Assembly: GCA_050124795.1 (NCBI GenBank) | Contig: JASFEO010000006.1 | Coordinates: 1-52,876 of the forward strand | Reading direction: 5' to 3' | DNA from: Candidatus Pacearchaeota archaeon | GTDB lineage: Archaea > Nanobdellota > Nanobdellia > Pacearchaeales > GW2011-AR1 | DNA length: 52,876 bases | Shown here: piece after piece, positions 1-52,876 of the stretch | Numbering within the stretch: the stretch's first letter is position 1 | How the letters are laid out: each line of letters begins with the position of its first letter | Notes under the pieces: generated by a model | Seen by the model: the letters and a program-made list of their open reading frames with translations, nothing else | Told to the model about the DNA's origin: nothing | Database searches by the model: none | Position numbers and translations under genes: made by a program

Positions 1-124
1 CAACTTCAAGATCATTTGCGCTTCCCCCGTCGAGACCATCATTCGCAATTCCCACAATATAATGCGCTCCCGTCGCGAACTGCAAAGTCAAAACTAAAAT
101 TAAAAAAATAAAAAAGTGTTTCAT
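1..124 (-). CDS. Partial CDS (5' end only): second copy of the N-terminus of the 614-aa secreted protein
   Basis: ATG at 124, just after the stop of 126..440. Reads MKHFFIFLILVLTLQFATGAHYIVGIANDGLDGGSANDLEV, identical to the start of 15513..17357, and runs off the window. Confidence 0.8.
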   Translation of the reverse strand, partial: MKHFFIFLILVLTLQFATGAHYIVGIANDGLDGGSANDLEV

Positions 125-127
125 TTT
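1..127. repeat. Exact 127-bp direct repeat, copy 1 (copy 2 at 17234..17360)
   Basis: Base-by-base identity from caacttcaag to gtttcatttt; the copies diverge at 128/17361. Confidence 0.95.
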
Positions 128-440
128 AATAGGGCAAAATAATTGTCGCATTTTCTCTCATAAAAATTTCATAATTCACTCCATCTTTTATTGCGAAATT
201 CTCCCCGACACCCCCAAGAAAATTAACATACCCTTTTGATTCATTATTCTCATAAAACGAAACAGCTTCAATTTCAGGATTTAATTTAACTAAATCAGCA
301 ACATAAAAATTTTGACTTGAATTTAATAAAAAAATATTTTTTCCTTTTTCCAAAAAAATCCCCGACGAAGTTAAAGGATAAACCAATGCAATCAAAAAAA
401 CAAAAACAAACAATCCAAAAATAAATTTACTTAATTTCAT
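126..440 (-). CDS. Small secreted or membrane-anchored hypothetical protein
   Basis: 104-aa ORF with an N-terminal hydrophobic signal; overlaps the stop of the upstream gene. Confidence 0.75.
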   Translation of the reverse strand: MKLSKFIFGLFVFVFLIALVYPLTSSGIFLEKGKNIFLLNSSQNFYVADLVKLNPEIEAVSFYENNESKGYVNFLGGVGENFAIKDGVNYEIFMRENATIILPY

Positions 441-2775
441 TTTTCACCTCTCCTGTTTTATTTCCTTCTTTCTCACTGTTTTTTTCTTCCTCTTTCTTGC
501 CTGAAGAATCTCCAACTGTCTGGACAGCTTTTATCTCCCCCTGCGCCTCCATTTCCTTTAATTCGACATCACGCTTTACCTGCAAAAAAACTTTTTCAAT
601 TTTCTTTTTATTTTTATCTGTCAATGCATTGTAAATTTTTTCAAGTTTCAAAAATAAATTCTTATCCCAACTTTTTTTAAGTTCAACCAATCCCGCTTCA
701 AGTCTAAGAATAAAAATTTTGTCGCGCAAAGATTCAACTTTTGAATAAATACTATTCTTCTCATTAAAAGCAAGAGAATTATAATTGCTGCAAATTAAAT
801 TATAATTTTTCTCCATTGACTCAATTGAATCTTTTCCGATTAACTCATTAACCTCTTTTAATCTTTTTGATAAATTAAAATAATTTTCAGAAAAAAGATT
901 TCGCCTTCGATAAAACAAATATCCCCCGACGCACAAAATTAAAACAATCCCTAGAGCAACCCCTGTTGATTTCTTCTTATCCATTTCAAAAAGAAAATAG
1001 CCTGTTATAGAATTTTTACTTTCTTCTTCCATTGCAGTTGAAACAAAAATAACAAAAGTTTCTTTTAATAAATCAATTCCTAAATCTCCTTCAAAAAAAT
1101 AGAAAATATCTTTTGTAGAAGAATCAAAAGACAAAACAGGATCATCCTTTATTACGTCATAATTTAAATTTCCAACTTTAATTTTTGAAGCAGTATCAAT
1201 AACTTCCTTGGGAATTATCTCAATAAAATTTCCGTCATCACTTTTATCAAACTTAGAATTCATCTCCCTTTTTACAACAGAAAAAGTTTTTCTCTGTCCA
1301 TCAGAATATAAAACTTCTGCAACATAAAAATTGCTTATAACCTCAAGACCCCTCTCTTTAATTAAGTCTCTGCTTTTCCCAAAACTTTTATCAAGCATAG
1401 CTTCATCATGCAAAGGATTTGCTTCAATAATCGCTTCCCTCAAATTATCCTCATTAAAATTAATTTCTTTATCACTTCCTTCTCTTAAAATAGCAATGTC
1501 CTCGGGTATTTTCTTTTTTATTGCTTCAATTTTTAACCTGGAAGAAGCAATTTTTTGATCCAGGGCTTGTTTAGTTAAATCCTGTTGCTTATATTTTTCA
1601 ACATCTTTTTTCAAAGAATTAAAACTGCTAATTGCATTATTAATTTCAGAATCAAGTTTCATCAAAGAAAATAATTCTTTCTCCTTATCGGTTTTATAAG
1701 AAATTGCAGATTTAATCTCTTCGACCTCCCCTGTTGCAAAATCAATTTCATTAATCAAACTATTAACCTCCCCAATTAAATTTAAAGATAAACCAGATTG
1801 ACTAACAGTTTCGCTGGTTGAAGAAGGCGCTGCATAAACTTCAATAGATAAATCTCCCTCATTACCTGCATCATCAACTGCAGAAACCTTGTAATAATAT
1901 GTTCGTCCGCTCACAACAGAAGTATCTCTAAAAAATTCCCCCTCAATATCCTCATTATATAAATCTGTATACGCAACTCCTGCAGACTCAGAACGATAAA
2001 GATTAAAATGATTAAATTCCTCGTCGAGATGCCATTTTAATTCAATCCCTCCATTATATCCTTGCGCATTTATTGCAGAAACTGTTTTTGGTTTTATTGT
2101 ATCAATTGCATAAACTGCGCCATTTGTAAGTTCCACATTTTCTTTTGTGCTCCCTTCCAGATCAACAATTCTATCTAAGCGAAAAGAAAGCAAACCTTCT
2201 CCAATTTCATCTTCGACAATCAAATAACCCGCCCAATTCTGACCTGTTCCTGCAAGAGTAAGAGGGTTATAAACAAGCCCGTCAAAAGAATATTTTAATA
2301 TTGGAACAGAAGAGACAGGCTTTGTTAAGTGAAGCGTCACATCAACTCTGCCTGCCGTTAAGGGTGAATCTGAATTAGGAATATTAACCTGTCCTGTAAT
2401 TAAAGGATTAATCAAGAAGCTTAGTTTTAATCGGGTAAGATTATTTTCATTAGAAGAATTTTCTTCAAGACATTTAACATAATAATCATAAACTTTATTG
2501 CCTTCGAGACCAATCAGAATTTTTTTGTGAACAAACCCGAGTGTAGAATCAAAAGAATTTCCCCCGGCACTAAAGCTAAAATTTGCAGTATCCCATTTGC
2601 ACTCTGCTTTAGAATTAGTATGAACCTCCAAGATAATTGACGATGAAAAAAATTCATAAGAACCAGAAGAATCATTATCAAAATTGTAGTCAAATGAAGG
2701 ATTAGCGCTAATAATCCCCCCAAAACAAGAAACTAATAAAAACAAAACCAGAATTAATAAATTAAATTTACTCAT
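427..2775 (-). CDS. Single-pass surface protein with FN3/Ig-like domains, coiled coil and cytoplasmic helical tail
   Basis: Signal peptide; FN3-type TYYYKVSAVDDAGNEG; TM GVALGIVLILCVGGYLFY followed by RRR. Confidence 0.8.
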   Translation of the reverse strand: MSKFNLLILVLFLLVSCFGGIISANPSFDYNFDNDSSGSYEFFSSSIILEVHTNSKAECKWDTANFSFSAGGNSFDSTLGFVHKKILIGLEGNKVYDYYVKCLEENSSNENNLTRLKLSFLINPLITGQVNIPNSDSPLTAGRVDVTLHLTKPVSSVPILKYSFDGLVYNPLTLAGTGQNWAGYLIVEDEIGEGLLSFRLDRIVDLEGSTKENVELTNGAVYAIDTIKPKTVSAINAQGYNGGIELKWHLDEEFNHFNLYRSESAGVAYTDLYNEDIEGEFFRDTSVVSGRTYYYKVSAVDDAGNEGDLSIEVYAAPSSTSETVSQSGLSLNLIGEVNSLINEIDFATGEVEEIKSAISYKTDKEKELFSLMKLDSEINNAISSFNSLKKDVEKYKQQDLTKQALDQKIASSRLKIEAIKKKIPEDIAILREGSDKEINFNEDNLREAIIEANPLHDEAMLDKSFGKSRDLIKERGLEVISNFYVAEVLYSDGQRKTFSVVKREMNSKFDKSDDGNFIEIIPKEVIDTASKIKVGNLNYDVIKDDPVLSFDSSTKDIFYFFEGDLGIDLLKETFVIFVSTAMEEESKNSITGYFLFEMDKKKSTGVALGIVLILCVGGYLFYRRRNLFSENYFNLSKRLKEVNELIGKDSIESMEKNYNLICSNYNSLAFNEKNSIYSKVESLRDKIFILRLEAGLVELKKSWDKNLFLKLEKIYNALTDKNKKKIEKVFLQVKRDVELKEMEAQGEIKAVQTVGDSSGKKEEEKNSEKEGNKTGEVKNEIK

Positions 2776-3998
2776 TTTATCCTCCTTAATTTATCAAGAT
2801 AAATTTTCTTTTCTCTTCGAATTCTGTAAAATAAGAACCCTATTACAAAAATAAACATAACATACACCCCCCAGATTAAAGAAAATCCATTCTTCTCAAT
2901 TGCTTCAAGAACCGAACTTAATTCAAAGGTTTTCTTTCCTTCATAATAAACTCTTCCATTCACAATATATTTTCCTTCACTTTTCGGGGTAAAATAAAAA
3001 TTAAATTCCTCAACACTATTCACAGGAACTTTTGAAAGCGGGCTTTCAAGAATATCTATTATTTTGCCGTTTTTTGTGACCTCTCCTCTAAACTGCGCAT
3101 CAATTTCTTTTTCCCCGGTATTCTTAAAATTAACAATCATCAATGAAGTCTCTCCCACTTCAACTGTCCCCTTAGTTAAAATATTCAATAGAATCCCTCT
3201 TGCGCTTAAGGTCCCTGGTTCCATTACATCAAAAGTCAAAACCTGGGAATAAAAACATTCAGTAACAAATGCATCTGACCAGTATTGTCCAATCTCAAAA
3301 TCTTTTGAATTAAATCTAAATTCCAATTCCTTTTCTGTCGACGGCAAAATTTCATTTCCCAAAAAATCCTCTTCATCAATAATACTTATCTTATCAAAAT
3401 CCCATATATCAAGTTCGACAGTTGGCTTTAAACGGATATTCCCTCCATTCGCAACTTTCATTTTAAGAATAATATCATCCCCCTTCTCTGCAGAAATAAT
3501 CTCCAAATTAGAAGCCACACATTTTGTAATTTCAATATCAGTAACTTCAATGCTAACCGCCAAATCAAGAGAAGATTTTACAGTTCCTACTGCATGTTCT
3601 TCAATTGACTCAGTAGATCCTCCGACTTCAATTCTTAAAAACCCGGTGTAACCCCCATTAGGAATATCGCTCGGAGGCAAAACAGAAACCTTTAATGAAT
3701 AAGGTTCATCCTTTGAAACAGTAAATTCTTCTTCTTCAAAGATAAACCAATCTTCAATATCCCCGCGGGGTTTTAAATTCACTGTCACAGGCAAATCCGA
3801 GTCAGCAGAAATAATAACAGTTCTCTCTGCATACCCCCCTCGCAAAACATCTTTAAAACTAATGCTTGCAGGACTTACCCCTATATTAATTGCAGAAATA
3901 AAATTAACAAATAGGAGTATCAAAATCCCTGCTAAAAAAAATCTTACTCTAACAAATTTTGTTTTCTTTTGTTTTCTTTTGTTTGCTTTTGTTTTCAT
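2772..3998 (-). CDS. Membrane-anchored Ig-fold protein, DUF916/DUF3324-like or PapD-chaperone-like
   Basis: Signal peptide, then IGVSPASISF, NGGNIRLKP and NTGEKE motifs; C-terminal TM with a basic tail. The family resemblance is by eye only. Confidence 0.6.
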   Translation of the reverse strand: MKTKANKRKQKKTKFVRVRFFLAGILILLFVNFISAINIGVSPASISFKDVLRGGYAERTVIISADSDLPVTVNLKPRGDIEDWFIFEEEEFTVSKDEPYSLKVSVLPPSDIPNGGYTGFLRIEVGGSTESIEEHAVGTVKSSLDLAVSIEVTDIEITKCVASNLEIISAEKGDDIILKMKVANGGNIRLKPTVELDIWDFDKISIIDEEDFLGNEILPSTEKELEFRFNSKDFEIGQYWSDAFVTECFYSQVLTFDVMEPGTLSARGILLNILTKGTVEVGETSLMIVNFKNTGEKEIDAQFRGEVTKNGKIIDILESPLSKVPVNSVEEFNFYFTPKSEGKYIVNGRVYYEGKKTFELSSVLEAIEKNGFSLIWGVYVMFIFVIGFLFYRIRREKKIYLDKLRRIK

Positions 3999-4060
3999 TT
4001 TCTTTTGTTCTTTCCAATTTTAAAAAAAGAAAAGGAGTAAAATAAAAAAATAAATTCTCC

Positions 4061-4777
4061 TTATTCAAGTTCTACATAAAAGTAATATGTAGTTGTGGAT
4101 ACATCTCCGTCATGACCGTCTTCTAGAACAAGCATTTCAAAATCATGATCTGCCTGGTCAAAACCATCAACACTTGCATCCTCAAGTAATGACGCAAATA
4201 TAATGTTGGCTGCATCTGTCAAAACAACTTCTTCAAAATGCTGATCAACACTTGCCCCGGTATCGTCATATAATTGAACACTTGAACACTCGTTTTCAGT
4301 AAATTCGACGCTATTTGTATAAAACGCATCATGGTTGTTTACAGCAAAAGTTTCATTCAAACCATCAACATCAGTCGCCCCGATATTATACGAAGATTCA
4401 ATCCCAAGAGAGTCTGTATCCACGTTATAACAGGCAATTGATGCCCATGCTATGCTGCTCGCATTTGAAGCATAAACTTCACCTTCTGGATCTGAAAGAG
4501 ACCAATTATACAAGACATTATCAGATGCATCAGCCAATTGAATTATACCTGTAACATTACCAAAATAACCCTGCCAGGTTTGGGTAGTTGAATAACCTGT
4601 TATTGTTAGTTCGGTTATGTTTCCTGCAAAAGCAGAATTTGCATCAGGACTATCTGCTGGTGCGGTCTCATTTGATCCTCCGACTAAACTTGCTCCGGAA
4701 GGCCCGGCAGCTAAAACCATTGCGCTAAATACGAACACAAAAACTAATGCTAAACTAATTAACAAAAATCTTTTCAT
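4061..4777 (-). CDS. Secreted acidic beta-rich protein, putative filament subunit A
   Basis: Signal peptide, many NxS/T sequons, a Cys pair and no TM anchor; GAGGTGA Shine-Dalgarno; clear paralog of 5534..6253. Confidence 0.7.
   Translation of the reverse strand: MKRFLLISLALVFVFVFSAMVLAAGPSGASLVGGSNETAPADSPDANSAFAGNITELTITGYSTTQTWQGYFGNVTGIIQLADASDNVLYNWSLSDPEGEVYASNASSIAWASIACYNVDTDSLGIESSYNIGATDVDGLNETFAVNNHDAFYTNSVEFTENECSSVQLYDDTGASVDQHFEEVVLTDAANIIFASLLEDASVDGFDQADHDFEMLVLEDGHDGDVSTTTYYFYVELE
4119..4175. repeat. 57-bp exact repeat shared with 5592..5648; a 31-bp patch at 4546..4576 equals 6022..6052
   Basis: Direct comparison of the two paralogous genes. Confidence 0.85.
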
Positions 4778-5385
4778 TATTCTTCACCTCCTTTCAATTC
4801 TGTTAAAACATCTTGCTTCCCGTAAAGAGAAAAAAGATTTTCCAAAGGAATTTTATTAAGTGAATTCAAAGTAACAAAAGAATAATCTATTTTTTTCTCA
4901 AATGTTTTAACAAACAAACCAATTTTTGTCTTCAGCTGTTTAGAGTCTGATAAAATTAATAGCCTCGGTGCAGAAGAATTATCAATAAAAATTCCGTTTA
5001 CCTCTTTTATATTTTCCTGCAGTTTCCAAAAAAGTTTCTCAAAGAAAAAATGAAGGCTTTCATCTTCTAGAAGCCAAATATTCAAAATGCTTTTATGATA
5101 GTCAGAAAGAGCAATTAATTTCTTTTTTGAAAATCCCCGCGCAAGAGCAGTCAGGTAAATAACTTCCTTTGAGATGCTAAACAAAGTTCGCGGTTTTCCT
5201 TTTAATGCCGCCCCTGTTTTTTCTCGCAGCACAATCCCTGCCGCATCAAGAAGTTTTAATTGCTGACTCATATAAGAAACAGTTGTTCCTAACTTTTCTG
5301 CAAGTTCAATCGGGGACATAGGTTTCCTTGCTATTAATTCCAAAATTTCCCAACGCGGAGAACTAAGAAAATCATCAAACCTCAT
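4777..5385 (-). CDS. ArsR-type winged-HTH regulator with an extra C-terminal domain
   Basis: SSPRWEILELIARKPMSPIELAEKLGTTVSYMSQQLKLLDAAGIV followed by the GKPR wing. Confidence 0.8.
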   Translation of the reverse strand: MRFDDFLSSPRWEILELIARKPMSPIELAEKLGTTVSYMSQQLKLLDAAGIVLREKTGAALKGKPRTLFSISKEVIYLTALARGFSKKKLIALSDYHKSILNIWLLEDESLHFFFEKLFWKLQENIKEVNGIFIDNSSAPRLLILSDSKQLKTKIGLFVKTFEKKIDYSFVTLNSLNKIPLENLFSLYGKQDVLTELKGGEE

Positions 5386-5401
5386 TTTTCACCTCTCTTC
5401 A

Positions 5402-5431
5402 TGCACAATATTGTGCACAACTCTATTTAAA
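5402..5431 (-). promoter_or_regulatory. TATA box with a 16-bp palindromic operator (TGCACAATATTGTGCA)
   Basis: Perfect palindrome at 5402..5417, between TTTAAATA (minus strand, 5424..5431) and the start of the ArsR-like gene. Confidence 0.7.
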
Positions 5432-5533
5432 TGTTTTGTTTACTTAATTAAATATATCTAAATAGTTAACAAAAATATAATACTAAAGAAACTACTTAAT
5501 TAATTACTAAATTAGATAAAGAAAAAAATGATT

Positions 5534-6253
5534 TTATTGCAGCTCAACATAAAAGTAATATGTAGTAGTCGCTGTGTCTGTTCCATGACCATCTTCTAGA
5601 ACAAGCATTTCAAAATCATGATCTGCCTGGTCAAAACCATCAACACTTCCCCCCTCCAATAGCGACGTGAAAACAACATTACTTCCATCCCATAAAAGAA
5701 CTTCTTCAAAATGATTATCAACCCCCTGCCCGGTTGAATCATATACTTTTGTGCTCATGCATTGTCCTTCAGAAAACTCAATTCCATTTGTATAAAATAA
5801 ATCATGATTATTCCCAAGACTAAAAGTTTCATTAACTCCGTCAACATCATCCGGCGCAATATTATACGAAGACTCCAGTGCCGCGCCATTAATTGAAAAA
5901 TTAAAACAATCAATAGAAGACCAATCAATTGTCCCCCCGGTTGAAGCGTAAATCTCTCCTTCTGGTTCAGCTAAAGACCAATTATAAAACACATTATCAG
6001 ATGAATCAGCCAATTGGATTGTACCTGTAACATTACCAAAATAACCCTGCCATGCCTGAGTAGTTGAATATCCAAAAACATTAAGTTCAGTTACATTTCC
6101 TGCCTGAGCAGCAATACTTGAGGGGGCGTCTGCAGGAGCAGTTTCAGATTTTACCTGCGCAACATTTGCAGCGCCCGACGGAGAAACTCCCAAAACAAAA
6201 CAGGAATAAATTAAAAAAATTATAATTACAAAAAACAAATTAATCACTTTCAT
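5534..6253 (-). CDS. Secreted acidic beta-rich protein, putative filament subunit B
   Basis: Signal peptide; AGNVTELNV..STTQAWQGYFGNVTG...YYFYVELQ; paralog of 4061..4777. Confidence 0.7.
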   Translation of the reverse strand: MKVINLFFVIIIFLIYSCFVLGVSPSGAANVAQVKSETAPADAPSSIAAQAGNVTELNVFGYSTTQAWQGYFGNVTGTIQLADSSDNVFYNWSLAEPEGEIYASTGGTIDWSSIDCFNFSINGAALESSYNIAPDDVDGVNETFSLGNNHDLFYTNGIEFSEGQCMSTKVYDSTGQGVDNHFEEVLLWDGSNVVFTSLLEGGSVDGFDQADHDFEMLVLEDGHGTDTATTTYYFYVELQ

Positions 6254-6405
6254 TTTTTATCCTCCTTTTCCAAAAGACTCAAAACAGCCAGATGAATAAA
6301 ATGTTTGTCAGACGGATATTTAATTTTATTTATTTTTTTCTTCTCGCGAAATTTCTTTATCTCATTTAACAAATGCTCATCAATTCTAACTTTTTTATCT
6401 GCCAT
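6250..6405 (-). CDS. Ribbon-helix-helix-like small DNA-binding protein
   Basis: MADKKVRIDEHLLNEI...YPSDKHFIHLAVLSLL fits a strand-helix-helix pattern; ATGA overlap with the next gene. Start moved to ATG 6405 because the TATA box lies near 6444-6451. Confidence 0.6.
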   Translation of the reverse strand: MADKKVRIDEHLLNEIKKFREKKKINKIKYPSDKHFIHLAVLSLLEKEDKK

Positions 6406-6422
6406 TTTTATGGATACAATAT

Positions 6423-6451
6423 GTACCCATAAAGTACCCATTACTTTTAAA
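6423..6451 (-). promoter_or_regulatory. GTACCCAT direct repeat (x2) next to a TATA box; putative RHH operator
   Basis: Copies at 6423..6430 and 6434..6441 (11-bp period). Confidence 0.5.
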
Positions 6452-6494
6452 TGTTTTCATTTCAAAATAACTCTAAAATTTACAGAACAAATTT

Positions 6495-8246
6495 TTACAA
6501 AACACAAACTTCAACTTCTTCACTATCAACTTTAAACTTCTTCACATTCTTTGGATGACTAATTCCAATTTTTTTGCAGACATTTTTTGAAATAAAAATT
6601 TCTCCGTCGGAAAATTGGAGAAGTTTTCTATTAAAAGATGCAAAATCCTTTACTTCATCCATCCCCCTAAAAGGCATTGAATTAATAACAAATGAAACCT
6701 TCGCTCCTTTCTCATTTGCAAATCTTTTTGCACTTCTTGCAAAATTAAACATTTTCTTTTCAGGATTTTTTTCAGGAGCAGAATAAAAAAGAACATAACC
6801 CAATCCTTCGCCAACAGGCTTAAATGAAAAACCATAAGCTTCAAACAAATCATCCATTTCAACAAACCTGCTAAATTCCAAAAACACCATGCATGCATTA
6901 ACCCTCTTAGAATTAATTTTTGCAGAAACAACCTTTTCACTTTTTTTCTTAACCTTACCCGGAAAACTCTCCCTATTTTTATTCTTTTTTCCAAAACCAT
7001 ATTTCAAACCATAAGCTAACTTTTTTCTAAATAAAAATCCCAAAACAAAAATACCTAAAATCAAAAATCCGATTACATAACTTCTCGGACTAAGTTCATC
7101 TGTAAAAAAAATGCTGTGCCCGGTTATTGAAAACTCCTCGCCTTCAAAACTTAAAGTATAATTCCCTTGAAAACCCAATTCATTTAACCCATAAACAATT
7201 TCATGTTTTTCAAGAGGAATAGAAATATTCAAAGAAACATCTTCGCTAAAATTATTATTCTTAAGATTAAAAACAACATTTCCAACATAATCAATATTCC
7301 CTGTATTTACAATATGAATTTTGTCATCTTCAACAATAACTGAAACCTCTCTATTTGCACCAACATCAAGACCTAAGGGGGAAAAAATATTACCAAAATA
7401 GGCATTAATACTCCACCCCCCCAAAGTTGCATTATTTTTAAAAAGATAATCTGATTCCCTCCCAGACAAAATAGTTTCCTGAGATACTATCTCTTTATTT
7501 AATGGACTAAAAATTTTTATTAAAACACTTTCATTTGAAATTAAATTCCCAGACTGATCAAGTAAACTAACATTAAAATGAAAATCTTTCGGAGGAGCAA
7601 AGGAACTATTCCCGTCAAAACCAATTGAAATGCTTGTTGGCTTTGGTTGAATATGAATCTTCTTTATTTCTTTTCCTGAATTCAAAAAAGAGTCCTCTGC
7701 ACTAACAACTAAATCATAATCTCCTGGAAAAATATTTTCAAAATTAAATTCATCTGAAAAATTCCCATTAAAGGCATTGGTTGTGAAATTTTTACTGCCA
7801 ATCACAATATTTATTTCCCCCTCAAAAAAATCTCCATTTTCTTTTCCTGCTGAACCTGAAATTGAAATTTTGTCTTCGGCAAAAGAATAAGAATAGTCAA
7901 TTAAAATCTTATTGCTAATCTTAAATTCATTTGTTGATTTTTCATAACCCTTGAACTTTGCAAAAAGTCTGCAATCCCCATTAATAGGCGCAGGAAAACT
8001 AATCCCAAAATATTCTTCTTCAGAAGAAATCAAAACATATTCCTTCTTCACAATAAACTCATTACTCCCGCACATTAAATAGGACTCAACATAATCTGCA
8101 ACTCCAGAATCATCTATTGAAAAATTCGCAAAAATAGAATCTCCTAAACTGTACAACCCCTCTGGCTCATCATAAAAAATAATCTGACCGCTTGCAAAAC
8201 TAATAAAAAACAATGCAAGACAAAATAAAATTAACACTCTTTTCAT
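6495..8246 (-). CDS. Single-pass protein with an Ig-like ectodomain and a degenerate class III nucleotide-cyclase-like cytoplasmic domain
   Basis: Signal peptide; TM VIGFLILGIFVLGFLF; tail ACMVFLEFSRF...DGEIFISKNVCKKI. Confidence 0.55.
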   Translation of the reverse strand: MKRVLILFCLALFFISFASGQIIFYDEPEGLYSLGDSIFANFSIDDSGVADYVESYLMCGSNEFIVKKEYVLISSEEEYFGISFPAPINGDCRLFAKFKGYEKSTNEFKISNKILIDYSYSFAEDKISISGSAGKENGDFFEGEINIVIGSKNFTTNAFNGNFSDEFNFENIFPGDYDLVVSAEDSFLNSGKEIKKIHIQPKPTSISIGFDGNSSFAPPKDFHFNVSLLDQSGNLISNESVLIKIFSPLNKEIVSQETILSGRESDYLFKNNATLGGWSINAYFGNIFSPLGLDVGANREVSVIVEDDKIHIVNTGNIDYVGNVVFNLKNNNFSEDVSLNISIPLEKHEIVYGLNELGFQGNYTLSFEGEEFSITGHSIFFTDELSPRSYVIGFLILGIFVLGFLFRKKLAYGLKYGFGKKNKNRESFPGKVKKKSEKVVSAKINSKRVNACMVFLEFSRFVEMDDLFEAYGFSFKPVGEGLGYVLFYSAPEKNPEKKMFNFARSAKRFANEKGAKVSFVINSMPFRGMDEVKDFASFNRKLLQFSDGEIFISKNVCKKIGISHPKNVKKFKVDSEEVEVCVL

Positions 8247-8315
8247 AAATGAAAATGAATTAAGAAATTTAAAAACTTTTATATGATGATGTTATAAAAT
8301 TTTCTTTAGAAAAAT

Positions 8316-9176
8316 TTATCTCAAACTCTCCAGAATTCCCCTCAATTTATCAATATCCCTTGTCATTGAAGATTTTTTCTCAAGTGCCTTTAAAACTTCA
8401 ATATACTTCTTAACTCTCAGAACCAATGCCCCAAGTTCATCTTTTGTAGCCAATGTCGCGGATTTTTCTTTTAACATTCCAACATCCTTTAAGTTTTGTT
8501 CCCCTGTAACTTTCATTTCCTTTAACTCTGAATCAAACACATCAAGTCTCTGAAACTTACGCCGCATTTCAGCATAGAGCGTCTCAACCTTATCTGCATT
8601 AATATTAATCTTCGATTCAACTTTCTTAATTTCAATCAATTCCTTTTTTGTCTCTTCACTTAATTTAACAATTTCCTCAACACCTCTAAAAAATTCAATT
8701 TTCCGCTTAGCTTCTTTTAATTCCTCCATAACTCTGTCCATAATTGCTTCATTGCCTTCAAGATTAGCATTCAATGCTTCTATCTTTGCTTCTTGTTTTT
8801 GAATCTCAATCATTGTTTTTTCAGGCTGAACAGTACTCACCAAATCATACGCCTTCAGGGCCTTTAATTCAATTTCCTGCATTGTTTTATCCCGATCCAT
8901 TATCATCTGCCGCAATTCCCCTATATTTTCACTCATCTGATTAAACCTCTCGCCAAAAGATTTCCTCACTTCACCAAATGCTTCAACACCTGCTTTTATT
9001 TTCTCAATCTCTGCTTTTAGTGCTTCAGTAGATGCAGCCTGAGAAGCGGCTTGCGGAGTTGCTGCAGGAGAATTTACAGGAGCGGAAGTGGTTGATGGCA
9101 CAGGACTATTTGTCTCTCCTTCTATACCTGCAGAATTCTCTTCGCCTTCTTTTTTCTTTTTCAAAAAATCAAACAT
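8316..9176 (-). CDS. Cytoplasmic long coiled-coil protein with N-terminal MFDFLKKK
   Basis: Heptad-rich 286-aa ORF with a P/S/A-rich linker. Confidence 0.75.
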   Translation of the reverse strand: MFDFLKKKKEGEENSAGIEGETNSPVPSTTSAPVNSPAATPQAASQAASTEALKAEIEKIKAGVEAFGEVRKSFGERFNQMSENIGELRQMIMDRDKTMQEIELKALKAYDLVSTVQPEKTMIEIQKQEAKIEALNANLEGNEAIMDRVMEELKEAKRKIEFFRGVEEIVKLSEETKKELIEIKKVESKININADKVETLYAEMRRKFQRLDVFDSELKEMKVTGEQNLKDVGMLKEKSATLATKDELGALVLRVKKYIEVLKALEKKSSMTRDIDKLRGILESLR

Positions 9177-9504
9177 TCTTTATGTCCTTTTCAATCTCTT
9201 TAATTAATTTTATAATTTTCTTAGCCCGCTCTCTTTTAGGCGCTATAAAAAAATAATAGATTTTATACTTTAATAAATTAATCTTAACCCTCATAAAAAA
9301 AACTTCTTTCTCCATTCTGTATAATCTTTTAATTTTCTGCCGGAAATCCATGACCTTTAATTCAAGTTCCCGCTTTATTGCATGCTCATACAAATTTCTC
9401 TTTTCATGAAAATCGCAAATTCCCTTAATTTTCAGAAATTTCTTTTTATCAAGAATTTTTCTCGCTAAAAAAGACAAAATCTTCAACTCTTTCTTAACTT
9501 CCAT
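9169..9504 (-). CDS. Small basic helical protein, related to 20125..20544
   Basis: 111-aa ORF directly downstream of the ATPase gene; resembles the ATPase C-terminal helical segment. Confidence 0.65.
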   Translation of the reverse strand: MEVKKELKILSFLARKILDKKKFLKIKGICDFHEKRNLYEHAIKRELELKVMDFRQKIKRLYRMEKEVFFMRVKINLLKYKIYYFFIAPKRERAKKIIKLIKEIEKDIKNV

Positions 9505-9569
9505 AAGTAAAATAAGTTTTTAGAATTTATAAAACATTGTAAAATTTTTTTAACAACTTAAATACATCA

Positions 9570-12500
9570 TTAAACCTTCTTCTTAACAGCATCTTCTGCC
9601 TGCTTCATCAGATCAGGATCAAGAACAATTTTCTTTTTCTCTGAAGATGCGCATTTATTATTTTCTTCTTCAGAAATTTTTCCTGTATTATCAAGATTCA
9701 TTTCAGGATTTGCTCCTGCATTAACTTCTTTCTCTTCATTAGTTTTTTTAATATTTGCTTTCTCTTCGGCATTTGCAATTTCGGGGGTCTTTCCAAAATT
9801 CTTTGGATCAGCTTCGCTCTTTTTAGTTTCAACAAATTCCTTCCTCGACTCCTGCGCCTCCTTAACGGATTTCTTAATTTCATCCTCGCTGACAAGTTTA
9901 ATCTCTCTCTTTGGCGGAGCCTTCCCTAAAGTTTCCCATGCCTTCTCCACCCTCGGCTTCAGTCCTTCCAGATAAATTTCCACGACGCTAAAATTCCCGC
10001 TCATCACTTTATCCTTAACAAGTTTCAATTCCATTCGAAGATCAAAAACATCCTGCTTTTCACGCTCAAGCGCATCAATCGAAAACTCCAAATCATCAAC
10101 AATATCATTATACTTATTATATTTCTCAAGTTCCTCATCAGGCAATCGACGGGTATTATGCAGGATGGGCCTGAAATTTATGAAATAAGGTCGACCCCGA
10201 TTATACTCTGCATTCTGAAACATCGCAACTCCAACTTCAGCACGAATCAAAGATTTCAAAAACCCCTCACCATACTTTGTTTTTATCCTCTCCAAATCTC
10301 CTTCCTCCAATGTTCTCGTCTGAACCTCAGTATTAATATTCGCTTTAATCTCTCCAACAAAATCATTCAAAACCTGACTAATCAACATCATCCCTAATCC
10401 CCATTTCCTGAATTCACGACACGCTCTCTCAACCTGCAAAAATCCCTGCCCGCTTCCACCAAACTTACTTAATAACCTATGAACCTCATCAAACACCAAA
10501 AGAACTTTCAATACAGGAGATTCCTTGGGATCAGACTTAAAAACTTGCCTGATAACATTTGAAACAAAAATATCCATATCTTTTGGATCAAGTTTATTCA
10601 AACTAAAAATCTGAATCTGTCCGGGGGAAACATATTTATTAATATCAATTAATTCCCTTGCATGAGTAACCTGCCGAACATTTCCTTTAAACGCCCGTGC
10701 ATCAGTCTCTTTTAATCCGAACTTGGGATAATAACTCATCATTTTTTTGTCAGTGCATTTTCTAAGCATCCCGCTCCACTGCGCAGTCGGATCAAACACA
10801 ATCACAGCAATATTATTCATCAAAGCCTCTTCAATTATAACCTGCGCAGAAATACTTTTTCCCATACCAGTAGCACCAGCAACAATCGCATGCGTTGTCA
10901 ATCGTTCAAGTTCATAATAAGCAGGATGTTTTGTCTCAGCAATATTGCCAAGACGCGCAACACCCTTCCCTGGCTTTGGCAGAGTCGCAAATTCAACAGC
11001 AACACTATATCTTTTCTTTTTATCCTTATATCTTTTGTAAAGAAAAAAATTCAAAAAACTAAAACTAATAAATGAGATAATTGCAAACATCGCCCAAAGA
11101 GGAAGACCAAAAAAGGAATAAAGATAAAGAGGTTTTGAAATCAAAAGATGGGCAACAGAAACAGAAAACAAATTCAAATAAGTCGCCTCAACTTCTAAAA
11201 CAAAATCTCCCTCTGAGACTTCAGAAGGAATTTTAACTTTCCTTAAAATCGCATGTGAATTAGAAATCTCTTCATTAAATTCATCTAAATTATAAATGCT
11301 TGAACTATTTAAATCCCTTATTCTCGTCTTAAAATTAACATTATAACTTTGTCCCCTCAACAAATTTTGAAGATTCAACTGGTATTGCAAAGTATCTTCC
11401 GGATGCAAAACAGTATTAAATAATTCAACATCCATCAAAAGAACTTCAATAGGGAGATTTTTTTCAACAACTTTTATTTGAATTGGAATTTCCTGATCCA
11501 GATCTCCTCCGATTGTCAATGTCCCGTTATATTGGCCTATATCCGCGGTTCCATAAACAGTTATGCCAAGGTTGGAAAATGTATCCGGAATAACAGAGAC
11601 ACTTGTCTTATCGATTTTAACAAAATCTTTTAAATTAGAAGACAAAGAAAAAGTCGCCTGCAAGGCAGAACTCTTAAAATTATAAACAGAAAGACTTTTT
11701 TCAACAAAAGTATTTTTTCTTACTTCAACATTAATCTCCTTTGTGCTAATCCAATAATCAACTCCCTGGGGGATGATATCTTCAGGCCTCTCATCATATC
11801 TGCCGTCATCAGAATCAGTGTAGGGTCCTGTGGGATAAGAATAAGCATCTAATGTAGAATTTAAGGTTATATTATAGTTCACTGAACTGGTGTTTGCAGT
11901 AAAATTAAGCATTGCATAATAATTATTATAAGAAGGCTTTATTGCAACAATTGCATGAGACCCAACATTAATCCCCGGATAAAAAGAATAATAACCCCCC
12001 GAATCAGTATACGCGGTTTCACTTCCAAGGATTACTTTTGCAGTTGACACCGCACTTCCTGTTTCATCACGAACATAACCATAAACATGAGGAATTAAAG
12101 AATCTATCTGCCCCGGCGTCTGCAAACTCAGAGTCAAATTTTCTTCAAGAACATAATCAGTAAAATTAACAGATACATTGCTAAAAAGATTGTCGTAATT
12201 TTCTTTTGTTGCAAACAAATTATATGTTCCGGGAACAACTGTAAAAAGAAATGAAAAAAAACCATTCTCATCACTTAAATCAGAATATCCTGCCACAGTT
12301 ACACTCACATTTGCAAGAGCAGTTCCATTTTCATCAAAAGTATATCCGGAAAGATTTGCCTCAACATTATTTCCAATTCCCCCGCCGGGACAAACATCAT
12401 TCGGATCCGTAAAAAAGTAGTATGTCTCTGTAACATTCTCTCTTGTGGGGAGGATCATCTGAAAATTAACTAATTTCTCTTCATTATAAGATGCCTGAAT

Positions 12501-13142
12501 ATCTGAAACATGTGTAACATAAACTAAATTCACACCGTCACTCAAAATACCCAAATCAAAAACATCGTTATTGCCATCATACTTATATGTATATGCCGCG
12601 GGAATATTAGTTATATTAGTCTCGCCCACCATTACACTCATATTCTCAAGATAAGTATTTATTGCGCATTCAACTTTCCCGGAGCACCCGGTAAAACTAT
12701 CTATATCCGAAGGGGATGCAGGAACCAAATTATCAAAATCAACTGTTGAAGAAATAGAGGCATAAACTTCAGGTCCTCCGGCTGCAGAAGTATCAATACA
12801 ATCAAAAAATAAATCCTGTCTCGTAATCTCAGCATTATCAAAATCACCATACAACTGCTCAGTAAAATTTGAAACTCTCAGGGCAAGACCATAAATCCCC
12901 GTCCAATGAGTCGTATCAAAACTTCTTGTAATCTGCACATTTGTAATTGTTCCTGCCTGGCTGGAAAGATAATTAGCATAACCAGTCATTGAAAGTTTTG
13001 CCAAAAAAAACAAAAGCAAAATAGAAACTGAAACCGCAGTGATTAAAAAAAGAAAAAAAACAACTTTCTTCTCAAAATTCTTTTGCTTAATTTCTTTTTT
13101 TGCAAGATGTAAAACCCCTGTTTTTTTATACTTTATAGACAT
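9570..13142 (-). CDS. Membrane-anchored HerA/FtsK-superfamily (DUF87/VirB4-like) ATPase with a large ectodomain
   Basis: N-terminal TM, subunit-like domain, two carboxypeptidase-regulatory-like repeats (GYTFDENGTALANVSV; GYVRDETGSAVSTAKV), Ig modules and a second TM. Walker A GATGMGKS, VFDP, Walker B LLVFDEVHR, REFRKWG..LISQ. Confidence 0.85.
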   Translation of the reverse strand: MSIKYKKTGVLHLAKKEIKQKNFEKKVVFFLFLITAVSVSILLLFFLAKLSMTGYANYLSSQAGTITNVQITRSFDTTHWTGIYGLALRVSNFTEQLYGDFDNAEITRQDLFFDCIDTSAAGGPEVYASISSTVDFDNLVPASPSDIDSFTGCSGKVECAINTYLENMSVMVGETNITNIPAAYTYKYDGNNDVFDLGILSDGVNLVYVTHVSDIQASYNEEKLVNFQMILPTRENVTETYYFFTDPNDVCPGGGIGNNVEANLSGYTFDENGTALANVSVTVAGYSDLSDENGFFSFLFTVVPGTYNLFATKENYDNLFSNVSVNFTDYVLEENLTLSLQTPGQIDSLIPHVYGYVRDETGSAVSTAKVILGSETAYTDSGGYYSFYPGINVGSHAIVAIKPSYNNYYAMLNFTANTSSVNYNITLNSTLDAYSYPTGPYTDSDDGRYDERPEDIIPQGVDYWISTKEINVEVRKNTFVEKSLSVYNFKSSALQATFSLSSNLKDFVKIDKTSVSVIPDTFSNLGITVYGTADIGQYNGTLTIGGDLDQEIPIQIKVVEKNLPIEVLLMDVELFNTVLHPEDTLQYQLNLQNLLRGQSYNVNFKTRIRDLNSSSIYNLDEFNEEISNSHAILRKVKIPSEVSEGDFVLEVEATYLNLFSVSVAHLLISKPLYLYSFFGLPLWAMFAIISFISFSFLNFFLYKRYKDKKKRYSVAVEFATLPKPGKGVARLGNIAETKHPAYYELERLTTHAIVAGATGMGKSISAQVIIEEALMNNIAVIVFDPTAQWSGMLRKCTDKKMMSYYPKFGLKETDARAFKGNVRQVTHARELIDINKYVSPGQIQIFSLNKLDPKDMDIFVSNVIRQVFKSDPKESPVLKVLLVFDEVHRLLSKFGGSGQGFLQVERACREFRKWGLGMMLISQVLNDFVGEIKANINTEVQTRTLEEGDLERIKTKYGEGFLKSLIRAEVGVAMFQNAEYNRGRPYFINFRPILHNTRRLPDEELEKYNKYNDIVDDLEFSIDALEREKQDVFDLRMELKLVKDKVMSGNFSVVEIYLEGLKPRVEKAWETLGKAPPKREIKLVSEDEIKKSVKEAQESRKEFVETKKSEADPKNFGKTPEIANAEEKANIKKTNEEKEVNAGANPEMNLDNTGKISEEENNKCASSEKKKIVLDPDLMKQAEDAVKKKV
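9833..10863. repeat. ~1.03-kb near-identical direct repeat (ATPase domain), copy 1; copy 2 at 20912..21942
   Basis: Offset 11079. Mismatches seen only near the edges (9837, 9920, 9927, 10860); 9928..10859 appears identical to 21007..21938. Confidence 0.9.
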
Positions 13143-13191
13143 AAAAATAATTATGAAAATAATTTAATAAAGTTATGCTTTGTTAACAGTA

Positions 13192-13854
13192 TTATCCAGG
13201 ACTTTTATCAGGTTTTTCTTCAGTTTTATTATCTGCTTTCTCTTTCCCGTTTCCTTCTCTGTCAGATGTTTTATTTTTAAAAATCCTTGAAGATACTCTC
13301 CTAAAAAACCCTTTGATAAAATTAAAAACCCTGATAAATAAATTCTTAATTAAAATCAAAAAATATTTTATCTTCAAAAATACTTTCTTAAAAAATCCTC
13401 CAATATAAAATTTAAGTTCAATATAAGCATTGATTATTTCAAGTTTCATTGTCAAATAAAAAAGAACAAATTTCGCAGGCAAAAATCTTCTTACAAAATT
13501 CCTAAAATTTATTCTAAAATTAAATCTAAAAACCTTCCACCAAACTCCTGTCCTCTCTTTATACCCTGGGTTCATATCAAACTTTTCAATCTTAAGTTTA
13601 GTTGGAAGTTTCTTTTTTATCTCTTCATCTTTTGGAGCTTCATTTTTAGTAAAAAGCACAGCATCTTTTCTCTTCAAAAACTTAGAAACATTATTTTGAT
13701 ACTCACTCATTAAAAGTTTCAATTTCTCATGATACTCCTGCTCTAACCCCTTTCTTTTTCCCTTATTCTCAGGCAAATTGACTTTCTTAAGGAATGCTTC
13801 ATCTTCATGTTCAACATTTAATTTATATTGATCCTCAATTTCTTCTAAATCCAT
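13192..13854 (-). CDS. Hypothetical protein with long basic amphipathic helices
   Basis: 220-aa ORF, F/K/R-rich C-terminal half, co-oriented with the locus. Confidence 0.65.
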   Translation of the reverse strand: MDLEEIEDQYKLNVEHEDEAFLKKVNLPENKGKRKGLEQEYHEKLKLLMSEYQNNVSKFLKRKDAVLFTKNEAPKDEEIKKKLPTKLKIEKFDMNPGYKERTGVWWKVFRFNFRINFRNFVRRFLPAKFVLFYLTMKLEIINAYIELKFYIGGFFKKVFLKIKYFLILIKNLFIRVFNFIKGFFRRVSSRIFKNKTSDREGNGKEKADNKTEEKPDKSPG

Positions 13855-13988
13855 TTAATATTAAAAAATCAAAACTATATAAATTTGCCTTTATCAAAAC
13901 TTCTTCAAAAAAACAAGACACTAAATATTCTTCGGATAAATTCAAATAATAATCAGGGTTATTTAATTAAAAAGTTTCTCAAAAAATC

Positions 13989-14306
13989 TTATCTGCAATA
14001 ACAAAGGCATTCATAACAAGAACCGGTTTCATCACTAAATTCAACCCTCACAAAAGACTTATCAAGAACATTGCATTCATTATTGCACATCACCTTACAA
14101 TTATCTTCAGATTTAATTTCATGTATTAAATTTCCAACAGCAACTCCGCAATTATCCTCAATAACAATCAGTTGAGTGCTTTTAAAAAAAGTTTTAAAAT
14201 CAGAATTAATTATTAAAAGAATAACCAAAACAAAAATTAAAACTCCAACCAAAATTAAAAGTTTCTTAATTAACTTTTTTTGTTTTCGCATTTTCTTGTG
14301 CCGCAT
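13989..14306 (-). CDS. Small membrane-anchored Cys-rich protein
   Basis: Basic N-terminus, one TM, 8 Cys ending CYECLCYCR. Confidence 0.7.
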   Translation of the reverse strand: MRHKKMRKQKKLIKKLLILVGVLIFVLVILLIINSDFKTFFKSTQLIVIEDNCGVAVGNLIHEIKSEDNCKVMCNNECNVLDKSFVRVEFSDETGSCYECLCYCR

Positions 14307-15123
14307 TTTTATTAGTAGATGCTGCAGAGGCTTTCTTTACCCCGGAAGATTTCGGGAACAATTTTTTTGCAGAGTTTAAAGAAGTTTTATTTTGAGCCTG
14401 AGTGGAAATCTCTTTCTTAACAACTTTTTGTTCTCCTCCCTCTTTTTTACTTTTGCAAATTTTTACAAATTCCGCCAACAATTCTTTTAGTTCCAATTCC
14501 TGTTCTTTTATTTCTTCTTCTTTTTCTACCAACTCAAAATAAGCAGTCTGCCAGATTTTTTCAAGTTCCTGCAATTTTAAAATCTTGCCGGAAATCTTTT
14601 CCTGAAAATTCTTGCCTAAAATTTTGATAATAGAATCCGTTTTTTGATTTTCCCAATAACTCTTCATATCTTTTATAACATCTCTTTTTTCAAATTTATC
14701 CTTGTACCATGATTCAAATTGATTAAAATCAGAAATCTCTTCTTTCAAATCATTTTGCAAATCCCCAAAAAAACTCTTTTCATCAATCGCAGCAGAAGTT
14801 TCTTTGAGTTCACCAGTTTTAACTTCTTTCTCTGCTGTAGGCTTTACAACGGGAGTCGGCTCAGAAGACTGCGGTTTCTTGATATCAACAGTTTCCTTTT
14901 TAACCTCAACAGATTCTTCTTTTTTTGCCCCCCCGGAAACATCCTGCGTTGGAGAACTAAGCGTGTTTAATTTAGTATTAACATCAGGGGATTTAAGTTC
15001 TTCAGTTTTTTTTGCTTCTTCTTGTTTAAGGTGGTCATGGACCTCTTTATTTCCTGATTCTAAATCATCCAAAGCTAATTCAGGTAATTCGCTTGGAACA
15101 GCTTTTCTTTTAAATAATCCCAT
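14266..15123 (-). CDS. Cytoplasmic coiled-coil protein with N-terminal MGLFKRK
   Basis: Start moved to ATG 15123, which follows GGAGGA; disordered linker then coiled coil. Confidence 0.7.
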   Translation of the reverse strand: MGLFKRKAVPSELPELALDDLESGNKEVHDHLKQEEAKKTEELKSPDVNTKLNTLSSPTQDVSGGAKKEESVEVKKETVDIKKPQSSEPTPVVKPTAEKEVKTGELKETSAAIDEKSFFGDLQNDLKEEISDFNQFESWYKDKFEKRDVIKDMKSYWENQKTDSIIKILGKNFQEKISGKILKLQELEKIWQTAYFELVEKEEEIKEQELELKELLAEFVKICKSKKEGGEQKVVKKEISTQAQNKTSLNSAKKLFPKSSGVKKASAASTNKNAAQENAKTKKVN

Positions 15124-15176
15124 TTGTTCCTCCTTTTTTACAAAACAAAACATATTTAAAAAACTTATTCTCCATT

Positions 15177-15374
15177 TTAAGTTATTATCACTTTTGCTTT
15201 TTTATTTAAAAATTCTTTCGGCAAAACAACGTGGCAACCATTACCAAATGCCTTAACATCTTTTTGAATTATCTTCTTAATTGAATTAAGAGACTCCATT
15301 GTCTTTTCTATCGAAGAGAGATCTTTAACAATAGAATTAACTTTTTCATTTAGAATTTTTTTTGAATCAGCCAT
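15177..15374 (-). CDS. DUF2080-like (AbrB-fold) small DNA-binding protein
   Basis: KDVKAFGNGCHVVLPKEFLNKKAKVII motif. Confidence 0.65.
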   Translation of the reverse strand: MADSKKILNEKVNSIVKDLSSIEKTMESLNSIKKIIQKDVKAFGNGCHVVLPKEFLNKKAKVIIT

Positions 15375-15404
15375 ATATACTTTAGTATATATTAGTTTAT
15401 AAAC
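15373..15404 (-). promoter_or_regulatory. Inverted repeat ATATATAC-ttta-GTATATAT over the start codon, with a TATA box
   Basis: IR at 15373..15392; TTTATAAA at 15397..15404, consistent with a leaderless transcript. Confidence 0.5.
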
Positions 15405-15512
15405 TTTTCGCTTAACAAAAATTAAAAAAATTTGTGGCAGGGATTTATTCAGGTCAAAAAAAATCTTTGAATTAGGACAGCCCAGATAAAATTTTCTTTT
15501 TTCAAAATAAAA

Positions 15513-17357
15513 CTAAACTAGATCATAATAAAAATAAATATCCTCTGTATTATCTGAATAATAATCCCTCAAACTCACAGGAACCCTTATTTCATAATCA
15601 TAAATCCCGTATGCCCCATTAGAATTCTTATTTAGTTCCGCAACAAAAACGACATCTTCTTTATCGCTTAATCCATATTCTCCGTCAGAATCATCAGAAA
15701 CATCCCACAAAATCCCGGTGAAAAATGCAGAATTATTTGTCGAATTAATTATCGGAACTCCTGAAATATTATTTTGGTGTATAAAAAAATCCTTAGTTAA
15801 AACAGGCTCCCCGTCAACAGTAAAAACATTTTCAACAGAATCTTCAAAATTGTTTGTTCCCAAAAAAGAATCAATTTCACTAAAATCATTTTCACTCGAA
15901 GCACCGAATTTATCAAAACCAATCGCAGTAAGATTCGTCCAATCAATATCACTTTCCATATCTGTCATAAAAATATTTCCGCTCAAATTAAGGTCTTCCC
16001 CCCAAAAAGAAAGATTATTCATAAGATTATCAGATAAAATTTTTATCCCGCTTACATTTCCATAAAATTCCTGCCACATCCCAACATCAATCGTTTGATT
16101 AAACTCGTTATTTGTTTCATTAAACTCACTAATTGAATCTCCAACATCTGAAAAAACAAAAAGGTTAGTTGAACCAATTTTCGAATTCCAGGTAATATTA
16201 ACACTTTTATTTGATAAACCTCCAAGAGAGATTGTTTGATTGCTCCCAACCTGAATTCCAAAAAGAGCTTCCCCTTCATAAAATCCCACAAGAAAATTAT
16301 TCGCATTACTGCACCCATTATTAAAAATAAGCGTGCTTACAATTATAGATTCGTTTTCAAAAGGATCCTCCTTACTAAAATTAATTTCAGGATAGACAAA
16401 TAAATCCGGAAAATCAGGATAAACTTCAAAATTATTATAAGACATGTTCGCAGAATTATTTGAATAATCAAATGAAATGCACTTAAAATCCCATACACCC
16501 TCCAGATCAAGAGAGATGTCCGCAGCATAATCGTCCCCTGATAAAAAAGTTGCAGAATAATTCGTCACAGTGCCATTGGGTTTTGCCGCTTCAATAAAGA
16601 CCCTTTCTACTCCGAATGAATCATTTGTATTGCAAGTAACCCGAACAAAATCAGAACTCCCGCAAACAAAACTCTCATTCACTAAAACAGAATTCACAAC
16701 TGGTTTTGTTAGATCAACAGTAAAAGTAAAATTGTCTTCGGAATATGAAGATATAGAAAGATTATCCTCTGCAAAACAAGCCCATTCATAGATTCCTTCA
16801 GACAAATTTTTTGTAAATAAGGCAGAACCAGAAACACCTGCTGCGCTTTTTGTTTCATTTAAATGCCATCCTGACCAATTTCCGTAAAGACTAACATTTG
16901 CAATATCTGAATCCAAATCCACAAATGAACAATTAAAATTAATTAAACCTGAAGAAATGTTTGCAAAATTAACAGGGGAAACTAGTGTTGCATTCGGAAC
17001 ACTATTCCTCGTTATATTTCCCGCAGCATCAAATCCCGCGCCTGTAACAGTTGCATTAGCCTCCCCGCTATAGGGATAAGAAAAAATTTTCACCCTCATT
17101 GTGTCTCCAATTTCGCAAGGGTCATCCAAACCCTCGCAATCAATTAAATAAAAATTATTCTGCCCCGAATTTCCGTTCACACCGATTGTATCTGTTAAAT
17201 TATCACTGATTCCGTTTGCCGGATTCCACAAGACAACTTCAAGATCATTTGCGCTTCCCCCGTCGAGACCATCATTCGCAATTCCCACAATATAATGCGC
17301 TCCCGTCGCGAACTGCAAAGTCAAAACTAAAATTAAAAAAATAAAAAAGTGTTTCAT
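15513..17357 (-). CDS. Secreted multidomain glycoprotein (Ig-like, CARDB-like, C-terminal subunit-like domain); putative tip adhesin
   Basis: Signal peptide; CARDB-type PDLFV...ISEFNETNN; C-terminal WQEFYGNVSG...IYFYYDLV; no TM anchor. Confidence 0.7.
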   Translation of the reverse strand: MKHFFIFLILVLTLQFATGAHYIVGIANDGLDGGSANDLEVVLWNPANGISDNLTDTIGVNGNSGQNNFYLIDCEGLDDPCEIGDTMRVKIFSYPYSGEANATVTGAGFDAAGNITRNSVPNATLVSPVNFANISSGLINFNCSFVDLDSDIANVSLYGNWSGWHLNETKSAAGVSGSALFTKNLSEGIYEWACFAEDNLSISSYSEDNFTFTVDLTKPVVNSVLVNESFVCGSSDFVRVTCNTNDSFGVERVFIEAAKPNGTVTNYSATFLSGDDYAADISLDLEGVWDFKCISFDYSNNSANMSYNNFEVYPDFPDLFVYPEINFSKEDPFENESIIVSTLIFNNGCSNANNFLVGFYEGEALFGIQVGSNQTISLGGLSNKSVNITWNSKIGSTNLFVFSDVGDSISEFNETNNEFNQTIDVGMWQEFYGNVSGIKILSDNLMNNLSFWGEDLNLSGNIFMTDMESDIDWTNLTAIGFDKFGASSENDFSEIDSFLGTNNFEDSVENVFTVDGEPVLTKDFFIHQNNISGVPIINSTNNSAFFTGILWDVSDDSDGEYGLSDKEDVVFVAELNKNSNGAYGIYDYEIRVPVSLRDYYSDNTEDIYFYYDLV

Positions 17358-17360
17358 TTT
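17234..17360. repeat. Exact 127-bp direct repeat, copy 2
   Basis: Identical to 1..127. Confidence 0.95.
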
Positions 17361-17518
17361 TTCTTATCCTCCTCAATTAAAATTTTCTTTTTTTCAGCGT
17401 CAAACTTTAAAACTATTTTTTGCCCCTTCTTCAAACCAAGAGTATCAATAACTGCTTTTGGAATTTTAACCCGATCTCCAACCTGAATTTTCAAATCCCG
17501 AAATATAACTTCTGCCAT
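17354..17518 (-). CDS. AbrB/MazE/SpoVT-family DNA-binding protein (54 aa, absent from the ORF track)
   Basis: Translated by hand: MAEVIFRDLKIQVGDRVKIPKAVIDTLGLKKGQKIVLKFDAEKKKILIEEDKKK; ATGA overlap with the 614-aa gene. Confidence 0.85.
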   Translation of the reverse strand: MAEVIFRDLKIQVGDRVKIPKAVIDTLGLKKGQKIVLKFDAEKKKILIEEDKKK

Positions 17519-17526
17519 TTTTACTA

Positions 17527-17558
17527 TACTTTATAAGTACTTTTAAAAGTATTTAAAT
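17527..17558. promoter_or_regulatory. Divergent promoter with palindrome TACTTTTAAAAGTA
   Basis: Perfect 14-bp palindrome at 17538..17551, overlapping the related TACTTTATAAGTA at 17527..17539. Confidence 0.5.
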
Positions 17559-17608
17559 TTATGGGTAAATTACGAAGCATTTTTTAACAATAAAAACAAT
17601 TATGATTC

Positions 17609-18418
17609 ATGTTAAAAATTCTGCTTAACCCAAAAAAAGCAAAAAGGCATGCTTTTGAATTCTTTATTATAAGTATTTTCTATTCTTCACTTTCAATTCT
17701 TGTAGCATCATTAATCTTTCCGGAATATTCTTCAATTGTGATGGTCTTTCTCTCATCAATTTCATGCCTATACGTAATTCAGGGGGCAATAAAAATAGAA
17801 GAACAAAAAGAAGTTGACACAACAAGCGAAAAAAATTTATTAAAAAAACATTCAAAATTAATCAAATTCATTCTTGCTTTATTCATCGGTTTTGTCGTTG
17901 CCTTTGCATTTTGGAGTTTTATTTTGCCGGATGAGAAAGTTGCAACCACCTTTGAACTTCAGGATAAAGTAATCAGAGGGATTCAATCACAGGGAATTAC
18001 TGGAAATGCTGTTAACAATTCGTCTGCACTAAAGATCATTATCAAAAATAATCTCAAAGTCCTTGCAATATCATTCATACTTTCGCTATTTTACGCTGCA
18101 GGGTCAATCTTTATAATAGTTTGGAATGCAAGCATAATGGGCTTCGCGATAGGGACAATTGCGAGAAATTCTGAAAACTTTCTCTCACTTCCGGTCCTGT
18201 TTACAAAATACTTCCTTCATGGAATACCTGAAATGTTGTCATACATAACAATTATCTTAACTGGGAATATTATTTTTATTTCAGTTTTAAAAAAAGACAT
18301 CTTTAGAGAGGGCGCAAAAAAAAGAGTCCTCATTGATACCGCAATCTTACTAATAATCTCAATCCTGCTTGTTATAATTTCAGCATTAATCGAGGTTTTT
18401 ATTTCGCCATTAATTTAA
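17609..18418 (+). CDS. SpoIIM/DUF95-family integral membrane protein
   Basis: Multiple TMs; IIKNNLKV, WNAS and HGIPE motifs; ALIEVFISP end. Confidence 0.8.
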   Translation: MLKILLNPKKAKRHAFEFFIISIFYSSLSILVASLIFPEYSSIVMVFLSSISCLYVIQGAIKIEEQKEVDTTSEKNLLKKHSKLIKFILALFIGFVVAFAFWSFILPDEKVATTFELQDKVIRGIQSQGITGNAVNNSSALKIIIKNNLKVLAISFILSLFYAAGSIFIIVWNASIMGFAIGTIARNSENFLSLPVLFTKYFLHGIPEMLSYITIILTGNIIFISVLKKDIFREGAKKRVLIDTAILLIISILLVIISALIEVFISPLI

Positions 18419-18455
18419 GAAAAATTTAAATACAAGTATCAAATTTATTTTACTT

Positions 18456-20123
18456 ATGAGAAAAAAAATAAAGTTATCTCTGATATTATTAACAATATTA
18501 TTAGTAATGCCTTTTTTATCTGCAAACGAAGAAAGTTATATAATTGCAAATTCCCAAAGCTGGCAGGATGTATATTCGGCAATGCTTTATTCTTCTCTTC
18601 AGGAAATTGGGGGGGACTTTTTGACAAATACGCAACACGGAACAACCATATTAAATGGAATAAAAAAGGAAAATTCAATCCTTGTTGTTAGTTCGTCAGA
18701 TTCTCCTTATGTTTTTAATTATCCGGACCTCATTAAGGCAAACGGGTTTAAATCAGCAAGGGAAATCACAGCAAAAAACGCAAATATCCAACTAATTGAT
18801 GAACTTCCGGATATAAGAAATTTTGTGATTGTAGGGGATTCATATGGATATGATTCAATTGCAGTTACGCCTTATGCAGTCCAAAAAAAATCGTGGGTAT
18901 TTCTTTCAAACAAAATAAACATTAATGAAATTGATTCAACCCTTTCAAGAAGAAACATTGATGAAATTTTAATTTATGGGTATGTGGATAGAGAAGTAAG
19001 AGACATTTTAGAAAAATATAATCCGAAAATAATCGACACAAAAAATAGATTTGAAGATAATATAGAAATCACCAAAGAATACCTTAAAATAAATCCAACA
19101 AAACAGGTTCTTTTAACAAATGGGGAATTCATTGAAAAACAACTTATGCTCGGAACAGAACCAACACTTTTTACCGGAAAAGAAAATGTCCCGGATCAAA
19201 TAAGAGATTATCTAAAAGATTCTCCTATTGAAATAGGAATATTAATCGGAAATGAATTAATAGGAACTGCAACAAACATAAAAAAAAGCACAGGAATAAA
19301 TGTGATGGTCAAATTCGCAAGAGGAGCAAGAAGTCAGGAGAAAGGAGTCTCTGCAGTTGAAGGACTTGACCTTTTTCCAGTACCAACTCCTTCAATAAGC
19401 CTTTCAATCCATTCAATAAAATATAACATAATAAATTCCCAAATAGAACTAACCTACAAAAGTGAATCAAATATTCCTGTATATTTCAAAGGAGTCATAA
19501 CAATAAACGGAAACAAAATCGGTGATGCCGAAGCCAACTTCATTGCGCCCGGAAATTTTAAAACAATGGTTTATAGCCTTGAAACACAACCTGAAGATCT
19601 AAGTGCAAATGTTTTTACTCTCTACGGTGAATCTGCATCTTCTCTTGACAGAATACTTGAAAAAACAATTGATGTTAATACAGTCGAGGTTTTAGATAAT
19701 TGTGAAATTGATTTAACAGAAGCAAAATACAATAAACAAAAAAAAGAATTTAAAATAAGGGCAGAAAATCTAGCAGATGTTGATTGTTGGGCAAACATTG
19801 AAATAACTAACCTAAAAGTGGGTTACAATGAAATAACTTCAGGAACAATCACTGCGGAAAAAATTTCTGCAAAAAAAAGTAAGACAATTTCAATAAAAGA
19901 AGAATTAAATGAAGAGGATCTTTTGCAAAATCAAATTATTGAAGTAACTGCGAGATATGGTGAACGAGAAGACGGACTTGTAAAAACCAAAACCAAGACA
20001 CTAACTCTTGCAACAGAATTTTTTTCAGGAATTAGCTATGGGATAATGACAATTGTCCTGACAATAATAATCCTGCTTATCACAATCTGGATACTAAGAA
20101 AAAAAGATGAAGAAGGTTATTAA
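18456..20123 (+). CDS. Membrane-anchored surface protein with cell-wall-binding-2-like repeats
   Basis: Signal peptide; IIANSQSWQDVYSA, VIVGDSYGYDSIAVTPYA and NRFEDNIEI; C-terminal TM followed by RKK. Confidence 0.6.
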   Translation: MRKKIKLSLILLTILLVMPFLSANEESYIIANSQSWQDVYSAMLYSSLQEIGGDFLTNTQHGTTILNGIKKENSILVVSSSDSPYVFNYPDLIKANGFKSAREITAKNANIQLIDELPDIRNFVIVGDSYGYDSIAVTPYAVQKKSWVFLSNKININEIDSTLSRRNIDEILIYGYVDREVRDILEKYNPKIIDTKNRFEDNIEITKEYLKINPTKQVLLTNGEFIEKQLMLGTEPTLFTGKENVPDQIRDYLKDSPIEIGILIGNELIGTATNIKKSTGINVMVKFARGARSQEKGVSAVEGLDLFPVPTPSISLSIHSIKYNIINSQIELTYKSESNIPVYFKGVITINGNKIGDAEANFIAPGNFKTMVYSLETQPEDLSANVFTLYGESASSLDRILEKTIDVNTVEVLDNCEIDLTEAKYNKQKKEFKIRAENLADVDCWANIEITNLKVGYNEITSGTITAEKISAKKSKTISIKEELNEEDLLQNQIIEVTARYGEREDGLVKTKTKTLTLATEFFSGISYGIMTIVLTIIILLITIWILRKKDEEGY

Positions 20124-20124
20124 A

Positions 20125-20544
20125 TTATTTTTTCGCCGCAATATTTTTTTCTTTTGATTCAATCACATCCAATTCTTTTTTTACGTTATCCAAAATCAAA
20201 ACAACCTGATTAAATGATTGTTCATCTAAATCAGACTTAAACAATTTAATTTTAAATTTAACAGAACTTAATTTTAAACTTAATTCGATCAGGTCTTTTC
20301 CTTTTTTCCTCTCCACACTTATTCGTGTATGCAAATCAGAATACTTTTCATTTAGATAACTAATAACAATATTTTCAAGAAAGACCATAAGTTCTTTTTT
20401 GCCCCCATATGCCCTTTTCACTTTTTCGTCAGGAATAAGATTATATTTTTTTAACAAAATCAAAACTTTTCCAAAATCTTCATTAACAAATTTTAAAACA
20501 TCTTCAAAATTATTTATAACGATCTCTTTTTCTTCGTCACTCAT
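20125..20544 (-). CDS. Small helical protein, related to 9169..9504
   Basis: ATGA-coupled to the second ATPase gene. Confidence 0.7.
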   Translation of the reverse strand: MSDEEKEIVINNFEDVLKFVNEDFGKVLILLKKYNLIPDEKVKRAYGGKKELMVFLENIVISYLNEKYSDLHTRISVERKKGKDLIELSLKLSSVKFKIKLFKSDLDEQSFNQVVLILDNVKKELDVIESKEKNIAAKK

Positions 20545-22934
20545 TCTTTACTTTTTCCTTTATTCTCTTTATTTTGCGGGTTTTCTTTTTTTCCAGATGA
20601 AAATTTTTCTTCCCTTTTTCCCAATTTACCTAGGGCGGTGATCATCCTTTGCTTATCTAAAATAGATTTTAATTTTTCCCCTTCATCTTTTGATAAATTT
20701 TTCTCCACCCATTGTGCAATATCATTCTTGTTTTCATTTACATGAATTCTAAAGACTTCTTCATCCATCGTCGGAAGAGCCCCCAAAAGTTCAGCTGCAC
20801 TACTAACCATAATTCCATTGTCAAAAGTTAGGGCAGCTACTTCTTTTTTTAAGATATCTTCTTTTTTTTGAACAACTTTTTCTGCAACTTCACTTGCTTT
20901 TTCCTTTTTCTCAAACTCCTTCCTCGACTCCTGCGCCTCCTTAACGGATTTCTTAATTTCATCCTCGCTGACAAGTTTAATCTCTCTCTTTGGCGGAGTC
21001 TTCCCCAAAGTTTCCCATGCCTTCTCCACCCTCGGCTTCAGTCCTTCCAGATAAATTTCCACGACGCTAAAATTCCCGCTCATCACTTTATCCTTAACAA
21101 GTTTCAATTCCATTCGAAGATCAAAAACATCCTGCTTTTCACGCTCAAGCGCATCAATCGAAAACTCCAAATCATCAACAATATCATTATACTTATTATA
21201 TTTCTCAAGTTCCTCATCAGGCAATCGACGGGTATTATGCAGGATGGGCCTGAAATTTATGAAATAAGGTCGACCCCGATTATACTCTGCATTCTGAAAC
21301 ATCGCAACTCCAACTTCAGCACGAATCAAAGATTTCAAAAACCCCTCACCATACTTTGTTTTTATCCTCTCCAAATCTCCTTCCTCCAATGTTCTCGTCT
21401 GAACCTCAGTATTAATATTCGCTTTAATCTCTCCAACAAAATCATTCAAAACCTGACTAATCAACATCATCCCTAATCCCCATTTCCTGAATTCACGACA
21501 CGCTCTCTCAACCTGCAAAAATCCCTGCCCGCTTCCACCAAACTTACTTAATAACCTATGAACCTCATCAAACACCAAAAGAACTTTCAATACAGGAGAT
21601 TCCTTGGGATCAGACTTAAAAACTTGCCTGATAACATTTGAAACAAAAATATCCATATCTTTTGGATCAAGTTTATTCAAACTAAAAATCTGAATCTGTC
21701 CGGGGGAAACATATTTATTAATATCAATTAATTCCCTTGCATGAGTAACCTGCCGAACATTTCCTTTAAACGCCCGTGCATCAGTCTCTTTTAATCCGAA
21801 CTTGGGATAATAACTCATCATTTTTTTGTCAGTGCATTTTCTAAGCATCCCGCTCCACTGCGCAGTCGGATCAAACACAATCACAGCAATATTATTCATC
21901 AAAGCCTCTTCAATTATAACCTGCGCAGAAATACTTTTCCCCCCGCCTGTTGCTCCTGCAACAATTGTGTGTGTTGTCAGCCTCGCCGGGTCAAGATAAG
22001 AAGAAACTTTCTTCTCTGCGATGTTTCCTAAATGCAAAAAACCATCTTCTTTTTTAGGAAGAGTCTTCAAATCAAGAACCATCTTGTATTTTTTCTTTGA
22101 TTCTATATGTCTCTTTATAAAATAAAAAATCAAAAACCCCAAAATAAAAATCCCTGCAATAAGAATTAAAACCCAAAGAGGCAAAACACCAAAAAGAAGG
22201 ATCTGCCAAAAATGCTTTTTCAAAACAAAACCTGCTTTATTCTCAATAACAAAAGAATCACTCTCCAAAACAACCTTCAGAATACAATCACCAAAATTTA
22301 TTTCATCAGGAAAGGAAAATGTCTTAAGAATTTGAAAAGAATTCGTTACATTAATCGTTTCTGTTTTAAGGGGAAAAGAATTATTCAAAGAATCCTGCAT
22401 GGAATAAGTAAAAGAAACGTTTTCAATTGCTTCTTTTTTCAACTTATTAATTTTTAAATTAAATTGAAAAAGTGCTCCTTTTACAAAACTTGTTTTTATG
22501 GGCTTAATTTCCATTAAAAAAGGCGAAGTTATTTCCTCTTCAACAACATTTACATTTATAGGAATTTTTTCAATTATATCGCCTTTTATTTCCAAAAGAC
22601 CATTGTAGACACCAACATCTTTCCCAACTATTGTAAAATAAAAAAGAGATTTATTTTCAGAAGAAATTGAAAATCCAACATCGTACTTATCAATGACCTG
22701 CCCAATATCCCCTGAAAAAGAAAAAGAGATTGTTATTCCTGTTTGCTTCAGATTGTTAATTTCAATAAAATCCTCCAAAATAGTTCCGTGCCCAATTGTT
22801 CTGTTAAGACTATTTGTGGAAATAGAATAATCATCAGTCTTTATAGCTGAACCATAAGAAGCTTCTGTTAATGGGTAAAAATTAAAAATTAAAAAAAGCC
22901 CAATAAAAATTAAAATATTTCTTCTAAGAATCAT
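20541..22934 (-). CDS. Membrane-anchored HerA/VirB4-like ATPase 2 with Ig ectodomain and C-terminal DUF5752-like domain
   Basis: Signal peptide, TM, GATGGGKS, DEVHR, REFRKWG; tail FDNG..SSAAELL...FRIHVNENKNDIAQWV. Confidence 0.85.
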   Translation of the reverse strand: MILRRNILIFIGLFLIFNFYPLTEASYGSAIKTDDYSISTNSLNRTIGHGTILEDFIEINNLKQTGITISFSFSGDIGQVIDKYDVGFSISSENKSLFYFTIVGKDVGVYNGLLEIKGDIIEKIPINVNVVEEEITSPFLMEIKPIKTSFVKGALFQFNLKINKLKKEAIENVSFTYSMQDSLNNSFPLKTETINVTNSFQILKTFSFPDEINFGDCILKVVLESDSFVIENKAGFVLKKHFWQILLFGVLPLWVLILIAGIFILGFLIFYFIKRHIESKKKYKMVLDLKTLPKKEDGFLHLGNIAEKKVSSYLDPARLTTHTIVAGATGGGKSISAQVIIEEALMNNIAVIVFDPTAQWSGMLRKCTDKKMMSYYPKFGLKETDARAFKGNVRQVTHARELIDINKYVSPGQIQIFSLNKLDPKDMDIFVSNVIRQVFKSDPKESPVLKVLLVFDEVHRLLSKFGGSGQGFLQVERACREFRKWGLGMMLISQVLNDFVGEIKANINTEVQTRTLEEGDLERIKTKYGEGFLKSLIRAEVGVAMFQNAEYNRGRPYFINFRPILHNTRRLPDEELEKYNKYNDIVDDLEFSIDALEREKQDVFDLRMELKLVKDKVMSGNFSVVEIYLEGLKPRVEKAWETLGKTPPKREIKLVSEDEIKKSVKEAQESRKEFEKKEKASEVAEKVVQKKEDILKKEVAALTFDNGIMVSSAAELLGALPTMDEEVFRIHVNENKNDIAQWVEKNLSKDEGEKLKSILDKQRMITALGKLGKREEKFSSGKKENPQNKENKGKSKE
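20912..21942. repeat. ~1.03-kb near-identical direct repeat, copy 2
   Basis: Matches 9833..10863. Confidence 0.9.
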
Positions 22935-24774
22935 CTGATTTTTCTCCTTTTAATTTATCTCCATTATTTTCTTTTCCATCTGAATTTTTTTGATTTCCCT
23001 CTTTAACATTTTTTTCTTGTGAAGTTTTTTCTGTAGAAGAATTACCCCAAAAACCAGATTCCCCGCCCAGGTCAAATTTCTGCGCAAGATTTTCCATTTG
23101 AATCTTCAATGCCTCCTTATTTTCAAGCATCTCTTTTGTAACTGGTTCGCCATAGCGGTTTTTCATCTTTATAAAAAGGTTAACAGCCTCATCAAATTTC
23201 TTCATTGCCATTAATTTGCGAAGTTCAAGAGATTCAACATACAAATTCAAACCTTTCTTTCTTTCTGCAAGATTTTTATACCTTAAAACAAAGAGAATTG
23301 AAAAGAAAGAAAGAAAAACAATTAACAAAAAAACAGATGAAGATTTGACAAAAGCTAAAAATTTAAACCTTGCTCCTACCTCGAATTCATCTGAACTAAT
23401 AGAAAGGATCGAATCTTCCTGAAATGCTCTGGCATAAAAAAGATAATCCCCAAGAGACATATCTTCAGGAAGAGTAAAATTCCTCATCAAACTTATTGGA
23501 GATGTTAAGACAATCTCCTCATCAGATGAATCATAAACCCGCCCATAAAAATCAATAATAAAAAAATGAAGACCAATAGTTTCCTCAATTAAATCCCCTA
23601 AATTTTCCAGAGAAATATTGGCAACAATAGTTTCACCGGGTTTTACAAATTTATATTTCTCTGGAATTAAAACCGAAACTTCAATATCACTTTCAAGAGG
23701 ATTGACTTCAAACACAATTGGAATTGAAAGATTAGATACAGATTCAACTAAAACCTCTCCAAAATAATGCCCGGGAATAGTCTCTTTTTTTGCGAAAAAA
23801 TCAATTGTAATTTTTTTTGTTTCTCCTGCGGAGACAACAAGGGAATTGTGGCTTAGGATAACAAATTCCCCCAGACCATCAACACTAAAATTAAAAGGTA
23901 ATTCTGTATTTCCAGTATTTGTAATTTCAAGGATTTTTGTTTGCGCCGAACCTTGCTTTACTGAAACAAAAAAAGAAGAAACACTGAGTTTAAACTCATC
24001 AAAATCTTTTTTGAAAATTTTTTTAATTTTCGCTGTAATTGAATCTTCGTCATCGTCGTCGTCAGGGACGATTGTTGAAGGTGGAACAACTCTTGCTGAA
24101 ACTGAAAAATTTTTTACATCGGTGCAATTACTATTGCTGCTTGAATCTCTTGCACAAAAATACCATGATACTATCTGTCCGGAAGACGCGCTTATTTGAA
24201 TTGTCTTTGTAGATTCATTTGTTAATCCTGCAAAATTTCCATTATATCCAAAAGAGCTGGAACTTTGATTAACAAAAAGCGTGTAATTTTTAAGCAAAAG
24301 ATTATCTGTCCAGTTTGCACTAAAAACAACATAATCGTTTTGATAAATAACCCCCTTATCTTTTTCAGGATTATTCCATTTTGGGGGTTCATCATCAACT
24401 GCAATAAAAAGCGAAACTACATTACTACTGGCATTCCCTGCCCCATCATCTGCATAAAAAATAATCTCCCTTATTCCTGAAAATGAATCATTTGGATAAA
24501 AAGAAACTTCTCCCTCGCTAATTACAATAGTTATATCTTCAACAACAGAAGAAGAGTAAATCAGGGTTGCATTTATTGCAGATCCAAAATAATCATCTAA
24601 ATCAAATGCACCCAATAAATTCCCCCCAGACCATGACTGATTAGGGATTATCCCCACAAAAAACGGTGGAGAATTTTCTATTTCTAAACCTGTGCTAACT
24701 GCTAAAAGAGAGTTCATAAAAAAAATAAAAATGAATGCAAGACATATAAATAAAATACCTCTTTTCTCCATCAT
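22924..24774 (-). CDS. Single-pass surface protein with cadherin/Ig-like domains, sharing the ATPases' juxtamembrane module
   Basis: Start moved to MMEKRG; NSPPFF..FDLDDYF cadherin-like segment; LEITNTGN; TM; helical tail without an ATPase. Confidence 0.75.
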   Translation of the reverse strand: MMEKRGILFICLAFIFIFFMNSLLAVSTGLEIENSPPFFVGIIPNQSWSGGNLLGAFDLDDYFGSAINATLIYSSSVVEDITIVISEGEVSFYPNDSFSGIREIIFYADDGAGNASSNVVSLFIAVDDEPPKWNNPEKDKGVIYQNDYVVFSANWTDNLLLKNYTLFVNQSSSSFGYNGNFAGLTNESTKTIQISASSGQIVSWYFCARDSSSNSNCTDVKNFSVSARVVPPSTIVPDDDDDEDSITAKIKKIFKKDFDEFKLSVSSFFVSVKQGSAQTKILEITNTGNTELPFNFSVDGLGEFVILSHNSLVVSAGETKKITIDFFAKKETIPGHYFGEVLVESVSNLSIPIVFEVNPLESDIEVSVLIPEKYKFVKPGETIVANISLENLGDLIEETIGLHFFIIDFYGRVYDSSDEEIVLTSPISLMRNFTLPEDMSLGDYLFYARAFQEDSILSISSDEFEVGARFKFLAFVKSSSVFLLIVFLSFFSILFVLRYKNLAERKKGLNLYVESLELRKLMAMKKFDEAVNLFIKMKNRYGEPVTKEMLENKEALKIQMENLAQKFDLGGESGFWGNSSTEKTSQEKNVKEGNQKNSDGKENNGDKLKGEKSDDS

Positions 24775-24891
24775 AATATTGATTAAACGCAATTTAAATA
24801 ATTTTATTAATAAGATTGTCAACAATGGAATCCTTCTTGCGGGATATTTATCAGAGTAATTGAAAAGCTCTCGAAAGAATTGTTAACAACA

Positions 24892-24913
24892 TTATAAACA
24901 ATAATGTTTATAA
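24892..24913. promoter_or_regulatory. Inverted repeat TTATAAACA-ataa-TGTTTATAA (TATA/operator between divergent genes)
   Basis: Perfect 9-bp arms, 22 bp upstream of the RHH-like gene. Confidence 0.55.
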
Positions 24914-24935
24914 AGTCTTAAATCAAACCTTTAAT

Positions 24936-25145
24936 ATGCCAAAAAAAGACTCTAAAAAGACCAAAATAGGCTCAAAAGAAAAACCCCGAGCAGAAACAGT
25001 GATTGTCAAGGGCACAATAACAAAAAAACAGAGGGAAGTTCTTCAAAAATTCGTGGGGATAATTGGAAGTAATGAACAGGATGTTGTTGGGAAAATCCTG
25101 ACACTCTGGATGTATAATGAAGGACACTTAAAAAACTTAAAATGA
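24936..25145 (+). CDS. CopG/RHH-like small DNA-binding protein
   Basis: VIVKGTITKKQREVLQKFVGIIGSNEQDVVGKIL; ATGA-coupled to the 1139-aa gene. Confidence 0.6.
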   Translation: MPKKDSKKTKIGSKEKPRAETVIVKGTITKKQREVLQKFVGIIGSNEQDVVGKILTLWMYNEGHLKNLK

Positions 25146-28100
25146 AAATAAAAAAATATCTTTCAATAGGTGTGATACTCTTTTTTGTAATGAATATTGT
25201 GATTGCAAATGAAGCCATGACCTCTTCAATAACTCAGGATGAAAGTTCAGAACAAATAAATTCAAACAGTGAACAAGCTTCAGAAGAGATAAATACAGAA
25301 TCGCAAACTCAAAACATAGAGCAGAAAGTAAACCCCGAAGACAATGAAATAAATCCCAAAACAACTAGCCAAGAAAATGATGTAACCCCCCCAACAAAAA
25401 TAACTTCTGAAGAAATTACGGAAAATCCTGAAGAGGTCGCAACAGATACAGAAAATGGAGATATTAATTTAGAAATTGTTTCAAATGCAATAAATGAAAA
25501 ACAAGAAAATGCTTCTAAAGAAGAAGTTGAAAATACAACCGAGATTCAGGAAATTTCTTCAAAAACAAATCAATCATCCGAAATTAAAATAGGTTCAAAT
25601 GATTCTTCCAAAATTAAAGAAATTAATTCACCATCTAAAACCGTGGAGAATTTTTCAGAAGAAAACAATTCAGAAATAGAAAATTTATCTTTAAAAGAAA
25701 ATCAGGGTTATTATATTAATATTGATAATGTCGAAAATTCAAAAAGTTCTCCCTTATCTAATATTGCAAAAACACAAGAAAAGGATGAAAATAATTTTGA
25801 AAATAAAACCCAACTCCTTGCTCTTTACAATAATGATGGAAAAATTGCAATCAAAGGAGAAATCCCTGCAAACTTCACAAATGCCATTACAAAAAAAGAA
25901 AAAATTATAGACTCAAAAAATTTTTCAAAAGAATTCACAATAAAAAGTTCAGAACACCTCAATAGTGAACTAATTGTTTATTCAGATATCCCTGAATCAA
26001 AAAAAGAAAATATAAAAGTTTATTGGAAAAATGAAGATAAAGAAGTAAAAATAAAAGAATATCTTGATGAAAATAATAATGAATTAATTGAAAGAATCTC
26101 ATGGATAGTTCCGCATTTGTCTGAACAGGTTTTTGAAATAAGGATTGAAACAGAAATCTTAGGCAATTCAACAAGTGGAGAAATAGAATTAAACGTTATC
26201 AATTCTCCAAACATAAATGCAAAAAACCCAATTAATTTTAAATTTAGTATTGATTACAATGGAAACAAAACATTAAACTGCAGTTTAAGATTATATAATT
26301 CAACAGATAGCCTAACATACAGCTTTTCAAATGAAAAACCAATTAGTGAAGAATTAGAAATTCCAAATGGAGATTATAATTGGACTGCAACATGCCTTGA
26401 AGAAGAAGACTCTTCAAATAAAGATAGTAAATCAGGAAATTTTACAATAAATGAAGAACCATTAACAATCTATGGAATGCAGGAGATATATTTAACAAAT
26501 GATGATATTGATTTTTCACTTACAGGGGGGTATGATTTAAGCAACATTACATTATTTTACGAGGATGATTCAAATATTGCCTATCAAAAAAATAATACCT
26601 CTGAAAAAAATATCCCTTCTTCAGCAATTCAAAATCCAGGAAAATATATTTTAAAAATTAAATCAACTGGTAATGAAAAACCAACGCAGATAACAACAAA
26701 AGAATTTTCAGTCGCTTCTGCAGAAATAAATCTTGAAAAAGAAAAGATAGAAATTGATGAAGATGCTAAAATAACTATTAAAATAAATTCACCTGATGAA
26801 AAGATCCTATTTGCTAAATTAGAATACGGGGATGAAAATTATGATTACATAGCAGAGAACCAATCTAACTTTATAGATACCTTTACTTATAGTTACCTGG
26901 AAGAAAAAATATATAATCTAAAATTAACAATTTATTTTGACAGCCAACAATTCTCAATAACAAAACAAATAACTGTCTCTGATTCTGACAACACTGACAA
27001 TGAAAAACCAAAGATAACATTAATAGAACCTGCAAATAACGCAAAATTCACAGACCAAACAATAAACTTCAAATACAATGCAACTGACAACACAAAATTA
27101 AAGAACTGTACTTATGATTTAAACTATTATTCCTGCCCGTCATGCTGGGGGAGCGTGGACTACTCAGAAAATAAATCCTTCTCATCAAATGCTGGAGAAG
27201 CGACAATCCATCTTCATGATTTTGATGTTGGAAATTATACCTGGGTTGTGACTTGCTATGACAATTCCAGCAATTCAGAATGGGAATCGAGAAAGTTTGA
27301 AATCATCCCTTCGGGTTTTGAAGCTTTGACTTACTCCGAAGAAACAGAAGTTGAAGAAGCCCAATCAAGGCTCGAGGATTTTCTCACTAAAATAGATTCA
27401 CAGGGACCTGAAGTAAAAGAGGCCTTAAAAGATCTGGGAGTTTATAATGACCTATCAAAAGTCTATTCCGGAAGAATCCAGGCAATAAAAATTTATTTCC
27501 AAACAGGATACAAAACAATTTCCCCAGACAAAAGAGAAGAAAAAAATAAAGAATACTTAGAAGAATTAGAGGAAATTAAAGAAAAAATTCCTTTAGATAT
27601 TGAAATTATAAAAGCAAATGAATATGTAAAAAATTCTGTTTCAGAAAACTTAAAAGAAATAATAAAACAAGCCATTCTCTCAACAACACCGTTAATTGAA
27701 AAAAGATCTCTAAATAAGTTAACTGAAAATATTTTCACAATTCAAAATAAATTCACTGCTTCAGTCACAAGTAAAAAATTAAAAATCAAGTACCAAAATG
27801 AAACCAGAGAAATAACTCTCATCACAAAAAAAATTAAAACAGATGAAGAAGATGCAACTTTTTTTGAATACACTCCAAAAGAATTCGGAAAAATAATATT
27901 CATAACAAAAACAAAAGAACTTGAAAACAATATTTTTGAAATTAATAAAGAAAATATTGAAGATAATAAAATAATTTACTATATTGATGACTTTGTCGAT
28001 ATTGATGAAGTCAAAAAAACAGAAACAATTTTAGTATTAGAAGTTTCTGAAAAAAACAAAAACAACATAACAGGATTCTCAATAATTGATTTAAAACCAA

Positions 28101-28561
28101 ACAATATGTTTAACTATCTTATCTACATTGTTTTTTTAATTGTCCTCCTTTACTCTGCTATTAAAATAAAAGAAAAAATTGATTGGAAGAAATTAAGTAA
28201 AAAAGAAGAGATTTCAAAAAGTCTTGAGTTTATAAAAGAAGCAAAAGAAGCTTTGAAACAAAACCGCCTGGAAGCTGCTAAATATTCTTATTACAAAATA
28301 AAAGAAATTTATTCAAAGCTCTCTGAAAAATGCAAAATTAAAATGCAAAAAGAAATAATTAAAATAAAAATTGGAATTGATAAAAGAGAAATTATAAATT
28401 TAGTAAAAGAATATGAAAACTTAAGGAGGGAAAATCAAATAAGCGAAGCCAAAATAATTTACAGTAAAATACAAAGAACATATAAAACATTGCCAAAAAA
28501 ATACCAGGAAAAAATTTACAGGAGAATTTGCCCGGCATCTGTTGATGATTTTTTTAAATGA
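25142..28561 (+). CDS. Large single-pass surface glycoprotein with Ig/PKD-like domains
   Basis: Signal peptide, acidic low-complexity region, WIVPHLS, two GxYxWxxxC Ig repeats, TM and a helical tail; C-terminal half paralogous to 427..2775. Confidence 0.8.
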   Translation: MKIKKYLSIGVILFFVMNIVIANEAMTSSITQDESSEQINSNSEQASEEINTESQTQNIEQKVNPEDNEINPKTTSQENDVTPPTKITSEEITENPEEVATDTENGDINLEIVSNAINEKQENASKEEVENTTEIQEISSKTNQSSEIKIGSNDSSKIKEINSPSKTVENFSEENNSEIENLSLKENQGYYINIDNVENSKSSPLSNIAKTQEKDENNFENKTQLLALYNNDGKIAIKGEIPANFTNAITKKEKIIDSKNFSKEFTIKSSEHLNSELIVYSDIPESKKENIKVYWKNEDKEVKIKEYLDENNNELIERISWIVPHLSEQVFEIRIETEILGNSTSGEIELNVINSPNINAKNPINFKFSIDYNGNKTLNCSLRLYNSTDSLTYSFSNEKPISEELEIPNGDYNWTATCLEEEDSSNKDSKSGNFTINEEPLTIYGMQEIYLTNDDIDFSLTGGYDLSNITLFYEDDSNIAYQKNNTSEKNIPSSAIQNPGKYILKIKSTGNEKPTQITTKEFSVASAEINLEKEKIEIDEDAKITIKINSPDEKILFAKLEYGDENYDYIAENQSNFIDTFTYSYLEEKIYNLKLTIYFDSQQFSITKQITVSDSDNTDNEKPKITLIEPANNAKFTDQTINFKYNATDNTKLKNCTYDLNYYSCPSCWGSVDYSENKSFSSNAGEATIHLHDFDVGNYTWVVTCYDNSSNSEWESRKFEIIPSGFEALTYSEETEVEEAQSRLEDFLTKIDSQGPEVKEALKDLGVYNDLSKVYSGRIQAIKIYFQTGYKTISPDKREEKNKEYLEELEEIKEKIPLDIEIIKANEYVKNSVSENLKEIIKQAILSTTPLIEKRSLNKLTENIFTIQNKFTASVTSKKLKIKYQNETREITLITKKIKTDEEDATFFEYTPKEFGKIIFITKTKELENNIFEINKENIEDNKIIYYIDDFVDIDEVKKTETILVLEVSEKNKNNITGFSIIDLKPNNMFNYLIYIVFLIVLLYSAIKIKEKIDWKKLSKKEEISKSLEFIKEAKEALKQNRLEAAKYSYYKIKEIYSKLSEKCKIKMQKEIIKIKIGIDKREIINLVKEYENLRRENQISEAKIIYSKIQRTYKTLPKKYQEKIYRRICPASVDDFFK

Positions 28562-28606
28562 TTCGATTACAATAATTTTTTTAAAACAATTTTTTATTAA
28601 ACCTAA

Positions 28607-29794
28607 ATGTTAATTCAAATTATTTTATTTTTGTTCCTTGGAATCCTTGCAGGCACTCTCACTGGCCTTATCCCTGGAATACATATAAATACAATCGGAG
28701 TTTTTTTAATTGCACTCTCAGCCTCGCTGTTAACAAATTTAAATCCAATTTATTTTGTAGTTTTTATTTCCTCAATGAGCATAACCCACACATTTCTTGA
28801 TTTTATTCCTTCAGTATTTTTAGGTTGCCCAGATAGCGACACAGAACTCTCAATACTCCCAGGACATGATTTATTAAAACAAGGAAAAGCATATGAGGCA
28901 ATAATCTTAACTGCATATGGAAGCATTTCTGCAATTTTTATTTTAATATTAATTTCCTATCCTTCAATACTAATAATTTCAAAAACATACTTTTTAATTG
29001 AAAAATTAATCCCATATATTTTAATTCTTGCCTCATTAATTTTAATCTTAATTGAAAACAAAAAATTCACTGCAAGTTTTGTATTTATCATTTCAGGAAT
29101 ATTAGGATATATTGTGCTTAATTTAGAAAATTTAAATCAACCCCTACTTCCACTCTTAACAGGTTTATTTGGTTCATCAGCTTTAATTTTAAGCATAAAA
29201 AACAAAACAAAAATTCCTGAGCAAAAAATAACAAAGCCAAAAACAAAAATTCTAAAGCCAGTTTTTCGTTCTTTAATTGCCTCCCCATTATGCAGTTTCT
29301 TGCCTGGCATGGGTTCTGGACAAGCAGCAATAATTGGAAACATAAATTCAAAATTAGATAACAAAGGTTTTTTAGTTCTCATTGGAGCAACAAATACTCT
29401 AGTCATGGGTTTTTCATTTATTTTGCTTTATATAATTTCAAAAACAAGAACAGGTGCAGCAGTTACAATTAAAGAAATCTTAGGAAATATTGAAACAAAT
29501 ATTTTAATATTAATCTTAACAATAGTTTTTATTTCAGGAATAATTTCATTTTTTCTAACAATTAATCTGGCAAAATTTTTTTCAAACAAATTTAAAAAAA
29601 TTAATTACACTTTTCTTTCAACAATTACATTAATTATTCTTCTAATAATAGTTTTTATTCTCTCAGGATTCTTAGGAATTTTAATTTTAATAATTTCAAC
29701 ATTCACGGGAATCTATTGCATTCAATTAAATATAAGAAGAACTTTTATGATGGGATGTTTAATGATTCCAACAATTTTATTTTATTTTCTTTAG
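28607..29794 (+). CDS. TctA/DUF112-family permease
   Basis: GTLTGLIPGIHIN, FLDFIPSVFLG and ILPGH motifs; many TMs. Confidence 0.85.
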   Translation: MLIQIILFLFLGILAGTLTGLIPGIHINTIGVFLIALSASLLTNLNPIYFVVFISSMSITHTFLDFIPSVFLGCPDSDTELSILPGHDLLKQGKAYEAIILTAYGSISAIFILILISYPSILIISKTYFLIEKLIPYILILASLILILIENKKFTASFVFIISGILGYIVLNLENLNQPLLPLLTGLFGSSALILSIKNKTKIPEQKITKPKTKILKPVFRSLIASPLCSFLPGMGSGQAAIIGNINSKLDNKGFLVLIGATNTLVMGFSFILLYIISKTRTGAAVTIKEILGNIETNILILILTIVFISGIISFFLTINLAKFFSNKFKKINYTFLSTITLIILLIIVFILSGFLGILILIISTFTGIYCIQLNIRRTFMMGCLMIPTILFYFL

Positions 29795-29803
29795 AATAGA
29801 AAT

Positions 29804-31291
29804 TTAAAAAAAGAAAAATAAAACCTTGGGCACATAAAGGATTTTATCTTTTTGGACAACCCCCTTAGAACTATCCAAAATTATCCCATACTTTGACTCA
29901 ACTCGCTCCATACTTTTTTTTACTTGGGACATCCCCTTTGAACCCCAACAACATTCTATCGGAACGGCACCACTATTTAATTTAATTATAAAATCTGCTC
30001 CCTTTTGATTTGCATCATCAAAACCTAAATCTTTTATTGGCGAAGTGGGTTTTTTTAAATTTAATAAAAGGGTATTAAATACACTTTCTTCAAAAAAAGT
30101 GCCTAATTGTGAACTATCTAAAATATTCAACCTTCCCATATTCCATAGTAAAACACTTCTTATATTAGGATGTTTAAAGTAATATTTTGGAGGTCTGGCA
30201 ACACGCTTTAAAGGATTATTGCTATAATATTTTTCTTCTTCAATTAAACAAGCCATTTTCAATGATTCTAAAATATTAAAAACAGTTCCTTCAGGCATTC
30301 CATCAAGCTCCCCCGAAATAGACTTTACACTATTTGTTGCAGGAGGCAAACTATTTGCCAGATATTGTAACATTGCGAAAACTTTGCTTGAAGACCTTTG
30401 CCCGATTTTGGAATAAACAGGTATGTCCTGTGTTATAACTTTATCAAAAATATTCATCCACCAATTAAAAATATTATTTGTATCATATTCTTCTAAAGAA
30501 ACTGGCGAAGCTCCAGAAATTAGATAATCTTCTAACAACTTGTTTAAATTAATATTCTCCAGTGAAGATTTTTTCATCAACTCATTATAAACAGTATCTA
30601 AAGTATATTGTGCGCTTTCTATATCACTATCTAAGGCAATCCTTATTCTCTCTGCAGTTTTTTTTGGGGGCAAAAATCTATATTTTAAATAAAGATATTC
30701 TTGAAAATTTAAAGGGCTAACTTCATCCCTTATCATTCTTCTACTTGCATCAACACTACTTTTGAGACCTAATGCAGAAGAGCCACTAACAAAAATTAAA
30801 ACATTGTTTTCCCCATCACTCCTATTGAATAAACTTGTTGAAAAATCCAGCCAACTTGGGTCATTATGGGCTTCATCTAAAAACAAAATAATTGATTCAT
30901 TTGTTTTTTCTAAAGGTTTGGCTAAAAAAAATTGTTCATATAATTCAAAAAGTTCTTGAAGAGAAGCATTGTAAATCCGATTCAAATCCCCAACATCAAC
31001 ATAAATCAATCTTTCTACAGGGATTTTAAAATTATCCCTCAAATACCGATAAGTTTGAAACAACAATGTAGTTTTGCCTACACCCCTCAACCCTGGAAAA
31101 ACTACAATTCTCTGCTTAAGAGATTTATCAATAAATTTTCTTACATACATCTCAGGCTTCAAAATAAAACTTCTTCTTGGAAGAAGGTTGCTAGTTTTAG
31201 GGTTTGTTATCTTCTTATTACACCGTTCACTTCCAGTGGAAATAAGATGATTCAAATAACTTCTCAACTTGTTTTTCTTATCAAATTCCAT
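29804..31291 (-). CDS. AAA_14/DUF4143 (COG1373-type) ATPase
   Basis: GLRGVGKTT, LFLDEAH, SGSS, PLNFQEY, KYYF, ADF...PIEC. Start moved to ATG 31291. Confidence 0.85.
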   Translation of the reverse strand: MEFDKKNKLRSYLNHLISTGSERCNKKITNPKTSNLLPRRSFILKPEMYVRKFIDKSLKQRIVVFPGLRGVGKTTLLFQTYRYLRDNFKIPVERLIYVDVGDLNRIYNASLQELFELYEQFFLAKPLEKTNESIILFLDEAHNDPSWLDFSTSLFNRSDGENNVLIFVSGSSALGLKSSVDASRRMIRDEVSPLNFQEYLYLKYRFLPPKKTAERIRIALDSDIESAQYTLDTVYNELMKKSSLENINLNKLLEDYLISGASPVSLEEYDTNNIFNWWMNIFDKVITQDIPVYSKIGQRSSSKVFAMLQYLANSLPPATNSVKSISGELDGMPEGTVFNILESLKMACLIEEEKYYSNNPLKRVARPPKYYFKHPNIRSVLLWNMGRLNILDSSQLGTFFEESVFNTLLLNLKKPTSPIKDLGFDDANQKGADFIIKLNSGAVPIECCWGSKGMSQVKKSMERVESKYGIILDSSKGVVQKDKILYVPKVLFFFF

Positions 31292-31341
31292 ATTCAATTT
31301 TTTTGAATGATTTTAGTTAATATTATTCAATTTTTTTGAAT
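31291..31341. promoter_or_regulatory. Two identical 18-bp quasi-palindromes TATTCAATTTTTTTGAAT
   Basis: At 31291..31308 and 31324..31341, immediately upstream of the ATPase start. Confidence 0.55.
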
Positions 31342-31417
31342 ATATAAATCTTACGCTTTCCAATTCCTAAGCAACTTTTATTTTTTAATTTCTTCAACAA
31401 CCTCAATATTTATAATC

Positions 31418-31786
31418 CTACTTTGATTCTTTCTTTTTCTTAGAAAATTCAAGATATTTTTCATCTGTATATTTATCATAACTTCTATTTAAAAGATATA
31501 TTGAAAGAAGAACAATTAAAATAAATAAAAGATATAAAAAATAAAGAGAAAACGCCACTTTCCAATTAGGAATATTTAAAGAAAGTAAAGCAAGATTAAA
31601 AATGAAAGAAATTAAAACAAATACTATAGGTAAATTCATAGAAGAATGAATTGCATGTTGAGTAGAAATCCAAGATAACTTTAAATCATTCTCAAGTTGA
31701 TTATAAACCTTATCTTGATTTTTTTTCCATAAAGAATATTTTATTGGAAAAAGATCATTATGCAAAATTTCAAATATTTTTTTCAT
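31418..31786 (-). CDS. Hypothetical membrane protein (2 TM)
   Basis: 122-aa ORF with two hydrophobic helices. Confidence 0.6.
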   Translation of the reverse strand: MKKIFEILHNDLFPIKYSLWKKNQDKVYNQLENDLKLSWISTQHAIHSSMNLPIVFVLISFIFNLALLSLNIPNWKVAFSLYFLYLLFILIVLLSIYLLNRSYDKYTDEKYLEFSKKKKESK

Positions 31787-31814
31787 AAATTTTAAATAGA
31801 AAATCTTTTCTTAA

Positions 31815-31883
31815 ACTTTTCCAAAAAAACCAATAACATTAATTATTCAGTGCAGAAAAAAATTTTGCCAAAGGCAAAATTTT
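31815..31883. repeat. Dispersed ~68-bp intergenic element with hairpin, copy 1 (copy 2 at 50821..50887)
   Basis: Shared 19-mer TTAATTATTCAGTGCAGAA; hairpin AAAATTTTGCC-aaa-GGCAAAATTTT. Confidence 0.75.
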
Positions 31884-32886
31884 AACTATTCCCACCAAAC
31901 CTTCTTTTTCTTTTTGAAAATTCTTTTATTGCAAAATCAATATCTTTTTTTGTAAAATCAGGAAAATGTTTTTTTAAAAAAATTAATTCTGCATAAACCC
32001 CCTGCCAAGGCATAAAACCACTAAGTCTTTTTTCACCACTTGTTCTAACAATTAAATCAGGATCAGGAACACCTTTTGTATCAAGAATTTCTCCAAATTG
32101 TTTTTCATTAACTTTTTTTGCCTTTGCAGAAAGTAACTTATTCACATTTCTTAAAATTTCATCCCTACCACCATAATCCAAACATAACTGCACATTATAA
32201 TTTTCATAATTTTTTGTCTCATTTTCTAAAACAATCAAAGCATCTCTAACTTCCTTACTAAATCTCTCTTTTCTTCCAATATGCCTAAACCTAACTTTAT
32301 TTTCTTTTGCATAATTTCTAAAATCATTTATTCCTCTTAAAAAAACATTAAACAATTTTTCATTTTCCTCTTTCTCGCGTTTCCAATTCTCAGTTGAAAA
32401 ACCCCAAAAAGAAACACAACTAACACCTAAATCTCTTGCTTCTTCAAAAAGAGAAATTAAATTTTCAGACTCTCCAGCTTTTTCATGTCCACGAAATCCA
32501 AGCAAACCCCTTCTCTTAGCCCAGCGACGATTTCCATCAGGAATAATTGCAATATGAATAGGAATATTTTCCAAGCCTCTTCTTAAAAAAACTAAATTTC
32601 TAAAACCCCTTAACTTATCAATAAAAAAATTAAAATCTTTTTTAACTTCAAAATTTTCATAATCTAAATCATCTATTTTACTTTTTTTAATTTCAGTTAC
32701 CTTTGAAAAACCAGGACTCATCTTAACCCAATCAATAAATTCATTAAAATTTTTATCAATAACAACTAAAACACTTCCATCAAAAAGATTTTTCACATAA
32801 CCATTAATTTTATTTTCAATACAAAAATTTTTTACTTTATTTCTAAATCCAACAAACTGAACTCTTCCATAAACTTTGATTCTCAT
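31882..32886 (-). CDS. uppS: Acylphosphatase-like domain fused to cis-polyprenyl diphosphate synthase
   Basis: GRVQFVGFR/GYVKNLFDGSV, then HIAIIPDGNRRWA, FSTENWKR and RTSGEKRLSGFMPWQ. Confidence 0.9.
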   Translation of the reverse strand: MRIKVYGRVQFVGFRNKVKNFCIENKINGYVKNLFDGSVLVVIDKNFNEFIDWVKMSPGFSKVTEIKKSKIDDLDYENFEVKKDFNFFIDKLRGFRNLVFLRRGLENIPIHIAIIPDGNRRWAKRRGLLGFRGHEKAGESENLISLFEEARDLGVSCVSFWGFSTENWKREKEENEKLFNVFLRGINDFRNYAKENKVRFRHIGRKERFSKEVRDALIVLENETKNYENYNVQLCLDYGGRDEILRNVNKLLSAKAKKVNEKQFGEILDTKGVPDPDLIVRTSGEKRLSGFMPWQGVYAELIFLKKHFPDFTKKDIDFAIKEFSKRKRRFGGNS

Positions 32887-32985
32887 TAAACTAATTAAAA
32901 AATTTAATTTTTAAAACTTATGAAACTAAAAAAATAATTAATCTAGAACATAAATTATTTTAAATAATAAAAATTTAATTAAATT

Positions 32986-33285
32986 ATGAACTCTTTAGAA
33001 AATATGAATGAAAGAGATGCTTTCTTAAAAATACTTGATGAAACAAGAAAACCAGGAGACACTCTTCTAAAAAAAATTGATTATTATTTTATTCCATTTA
33101 GTTTAATAAGAAGGGAAAAAAGGTGGGTTGATTTAAGAAGAATGGGTGTAAAAGAAGGAATTATTTATAATTTAAATGAAGAACAAGTAAAAAAAAGAAA
33201 AGATCAAATTACTCAATCAAAAATAATAGAAACAATTAGATGTATAGATTATATGACTATGATTTATTTTTTATTTTGTTTATAA
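32986..33285 (+). CDS. Hypothetical protein
   Basis: 99-aa ORF filling the gap, with an AT-rich upstream region. Confidence 0.5.
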   Translation: MNSLENMNERDAFLKILDETRKPGDTLLKKIDYYFIPFSLIRREKRWVDLRRMGVKEGIIYNLNEEQVKKRKDQITQSKIIETIRCIDYMTMIYFLFCL

Positions 33286-33289
33286 TTTA

Positions 33290-33856
33290 TCAACCAAAAA
33301 ACATTGAAAGAGGTCCTTTAGGTCTTTTTATAACAGGAATTATTTTTCCCTCTTCAGATTGTTTATCTCTAAAAATTGCAAAATCTTTTGCTAAATCTTC
33401 CTTAGAATTTCTCCAATCAAACTTCAATTTATTAGGATTATATGGAAGATAAGATACAGGATAAACTCCTCTTTTTTCCAGAGCATCAAAAAATAAATTT
33501 GAAATTGCTTTTTTAGTTTTTGCAGAAAAATAACCATTTAATTGAGGTATTGCAGAATGACTAAAAGAATGATATAAATCATCTTTTTTAAGAATAAAAA
33601 TTGAATGACCATAAAACCCCTTTCTAGTTTGTCCAAAAAGGTCCACTATCCTTTGTTCGTAACTAAATTTTTCCATAGAATATGCTAAAGCTAAAGAAAA
33701 TTCCAAAGCATGAGCTTTTCCAGAATCCAATACCTCTTTTGCAGATCTTACTCTATAAGGTTTAGGACAGGAAAATTCAATTTTAGCAAGATTATCAAAA
33801 ACAAGTTTTTCCCTAATTGAAAAAGGATTTTGATTTGACTTCTGAAAACTAAACAT
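33290..33856 (-). CDS. Transglutaminase-like fold protein, probably inactive
   Basis: RSAKEVLDSGKAHALEFSLALA...GHSIFI; Ala where such proteins have the catalytic Cys. Confidence 0.45.
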   Translation of the reverse strand: MFSFQKSNQNPFSIREKLVFDNLAKIEFSCPKPYRVRSAKEVLDSGKAHALEFSLALAYSMEKFSYEQRIVDLFGQTRKGFYGHSIFILKKDDLYHSFSHSAIPQLNGYFSAKTKKAISNLFFDALEKRGVYPVSYLPYNPNKLKFDWRNSKEDLAKDFAIFRDKQSEEGKIIPVIKRPKGPLSMFFG

Positions 33857-33922
33857 ACACTTATTAAAAAAACATTATATTTAAAGATTATTATAATAAA
33901 AAATATACTTTTTTAAAAATTT

Positions 33923-36900
33923 CTAGAACCACTTTTCAATACTTTCCTGTTTTTCAAGTTCTTTGCCAAAAATAGAATCAATATATCTTTTTGTTAATTC
34001 CAAATTTTGTTTCATATAATTTGACAAATTATATTTCTCTGCCAGATTAATTGCAATTTCCAAATATTTTTTTATTCCCCCTTCATGAATTGTAAAAATA
34101 ATTTTTCCCCCGCACTTTGGACAAATTCCCTTTAAAGGAGGCCGCCTCATAATTTCATTGCAAGCCACACACCTAAAACCCTGCATTGAAAACTTTCTTA
34201 AATTACCCTTCATATCTCGCAAAAAATGCCTCTCAATCATAAGCCTCGCAGTATCACTTGCATCAACTGCCCGAATTTTCTCAACCAAAGCCATCTGGTG
34301 CTCAACCTTTTCCTGCATTGTCCCCAAAGATTTATACGCTGAGCAAATAACCCCGTTATTAAAATCAGTTGTGTCATGAGTATAACCTAAATTAACAAAA
34401 GGATTCTTTCCACACCTCATGATATCTTTGCACGTCGTGATATTCTTAACTTCTGAGGAGTGCGCACCTTTTTCAGCTAATTCATATAATTCAATTGTAT
34501 AAGTTTTATTTTCAATAAATTCAAAATCCAAAATCTGGTCATCAACTTCTCCTGCATCAATCTTTGCATTTAAAACTAAAGGCGCATCTTGTGTTCCGCC
34601 TCGGTGGCTTGGCAAAAACTTTCTGGAAAAATTTAATAAAACATCTCCTAAAAGCATAACTGCTAATTCATCTCCATCACAATCACGCCTGATAGCTGCA
34701 TGCATATAAGGACTTGCATAAAGACCCAAAGAATTTGAAAAACCAATAAACCTGCAAATAACACCTGCGCAATTATGCGGCGCCATGCAAACACCAAGCT
34801 TTCCAACCAAGTCATCCTTGGTTTTAAGATTATAAAAAGAATCCAATCCATAAAAACGAGTGAGTTCATCATCAACAAAATTCGAAACATTTGTAAATAC
34901 ATCATCTGCTCTTTCATCCAAAGTCTCAGGAGAACTTGGCAAAAGAACATCATGCGGCATTAATTCCAAAATCTGCTCTTCATTAGTTAATTCCCTTCCT
35001 TCAATATCTTCAGTATATCCAAGTTCTTTTAATTTAAGAACTCCAACCCCAATTTCTTTTGGCTTAAAAGAAACCAAAGGCAATTCAGTTGCATCAAAGC
35101 GAATTGTCCCATCCTTGTTTACCTGCAAATTATGTTTTGCCCTTAAAATCCCCTTAGCCAAATTCTCCATTGTGTGTCCTTCTGAAGAAGTTCCCCTAAC
35201 ACCTTTAATTAAAAGCGGCAGCATTTCATTAGTAAAATTAATTTTTTCCTTAGCCTTTTTAAAATAATGATTTATATCAATTGACTGAAAACAAGAATCC
35301 ATTCCCTCTCTCTCACTTGACTCATTTCTCTTTTCAAATGATTTTTCTTTTGTATCTGTAAAATAAAATTTCTTTCTTGTTTTTGCCTCACAAATTTCAC
35401 AAACTGGATAAATAGTTTCCTTGTCGCACTTCTCACAATAATAAAGTGGAAACTGACTTTTAACACAACCAACTTCCATTGCAGCCTGAACACTCCTTAA
35501 TCTTCCTCCCTGAGAAGAAACAGGAAATAAAACATTCGGACTTCCTGTTAATTTTCTTAATTTTGCTTTTTCAGGACGACCCATTCTCGTTCCAATAAAA
35601 TCTCCGGACTTATCTTTAATTTCAAAGAAAGACAAACTATCAACAATTTCTAAAACATCCTCACTCTCAATTAACTTCATTTTTTCAACTTCTTCTTTTA
35701 ATAAAAATTCTTCTTTTTCTAAAATCCATAAATCAATTCCCAAATTAACAAATAATGCTTTTGAATTTTTTTCATTTATCACAACATTCTCAATTGTAAC
35801 TTCATGCTCCATTCCAATTAATTCAAGTGCTCTTTTTCCAAGGCTGAATTTTTCTTCCTCAGTTTTATTAAACGGCAAAATAATTTTTCCTCCTCGAACA
35901 ATTGAATTTCCTAACCAATTAATTAAGCCTAAAAATTTTTCATGATTTATTTCCTTCCAATAAAAAATAAATTCAGGATAAAAAGGGATTTTATATTTTT
36001 CACTAAATAAAATTGCGTCATCAATTAATACATTAAAAAAATCCTCAATTTTTTCTCCTGCTTTTTCTAAATCTAATTTCCACCATTCTTCAACATACCC
36101 TGATTTTAGCAAACCAGCATTTCTATTTATAACGTCGCTAAAAGGAAATAAAATATCTCCCAAATAAATTATTTCTTCAACATCTTTGTAAAGTTCCTTT
36201 GCTTCATCTTTTGTTTTTAATTTTCTTACACTTCCATTTTTGAGTTTTACAATCGGCCCGTCGATAAAGTCACACACAGTTGTAACACACCCCTTAGTTG
36301 GCTTTTCAATTTTTAACTGTGTTCCAATAGCAATAAAAGAATCAGTAATTGCCATTGTCGCAGGATGCAAACTAACTGCACTAAAGCCATTTACTCTTCC
36401 TCGCCCATATCTAAATCTAAAACCTCCGGACCTCGAGGGATGACCATAAACAGGTCTGCCTGCAACCAAATCCTTAATATAAGTTGGAACAGCATCTCCT
36501 ATTTTTTTTCCTTTGGCACTTGTTAGTTTTTCATGAAGTTCTAAATATTCACTTAAAAAATCAAAACCAGTTGCATTAATTCCATTTTTCTTAGCACCAT
36601 TAAGAAGTCGAAAACCTTTTGCAGCTTTTTGAGCCAGGCCTTCAGAAAAAATTAAACACATCCCCCCCCGAATATTATTTGTCTCAACTCTATCCAAATT
36701 CTTATAATTTGATACTTCAAGTTTTTCTGTTGGTTCTCCTGCAATTTGAATTGGAAGGTGTTTTGCTAAAAATTCCATCTCCTCTTCCAAAGGAAAATAT
36801 TGCAAATTCGTAACCCTCTCATGATAATCAGTATTCTCAGTAACATATCTTTTCACTTCTTCATCATTTGGGTCATATTTTGCATATCCAAATAATTCCC

Positions 36901-37405
36901 GTAAATAATCAATTAACATTAGAACAATACAAGAAGCAGTTGTTCCTGCTGAACGAATTGGTCCTGAAAAATAAGCCTTAAAATATTCTTTGCCGTCGCG
37001 GGTTTTTTCAATTTTTAATTCTGTATATCCTTCAATTGGACTTGCAACAACTGCAATAGTCTGATATGCAAAACCAACCCTTATCCCTGCATCAATTGCC
37101 TCATGCAAACTTGCAAACTTGCAAAACTTTTGCTTTGCCACTTCTTCTGCAATTTTAAAAGTAACAGTCGTATCAAGCTTTCCATACTTTTTTTCAAGTT
37201 CAATAATTCTTTTATCAACCCCTGAATCCAAAAGCTGAGGATAAAGAACAGAAATTAAACCAACAACTTTTTCAGCCATACTCATTGCAAGAGGAATCTC
37301 AACTTTTTCCGAAGGATCATATCCTAAAGCTCTGGCTTCATTCATAACCTTGTAAACTTTTTTTACATCTTTTTCTAAATCCTTAAAATATTTTTGAGTT
37401 TCCAT
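33923..37405 (-). CDS. polC: DNA polymerase D large subunit DP2
   Basis: FSGPIRSAGT, GGFRFRYGR, GTRMGRPEKAK, RRDCDGDE and C-terminal Zn motifs; no intein evident. Confidence 0.98.
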   Translation of the reverse strand: METQKYFKDLEKDVKKVYKVMNEARALGYDPSEKVEIPLAMSMAEKVVGLISVLYPQLLDSGVDKRIIELEKKYGKLDTTVTFKIAEEVAKQKFCKFASLHEAIDAGIRVGFAYQTIAVVASPIEGYTELKIEKTRDGKEYFKAYFSGPIRSAGTTASCIVLMLIDYLRELFGYAKYDPNDEEVKRYVTENTDYHERVTNLQYFPLEEEMEFLAKHLPIQIAGEPTEKLEVSNYKNLDRVETNNIRGGMCLIFSEGLAQKAAKGFRLLNGAKKNGINATGFDFLSEYLELHEKLTSAKGKKIGDAVPTYIKDLVAGRPVYGHPSRSGGFRFRYGRGRVNGFSAVSLHPATMAITDSFIAIGTQLKIEKPTKGCVTTVCDFIDGPIVKLKNGSVRKLKTKDEAKELYKDVEEIIYLGDILFPFSDVINRNAGLLKSGYVEEWWKLDLEKAGEKIEDFFNVLIDDAILFSEKYKIPFYPEFIFYWKEINHEKFLGLINWLGNSIVRGGKIILPFNKTEEEKFSLGKRALELIGMEHEVTIENVVINEKNSKALFVNLGIDLWILEKEEFLLKEEVEKMKLIESEDVLEIVDSLSFFEIKDKSGDFIGTRMGRPEKAKLRKLTGSPNVLFPVSSQGGRLRSVQAAMEVGCVKSQFPLYYCEKCDKETIYPVCEICEAKTRKKFYFTDTKEKSFEKRNESSEREGMDSCFQSIDINHYFKKAKEKINFTNEMLPLLIKGVRGTSSEGHTMENLAKGILRAKHNLQVNKDGTIRFDATELPLVSFKPKEIGVGVLKLKELGYTEDIEGRELTNEEQILELMPHDVLLPSSPETLDERADDVFTNVSNFVDDELTRFYGLDSFYNLKTKDDLVGKLGVCMAPHNCAGVICRFIGFSNSLGLYASPYMHAAIRRDCDGDELAVMLLGDVLLNFSRKFLPSHRGGTQDAPLVLNAKIDAGEVDDQILDFEFIENKTYTIELYELAEKGAHSSEVKNITTCKDIMRCGKNPFVNLGYTHDTTDFNNGVICSAYKSLGTMQEKVEHQMALVEKIRAVDASDTARLMIERHFLRDMKGNLRKFSMQGFRCVACNEIMRRPPLKGICPKCGGKIIFTIHEGGIKKYLEIAINLAEKYNLSNYMKQNLELTKRYIDSIFGKELEKQESIEKWF

Positions 37406-37406
37406 T

Positions 37407-38375
37407 TTATTTTGGGGTTATTTTTATTTTCCTAACAAGTTTGGATTTTTCTTCCTGCTTACCAATAATCTCTGCATATTCATCAGATAAACAACTTAAC
37501 CTTTCATAAGAACCATTAACTGAAACCTCGGGATCAACATACCTAAACTTTTTCTTTAATCCAATTCCATTTTCAGTTTCGTAAATATCAGAACCATTTT
37601 TTAAAATTTTCAATTGATTTAAAATATCTTTATCATTTGAATTTCTTAAAATATTTAAAACATAATTATCAGTTTTATAAAAATCTTCAAAAGAAATAAT
37701 TTTTTTTTCTAAACCTTTTTTTAATAATTCAGATAAAAGATAATATCTTGTTCTTGCTTCATCACTTGCCAAGGAATTTTCCTGAAGATTTGAATATTCT
37801 TTAAAAAAAATCTCTGCGATATTTTTATTTTTAAAAACTATTTGATTGCTTTTAACAAAAAGATTATTAAAAATTAATTTTGGGTTTTTAGAACCCTTAT
37901 TATAAAACAGTTCTCTCAAAGAATAATCAATTCTATCTGCACACAAACTTGGAGCCTCTTTTTCTAACAAAAGAAAATTTTCTAACTTAGAAATGTATTC
38001 AAAAGAAAAATTATATCTGTTTAAAATTTCGGGAATTTCAGAATTTTTAATCACCTCTAAATGATTATTATCCTGGTAATCTTCTTTAATTGGGTCTCCA
38101 AAAATCCAATCAATCACATGCGAAAAAGCAGTATGGGAAACATCATGAAGTAATCCTGAAATCTGTTCATCTAAATCAGATCCTAATTTTCTTAATAAAA
38201 GAAAAACTCCTAATGAATGCTCAAATCTCGAAAATCCTTTTTTGTAGTAATATTCATCAGGCATACCTAATTGAGAAATTCCTTTCAATCTTTGAATAGA
38301 TTTTGAATTAATTAATTCAATTAAAACTGGCTCATCAATTTTTTCTTTTCCATAAATACTATCTATAATTTCCAT
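37407..38375 (-). CDS. HD-domain phosphohydrolase (COG1078/SAMHD1-like)
   Basis: IQRLKGISQLG, SRFEHSLGV, LLHDVSHTAFSH, ADRIDY. Confidence 0.9.
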   Translation of the reverse strand: MEIIDSIYGKEKIDEPVLIELINSKSIQRLKGISQLGMPDEYYYKKGFSRFEHSLGVFLLLRKLGSDLDEQISGLLHDVSHTAFSHVIDWIFGDPIKEDYQDNNHLEVIKNSEIPEILNRYNFSFEYISKLENFLLLEKEAPSLCADRIDYSLRELFYNKGSKNPKLIFNNLFVKSNQIVFKNKNIAEIFFKEYSNLQENSLASDEARTRYYLLSELLKKGLEKKIISFEDFYKTDNYVLNILRNSNDKDILNQLKILKNGSDIYETENGIGLKKKFRYVDPEVSVNGSYERLSCLSDEYAEIIGKQEEKSKLVRKIKITPK

Positions 38376-38979
38376 TTTTAAAAATATCCTCCTGCACTTC
38401 TAACAAATTATTAACAGGAATTATCTTTTTTTCTTGTCTTCCATTTGCCCACAAATATTTATTCCAGGGTCTTTTTGGAAAATAACATTTAATTCCTGAA
38501 TCAGAACATTCAGAAATAGTCTCTCCTCTATCATCAGTTAAATATTGAACATTATTTTCTAAGCAAAAATTTAATTTTGAATGATTGCTGCAAGTTTTAT
38601 TGCCATTGCAAATAACTTTTTTTATCTCAGGAAAATATTCTTCAACAAATTCTTCAGTTTCTTTTTGTAAAAAAACAGGTCTTGCAGTAATTAAAATTTG
38701 ATATTTTACTTTTGATAAATTCTTAACAACACTTTGCGCTTCAGGATAAGGCCTTAAATTTTCAAAGTCCTGAGATTTATAAAAACAATTAAGCATCTCC
38801 AAAAATTCTCCCCTTAAAATTTTAAAAACTTCCCAAGGGAAAAAATTAGTAAAATCTTCAAATTTACAATTAGTCCCAAAAACACGATTTCCATAAACAA
38901 CTAATCCCTTCTCAAAAGTAGGAATAAGGGTATCATCCAAATCCCATGCTAAAACTTCTAAATCACTTTTTATTCCCAT
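38359..38979 (-). CDS. HAD-family 5'(3')-deoxyribonucleotidase-like protein
   Basis: WDLDDTL, ITAR, K, TDDR and RPWN motifs. Confidence 0.8.
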   Translation of the reverse strand: MGIKSDLEVLAWDLDDTLIPTFEKGLVVYGNRVFGTNCKFEDFTNFFPWEVFKILRGEFLEMLNCFYKSQDFENLRPYPEAQSVVKNLSKVKYQILITARPVFLQKETEEFVEEYFPEIKKVICNGNKTCSNHSKLNFCLENNVQYLTDDRGETISECSDSGIKCYFPKRPWNKYLWANGRQEKKIIPVNNLLEVQEDIFKNGNYR

Positions 38980-39061
38980 TTTAAAAAAAAACCTTTCTCC
39001 TTTTTATTGATTTATATTTTCTAACAATAGTTTTCTAATTTCTATTTAATAATTTCAAACA

Positions 39062-40684
39062 TCATACTTCAATCTTTTCCTCTTCTTCAAAATCTAAAAT
39101 CTTAATAGATCTGGTTTTCAAATTTACCATTGGAACCTTACAGTGATCAGGCGTGTTTCCAAACTTTTCCTGATAAGGAGTCATTGCTTCCCAGCATGAA
39201 GTTGAAACTAATAAAATATTATTATAATATGTCACTGCACTTTTATGGGTATGAGCAGAAACTAAAATATCCGGAATATTAGAAATTAAATGATAATCAG
39301 TATCAACAGAGGGAAAATATTGAACAGATGCATGAGTCGGTGCCAGATGCCTTTGCCTAAGTAGATACTTCATAATTTCTTCAGGAGAATTTGCTGCCTT
39401 CATTTTCATGAGCCTTGCAACATTATTCACATAATAAAAATAAGAAAACCCATGATAAATTAAAACATTAAAACCATTAAAATTTTTATTAAGTCCAATT
39501 TTTACTTCACTTGGATTTGGAACCAAAATTACATTGTCAAGTTCATAAAGCGGCCATGCATATTTTTCATCAAAAATAGGCTGCGGCTCCATTAACCTAA
39601 CACCCTCATGATTTCCAGGAGAAATAATTATTTTTATATCAGATCTTATTTTTCTAAAAAGTTCTGCAACCTGCAAATATTGTTCTTCCAAATCCATTAC
39701 TTTTAAATCATTTTCCTGATTAGGATAATTTCCAACCCCGGTAATAATGTCTCCTGCAACAATTAAATATTTTATTTTCTCAACTTCTTCTTTTGTTCCT
39801 GCAACTTTGCCATTTAAATAATCAATAAATTTCAAAAAACTTTTTTCCAAAAACCTCTTGCTTCCATAATGCAAATCTCCAATAAACAAAGCATATTCCT
39901 CTTTTGGCGACTTTTTTCTCGTCAATAAAATTGCCTCTGGAAAAATAACCTCATTTGCAAAAAGAATTTCACGATTTCCAGAACCCTTAAAACCAACAAT
40001 ACTATCAAGTGCAATTTCCTCTGCCTTTTCATAAATTTCTTTTTTATCTTTATTAATTAAAACCCGAATTGTTCCTGTCAAATCCTCAATATCTAAAATT
40101 ATATTTTTATTTTTAGTAACTCTTTTCTCACTAACTAAACCAATTACTGAAACCCTGCTTCTATCATTTAAAATTTTATTTATTGAAACTAAATTATCTA
40201 ATTCACTATGCTCCTGCAAAATTTCTCTCATTTTATTAAACCTGTTTCTAAAATATTTTACAAAATCAATAACTTCAAGTTTTTTTCCAGGCGTCGGATT
40301 TTGAAAACTAACTTCCACATTCTCATTTATTTTTTCTGTTTTAATTTTTTCAGAATTTTTAACAAAAGAATTTTTTGAATTATCAAAATTATCAATAATT
40401 TCAGACTCATGAGAAATTTCAATACTAAGACCCAAATTAATTTTCAGTTTTTCTAATTTTTTTTGATTCTCCCTCGGCAAATCCATAAAAAACTTATTCA
40501 CTATCGCGCGATTTTTCTGAAAAACATTTTTTGTAATAATTTTCTGATTAGTATGACTTCTTATTTTTTCCAAAATAATTTTCACAGCCTCTGCGTCATT
40601 AGTCTCACTAAATAAATTCAATACTTCACTATCTAATAAAAATCCTTTTTCAAAACAAAATTTCAAAATTTCCTGAGTATTCAT
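39062..40684 (-). CDS. polB: DNA polymerase D small (exonuclease) subunit DP1
   Basis: YFRNRF, OB fold, GDLHYGS, PGNHE, YHG, RHLAPTH, AHTH. Confidence 0.95.
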   Translation of the reverse strand: MNTQEILKFCFEKGFLLDSEVLNLFSETNDAEAVKIILEKIRSHTNQKIITKNVFQKNRAIVNKFFMDLPRENQKKLEKLKINLGLSIEISHESEIIDNFDNSKNSFVKNSEKIKTEKINENVEVSFQNPTPGKKLEVIDFVKYFRNRFNKMREILQEHSELDNLVSINKILNDRSRVSVIGLVSEKRVTKNKNIILDIEDLTGTIRVLINKDKKEIYEKAEEIALDSIVGFKGSGNREILFANEVIFPEAILLTRKKSPKEEYALFIGDLHYGSKRFLEKSFLKFIDYLNGKVAGTKEEVEKIKYLIVAGDIITGVGNYPNQENDLKVMDLEEQYLQVAELFRKIRSDIKIIISPGNHEGVRLMEPQPIFDEKYAWPLYELDNVILVPNPSEVKIGLNKNFNGFNVLIYHGFSYFYYVNNVARLMKMKAANSPEEIMKYLLRQRHLAPTHASVQYFPSVDTDYHLISNIPDILVSAHTHKSAVTYYNNILLVSTSCWEAMTPYQEKFGNTPDHCKVPMVNLKTRSIKILDFEEEEKIEV

Positions 40685-41262
40685 TTTAATTTATCAATTA
40701 TTTCATTCCAATTTTTAACTCTTGTAATATTTTCATGTTCGCAATTTTGATTCCAAGGTTTATCTAGTAAAAAAACTTTAATTCCTTTTTCTGCGCAATT
40801 ATAAGAAAAAAATTTATTATCTTCTATAAGAACATCTACACCAATTTCACTGCAAATTTCATCTTTCGTTTTTCTTCCTGAATAAATATCTCCTGAAAAA
40901 TAAACTTCATAAGGTTTATTTAAAAAATATTTTTTTAAAAATTCTTTAGTTATTTCTTCATTTGAAACCCTTCTGGAAGTAATAAAAAAAATTTTATGTA
41001 AAAAAAATAATTTATTCAAAATTTCTTCAACACCTTCAATTAATTTCATTTTTTTAAAATAATTTGTTTTATGAAATTCTCCCAAAATTTCAATAACATC
41101 TTCACAAGTATGACCAAAAGGTTCTCTTAAATAAATATCTTCAATATCCTCAACATTAAACTCTTTTCCAAATCTGAATTTATAAAAATCCAAATAACTA
41201 TTAATAAAATCAGCTACAGTATCATCAATATCAATTCCAATTTTTAATTTTTCTTTTTTCAT
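40681..41262 (-). CDS. HAD-family 5'(3')-deoxyribonucleotidase-like protein
   Basis: IGIDIDDTV, ITSR, IEDN, KPWN and RVKNW motifs. Confidence 0.85.
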   Translation of the reverse strand: MKKEKLKIGIDIDDTVADFINSYLDFYKFRFGKEFNVEDIEDIYLREPFGHTCEDVIEILGEFHKTNYFKKMKLIEGVEEILNKLFFLHKIFFITSRRVSNEEITKEFLKKYFLNKPYEVYFSGDIYSGRKTKDEICSEIGVDVLIEDNKFFSYNCAEKGIKVFLLDKPWNQNCEHENITRVKNWNEIIDKLK

Positions 41263-41297
41263 TTTAAAAATTTAATCTTTCAATTACTAAATCTAAT

Positions 41298-42530
41298 TTA
41301 ATAATTAACCACTTCACTAATAATTTCCTTTGCCTTGTCAATAATATTTTTTGTTATTGCAAGTTTTATTTCTCTCATTCTTCCACCCCTGCCTTTTGAA
41401 ATAACCCTCACATTAATAATTCCCAGCATATCAAACTCCTGGATAATATCACTAACCCTTCTCTGAGTCAAAACCTCAACATGATTTTTCATGCAAACAT
41501 CCTGATAAAAATTATAAACATCTCCAGTAAAAATAGGTTCATTCCCTTGTTTTTCAGACAAAGTTATAATCGAAGACAAAACAAACTGAAACTGTTTAGG
41601 TTCACTTCTGATAACATCCAAAATCTTATCTTTTTCCATTTTCTCATTTGCTAAATCAATATGACGAAGTAAAATTTTTTTTGAAGAATCCCTTTCAGCA
41701 AGTTCCCCTGAAATCCTCAATAAATCAAGAGCCCGCCTTGCATCACCATGTTCCCTTGCAGCATATGCAGCGCATTTTGCAATAACACCCTCCTCAACAA
41801 CATTCTCTTCAAAAGCATCACAAGACCTTTTATTTAAAATTTCCTGCAGCTGCAAAGCATTATAAGGTGAAAAAACAACCTCTTCCTCAGAAAGTGAACT
41901 TCTTACTCTTGGATCAACCCCATCCAAAAAAGTCAAATCATTACTTATCCCAACAACACAAATCTGGGTTTTTGCTAATTCTGAATTAAGACGAGTTAAA
42001 TTATATAAAAAATCACTTGAAATTTTCTTAACAGTCTGGTCAATTTCATCTAAAACCAAAACCAAAAGCTGCTTTTCGGAATCAATTAATTCAATAAACT
42101 TGCTGTAAACCGCCTCAGTGGGCAGGCCAGTCGCAGGAATATTCCCATTAAGTTTTTTTATAAGTTCAGCCAAAATCCTGTATTCAGTATCAGAAATTTT
42201 TTTTAACTTGCAATTTAAATAAATAATTTTTAATTTATGAGGAGAATCCTCACCAACCCTCTTTAAAAGTTCATCTTTAACATAATTAATTGAAAGAGTT
42301 TTTCCAGTCCCGGTCTTTCCATATAAAAATAAATTGCTTGTTCTCTCACCCCTTAAAACCGGCGCTAAAATAGATGCAATCTGCTTTATCTGCTCCCCAC
42401 GATGAAGAATATTATCCAAATCATTTGGCTGATAATTTGCCTGCAAAACTTCTTTTTTCCTAAACAAACTTTTACTATTACTAACAGAATCAAAAATTTC
42501 ATTTAAACTTTCTATTTGTGTTTTTGTCAT
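41298..42530 (-). CDS. cdc6: Cdc6/Orc1 replication initiator
   Basis: GKTGTGKT, LVLDEID, DPRVRSSL, HGDARRALDLL and a C-terminal wH (SKGRGGR). Confidence 0.97.
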   Translation of the reverse strand: MTKTQIESLNEIFDSVSNSKSLFRKKEVLQANYQPNDLDNILHRGEQIKQIASILAPVLRGERTSNLFLYGKTGTGKTLSINYVKDELLKRVGEDSPHKLKIIYLNCKLKKISDTEYRILAELIKKLNGNIPATGLPTEAVYSKFIELIDSEKQLLVLVLDEIDQTVKKISSDFLYNLTRLNSELAKTQICVVGISNDLTFLDGVDPRVRSSLSEEEVVFSPYNALQLQEILNKRSCDAFEENVVEEGVIAKCAAYAAREHGDARRALDLLRISGELAERDSSKKILLRHIDLANEKMEKDKILDVIRSEPKQFQFVLSSIITLSEKQGNEPIFTGDVYNFYQDVCMKNHVEVLTQRRVSDIIQEFDMLGIINVRVISKGRGGRMREIKLAITKNIIDKAKEIISEVVNY

Positions 42531-42560
42531 TTCCCTTTTTTAAAATAAATAAATTATTCT

Positions 42561-42918
42561 ACCCCTCCCAGCATGATTTCTTATGGAAAATAAAGTTTAT
42601 TTTTATTTTTCGTTGAGAAAAATATAATTTATTATATAAATGATTATAACTACTAAAAAAGAAAAACACCTATATTTCTTGTGGAAAAATGAAAATTCTA
42701 ATTAAAATATTTAAAAACATAAAAAAGAATGAAAAAAATCTTATTTTTTATAATAATATAAATAAAATAAACTTCTAATAAAGTATTTTTATATTTATTT
42801 AATATAAAATAATTAATCTATATACTATATAATATAAATTTTTTTAAATAAATAATAAATAATAAAAACTTAAATTTTTATTTTTAAATGTTTCCATAAG
42901 AAATTAAAGGGTCAGGGT
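42561..42918. other. Putative replication origin (oriC) with three ORB-like boxes around an AT-rich unwinding element
   Basis: TTTCCAYAAGAAAT on the minus strand at 42576..42589 and 42674..42687, and on the plus strand at 42891..42904 followed by TAAAGGG. Adjacent to cdc6; gene orientation flips here. Confidence 0.8.
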
Positions 42919-42964
42919 GTTAAAAAATCCAAAGTTTTATAAAATATTCATTATTAAAAATTCT

Positions 42965-43162
42965 ATGAAAACATCTCTTGAAGATTTAAATCTAGATGAA
43001 CCTGTTGTTGAAAGTTCTCCCATTAATTCTATTAATTATCTAAACCAATATTCTAAATATCTTTCAAATTCTTTAGAAGATTCTAAAAAGAAAATAAAAA
43101 AGAATAATAAAAAATATGGTGGAGAAGAAATTCCTTTAGAAGGAATTAAACCTCTTTTTTAA
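42965..43162 (+). CDS. Hypothetical protein
   Basis: In-frame ATG at 42965 after a TATA-like TTTATAAA. Confidence 0.45.
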   Translation: MKTSLEDLNLDEPVVESSPINSINYLNQYSKYLSNSLEDSKKKIKKNNKKYGGEEIPLEGIKPLF

Positions 43163-43240
43163 TCATTTTTTATTTATATTCTTTAATGTATATTTAATTT
43201 CATAGAAAAGTTTATAAGTTATTTTCTTGTTGTTTTTAGC

Positions 43241-43501
43241 ATGCAGGAAAATAAGAATACATTTAATGATATCTTTGGAAAAATGATTGTAACAAAAGAA
43301 GGAAAAAGACTTGGGTTTGTCAAGGACCTGACTTTTGAGACAAAATCAGGAGAACTAATAAATATTGTTGTAAAAGATTCAACACTTTATACTAAAAATC
43401 TTAATTTAGAAAAAACAAATTCAAATAACCATTTAATACCCCATAGCGCAATTATTGCAATTGGAGATTTTGTAATTGTTTCTGAAGAAGATTTAATATA
43501 A
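43241..43501 (+). CDS. PRC-barrel protein (CdpB-like, possibly cell division)
   Basis: IFGKMIVTKEGKRLGFVKDLTFETKSGEL...IPHSAIIAIGDFVIV. Confidence 0.85.
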   Translation: MQENKNTFNDIFGKMIVTKEGKRLGFVKDLTFETKSGELINIVVKDSTLYTKNLNLEKTNSNNHLIPHSAIIAIGDFVIVSEEDLI

Positions 43502-43595
43502 AATTTATTTATTAAGAAGATAATATTATTTTTATAAAATTAAATATAACTTTTTTTATAGAAATACTTAAAAACAAAGATTTTATTAAATCAAT

Positions 43596-44024
43596 ATGAA
43601 ATTTATTGGATTTAATTTTACAAAAGTTAATGCAGAAAGATTTTCAGATGATTTAAATGGTTTGAATTTGAATAATAAAATGGATATTTCAAAAATTGAA
43701 TCTATGGACTCAAAAGACAATAATAAGAGGGTGATAAAATTAAGTTTTAAATATGAAATTGATTATAATCCTAATTTTGCTAAAATAAACCTCTCAGGAG
43801 AAGTTTTTGTTTTAGTTGATTCTGAATTAGCTGAAAAAATAACCAAGCAATGGAAAGAAGATAAAAAGTCTTTAGATGAAGATTTTAGAGTGTTTGCTTT
43901 TAATATTCTTCTTAGAAAATGCAATTTAAAGGCGCTTGAACTTGAAGATGAAATGAATCTGCCAATTCATTTGCCTCTTCCTTCTGTAAAAAGAGGAGAT
44001 TCACTTGAAGAAAAAAAAGAATAA
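43596..44024 (+). CDS. Conserved archaeal hypothetical protein, possibly SecB-like fold
   Basis: GFNFTKVNAER...MNLPIHLPLP pattern. Confidence 0.6.
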   Translation: MKFIGFNFTKVNAERFSDDLNGLNLNNKMDISKIESMDSKDNNKRVIKLSFKYEIDYNPNFAKINLSGEVFVLVDSELAEKITKQWKEDKKSLDEDFRVFAFNILLRKCNLKALELEDEMNLPIHLPLPSVKRGDSLEEKKE

Positions 44025-44107
44025 TTCTTTAATAAATCTCTTTTCACTATATTATAAAATCAAAAATTTTTACTAAAATTTTTAAATAAATTAATCTTAA
44101 TTATTTT

Positions 44108-44404
44108 ATGAAAATTTCTAATGAGAAAAAAGAAAAAATCTCTGAGCAGATTCTTTTTTTTCTTTATTCTGTTTCACCCAAGTCAATTTTTACTTCACAC
44201 ATTGCAAGGGAAATTGCAAGAGATGAGGAATTTATAAAAAAAATTCTTCTTAATTTAAAGAAAAAAAATCTTGTAATTGAAATTAAAAAGAATTCAAAAG
44301 GAACAAATTATTTAAAAAGGTCAAGATGGAAATTAACAGACTCTGCATATCAAATTTATAAAAAATATCAGGAAAAAAGAAATTATAACACTCAATTATC
44401 TTAA
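44108..44404 (+). CDS. Small winged-HTH protein
   Basis: ILFFLYSVSPKSIFTSHIAREIARDEEFIKKILLNLKKKNLV followed by a wing. Confidence 0.7.
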   Translation: MKISNEKKEKISEQILFFLYSVSPKSIFTSHIAREIARDEEFIKKILLNLKKKNLVIEIKKNSKGTNYLKRSRWKLTDSAYQIYKKYQEKRNYNTQLS

Positions 44405-44435
44405 TCTTTTTATAGTCTATTATTTTTAAGATTTA

Positions 44436-45116
44436 ATGGATCAGGTTAAAGAGGCTTTTAGCAAAGTAAAATTAGATATAGATTATTTAAAAAAAGAAAT
44501 TAATACAATAAATTCAAATTTTAGTAATATGAAAAAAGAAATTTTAGAATTAAAAGAAATATTTAAATTAAATTTTAATCAAAAATCTGTCGAAGAGGTT
44601 TCGACAGAAATACAGGATTCTTCAGCAGTTTCGACACATCCTTCGACATATAATCGTCATTTTAAGCCCTTAAAACACCAAATTTCACCTATTTCCATAG
44701 GAAATCAAGGGGTTCCAACAGACAAACAGACAAACAGACAAACAGACAAACAGACAAAATTCGAAGAGAAAAAAGAAAAAAATTCTATTGAAAGTGCTTA
44801 TGAATTATTAAACTCTCTTGATAGCTTAAAAAAAGAAATTCGTCTTAAATTCAAGCGTTTAACTGAACAAGAATTTTTAGTGTTCTCAACACTTTATCAA
44901 TTAGAAGAGGAATTTGGATCTTCTGATTACAGGGCAATTTCAAAAAAATTAAACTTAACTGAGAGTTCAATAAGAGACTATATTGCAAGATTAATAAAAA
45001 AAGGAATTCCCATCGAGAAAAACAAAATAAATAACAAAAACATTCAATTAAATATTTCCTTGAATCTAAAAAAAGTAGTAACTCTTCCGACGATATTTAA
45101 ACTTAGAGAATTATAA
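44436..45116 (+). CDS. Coiled-coil + linker + winged-HTH protein A
   Basis: LTEQEFLVFSTL...YRAISKKLNLTESSIRDYIARLIKKGIPI. Confidence 0.8.
   Translation: MDQVKEAFSKVKLDIDYLKKEINTINSNFSNMKKEILELKEIFKLNFNQKSVEEVSTEIQDSSAVSTHPSTYNRHFKPLKHQISPISIGNQGVPTDKQTNRQTDKQTKFEEKKEKNSIESAYELLNSLDSLKKEIRLKFKRLTEQEFLVFSTLYQLEEEFGSSDYRAISKKLNLTESSIRDYIARLIKKGIPIEKNKINNKNIQLNISLNLKKVVTLPTIFKLREL
44691..44712 (+). promoter_or_regulatory. Intragenic ORB-like box ATTTCCATAGGAAATCAAGGGG
   Basis: Near match to the oriC box TTTCCATAAGAAATTAAAGGG (42891..42911), with dyad and G-string. Confidence 0.65.
44717..44756 (+). repeat. Perfect tandem octamer (AACAGACA)x5
   Basis: Read directly; begins 4 bp after the ORB-like G-string. 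Confidence 0.95.
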
Positions 45117-45343
45117 TTTTAATATTTTCAAGTAAAAATTTAACTTATCCTCTTTACCGAATAACTATCTATTTGTATTAAATAATCAATTATCTTGTTT
45201 CTCTCCTTTTTTATTAATTCTCTTTCTTTGTCTTTTGCTTTTTCTCCTTTATTTTATCTTTTATTCTTCTTTTTCATCAAAATGGTCTATTTTCCTCACT
45301 TTTTACTAAAATTTTTTAATTTTTAATGATTTTCTTCTCACTT

Positions 45344-45976
45344 TTAGGCATTTTCAACATCTTTCTCTTTTTTCTTTTCTTTATCCTGCTTTTTAACTCT
45401 CACTTTTCGTTTTTTAATCATCTTTTCTTTATGGTTTTCATGAATATATACCCTTTTTTTACCATTATTCTCAATATCTTCTTGTATAAAACCCTCACTT
45501 TTTTGTTTTATGGCATTTATTTGCCCTCTAATTGTTGATTTTTCTTTTCCAAGCATTGCTGCTAAATCATCATAACTTAACTTCATATCACTGTTTAGAA
45601 GAATCCAAATAATTGCTTTTTCAGTTATTGAAAATTGGTCTAAATTTGGTGTTTGGACAACTGTTTGGACAGGTGTTTGAACGGCATAAACAGGTGTTTG
45701 TTTTTTGGACAGCCTTTCAGTTGTTTTAAACATTTGTTTATTTCCAAAATTATTTACTTCCATTACAATTTCTTTAAGTTCTTCTAAATCTTTTTTCATC
45801 GTCGATAAATTTTCTTTTAACCTATCAATATCTGATTTATGCAAATTTTTTTCACTATCTAAGTGTTTAATCCATTCACTAAAAGAGACAAAATCTTTTT
45901 TTACAGATTCAAAACCTTTCTTTGTTTCTTCTTTTATTTTCTCAGCCTCTTTTTTCCCAAAAAACCAACCAAACAT
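45344..45976 (-). CDS. Amphipathic N-terminus + coiled-coil + winged-HTH protein B
   Basis: MFGWFFGKK; FSITEKAIIWILL...LSYDDLAAMLGKEKSTIRGQINAIKQK. Confidence 0.8.
   Translation of the reverse strand: MFGWFFGKKEAEKIKEETKKGFESVKKDFVSFSEWIKHLDSEKNLHKSDIDRLKENLSTMKKDLEELKEIVMEVNNFGNKQMFKTTERLSKKQTPVYAVQTPVQTVVQTPNLDQFSITEKAIIWILLNSDMKLSYDDLAAMLGKEKSTIRGQINAIKQKSEGFIQEDIENNGKKRVYIHENHKEKMIKKRKVRVKKQDKEKKKEKDVENA
45648..45711. repeat. Intragenic array of TGTTTGGACA-type repeats (12-bp period)
   Basis: Exact copies at 45650 and 45662, variants at 45674 and near 45690-45711; encodes QTPVQTVVQTP. Confidence 0.85.
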
Positions 45977-46070
45977 AAAAATTATTATGAAAAGAGGTTT
46001 AAATACTTTTTGCTTTTATATTCGATAAAATAATTAAAATTATCCTTAATTTTGCTTGTTTTTTCAATAG

Positions 46071-46241
46071 AAAAAATTAACAAACAAACACCTGTCCAAA
46101 CAGCGTTTTATAAAAAATTAACAAACAAACACTTGTCCAAACACCCTTAAACACCCTAAAATAAATCAAACAGGTGTTTAAAATTAGTTTTTTCTCAAAT
46201 TTCGTCGTCGATAAAGCGATTTAAACACTTGTCCAAACACC
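46071..46241. repeat. Intergenic array of AAACACYTGTCCAAACA repeats, inverted relative to the intragenic array
   Basis: 32-bp direct repeat 46071..46102 / 46112..46143 (1 mismatch); third copy at 46223..46241. Confidence 0.9.
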
Positions 46242-46393
46242 AAAAATTCTAATAAAATCTTTCTATTCCAACTATTTTAATTTAAAATTAACTAAATTAA
46301 CCTAAGTGCACAAATCTGGCAGGAATAAAAATATTAAGAAAAAATTATCCCTCTCAAAAAGTTAATAAACTTCTTTTTTTTCTTTTTATTAAA

Positions 46394-46675
46394 ATGAGGA
46401 AAAAAATAAAGCAATTCTTTACACCCGGGACAAGGTTCAAAAGAGAATTCAGGCGACAGGCAAGAATGTTCACAACATTTGCACTTGGTTTTACAATTGC
46501 ATTTACCTGGAGGCAAACAATTTTTGATTTATCCCAATCTTTTCTGCAATATCTTTTTCATCTTGAACATGCTTCAGCTCTAAGCATTTTTGCATCAGTT
46601 TTCATCACATTAATCAGTGTTGGGATAATCTATTTAACATCTTATTATCTAAAAGACAGTCATGAAAACTATTAA
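46394..46675 (+). CDS. DUF5654-like small membrane protein
   Basis: TTFALGFTIAFTWRQTI plus a second TM. Confidence 0.65.
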   Translation: MRKKIKQFFTPGTRFKREFRRQARMFTTFALGFTIAFTWRQTIFDLSQSFLQYLFHLEHASALSIFASVFITLISVGIIYLTSYYLKDSHENY

Positions 46676-46750
46676 TCATTAATAATAACTAAGTTAACCT
46701 AAGTGAATATGCTCGCAAGTTTTTTAAATTAGTTTTTTATCTATGTCTTT

Positions 46751-47098
46751 ATGGGATTAATCGGCGCAATGACAGGGAACGCATTAGGGAGTTCTTTAGA
46801 AAAATTAAACAAAAAAATAGAAGAGTCCTATCTTTTATTGAGGCAACAAGATCCAAACAATTCTTTATTAGATTTATTAGATATTCAAGCTGAAAACCCT
46901 TTTAAGTATAAATTAACTGAAGTGATTTACAAGAAATATCCTGAATCAGAAAAAGAAAAACAATCACATTCAAGATTTTTATTTAGAGATTTAAATTTGT
47001 TGGAAAAATACCTCTCTAATCTTAATTCAGAACTAAGACAACCAAAGTGCACAAATCCCTTAAGTAAGTTTACTTTTTCTGATGAAAAAGAAGCCTAA
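46751..47098 (+). CDS. Hypothetical protein
   Basis: 115-aa ORF with a TATA-like element upstream. Confidence 0.55.
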   Translation: MGLIGAMTGNALGSSLEKLNKKIEESYLLLRQQDPNNSLLDLLDIQAENPFKYKLTEVIYKKYPESEKEKQSHSRFLFRDLNLLEKYLSNLNSELRQPKCTNPLSKFTFSDEKEA

Positions 47099-47230
47099 GT
47101 CAGTTTTACACATAAAAGCTTCATAAACTTAAATTATCAAGACTTTAATGGCAAGATTTATATACTTAGGGTGCCTGAAAGACACGTGAACCAAGTAATT
47201 TATACCCTAAGTTCACAAATAAAAGAGAAT

Positions 47231-47866
47231 ATGACAAACAAAAGAAAAGGAGGCTGGCAATTCTGGGTTGAAGATTTTGGAAACTATGTAATAAAAACCC
47301 CAAAAAACAAAAAAGAAATTTCAGATTCTGTCATAAACTGGCTAAGGTATATCAACAAACTTGAAGAACATGATAAAAGAGTGAATAATATGGTTTGTGA
47401 TTTAAAAAACTCAACAAGATTAATAAAAAAATCCAAAATCCCTCTGTCTATTTTGGCTGATTTAGAATTTTTAGATAATGGAAAAATCAAACAAAAAAAA
47501 GTAATTGTTTTAGAAGAAGAATTCCAAAAATTAATCAAACAAAAAAATTTGAAACAAGCAAAAAAATTAATTGATCAGACCATAAAGTTGTTAATTGAAT
47601 TATGGAAATATGGCCTGCATGAAAAGACTTACAAGTTTTATTCAAATATTGGAATATTAAATAATAATCTTTTTTTAATTGACCCTTTTGAATTGACTGG
47701 AGATAAAAAGAAAATTGAAAAGCAAATCAAAAAAAAGAAGTGGCGCAATCAAGTAAAATATAGTAAGAATTCTTTAAAGGAGCTCTCTCTTTATTTTGAA
47801 AAAAAGATGAATGAAGAGATGACTTTTAAAAGATTAAACAAACTTTGGAAACAAAACCTAAAATGA
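47231..47866 (+). CDS. Hypothetical protein, possibly a degenerate kinase-like fold
   Basis: GGWQF..YVIKTP; GLHE..F.SNIGI...FLIDPFE. Start moved to the in-frame ATG 47231. Confidence 0.5.
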   Translation: MTNKRKGGWQFWVEDFGNYVIKTPKNKKEISDSVINWLRYINKLEEHDKRVNNMVCDLKNSTRLIKKSKIPLSILADLEFLDNGKIKQKKVIVLEEEFQKLIKQKNLKQAKKLIDQTIKLLIELWKYGLHEKTYKFYSNIGILNNNLFLIDPFELTGDKKKIEKQIKKKKWRNQVKYSKNSLKELSLYFEKKMNEEMTFKRLNKLWKQNLK

Positions 47867-48636
47867 CCTCTCAAAACCCCTTAGCAGCAATTTACATCCG
47901 TGTTTCAACAGAAGACCAAGCAAAATTCGGAATCTCTTTGCATGCACAAGAAGAAGCCCTGAAAAATTATGCAAAAGCTCAAGGATATGAAATTTTCAAA
48001 ATCTATAAAGATGAAGGAAAATCTGCAAAAGACATTAAACACAGGCCGGAGATGACCCAATTATTAAAAGATGCAGAAGTAAGAAAGTTTCAGGCGATTT
48101 TTATTTACAAGCTTGACAGATTTTCCAGATCCTTAATGGATTTAATCACAACAATCGAGCAATTAAAAAACTGGGGAATTGACTTTGTTTCTTTGCAGGA
48201 TAAAATCGAAACAACTTCTGCAACCGGAAAATTAATGTTTCATATTGTCTCGGCATTTGCGGAATTTGAAAGAAATGTTACAAGTGAAAGAACAACGTTC
48301 ACAATGCATTCAAAATTCAAAAGCGGAAACCTCGTCACAAGAGCCCCTTTAGGATACAAGGTAGAAAATAAACAACTAGTTCCTGTAGAAAATTCCTACA
48401 TTGTCCAGGAAATATTTCAAACTTTTCTAAATAATGACATTAGTTTAACCCGCCTTTCAAAAAAATATAATCTATCAGTAAATGGCTTAAAAAAAGTTTT
48501 ATCAAATAAGACTTATTTAGGTAAGGTAAAGTTTGCAGGACAAATTGTCCAGGGAAAACATAATCCTTTAATATCAGAAGATCTTTTTAAAAAAGTTCAG
48601 GATAAATTAGATAAAATATCTTTTACAAAAAACTAA
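47863..48636 (+). CDS. Serine recombinase (resolvase catalytic domain plus recombinase DNA-binding domain; no zinc ribbon)
   Basis: YIRVSTEDQ, YKLDRFSRS, AFAEFERN, APLGY, TYLG and HNPLISEDLF. ATG 47863 overlaps the upstream stop. Confidence 0.92.
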   Translation: MTSQNPLAAIYIRVSTEDQAKFGISLHAQEEALKNYAKAQGYEIFKIYKDEGKSAKDIKHRPEMTQLLKDAEVRKFQAIFIYKLDRFSRSLMDLITTIEQLKNWGIDFVSLQDKIETTSATGKLMFHIVSAFAEFERNVTSERTTFTMHSKFKSGNLVTRAPLGYKVENKQLVPVENSYIVQEIFQTFLNNDISLTRLSKKYNLSVNGLKKVLSNKTYLGKVKFAGQIVQGKHNPLISEDLFKKVQDKLDKISFTKN

Positions 48637-48637
48637 A

Positions 48638-49282
48638 ATGAAAAATAAAATAAAAACAGTGATTTTTGATGTTGGCGGAGTTTTGGCAATCCCGCTTGTC
48701 CCATTAAAAAAATTCCGAGGGCAAAATCACAATTTAGGGGTTCATGAATATGTTGCAAAAAAACTGAAAATTTCAATAGACCAATATTTCGACTCAATAG
48801 ACACTGCCCATGCAAAATCAATTGAGGGAAAATTGTCTTATGAAGAACTTGTGCATCTTTTCTCACTTTACTTTAAAGTGCCAATGAAAAAAATTGAAAA
48901 ATTTTATAGAAAAGCATTTAAAAAAAATTTCAGGCAAAATAAAAAATTATTCAAACCGGCAAATGAATTAAAAAAAGCAGGATATAAAATTGCAGTTCTC
49001 TCAGACCAGTGGCCATTGTCTTATAAAAACTTAATGCCAAAAAAACTTTATTCTAATTTTGACCCTGTTGTTGTTTCTTGTTTTTCCGGAATGCGAAAAC
49101 CAAATCCAAAAATTTACAAACTAACTTTAAAAAAATTAAAATTAAAACCTTCTGAATGTCTGTTTATCGACAATCAGGAATGGAATATAACTCCTGCAAA
49201 AAAACTTCACATAAAAACAATTCTGTATAAGAATAATAAACAATTATTTAAAGAAAAAATTTGGAAGGAGTTGTTTAAATGA
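48638..49282 (+). CDS. HAD-superfamily phosphatase (YihX-like)
   Basis: IFDVGGVL, LSD, MRKPNPKIY, FIDN. Confidence 0.88.
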   Translation: MKNKIKTVIFDVGGVLAIPLVPLKKFRGQNHNLGVHEYVAKKLKISIDQYFDSIDTAHAKSIEGKLSYEELVHLFSLYFKVPMKKIEKFYRKAFKKNFRQNKKLFKPANELKKAGYKIAVLSDQWPLSYKNLMPKKLYSNFDPVVVSCFSGMRKPNPKIYKLTLKKLKLKPSECLFIDNQEWNITPAKKLHIKTILYKNNKQLFKEKIWKELFK

Positions 49283-49845
49283 ATCAAATAAAGAGAATAA
49301 CTTTAACAGGACCACGTTCAGTTGGGAAAACAACGGTTTCGAAATTATTAGCTAAAAAGTTAAAATTAAAATATATTTCTTCAGATGAATTGGGTGAAAA
49401 AATGACAAGAAAACATGGAGGATTGGATAAAGCAATTAAATCTGGGACAATTAAAGAAATAATAAAAAAGAAAGGATATACTTTGATTTTGAATGAATAC
49501 AAAAAGAAAAGCTTTGTTTTTGATCTTTCAATTGGTGCATTCACTTCAAGAGAATTTAAAAAAGCCGGCAGGGAATTAAGATCTGTTGCTAAAAAGAAAT
49601 CTTTTGTTATAGGACTTCTTCCATTTAAGCCTTCTAAAAAATCTGTAGAATTATTATACAAAAGAGAAATAAAAAGAAAACACTTTAGAAATTCTGATAA
49701 AAATGAATTATTAAAAAGAACAAAAAAAAGATTTTCAGAACAAAAAGATATTTTATTAAAAAATTCTAATCTTATTATTTATACTGAAGATAAAACCCCA
49801 AAGAAAATAGTAAAAGAAATTTTATCAAAGGTAAATTTAAAATGA
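49279..49845 (+). CDS. P-loop kinase (shikimate/NMP-kinase-like)
   Basis: ITLTGPRSVGKTTVSKLLAKKL..YISSD. Confidence 0.8.
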   Translation: MNQIKRITLTGPRSVGKTTVSKLLAKKLKLKYISSDELGEKMTRKHGGLDKAIKSGTIKEIIKKKGYTLILNEYKKKSFVFDLSIGAFTSREFKKAGRELRSVAKKKSFVIGLLPFKPSKKSVELLYKREIKRKHFRNSDKNELLKRTKKRFSEQKDILLKNSNLIIYTEDKTPKKIVKEILSKVNLK

Positions 49846-50252
49846 ACATCTTTTCAAAAAAAACTGCTTATGAACTTGAAAAAAATTCAATAAACCTAAT
49901 GACTTCTCGTTTTGATCAGTTGTTATATGGACTTGACACTAAAAAAGGAAAATTCACTTCCCTTGCGCAAAAAAATAAAATCATAAATTCAATAAAGGAT
50001 TATATTAAATATCGCGAAGAAGAAAAAATAATAAATCAAGATTCTGAAATTTGGAAAATATTCATGAAAATAAAAAAACTAAATTTCAATTCAGTTTCAG
50101 AAATTAAAAAAATTTATTCAGAACTTCTTGAATTAAAATTTAAATTTCATTATACTAAAAAATCAATTTATTATAAACAAAAAGGAAGAGAGATTAAAAT
50201 GGAAAAAGGTCAAAAAGGTTTTAAAGATTTCTTGGGAGGTTTGTTTAAATGA
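49842..50252 (+). CDS. Hypothetical protein
   Basis: 136-aa ORF with ATGA overlaps at both ends. Confidence 0.65.
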   Translation: MNIFSKKTAYELEKNSINLMTSRFDQLLYGLDTKKGKFTSLAQKNKIINSIKDYIKYREEEKIINQDSEIWKIFMKIKKLNFNSVSEIKKIYSELLELKFKFHYTKKSIYYKQKGREIKMEKGQKGFKDFLGGLFK

Positions 50253-50785
50253 ACTCCTCAACATGCGCAAAATGCGGCTTTGTCTCAATTAATAATTTTT
50301 CAAGATTTGGTCTTCCTCTTTGTTCAATTTGCATTCGCTTTGCACCAAGAACACCTGAAAAATTAGATGAATATGTTGAAGAAAAAATAAATTCTGAAAC
50401 TCTTGAAACATTTAGAAAATTCTCAGAAATCGGCAGACCTCAATTAAACTCAATGACAAAAAAAGCAGAATCAGGTTCACCAATGTCAAGACCTGCATTT
50501 GGCTACAAGTTTGAAGACAAGAATTTAGTTCCTGCAATAAATTCAAAAGAAGTTGAAGAAATCTTTGAAGAATTTTTAAACAACAAAATCTCCTTAACAC
50601 AATTAGCAAAAAAACACAACTTCTCAGTAAACGGCTTAAAAAAAATTCTGACAAACTTTACTTACATTGGAAAAATAAAATTCAATAACAAAATCCACAA
50701 AGGAAACCATGAGCCAATAATTTCAACAACACTTTTTAATCATGTTCAAAATAAATTAGAAAAATTAGGAATTAAGAAAAAATAA
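50249..50785 (+). CDS. Zn-finger + recombinase DNA-binding-domain protein lacking a catalytic domain
   Basis: CAKC...CSIC, then RPAFGY...SVNGLKKIL.N.TYIG...HEPIIS, closely matching the C-terminus of 47863..48636. Confidence 0.8.
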   Translation: MNSSTCAKCGFVSINNFSRFGLPLCSICIRFAPRTPEKLDEYVEEKINSETLETFRKFSEIGRPQLNSMTKKAESGSPMSRPAFGYKFEDKNLVPAINSKEVEEIFEEFLNNKISLTQLAKKHNFSVNGLKKILTNFTYIGKIKFNNKIHKGNHEPIISTTLFNHVQNKLEKLGIKKK

Positions 50786-50820
50786 TTAATTTTCTAAAAA
50801 TTTTGAATCTTCAAATCCTT

Positions 50821-50887
50821 ACTTTTGCAAAAACCAATCTCTTTAATTATTCAGTGCAGAATTAAAAATTTCCTTAAAGAAATTTTT
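50821..50887. repeat. Dispersed intergenic element with hairpin, copy 2
   Basis: 19-mer at 50843..50861; hairpin AAAAATTTC-cttaaa-GAAATTTTT. Confidence 0.75.
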
Positions 50888-51182
50888 ACTTAAATTTACT
50901 CATCCTCTTTGTCAAACTATTAAATGGAAAAGGTCTTTCATTTGTCATAAAAGCTATATATCTAATAAAAACATAAATCTGCGTAGTCCATATTTCACAA
51001 ATTTCTGCAAATTCTTTGTTTCTCCGTCCAGTAAAAAGAGTATAAAACAAATGAATCACAATAATAACACAAATAAGATAACCCCAAACTTCCAAAACAA
51101 TCCCTGAAACAATTGCAATTAAAATTCTCATCAGCACTTCAATTCTTTCAGTCTTTTTCTTCTCATCCTCTTTTTTAGACAT
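50886..51182 (-). CDS. DUF4389-like membrane protein
   Basis: LFTGRRN...YIAFMTNERPFPF. Confidence 0.75.
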   Translation of the reverse strand: MSKKEDEKKKTERIEVLMRILIAIVSGIVLEVWGYLICVIIVIHLFYTLFTGRRNKEFAEICEIWTTQIYVFIRYIAFMTNERPFPFNSLTKRMSKFK

Positions 51183-51245
51183 CTAATAAAAACGAAAAAT
51201 AAGTTTATAAATTTTTGTTTTATTTTTAAAATATTTTTTGGGAAA

Positions 51246-51647
51246 TCATCTCTTAGAACTCTGCCTTTTACTTCTCGCTTTACTGTCTCCGGGTTTATAA
51301 GCTTCTTTACGTCGAACATCTGCAACTAATAAATTCCTATCATATTCACTTAATGCTTTTGCAAGTTTTTCAGAACCAGAAAACTTAACAATTCCTTTTG
51401 CAAGTGCTAATCGTGCAGCTTCAACTTGTCCTTTTTCTCCTCCCCCCCGAACATTAATCTTTGCATTAAAATTTAATTTATCTAAAACCTCATTTGCAAT
51501 TCTCAAAGGCTCTTCAATTTTTAATTTATCAAACATCTGCAAATTTTTATAATCTTTATTATTAATTGTAACCTGTCCGTCGCCATCTGTTAAAACTGCC
51601 CGCGCGACTGCAGTCTTTCTTTTTCCTGAAACAACTATTTTTTTCAT
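51246..51647 (-). CDS. rps9: 30S ribosomal protein uS9
   Basis: SGKRKTAVARA, VRGGGEKGQ, YDRNLLVADVRRKE. Confidence 0.97.
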   Translation of the reverse strand: MKKIVVSGKRKTAVARAVLTDGDGQVTINNKDYKNLQMFDKLKIEEPLRIANEVLDKLNFNAKINVRGGGEKGQVEAARLALAKGIVKFSGSEKLAKALSEYDRNLLVADVRRKEAYKPGDSKARSKRQSSKR

Positions 51648-52036
51648 TTTGCAAATTCTCCAACTTTAGAATATTTTCCTTTTTTTCCTTTTCCTGCTTT
51701 TATCATTTTCTTGTCTTCAAATTCTTTAGGTATTCCCTTATAACACTTTATCCTCTTAAATGCTTCTCTTCCCCGCCCTTCTCTATAATTTGGAAGCATT
51801 CCGCGAATAACTTTTTTTACAATTTTTTCACTTGCCTTATGATGAGTCGGACCCTTTTGACTTGTTCCATATCGCGAAGCCTTTGCTTTAAAATCTTTTT
51901 CAATACTCTTTTTATTTCCAGTAATAATTATTTCCTCGCAATTCACAATTGCAATCTCTTCACCTTTAAGCGCTTCTTTAGCTGTGAAACTAGCAAGCCT
52001 TCCTAAAATTGCATTTTTGCCGTCAATAATTTTCAT
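51644..52036 (-). CDS. rpl13: 50S ribosomal protein uL13
   Basis: IIDGKNAILGRLAS, IRGMLP, GREAFKRIKCYKGIP. Confidence 0.97.
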   Translation of the reverse strand: MKIIDGKNAILGRLASFTAKEALKGEEIAIVNCEEIIITGNKKSIEKDFKAKASRYGTSQKGPTHHKASEKIVKKVIRGMLPNYREGRGREAFKRIKCYKGIPKEFEDKKMIKAGKGKKGKYSKVGEFAK

Positions 52037-52290
52037 TTTTCCATTTTTTCCAAAATTTTTAGTAATTGTGATTCTGAAATCGGATTTTTAAACTCACCAG
52101 ACACAAAAGGGATCCCAAGTTTTTCATAATTTTCTTGAGCATGAGCAAGCATATTAACAAAAAATGGCACGCCTTTCCGCATAGCTGGCGCTATACCTTC
52201 AGTATTCTCTTCAGAAGCATCATATAAATTAATAGTAGCAACGTGATTTCTTTTTGTGATTATATATCTATCGTATTTTTTTCCGCTCAT
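52033..52290 (-). CDS. Hypothetical protein inserted between rpl18e and rpl13
   Basis: 85-aa ORF with ATGA overlaps to both neighbours. Confidence 0.65.
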   Translation of the reverse strand: MSGKKYDRYIITKRNHVATINLYDASEENTEGIAPAMRKGVPFFVNMLAHAQENYEKLGIPFVSGEFKNPISESQLLKILEKMEK

Positions 52291-52655
52291 CGTAAAATTT
52301 TAACTCCTTTCATTTCAGGATTCTTTTTTATTTCTTCACCTATTATAACAACCTCACATTTTTGATTTTTTAATTTTTCTTTTGCAACATCAGAAAATGA
52401 AAGCGCAATAACTTTTAATTTTTTACTTATTTCTCCATTTGATAAAACTTTCCCTGGAACCAAAATAGTTTCACCTTCTTTAGAATTTTTATCAATTTCT
52501 TCTAAATTCAAATTAATTCTTTTTTTCCGAGGATAACTAAGTAAAGAAGCAACTTCAAGCCACTTATCATTTTTCTTTGCTAATTTAATTGTTTCAACTA
52601 ATTCAGGATTAGTTTTTTTCAATAATTGTTTTCCAATCTTTGTTTTTGTTTTCAT
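52287..52655 (-). CDS. rpl18e: 50S ribosomal protein eL18
   Basis: KTNPEL, INLNLEEI, VPGKVLSNG, ALSFS. Confidence 0.95.
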   Translation of the reverse strand: MKTKTKIGKQLLKKTNPELVETIKLAKKNDKWLEVASLLSYPRKKRINLNLEEIDKNSKEGETILVPGKVLSNGEISKKLKVIALSFSDVAKEKLKNQKCEVVIIGEEIKKNPEMKGVKILR

Positions 52656-52833
52656 TTTATTATTTTCATTTTAACGAGAAAAATTTCTTTCTCGCTTAAC
52701 GCGAAAAACTCGCGAGATAAAAATCTATCGAAATATTGGTTTATAAAACTTTTTATCACGCGGCTCCACTGAAAAAGTCTTCAGGGAAAAATAGAGAATC
52801 CCTGAAAACAATGTTAATTCGAGGTGAATTAAC

Positions 52834-52876
52834 ATGAAACAAACAAGAAATCTGCAAATAAAAATTAAACGGTTTT
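52834..52876 (+). CDS. Partial CDS (MKQTRNLQIKIKRF...) running off the window
   Basis: GAGGTGA Shine-Dalgarno at 52821..52827, 6 nt before ATG 52834. Confidence 0.55.
   Translation, partial: MKQTRNLQIKIKRF

What the first reader, a model, noticed from the sequence alone, without database searches (positions are those of the whole stretch)
1..28561. Candidate undescribed ATPase-coupled surface filament/adhesion system in a DPANN-like archaeon
Seen: about 28 kb made almost entirely of secreted subunit-like paralogs, multidomain adhesin-like proteins, four membrane-anchored tandem-Ig proteins (two fused to a HerA/VirB4-like ATPase), coiled-coil proteins and small regulators. I see no class III signal-peptide pilins, PilB/TadA ATPase, TadC, archaellum genes, or relaxase. 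Known: Firmicute WxL/DUF916 clusters and chaperone-usher loci pair unanchored subunits with a chaperone-like partner, but neither uses an ATPase fused to the chaperone. Inference: this is a distinct appendage assembly or host-attachment machine, possibly coupled to macromolecule transport.
Basis: partly seen in the sequence, partly recalled or inferred. Interest (0 to 1): 0.9.

Follow-up and report, generated by a model that had tools for sequence, protein, structure and literature searches.

The report
DPANN surface fibre and motor cluster
This gene cluster of a tiny symbiotic archaeon encodes small secreted proteins that probably chain into a surface fibre, adhesins that end in the same domain, and membrane motor ATPases that carry that domain outside the cell; it is a strong candidate for the unknown host-contact structure of these organisms.

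Summary
Window 1-28561 is a run of 21 surface, membrane and coiled-coil genes. It ends at 28561 and runs off the contig start on the left.

- **The ATPases are not undescribed, and are not ecto-ATPases.** Both are cytoplasmic HerA/DUF87-type domains behind a membrane helix. They are short members of the published SPEARE family of DPANN surface proteins, whose function is untested.
- **The subunit family (SUB) is the new part.** It is about 240 aa and Sec-secreted, with no Pfam, NCBIfam, PDB or fold match. A profile search of a 1.84-billion-protein library found 1273 representatives.
- **The SUB domain occurs in three settings.** It also ends the adhesins (hhalign E 1.9e-31) and opens the ectodomain of the 1190-aa ATPase (E 6.9e-10).
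- **Three SUB copies model as an open head-to-tail chain.** The N-terminal arm pairs with the neighbour's sheet (ipSAE 0.72, best control 0.00).
- **Gene order is conserved** in loci whose record titles name Pace-, Woese- and Nanoarchaeota. SUB is present in 84 of 301 sampled genomes.

Best reading (0.55): a strand-donation fibre, capped by adhesins and tethered to a SPEARE-type ATPase. What the ATPase does is unknown.

This scan had already noted the same module on other DNA, in five other genomes.

The parts
1..124 (-). First 41 codons of an adhesin gene that runs off the contig start. They are identical to the N-terminus of the 614-aa protein. The gene probably continues as the >2776-aa adhesin at the end of contig C15.
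   Evidence: Repeat 1-127 = 17234-17360, 100%. tblastn: 41 of 41 aa identical. In L013, L061, L065, L040 and L021 an adhesin N-terminus follows the p104 homolog. The C15 adhesin lacks its N-terminus. The join itself is inferred.
126..440 (-). p104: small secreted protein with an N-terminal hydrophobic helix.
   Evidence: Hydrophobic helix at 6-24. Homologs in 8 of 79 loci, always after the p782 homolog. No Pfam hit.
427..2775 (-). p782: type-I membrane protein with an ectodomain, a helix at 603-621 and a cytoplasmic coiled-coil tail. Its C-terminal part is paralogous to that of p1139.
   Evidence: Match to p1139: 24% identity, E 4e-6. Homologs in 13 of 79 loci.
2772..3998 (-). p408: membrane-anchored protein with three Ig-like (ASH-type) domains. 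It is a candidate assembly or anchor factor; that role is inferred.
   Evidence: Pfam ASH, E 6.7e-6, below the cut-off. AF2 pLDDT 88: three beta-sandwiches plus a C-terminal helix. Foldseek top hits are ciliary ASH-domain proteins at 1.5e-13 and CEP192 SPD-2. Homologs in 12 of 79 loci.
4061..4777 (-). SUB1: secreted subunit, 238 aa.
   Evidence: See the full report.
4777..5385 (-). ArsR/MarR-type winged-helix regulator lying between the two SUB genes.
   Evidence: Pfam HTH_5, MarR_2 and HVO_A0114. An HTH homolog follows the first SUB in 19 of 22 type-A loci.
5534..6253 (-). SUB2: secreted subunit, 239 aa.
   Evidence: 61% identical to SUB1, E 5e-107.
6495..8246 (-). p583: type-I membrane protein with an Ig-like ectodomain, a helix at 385-403 and a cytoplasmic domain of about 165 aa with no family match.
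   Evidence: Homologs in 13 of 79 loci, lying between cc286 and SUB.
8316..9176 (-). cc286: cytoplasmic coiled-coil protein, the conserved partner gene downstream of the ATPase.
   Evidence: 35 of 79 loci, 47-74% identical. The ATPase lies directly upstream in 16 of 17 loci with enough flank. Only generic coiled-coil matches.
9169..9504 (-). p111: small basic cytoplasmic protein whose gene overlaps cc286.
   Evidence: Homologs found in 13 loci ORFs. No Pfam hit.
9570..13142 (-). ATP1190: helix 27-45, SUB-like domain about 56-246, CarboxypepD_reg-like and Ig-like domains, helix 674-692, then a cytoplasmic HerA/DUF87-type (SPEARE-type) ATPase.
   Evidence: Pfam. Topology. SUB-like domain: hhalign probability 96.6%, E 6.9e-10. 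15 full-length orthologs, 47-59% identical over about 1100 aa. Walker A at 756 and Walker B at 881.
13192..13854 (-). p220: uncharacterised protein with a basic, hydrophobic C-terminal half.
   Evidence: One homolog among the loci ORFs. An ORF of similar size lies at the same position in G250. Membership of the module is weak.
13989..14306 (-). p105: small membrane-anchored protein with a Cys-rich ectodomain (8 Cys).
   Evidence: Homologs in 12 of 79 loci, next to the p295 homolog.
14266..15153 (-). p295: cytoplasmic protein, low-complexity and coiled-coil.
   Evidence: Homologs in 14 of 79 loci, beside the ATPase gene.
15513..17357 (-). p614: secreted adhesin with a CARDB domain and a C-terminal SUB-type domain that has no free N-terminal arm.
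   Evidence: Pfam CARDB 317-420, E 1.8e-10. hhalign, SUB against the adhesin C-terminus: probability 99.9%, E 1.9e-31. 32 N-x-S/T sequons.
17609..18418 (+). SpoIIM-family polytopic membrane protein.
   Evidence: Pfam SpoIIM, E 3e-13. Only 4 of 79 loci have a homolog. Membership is uncertain.
18456..20123 (+). p555: type-I membrane protein with a signal peptide and a helix at 529-547.
   Evidence: Homologs in 10 of 79 loci, beside the ATPase modules.
20125..20544 (-). p139: small cytoplasmic protein whose start overlaps the stop of ATP797.
   Evidence: Homologs in 4 of 79 loci.
20541..22934 (-). ATP797: short Ig-like ectodomain, helix 255-273, and the same SPEARE-type ATPase.
   Evidence: Pfam DUF87 and HerA_C. 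98.6% DNA identity to ATP1190 over 1068 nt. PDB HerA 4d2i, E 1.1e-8.
22924..24825 (-). p633: type-I membrane adhesin-like protein with ASH/HYDIN-type Ig domains. Its gene overlaps the start of ATP797.
   Evidence: Pfam hits below the cut-off. Weak matches to both ATPase ectodomains. Helix 496-514.
25142..28561 (+). p1139: large type-I membrane adhesin-like protein with a helix at 989-1007 and a cytoplasmic coiled-coil tail.
   Evidence: Homologs in 31 of 79 loci, some through shared Ig repeats.

Best explanation
The cluster encodes a conserved surface-fibre system of Pace-, Woese- and Nanoarchaeota.

**Proposed mechanism**
1. SUB proteins of about 215 aa (mature) leave the cell through Sec.
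2. They polymerise head to tail. The N-terminal arm and edge strand of one subunit (residues about 37-65) pair with the sheet of the next (64-90 and 213-237).
3. Adhesins (614 aa here, and the >2776-aa protein on C15) end in the same domain. They keep the acceptor side, but a CARDB domain replaces the free arm. They would therefore join the fibre as caps, following the logic of FimH in chaperone-usher pili.
4. The 1190-aa SPEARE-type protein carries a diverged SUB-like domain in its ectodomain, directly after its first membrane helix. This would tether the fibre to the membrane and to a cytoplasmic HerA-type ATPase ring.
5. The coiled-coil proteins, the Ig-type membrane proteins and the ArsR/MarR regulator are accessory.

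**Shown**
- The shared domain in three contexts.
- Conserved gene order.
- Co-occurrence of the SUB and ATPase families.
- Topology of the membrane proteins.
- A modelled SUB-SUB interface that passes its controls.

**Inferred**
- That a fibre actually forms.
- Which end the adhesin occupies.
- That the ATPase ectodomain binds SUB.
- Any role for ATP.
For: **Shared domain**
- SUB against the adhesin C-terminus: probability 99.9%, E 1.9e-31.
- SUB against the ATP1190 ectodomain: probability 96.6%, E 6.9e-10.

**SUB trimer model**
- ipSAE 0.72 against a best control of 0.00.
- The runs agree in at least 98% of contacts, and partner pLDDT is at least 86.
- In the tool's calibration, 20 of 30 solved pairs reached the mark, against 1 of 23 single chains.
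- The contacts describe an open chain, not a ring.
- The arm has low confidence in the monomer model (pLDDT 47-60 for residues 21-50).

**Conservation**
- Interface residues: 0.75, against 0.65 for the rest (p 0.003).
- Acceptor side alone: 0.86.

**Gene order**
- 49 of 58 loci with enough flank have either cc286 or an adhesin C-terminus upstream of SUB.
- The ATPase precedes cc286 in 16 of 17 loci.
- A second SUB follows in 18 of 19 adhesin modules.

**Paralog classes**
- The second-position SUB forms its own clade, holding 31 of 31 such genes (support 1.0). Specialised subunits fit a fibre.

**Co-occurrence (hand tally)**
- Of 45 genomes with a close SUB (E <= 1e-50), 36 have the ATPase at E <= 1e-100. 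Six more have it at 1e-68 to 1e-83.

**Domain position**
- In the long proteins among the best 150 representatives, the SUB domain always lies at the extreme C-terminus.
Against: - **No fibre has been observed, and no RNA or protein data exist.**
- **The fold is unplaced.** It matches no known strand-exchange subunit. TasA and a cannula-like tube appear only at E > 1.
- **The complex score is the model's own confidence.** It was run with three copies and my own alignment, which differs from the tool's calibration.
- **The ATPase is not always needed.** Of 39 genomes that have only a distant SUB relative, 3 have the ATPase at E <= 1e-100.
- **SUB is not always needed either.** 15 of 54 ATPase-positive genomes have no SUB match, and most of these carry the ATPase on a giant protein.
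- **SUB was not found in the 13 other genomes of the window's own family**.
- **Three conserved N-x-S/T sites (N53, N74, N91) lie in the predicted interface.** Glycans there could clash.
- **The ATP1190 SUB-like domain starts about 10 residues after the first membrane helix.** Its geometry depends on whether that helix is cleaved off, which I could not test.
- **Binding of SUB to the adhesin, to the ATPase or to p408 was not modelled.**
Confidence: 0.55

Rival explanations
1. Docking module, not a fibre. The SUB domain would be a self-associating docking unit. It would fix small proteins and adhesins onto the ectodomain of the SPEARE-type ATPase as a short cap or coat, without long polymers.
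For: The shared domain occurs in three contexts. The SUB-SUB interface model fits short oligomers as well as fibres. There are only two to eight matches per genome.
Against: The modelled contacts are open-ended head to tail. A conserved free arm and a distinct second-position paralog class are what polymer systems show. SUB relatives also exist in genomes without the ATPase.
Confidence: 0.17
2. Transport apparatus. Following Reva et al. 2023, the SPEARE-type ATPase would drive DNA or protein across the membrane, into or out of a host, with SUB and the adhesins forming the contact or conduit.
For: The ATPase belongs to the HerA-FtsK pumping superfamily. Its layout of two helices around a loop resembles coupling proteins. 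The ATPase domain is 70-83% identical across the lineage. The proposal is published (PMC10266531, passages read).
Against: No VirB4 CagE_TrbE_VirB domain was found in the genome, which is 90% complete. No relaxase, pilin or VirB6-like family was found among the 20 ORFs. All matches to VirB4, TraD and CedD families are far below their cut-offs and cover little beyond the P-loop. No channel protein is evident.
Confidence: 0.13
3. Cell-wall layer. SUB would be an S-layer or sheath protein, and the membrane proteins its anchors.
For: SUB is secreted, rich in sequons, well conserved and self-associating in the model.
Against: SUB is present in only 84 of 301 sampled genomes and in none of 13 others in the same family. 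It has no membrane anchor. The same domain caps giant adhesins. The model gives a linear chain.
Confidence: 0.05
4. Secreted lectin or enzyme. SUB would act on host surface glycans, and the shared domain would be a binding module.
For: The family has invariant Asp, His and Glu residues, with DxDG-like and DGH motifs.
Against: No enzyme or lectin family or fold matches. The most conserved stretch is the predicted subunit interface.
Confidence: 0.05
5. No joint machine. The region would be only an island of unrelated surface-protein genes.
For: Several genes (p220, SpoIIM, p139) are rarely conserved next to SUB.
Against: Gene order is conserved across loci, and SUB occurs in 58 of 225 sampled genera. 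One domain is shared by three gene classes. Genes overlap at p633/ATP797/p139 and at p111/cc286.
Confidence: 0.05

Closest known systems
SPEARE giant surface proteins of Nanohaloarchaeota (Hamm et al. 2019, PMC6642349; re-annotated by Reva et al. 2023, PMC10266531)
   Same: A secreted adhesion-type ectodomain, one membrane helix near the C-terminus, and a conserved cytoplasmic helicase-like ATPase. The window's ATPase domain is 53% identical to a 2896-aa protein labelled Nanohaloarchaea. It also matches at E 1e-117 to 1e-222 inside open frames of 3177-9416 aa in genomes of the same class.
   Different: The window's proteins are short (797 and 1190 aa). The 1190-aa form carries a SUB-like domain and sits in an operon with free SUB subunits. 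Neither feature is mentioned in the passages I read. The second VirB4-type ATPase gene that Reva reports downstream is not present here.
Chaperone-usher pili with two-domain tip adhesins (FimH, PapG). The comparison is recalled, not tested.
   Same: The logic matches. Small secreted subunits join by strand donation, the adhesin ends in a subunit-type domain without its own donor arm, and there are specialised subunit classes.
   Different: There is no sequence or fold relation. There is no usher or soluble PapD chaperone, no outer membrane, and an ATPase is linked to the system.
Archaeal strand-donation filaments: threads (PMC9715654), bundling pili (PMC9245690), cannulae (PMC12518558) and Tat fimbriae (PMC11821415). 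I saw these in a search listing with abstract starts only.
   Same: Subunits exported by general secretion pathways (Sec or Tat), not as type IV pilins, and proposed to polymerise by donor strands. The listed abstracts name no ATPase for these filaments.
   Different: No detectable homology to SUB. TasA 8aur and the Hyper2 tube 9bab appear only at E > 1. Nothing in what I read couples any of them to a membrane ATPase.
Pam pili of CPR bacteria (preprint, PMC13278184; abstract read)
   Same: A lineage-specific strand-exchange pilus of an ultrasmall episymbiont, found in a conserved operon with putative chaperones.
   Different: It is bacterial and has Ig-like pilins. Relation to SUB was not tested. 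The abstract mentions no ATPase.
HerA of the HerA-NurA DNA-end resection system
   Same: It is the best solved-structure and NCBIfam match of the ATPase core (4d2i E 1.1e-8; HerA_Thermprot E 3.2e-10).
   Different: The scores are far below the family cut-off (39 bits against 800). The protein is membrane-anchored. No NurA family appeared among the 20 ORFs scanned.

Membership tests
SPEARE-type membrane ATPase proteins | Most of the protein is extracytoplasmic, with a membrane helix toward the C-terminus and a cytoplasmic C-terminal region | tested here: met
   Helices at 674-692 (ATP1190) and 255-273 (ATP797), each followed by Lys/Arg. Sequons run at 2.5 against 0.2 per 100 aa.
SPEARE-type membrane ATPase proteins | A conserved intracellular helicase-like (ResIII/VirB4/HerA-type) ATPase domain, homologous to that of the nanohaloarchaeal proteins | tested here: inconclusive
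   Pfam DUF87, HerA_C and ResIII hits. 53% identity to a 2896-aa partial protein labelled Nanohaloarchaea, and about 50% to proteins labelled Aenigm-, Micr- and Altiarchaeota. I did not compare it with the published NAR1_1133 or SVXNc_0300 sequences themselves.
SPEARE-type membrane ATPase proteins | Giant size (thousands of residues) with laminin-G and many adhesion domains | tested here: not met
   797 and 1190 aa, with no laminin-G hit. Giant forms do exist in genomes of the same class.
Chaperone-usher pili | PapD-family periplasmic chaperone and an outer-membrane usher | tested here: not met
   No PapD_N, PapD_C or Usher hit among the 20 ORFs. p408 resembles ASH-type Ig proteins in general.
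Type IV pili / archaellum | Class III signal peptide pilins, a PilB/ArlI ATPase and a PilC/ArlJ platform in the locus | tested here: not met
   No such Pfam hits in 1-28561. The SUB hydrophobic N-terminus varies, and conservation begins after it. T2SSE genes lie on other contigs.
Type IV secretion / Ced-type DNA transfer | VirB4 ATPase with a CagE_TrbE_VirB domain | tested here: not met
   PF03135 is not found in the genome, which is 90% complete. VirB4, TraD and CedD NCBIfam hits score 20-28 bits against cut-offs of 366-600.
TasA / bundling pili, threads, cannulae | Sequence or fold similarity of the subunit to a solved member | tested here: not met
   The profile search of PDB sequences gives a best E of 1.6, to an unrelated protein. 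Foldseek finds no match at E <= 0.001.
HerA-NurA | Soluble HerA scoring over the family cut-off, with a NurA partner | tested here: not met
   39 bits against a cut-off of 800. The protein is membrane-anchored. No NurA hit among the neighbours.
Strand-donation fibre (a mechanism class, not a family) | The subunit self-associates head to tail through a terminal strand that is disordered in the monomer | tested here: inconclusive
   The model passes its controls (0.72 against 0.00), and the arm has low pLDDT in the monomer. This is prediction only.

The most novel reading that the evidence does not exclude
The SUB fibre and the SPEARE-type ATPase form one machine of a new class. A strand-exchange fibre or tube is capped by adhesins, and its membrane base is itself a hexameric HerA-type pump. 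The pump would use ATP to move DNA or protein between the DPANN cell and its host, or to pull on the fibre. That would give archaeal episymbionts their own contact-dependent transport system, unrelated to type IV pili and type IV secretion.
Probability: 0.15. Interest if true: 0.9.

Novelty: new variant of a known kind. Interest (0 to 1): 0.72.

Why it matters
How Pace-, Woese- and Nanoarchaeota attach to and draw on their hosts is unknown. SPEARE proteins are the main published candidates, and they have no tested function.

This locus ties a SPEARE-type ATPase to a large unannotated family of small secreted proteins (1273 representatives) and to giant adhesins, all through one shared domain.

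That yields concrete experiments:
- Express SUB and look for fibres.
- Test whether SUB binds the adhesin tail and the ATPase ectodomain.
- Search for the fibre by cryo-ET in enrichments.

It would also add a new subunit fold to the strand-donation filaments. It would be the first such filament linked to a membrane ATPase, as far as the papers I searched show.

Tried and rejected
**Searches that found nothing for SUB**
- Foldseek against PDB and against viral models: no match at E <= 0.001.
- PDB sequence profile, NCBIfam and the ESM Atlas: nothing beyond the family's own unnamed clusters.

**Coiled-coil protein cc286**
- Only generic coiled-coil look-alikes. I considered an ESCRT-III/PspA-like reading of its N-terminus, but no search supports it.

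**p408 as a PapD-type chaperone**
- The fold search returns ASH-type Ig proteins in general, so the chaperone role stays a guess.

**Expression**
- No RNA holder was listed. I did not lay reads.

**Complexes not modelled**
- SUB with an adhesin, with the ATPase ectodomain or with p408. The single complex job went to the SUB trimer.

**Literature**
- Seven searches. One search was badly formed and useless.
- No listing or passage described the small subunits.
- Find-searches in PMC11606122 and PMC8204110 gave nothing relevant.
The SPEARE supplements (Hamm SI Table S3 and Fig. S17) may list Woesearchaeota homologs that I could not see.

**Horizontal transfer of the cluster**
- Its GC content (0.30-0.355) is near the genome's contigs (about 0.32), so there is no signal.

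Full report
**Setting.** The window is the first 52,876 bases of contig C6 of a 1.06-Mb, 38-contig archaeal genome bin with about 30% GC. To the right of 28561 lie ordinary genes: a TctA transporter, UPP synthase, both DNA polymerase D subunits, Cdc6/Orc1, a serine recombinase and ribosomal proteins. The cluster therefore ends at 28561. On the left it runs off the contig.

**The observation.** It is confirmed.
- ORF calling gives 20 genes plus a truncated one in 1-28561.
- The two 238/239-aa proteins (SUB) are 61% identical (E 5e-107).
- The 1190-aa and 797-aa proteins carry a DUF87/HerA domain with intact Walker A and B motifs.
- Their ATPase parts share 98.6% identical DNA over 1068 nt. This points to recent gene conversion.
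- A hydrophobicity scan gives a signal or anchor helix plus a second helix followed by Lys/Arg in eight proteins: 408, 782, 583, 633, 1139, 555, 797 and 1190 aa.
- N-x-S/T sequons in ATP1190 run at 2.5 per 100 aa before the second helix and 0.2 after it.

Together, the last two points place the ectodomains outside and the ATPases in the cytoplasm.

**A second piece of the same locus.**
- Bases 1-127 equal 17234-17360 exactly. They are the first 41 codons of an adhesin gene that leaves the contig.
- Contig C15 ends with a >2776-aa adhesin that lacks its N-terminus. Two more SUB genes and a 333-aa secreted protein follow it.
- In five other genomes, the homolog of the 104-aa gene is followed by such an adhesin N-terminus.

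I infer that C15 joins C6 at this point. The join is not shown.

**The subunit family.**
- SUB has no Pfam or NCBIfam hit.
- It has at least 677 relatives in the 5.8-billion-protein set, and any name a source gives them is 'hypothetical protein'.
- A profile search of 1.84 billion representatives gives 1273 at E <= 0.001 and 905 at E <= 1e-10.
- Among the best 150, most are 230-300 aa. The long ones (343-2359 aa) all have the domain at the very C-terminus.
- Forty aligned members share 51% mean column identity, two invariant Cys, four conserved N-x-S/T sites and a C-terminal YYFYVELE.
- The hydrophobic N-terminus varies, and conservation starts after it. This fits a cleaved Sec signal, not a type IV pilin.
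- The AlphaFold model is beta-rich (pLDDT 80.8, pTM 0.69), with a low-confidence arm (pLDDT 47-60 for residues 21-50).
- It matches nothing at E <= 0.001 in PDB or in viral models, nor by sequence profile.

**One domain in three contexts.** Profile-profile comparison used family alignments built from related loci.

| Comparison | Probability | E-value |
|---|---|---|
| SUB vs last 200 residues of the adhesins | 99.9% | 1.9e-31 |
| SUB vs residues 50-262 of the 1190-aa ATPase family | 96.6% | 6.9e-10 |
| Adhesin C-terminus vs ATPase N-terminal domain | 84% | 7e-6 |

Comparisons against single window sequences were weaker (E 2.3e-5 and 0.0026). In the 614-aa adhesin, the SUB-type domain follows a CARDB domain directly (Pfam 317-420), so it has no free arm.

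**Self-association.**
- Three copies of mature SUB scored ipSAE 0.72 (runs 0.69, 0.72, 0.72), against 0.00 for the best of three controls.
- The runs agree in at least 98% of contacts, and partner pLDDT is at least 86.
- In the tool's calibration, 20 of 30 solved pairs reached the mark, against 1 of 23 single chains. My job differs from that calibration: three copies, and my own alignment.
- Residues 37-65 of one copy pair with 64-90 and 213-237 of the next, while the third copy barely touches the first. That is an open chain, not a ring.
- Interface residues are more conserved than the rest (0.75 against 0.65, p 0.003). The acceptor side scores 0.86.

This supports polymerisation by strand donation. 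It does not show it.

**Gene order.** A scan of one genome per species returned 79 loci. Their record titles name Pace-, Woese- and Nanoarchaeota, with one 'Diapherotrites' and several plain 'archaeon'. Two arrangements recur:
- **Type A:** ATPase, (p111), cc286, (p583), SUB, regulator, SUB, then p408, p782, p104 and an adhesin. This is the window's own order.
- **Type B:** adhesin, SUB, SUB. This is the arrangement on C15.

Counts:

| Test | Result |
|---|---|
| Loci with at least 2.5 kb upstream of SUB that fit either arrangement | 49 of 58 (27 cc286, 22 adhesin) |
| ATPase directly upstream of cc286 | 16 of 17 |
| Regulator following the first SUB | 19 of 22 |
| Second SUB following in type-B modules | 18 of 19 |

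The second-position SUB forms one clade holding 31 of 31 such genes (support 1.0). It is therefore a specialised subunit class.

**Co-occurrence.** I searched 301 sampled genomes of the phylum. Every genome row printed lies in the window's class or closer.
- SUB is found in 84 of 301 genomes and 58 of 225 genera.
- The ATPase family reaches E <= 1e-100 in 54 genomes, by my hand tally.
- 39 genomes have both (odds ratio 11.7). Related genomes are not independent, so I give no weight to the p-value.
- Of 45 genomes with a close SUB (E <= 1e-50), 36 have the ATPase at E <= 1e-100 and six more at 1e-68 to 1e-83.

Results against obligate coupling:
- 15 ATPase-positive genomes have no SUB match.
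- Only 3 of 39 genomes with a distant SUB relative have the ATPase.
- None of the 13 other genomes in the window's own family has SUB. One of them (G250) has the 1190-type gene at a contig edge, with three adjacent ORFs of similar sizes to the window's p220, p105 and p295.

One unpublished genome (G243) is included in these tallies.

**What the ATPase is.**
- Its best solved relative is HerA (4d2i, E 1.1e-8).
- NCBIfam hits to HerA, CedD, VirB4 and TraD all fall far below their cut-offs.
- The domain is 70-83% identical in the best 120 of 879 proteins of similar length. The source names given are mostly 'DUF87 domain-containing protein' or 'hypothetical protein'.
- In genomes of the same class it also lies inside open frames of 3177-9416 aa. 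In the two I cut out (G039, G001) it sits near the C-terminal end.
- It is about 50% identical to long proteins labelled Nanohaloarchaea, Aenigm-, Micr- and Altiarchaeota.

Notes from earlier in this scan pointed me to SPEARE proteins. I read passages of two papers:
- **Hamm et al. 2019** describe a giant ectodomain, a helix near the C-terminus and a conserved intracellular region. They report relatives in Woese-, Aenigm-, Micrarchaeota and Altiarchaeales.
- **Reva et al. 2023** re-annotate that region as a VirB4/TraG-like ATPase and propose a secretion 'straw'.

The window's two proteins are therefore short members of a described but untested kind. The genome has no VirB4 CagE_TrbE_VirB domain.

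**Other parts.**
- The 408-aa protein models as three Ig-like domains (pLDDT 88). Its best matches are ASH-domain proteins of cilia (E 1.5e-13) and CEP192. It is a membrane-anchored Ig protein, and a chaperone role is only a guess.
- cc286 is 47-74% identical across 35 loci but has only coiled-coil look-alikes.

**Reading.** I favour a strand-donation fibre of SUB, capped by adhesins through the shared domain and tethered to the 1190-aa SPEARE-type protein (0.55). The role of ATP is open. The rivals are a short docking complex, a transport apparatus, an S-layer, a lectin or enzyme, and a mere gene island.

**Novelty.**
- Seven literature searches found no description of the small subunits or of their link to SPEARE proteins. 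Supplements were closed.
- The closest analogies are chaperone-usher pili (recalled), archaeal threads, bundling pili, cannulae and Tat fimbriae (listing only), and the CPR Pam pilus (abstract).
- This scan had already reported the same module in five other genomes, with the same shared-domain reading. My analysis reached that reading before I saw those notes.

Noticed in passing
window 9833-10900 and 20912-21979 (minus strand): The ATPase domains of the two genes share 98.6% identical DNA over 1068 nt (15 mismatches), while the flanks diverge. This suggests recent gene conversion between the paralogs.
   Followed up: partly
window 1-127 and 17234-17360: An exact 127-nt repeat lies at the contig edge. 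The assembly probably broke here because two adhesin genes share an identical 5' end.
   Followed up: partly
L081 (G039:C4) and L082 (G001:C1); also G077:C10 and G071:C8: In genomes of the same class, the same ATPase domain lies inside open frames of 5222-9416 aa. In the two I cut out (G039, G001) it sits near the C-terminal end. These are SPEARE-type giants.
   Followed up: partly
window 47845-48636 and 50249-50785: A serine recombinase (Resolvase plus Recombinase domains) and a second ORF with only the Recombinase domain lie in a low-GC stretch (0.23-0.29) with many small ORFs. This may be an integrated element.
   Followed up: no
window 31882-32886: An acylphosphatase domain is fused to the N-terminus of undecaprenyl-diphosphate-synthase-type prenyltransferase.
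   Followed up: no
window 41298-43600: Cdc6/Orc1 lies next to the lowest-GC stretch of the window (0.234 at 42-44 kb) and close to both DNA polymerase D subunits. This is a likely replication origin region.
   Followed up: no
window 6495-7000 (C-terminal about 165 aa of the 583-aa protein): A conserved cytoplasmic domain behind the membrane helix has no family match.
   Followed up: no
L001:8912-9913 (G000:C15): A 333-aa sequon-rich secreted protein follows the two SUB genes on C15. It has no Pfam hit and no BLAST match to SUB.
   Followed up: no
window 20541-20900 (C-terminal tail of ATP797): After the ATPase domain there is an extra module of about 90 aa. Pfam PF19027 is precomputed for some long homologs of this family (P0398, P0411, P0418). 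I did not test it on this protein.
   Followed up: no

Follow-up and report, generated by a model that had tools for sequence, protein, structure and literature searches.

The block of genes at 43.2–46.3 kb in a 52,876-nt stretch of archaeal DNA (the window) probably flanks, on the right, the chromosomal replication origin of a DPANN archaeon of Pacearchaeota/Woesearchaeota type, and genes and DNA signals are interleaved in it. In the same reading, which we somewhat favour, the flank would assemble into a nucleoprotein module, with Orc1/Cdc6 bound to an outlying ORB and two proteins encoded in the block, A and B, bound to iteron-like arrays.

A canonical origin, consisting of an ORB, an AT-rich unwinding region and an inverted ORB, adjoins orc1/cdc6. 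The Orc1/Cdc6 initiator gene (41298..42530, − strand; NCBIfam NF001625, 1.9e-141; Pfam Cdc6_C and Cdc6_lid) lies to the right of the genes for the small (39062–40684) and large (33923–37405, PolD DP2 domains) subunits of PolD. The left ORB of the origin (42567..42588, − strand) has a dyad and a G-string that faces cdc6, and a mini-ORB lies near it (42675–42686, − strand). Inverted relative to it, on the other side of a duplex-unwinding region of 4–7% GC in 80-nt windows (42720..42880), is the right ORB (42892..42911, + strand). The full ORB pattern has exactly three matches in the window, against 0.03 expected: this inverted pair and one ORB within gene A. Across loci, an unwinding element is found only in the cdc6-proximal intergenic region, where the median lowest 100-nt GC is 0.04; in the A–B spacer and upstream of B the lowest value is about 0.21. 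An ORF at 42917–43162, beside the right ORB, has no relative in the best 80 of 380 loci.

A preliminary description of this DNA had linked the gene cluster to an origin, and the initiator gene, the ORBs and synteny all bear this out. The comparison loci, the best 80 of 380, belong to one fairly close clade in which Cdc6 is 67–79% identical, so part of the conservation, of gene order as well as of sequence, comes from shared ancestry. Across species the origin is accompanied by genes in a constant order (PRC barrel, SecB-like protein, small wHTH protein, A, convergent B), with A present in all 80 of these loci, B and the small wHTH protein in 77 each, the SecB-like protein in 75 and the PRC-barrel protein in 72. 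Of the 53 Pacearchaeota/Woesearchaeota-type loci whose sequence extends more than 3.8 kb upstream of A, 51 have Cdc6 in place. Flanking genes differ between the 80 loci (HAD in 14, HD in 6), and a serine recombinase gene lies a few kilobases away in 50. All five ORFs of the cluster were found where they had been described, with A and B convergent. The window was also said to hold no ParA-type ATPase, and Pfam found none among 43 ORFs, 10 scanned at E ≤ 0.1 and 33 (of at least 90 aa) at E ≤ 1e-5; the window being 53 kb long, ParA may be encoded elsewhere in the genome.

The block opens with three small genes on the + strand. The first (43241..43501) encodes an 86-aa PRC-barrel protein of the CdpB-type family (PF05239, 4.5e-9; 36.6 bits against a cut-off of 21.2), which is similar to PRC-barrel entries in the PDB (8qzo, 3.7e-8; 8onw, about 1e-3) and 67–87% identical between loci; only its family membership suggests a link to division. 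The second (43596..44024) encodes a 142-aa protein that is predicted, by an AF2 model of pLDDT 89.8, to have the SecB fold, a four-stranded sheet packed by two helices. Its best Foldseek match in the PDB is the SecB-like chaperone Rv1957 (5mtw; E 6.6e-4, TM 0.53), SecB structures 1qyn and 1fx3 are matched as well, and its Atlas structure has a TM of 0.64 to a SecB cluster; at the sequence level it has no match in Pfam (SecB included) or the PDB. The third (44108..44404) encodes a 98-aa winged-helix protein with weak HTH matches only, whose alignment has a mean column identity of 67%.

A and B, judged by their sequences, are paralogous proteins that combine a coiled coil with a MarR-like wHTH. 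The A gene (44436..45116, + strand) matches HTH_36 (8.5e-6, residues 141–191). Its AF2 model has a long N-terminal helix (residues 3–49), an unstructured stretch (49–115; pLDDT below 50, predicted disordered) and a helix followed by a MarR-like wHTH (117–225), of which residues 144–225 reach a pLDDT of about 90 and match MarR-family structures at a Foldseek E of about 3e-4; the Foldseek matches are MarR/ArsR-type regulators. A has 1,865 relatives at E ≤ 1e-3. The B gene (45344..45976, − strand), with 362 representative clusters of relatives at E ≤ 1e-3, has HTH_11 (0.003) and Sta1 (1.4e-4) matches under cut-off. Its product runs from an aromatic-basic N-terminal peptide (MFGWFFGKK) through an F..VK.D motif with coiled coil and a linker to a wHTH and a basic tail; HTH_11 is matched in 18 of 39 relatives and the Atlas neighbours are MarR-like. 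Of 72 orthologues, 71 have the N-terminal motif, as do 37 of 39 diverse relatives but just 1 of 81 A proteins. Its helical hydrophobic moment is low (0.18 versus 0.33 for other 11-mers), unlike that expected of a classical amphipathic helix.

The preliminary description had already proposed this paralogy, together with the coiled-coil motifs EAFSKVKLDI and KGFESVKKDF, both present in the translations, and the C-terminal wHTH domains, for which HTH_36, AF2 and Foldseek speak in A and the HTH_11 matches of relatives in B. The paralogy is upheld by hhalign with a diverse B profile (probability 98.4%, E 5.1e-15, 179 collinear columns). The A–B signal varies with the depth of comparison: pairwise BLASTP gives a weak match (8e-4 over 24 residues), and a narrow profile comparison aligns just 28 HTH columns. 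In NCBIfam, B scores 21.9 bits against Sta1 (cut-off 80) and A 16.7 against Lrs14 (cut-off 90), and Pfam gives no ParB-family match (CTPase domain or ParB-type HTH) in A, B or the 39 B relatives.

A and B were also described as sharing a QT-rich linker encoded by DNA repeats. The coding by repeats stands, but the linker as a protein feature does not, the conservation being at the nucleotide level with third positions frozen. Because origin-type DNA sites lie within the A and B coding sequences, the conserved 'protein linkers' would really be conserved DNA signals.

In A, the linker consists of a complete ORB, with dyad, G-string and TTCGACA extension, and an (ACAG)n tract behind it, and it seems to be cis-acting DNA that the ribosome reads through, not a protein motif. 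The ORB (44693..44720, + strand) has the dyad core TTCCA-NN-GGAAA at 44693–44704, the G-string GGGG a few bases 3′ of it at 44709–44712 and the extension TTCCAACA, and is translated as I-S-I-G-N-Q-G-V-P-T. A full ORB on the + strand is found within A in 75 of 81 sequences. The composite of ORB and extension occurs 70 times in A, 7 times upstream of B, once in the B ORF as called and nowhere else, and non-coding DNA upstream of B has it in 7–9 loci; a strong inverted ORB lies upstream of B in 9 of the best 80 of 380 loci. From the ORB's end a perfect 8-nt unit, AACAGACA, is repeated 5.2 times in tandem (44717..44758, + strand; translation TDKQTNRQTDKQT). Most relatives have (ACAG)n here, with a copy number that varies between loci, and all 318 copies of a 14-nt version in 1.2 Mb fall in A. 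To the left lie TTCGACA boxes (44588..44648; the box at 44588 on the − strand, those at 44600, 44630 and 44642 on the +), translated as invariant 'ST' dipeptides. They account for four of the nine matches in the window, and across loci TTCGACAC has 106 matches in A versus 3 in 874 kb of unassigned DNA.

Codon usage in the A linker is correspondingly rigid, with rare codons fixed: TCC at 100% (background 7%), GGG at 99% (21%), GAC at 100% (22%) and CAG at 99% (29%). Third-position identity is 0.88 in the linker versus 0.46–0.50 in the folded domains. The ORB in A is separated from cdc6 by 2.2 kb and lacks an AT-rich element; as neither the A–B spacer nor the region upstream of B has an unwinding element (lowest 100-nt GC about 0.21), this ORB alone would not be part of an initiation site.

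The linker of B is built of helically phased AAACAG-CTGTTT palindromes, in an array that is repeated upstream of the gene. Within B, boxes of the form CAAACA-SS-TGT follow a 12-nt period (45645..45702, − strand, the period itself at 45650–45679) and are translated as KQTPVYAVQTPVQTVVQTP; one residue varies among A, G and P, so the centre is S-S in every case. Third-position identity is 0.81, against 0.56–0.60 in the domains. The upstream array of boxes and half-sites (46062..46245; boxes at 46085, 46126, 46167 and 46223) includes a decayed ORB dyad (46062–46073), and a TATA-like element of B lies at about 45999–46006. Half-sites have a median of 8 per 350 nt upstream of B and of 9 in its coding sequence, against a mean of 0.59 in 1,710 control windows, and their spacing peaks at 10 nt. 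A strict box stands upstream of B in 36 of 74 loci and a relaxed palindrome in 67 of 74. Of the strict boxes in 1.2 Mb, 219 are in B coding sequence, 60 lie upstream of B and 9 fall anywhere else, and B-type sites are restricted to one cluster of about 0.6 kb. Moreover, the centres of coding and upstream boxes agree within a locus (0.565 versus 0.430 ± 0.037), a level reached by none of 2,000 permutations.

Several further elements occupy the block. Directly beyond the A stop is the conserved element ACCGAATAACT (45156..45166, + strand), and ACCGAATAA occurs in 43 A–B spacers. Repeats of AAAAGTGAG in the A–B spacer (60 matches) and the 3′ end of B (99 matches) are all on the − strand. A T-box of the TTATCGACGA type lies within B (45799..45808, − strand), with more copies upstream at 46205–46215 and 46022–46028; one T-box abuts the TATA/BRE-like element of B. 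The Ser codon of the T-box within B is TCG in 92% of sequences against a background of 3%. T-box matches fall mostly in B (34) and upstream of it (32), with 20 in A and 6 elsewhere. Finally, the conserved X-box (ACCTAAGTGCAC; 46300..46311, + strand) separates B from a small membrane-protein gene (46394–46675) and has 90 matches in 81 sequences, in a single orientation throughout. A tRNA was considered for the X-box and ruled out, and Rfam has no match to it.

How might these parts work together? In the origin-flank module, Orc1/Cdc6 would occupy the ORB in gene A and, in some species, the inverted ORB upstream of B. The iteron-like arrays would be coated by B, and perhaps by A or the 98-aa wHTH protein, as dimers joined through the coiled coil, and the joint complex would tie the expression of A and B to the occupancy of their own genes. 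The aromatic-basic peptide of B could serve as an attachment point for the membrane or a partner protein. Such a complex may aid initiation, position the origin or merely regulate the A and B genes; the assignment of individual proteins to DNA elements is a guess, and it is by inference that we name tethering, segregation or replication–division coupling, as the preliminary description did. A more elaborate possibility, which we regard as unlikely, is that origin cis-elements are dual-coded in the genes of their own accessory proteins to give a self-contained device coupling replication to segregation or division. Orc1/Cdc6 on the ORB in A would then gate synthesis of the DNA-binding half of A, B would polymerise on its phased array, both within the B gene and next to it, the N-terminal peptide of B would link the newly replicated flank to the envelope or division machinery (the PRC barrel), and the SecB-like protein would handle the disordered linkers or that peptide. 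If true, this device would serve ParA-poor, genome-reduced archaea.

A simpler account, doubtful but with a real share of the probability, is that A and B are ordinary autoregulated transcription factors with the arrays as operators, and that they sit near the origin by inheritance of gene order, with no functional meaning. The MarR-like wHTH of both proteins, the abutment of T-box and TATA/BRE-like element and the derivation of all loci from a single clade agree with it, and the confinement of B boxes to B and its immediate upstream region would also fit simple autoregulation. Yet the best-conserved element of A is an Orc1/Cdc6-type ORB and no regulator site, the 8–9 phased half-sites both upstream of and within B are far above a usual operator, and the block stays beside cdc6 in nearly all the loci counted above though neighbouring genes vary. 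It is rather unlikely that B, with A, instead acts in the manner of Noc or RacA, working with the PRC barrel to keep origin-proximal DNA tethered to the membrane or division site and replacing ParA. The conserved peptide exclusive to the B family, the pairing of coiled coil and DNA-binding domain in B, the phased array and the PRC-barrel gene in the block would suit a tether, as would the lack of a ParA-type ATPase in the window; the membrane helix of Noc is N-terminal, weak and dependent on nucleoprotein arrays (PMC4331003). But the peptide of B scores low as an amphipathic helix, the sites form a single unscattered cluster, Pfam and NCBIfam searches find no ParB, MerR or DivIVA-type feature, and the absence of ParA is seen within the 53-kb window only.

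The A–B segment could also be a second origin of the replicon type, relic or ancillary, that was captured from a mobile element, with iterons, wHTH 'Rep-like' proteins and ORBs. The repeats are iteron-like with 10-nt phasing, ORBs converge on the segment in nine loci, the serine recombinase gene is often nearby, and distinct initiator proteins specify the Sulfolobus origins, among them the winged-helix WhiP (PMC12141716). We consider this very unlikely, given that neither the A–B spacer nor the B upstream region has an AT-rich unwinding element, that the position is identical in all species with no mobile-element borders seen and that the base composition matches the remainder of the locus. 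Most improbable of all is that linker conservation reflects protein-level selection on QT-rich motifs plus slippage, or an (ACAG)n phase-variation switch. Tetra- and octanucleotide tracts are prone to slippage and vary in copy number by locus, and A and B share a Q-T periodicity; but synonymous rare codons are fixed far outside the repeat, including in the ORB dyad, identical DNA recurs in non-coding places, and the linker segment is predicted to be disordered. Among the A orthologues of the best 80 of 380 loci, no tract length is out of frame: all 80 are intact, at 207–273 aa. The RNA fold of the A linker is not unusual (z = −1.17) and has no Rfam match.

Bacterial systems offer partial parallels to the origin-flank module. 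Noc and RacA sites are scattered around the chromosome, RacA being a coiled-coil DNA binder with an N-terminal MerR-type domain and about 25 dispersed, origin-proximal ram sites; A and B, by contrast, carry a MarR-like wHTH at the C terminus, and the sites are gathered in a single cluster. The Bacillus parS within spo0J is a centromere-type site in the gene of its own binding protein. B resembles B. subtilis Noc, a ParB-family protein that combines an N-terminal peptide with assembly on specific DNA sites (Adams et al. 2015, PMC4331003), in that both bind DNA and carry a conserved peptide at their extreme N terminus; B differs in that no ParB/CTPase domain was found, its sites are unscattered and its peptide does not look amphipathic by hydrophobic moment. 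Like the CdpB division proteins of haloarchaea (Zhao et al., preprint, 10.1101/2023.03.28.534520), the PRC-barrel protein is a single domain of about 80–90 aa that is similar in sequence to solved archaeal PRC-barrel proteins. CdpB gene neighbourhoods described in the preprint include translation and RNA-processing genes, Cdc48, EngB, the cdv cluster and one sepF–ftsZ operon, and the words Orc1, Cdc6 and replication are absent from its text; here the setting is the origin and cdc6, and a division role would be family-based.

The closest parallels are archaeal. Sulfolobus oriC1 has the order ORB2–DUE–ORB3 and an accessory pair of motif and protein, ucm and UBP (Dhanaraju et al. 2025, PMC12141716), and the present origin is like it in having inverted ORBs about an AT-rich region plus an extra conserved motif. 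In Sulfolobus that motif lies within the DUE and is read by UBP, a non-initiator DNA-binding protein that is abundant in the nucleoid and has hundreds of sites (PMC12141716), whereas the extra motifs here are arrays 2–3.5 kb from the DUE and restricted to the A and B genes. Thermococcales carry a cluster of ORB3 and mini-ORBs within dp1, the PolD small-subunit gene (Matsunaga et al. 2007, PMC1904270): these boxes, too, are in coding sequence beside oriC and are conserved across species, and Cdc6 binds them in vivo in Pyrococcus. In the loci analysed here, the PolD small-subunit genes hold two full ORB matches in 82.6 kb. Our ORBs share their dyad core with the ORB oligonucleotides of P. furiosus to which Cdc6 binds (PMC1904270). 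Unlike dp1, however, the host gene here encodes a DNA-binding protein in which the ORB forms the interdomain linker, and the ORB in A, followed by (ACAG)n, lies on the opposite side of the origin from cdc6.

Archaeal replication origins have been characterised in a handful of cultured species, and for the DPANN archaea we know of almost nothing established beyond the presence of orc1/cdc6. In the present window, the full Orc1/Cdc6 origin recognition box (ORB, a dyad plus a G-string) occurs exactly three times in 52.9 kb, against 0.03 occurrences expected from shuffled sequences. The left and right boxes (42567–42588, − strand; 42892–42911, + strand) are mutually inverted and bracket DNA of 4–7% GC. 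This is the same arrangement, ORB–AT-rich unwinding region–ORB, as the accessible part of PMC12141716 describes for Sulfolobus oriC1, and Pyrococcus ORB oligonucleotides that bind Cdc6 contain the same dyad core, according to the accessible part of PMC1904270. The third ORB (44693–44712, + strand) lies inside gene A, discussed below. Near 42–43 kb the GC skew, strongly negative until then, rises to about zero, a change that is consistent with an origin and supports it weakly, because gene orientation switches at the same place.

Three sequences in or resembling this region call for comment. A perfect ORB dyad (TTCCAGTGGAAA) without G-string at 31231–31242, within an AAA_14 ATPase gene, is probably a chance occurrence. 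An 81-amino-acid open reading frame (ORF) at 42917–43162 begins just beyond the right ORB; as it has no relatives in any of 80 related loci, we treat it as a non-gene, probably part of the origin intergenic region. Just 5′ of the PRC-barrel gene, the motif AAACTTTTCTG (43200–43217) recurs in a single orientation in 34 of 54 cdc6–PRC intergenic regions and is probably a promoter or regulator site.

To the right of orc1/cdc6 (41298–42530; NCBIfam, 1.9e-141) and of both PolD subunit genes lies a block of genes. The five ORFs named in the preliminary description are all present where it placed them: a PRC barrel (43241–43501; PF05239, E = 4.5e-9), a 142-amino-acid protein (p142, 43596–44024), a 98-amino-acid winged-helix protein (wH98, 44108–44404), and the convergent genes A (44436–45116, + strand) and B (45344–45976, − strand), whose translations contain the peptide motifs cited for them. 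With a profile of A, 380 relatives were detected among contigs representing one genome per species, and we fetched the best 80 of these 380 loci, which form one clade; by title nearly all are metagenome-assembled genomes of Pacearchaeota, Woesearchaeota or Nanoarchaeota, with a handful of other or unspecific labels. Searching them with the window proteins by tblastn gave matches to A in 80/80 loci, B in 77/80, wH98 in 77/80, p142 in 75/80, PRC barrel in 72/80, and Cdc6 and the PolD small subunit in 53/80 each; contig ends interrupt many of the 80. Gene order and orientation are as in the window with few exceptions (PRC inverted in L017, p142 inverted in L060, L078 and L070 rearranged). Cdc6 is present in 51 of the 53 loci whose contigs extend beyond 3.8 kb on the upstream side of A, so the suggested linkage of the cluster to cdc6 holds within this clade. 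Common descent partly explains this synteny, since the loci belong to one clade, with Cdc6 67–79% identical. The genes beyond the block are variable, including a HAD hydrolase in 14 loci and an HD-domain protein in 6.

Two recombinase genes lie beyond B. A serine recombinase (Resolvase and Recombinase domains, 47845–48636) is found 1.9 kb from B and has tblastn relatives a few kilobases downstream of B in 50/80 loci; a second copy (50249–50785) carries the Recombinase domain alone behind a Cys-rich N terminus. Conserved on this side of the origin, such a recombinase might resolve dimers or catalyse inversion. Two large HerA/DUF87-type ATPases (9570–13142 and 20541–22934), amid many large ORFs without family matches in the window's left half, have no bearing on the finding.

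The linker of A is a DNA signal, not a protein motif. The QT-rich linkers of A and B had been described as encoded by DNA repeats, and so they are, with a perfect 8-nt unit in A (5.2 copies, 44717–44758) and a 12-nt period in B, but what is conserved in them is DNA. In an alignment of 24 A proteins, an invariant linker (I-S-x-G-N-x-G-V-P/S-T-D-R/K-Q-T...) is flanked by a variable coil on one side and the winged helix-turn-helix (wHTH) domain on the other, and its DNA is almost identical between species. It begins with two or three TTCGACA boxes, followed by a TTCCA-NN-GGAAA-type dyad, a short spacer, GGGG, a TTCGACA-type extension and finally (ACAG)n. Synonymous positions are fixed for codons that these genomes seldom use: TCC occurs at 100% in the segment against a background of 7%, GGG at 99% against 21%, GAC at 100% against 22% and CAG at 99% against 29%, with codon use in the coil and wHTH resembling background. 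At third codon positions, pairwise identity reaches 0.88 for the ORB/(ACAG)n block, compared with 0.50 for the coil and 0.46 for the wHTH. AlphaFold2 models residues 3–49 and 117–225 of A confidently and leaves the invariant part, 49–115, at pLDDT <50. In the loci set (1.2 Mb in 81 sequences), matches to the full ORB number 75 in A on the + strand and 31 in the cdc6–PRC intergenic region, and they are rare elsewhere; the composite of ORB and TTCGACA extension occurs 70 times in A, 7 times upstream of B, once in what was called as the B ORF and nowhere else. A strong inverted ORB lies upstream of B in 9 loci, and in the window a decayed dyad alone remains there (46062–46073). An RNA basis for the frozen segment was considered and rejected, given no Rfam match in 41000–47500, a fold z-score of −1.17 and no tRNA.

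In B, the linker consists of a site array, and the array is repeated upstream of the gene. Its peptide, K-Q-T-x-V-Y-A-V-Q-T-x-V-Q-T-x-V-Q-T-P, is encoded by 12-nt repeats holding AAACAG-CTGTT(T/C) palindromes (B-boxes). The variable residue is nearly always A, G or P (codons GCT, GGT and CCT), which keeps the centre of every palindrome S-S, a regularity of the DNA and not of the protein. The array block has a third-position identity of 0.81, against 0.56–0.60 for the domains of B. Of the strict B-boxes in the 1.2 Mb, 219 fall in the coding sequences of B, 60 fall in the 500 nt preceding it and 9 lie at other places; in the window, 11 boxes with at most one mismatch are found against 1.84 expected, 8 of them inside 45657–46180. 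Upstream of B, 36 of 74 loci have a strict box and 67 of 74 a relaxed palindrome. Half-sites ([GC]TGTTT) reach a median count of 8 over the 350 nt that precede B and of 9 over its coding sequence, compared with a mean of 0.59 and a 99th percentile of 3 in 1,710 control windows. Their same-strand spacing peaks at 10 nt, with minor peaks at 13, 12, 19–20, 23 and 30 nt. Within a locus, the coding and upstream copies agree in their box centres more than copies from different loci do (0.565 versus 0.430 ± 0.037), a value matched by 0 of 2,000 permutations. Half-sites were also expected in the cdc6-proximal intergenic region, where GGTGTTTA gave 0 matches. Among distant B relatives, P0245 and P0236 replace VQTxVQT with a linker repeat of FMNVQ/FMNVR type, which suggests lineage-specific DNA repeats at the same position, and we suspect that the repeated linker peptides of distant relatives encode other palindromes.

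Further DNA elements are conserved near A and B. The T-box (TTATCGACGA type) occurs 34 times in B, 32 times upstream of B, 20 times in A and 6 times elsewhere, one copy adjoining a TATA/BRE-like element of B. The X-box (ACCTAAGTGCAC; 46300–46311 in the window and at the same place in the loci) lies between B and a small membrane-protein gene. Its 90 matches in the 81 sequences share one orientation, and the element corresponds neither to a tRNA nor to any Rfam family. In addition, ACCGAATAA follows the stop codon of A in 43 spacers, and repeats of AAAAGTGAG occupy the A–B spacer and the 3′ end of B.

Both A and B end in MarR/ArsR-like wHTH domains. Pairwise BLASTP and narrow profiles show weak or partial similarity between them; with a diverse B profile (362 matches at E ≤ 1e-3 from 1.84 billion representatives), hhalign aligns A 3–221 to B 26–207 at a probability of 98.4% (E = 5.1e-15), bearing out the paralogy proposed earlier. 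Neither protein reaches any family cut-off among curated families, and from the available records both families appear restricted to Nanobdellota/Woesearchaeota. Sequence searches of the PDB gave generic HTH matches alone for A (E about 1e-3), none below E 0.01 for B, none for p142 and none below 0.04 for wH98. The PRC barrel is similar to solved archaeal PRC-barrel proteins. An aromatic-basic peptide of MFGWFFGKK type begins 71 of 72 B orthologues; among diverse relatives of B, 37 of 39 have it, compared with 1 of 81 A proteins. The hydrophobic moment of this peptide does not support a classical amphipathic helix; the peptide could be a membrane or partner handle. SecB prefers aromatic-basic peptides. 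Despite having no Pfam or PDB sequence match, p142 has a confidently predicted SecB-like fold, and similar proteins, likewise uncharacterised, are present in several phyla of archaea. A complex prediction for A(1–60) with B(1–85) scored 0.04 (mark 0.32), which indicates neither contact nor its absence. One B orthologue (L036:5920–6537, − strand) has one or more in-frame stop codons inside the conserved F..VK.D motif; the gene may be a pseudogene or undergo recoding, or the assembly may be in error.

What is established is an origin, its conserved flank and two wHTH genes, paralogous to each other, in which DNA signals form the linkers. We put it at slightly better than even that these parts work together as follows. 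Orc1/Cdc6 would bind the outlying box within A as well as, in loci that have one, the inverted ORB upstream of B; coiled-coil dimers of B, A and/or wH98 would occupy the phased arrays; and the resulting complex would organise the origin flank and feed back on expression of A and B. The size and phasing of the array speak against a plain operator. A scattered tether of Noc/RacA type and a second origin are both disfavoured by the restriction of the array to a single cluster and by the missing second unwinding element, which we looked for near A/B and did not find. Tethering or coupling to division by the block has low probability.

The analysis provides a concrete conserved origin architecture for genomes of Pacearchaeota/Woesearchaeota type, in which protein-coding sequence contains both an outlying ORB and a phased, iteron-like array. 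It is a clear natural case of a 'conserved protein motif' that is a DNA signal, and hence a warning for annotation and motif-based inference. It also nominates three or four small proteins (A, B, wH98 and the SecB-like p142) as candidate origin accessory factors, which can be tested in vitro as recombinant proteins, making cultivation unnecessary. If B does anchor or position the origin flank, this would bear on origin placement in archaea lacking ParA.

The genes termed 'oap' in haloarchaea are origin-associated genes. We dropped a parallel with them, as the term is absent from PMC1868953. None of the papers listed by our literature searches describes an ORB inside a wHTH gene or DPANN origin-flank arrays, and the accessible part of a Nanobdellota preprint (10.64898/2026.05.13.725050) uses orc1/cdc6 merely to rotate genomes. 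Noc, RacA and ParB/parS are functional analogies only, their defining domains being absent from A and B. The ucm/UBP system, as the accessible part of PMC12141716 presents it, is an accessory origin motif read by a non-initiator protein; UBP, however, is a nucleoid protein found genome-wide, and the sites of the present locus are local. The PolD small-subunit (dp1) genes of our loci lack an ORB cluster (2 matches in 82.6 kb). It is the Thermococcales dp1 cluster, as described in the accessible part of PMC1904270, that is the nearest precedent for ORBs in coding sequence, and the present locus differs from it in host gene, in the side of the origin and in the attached repeat.
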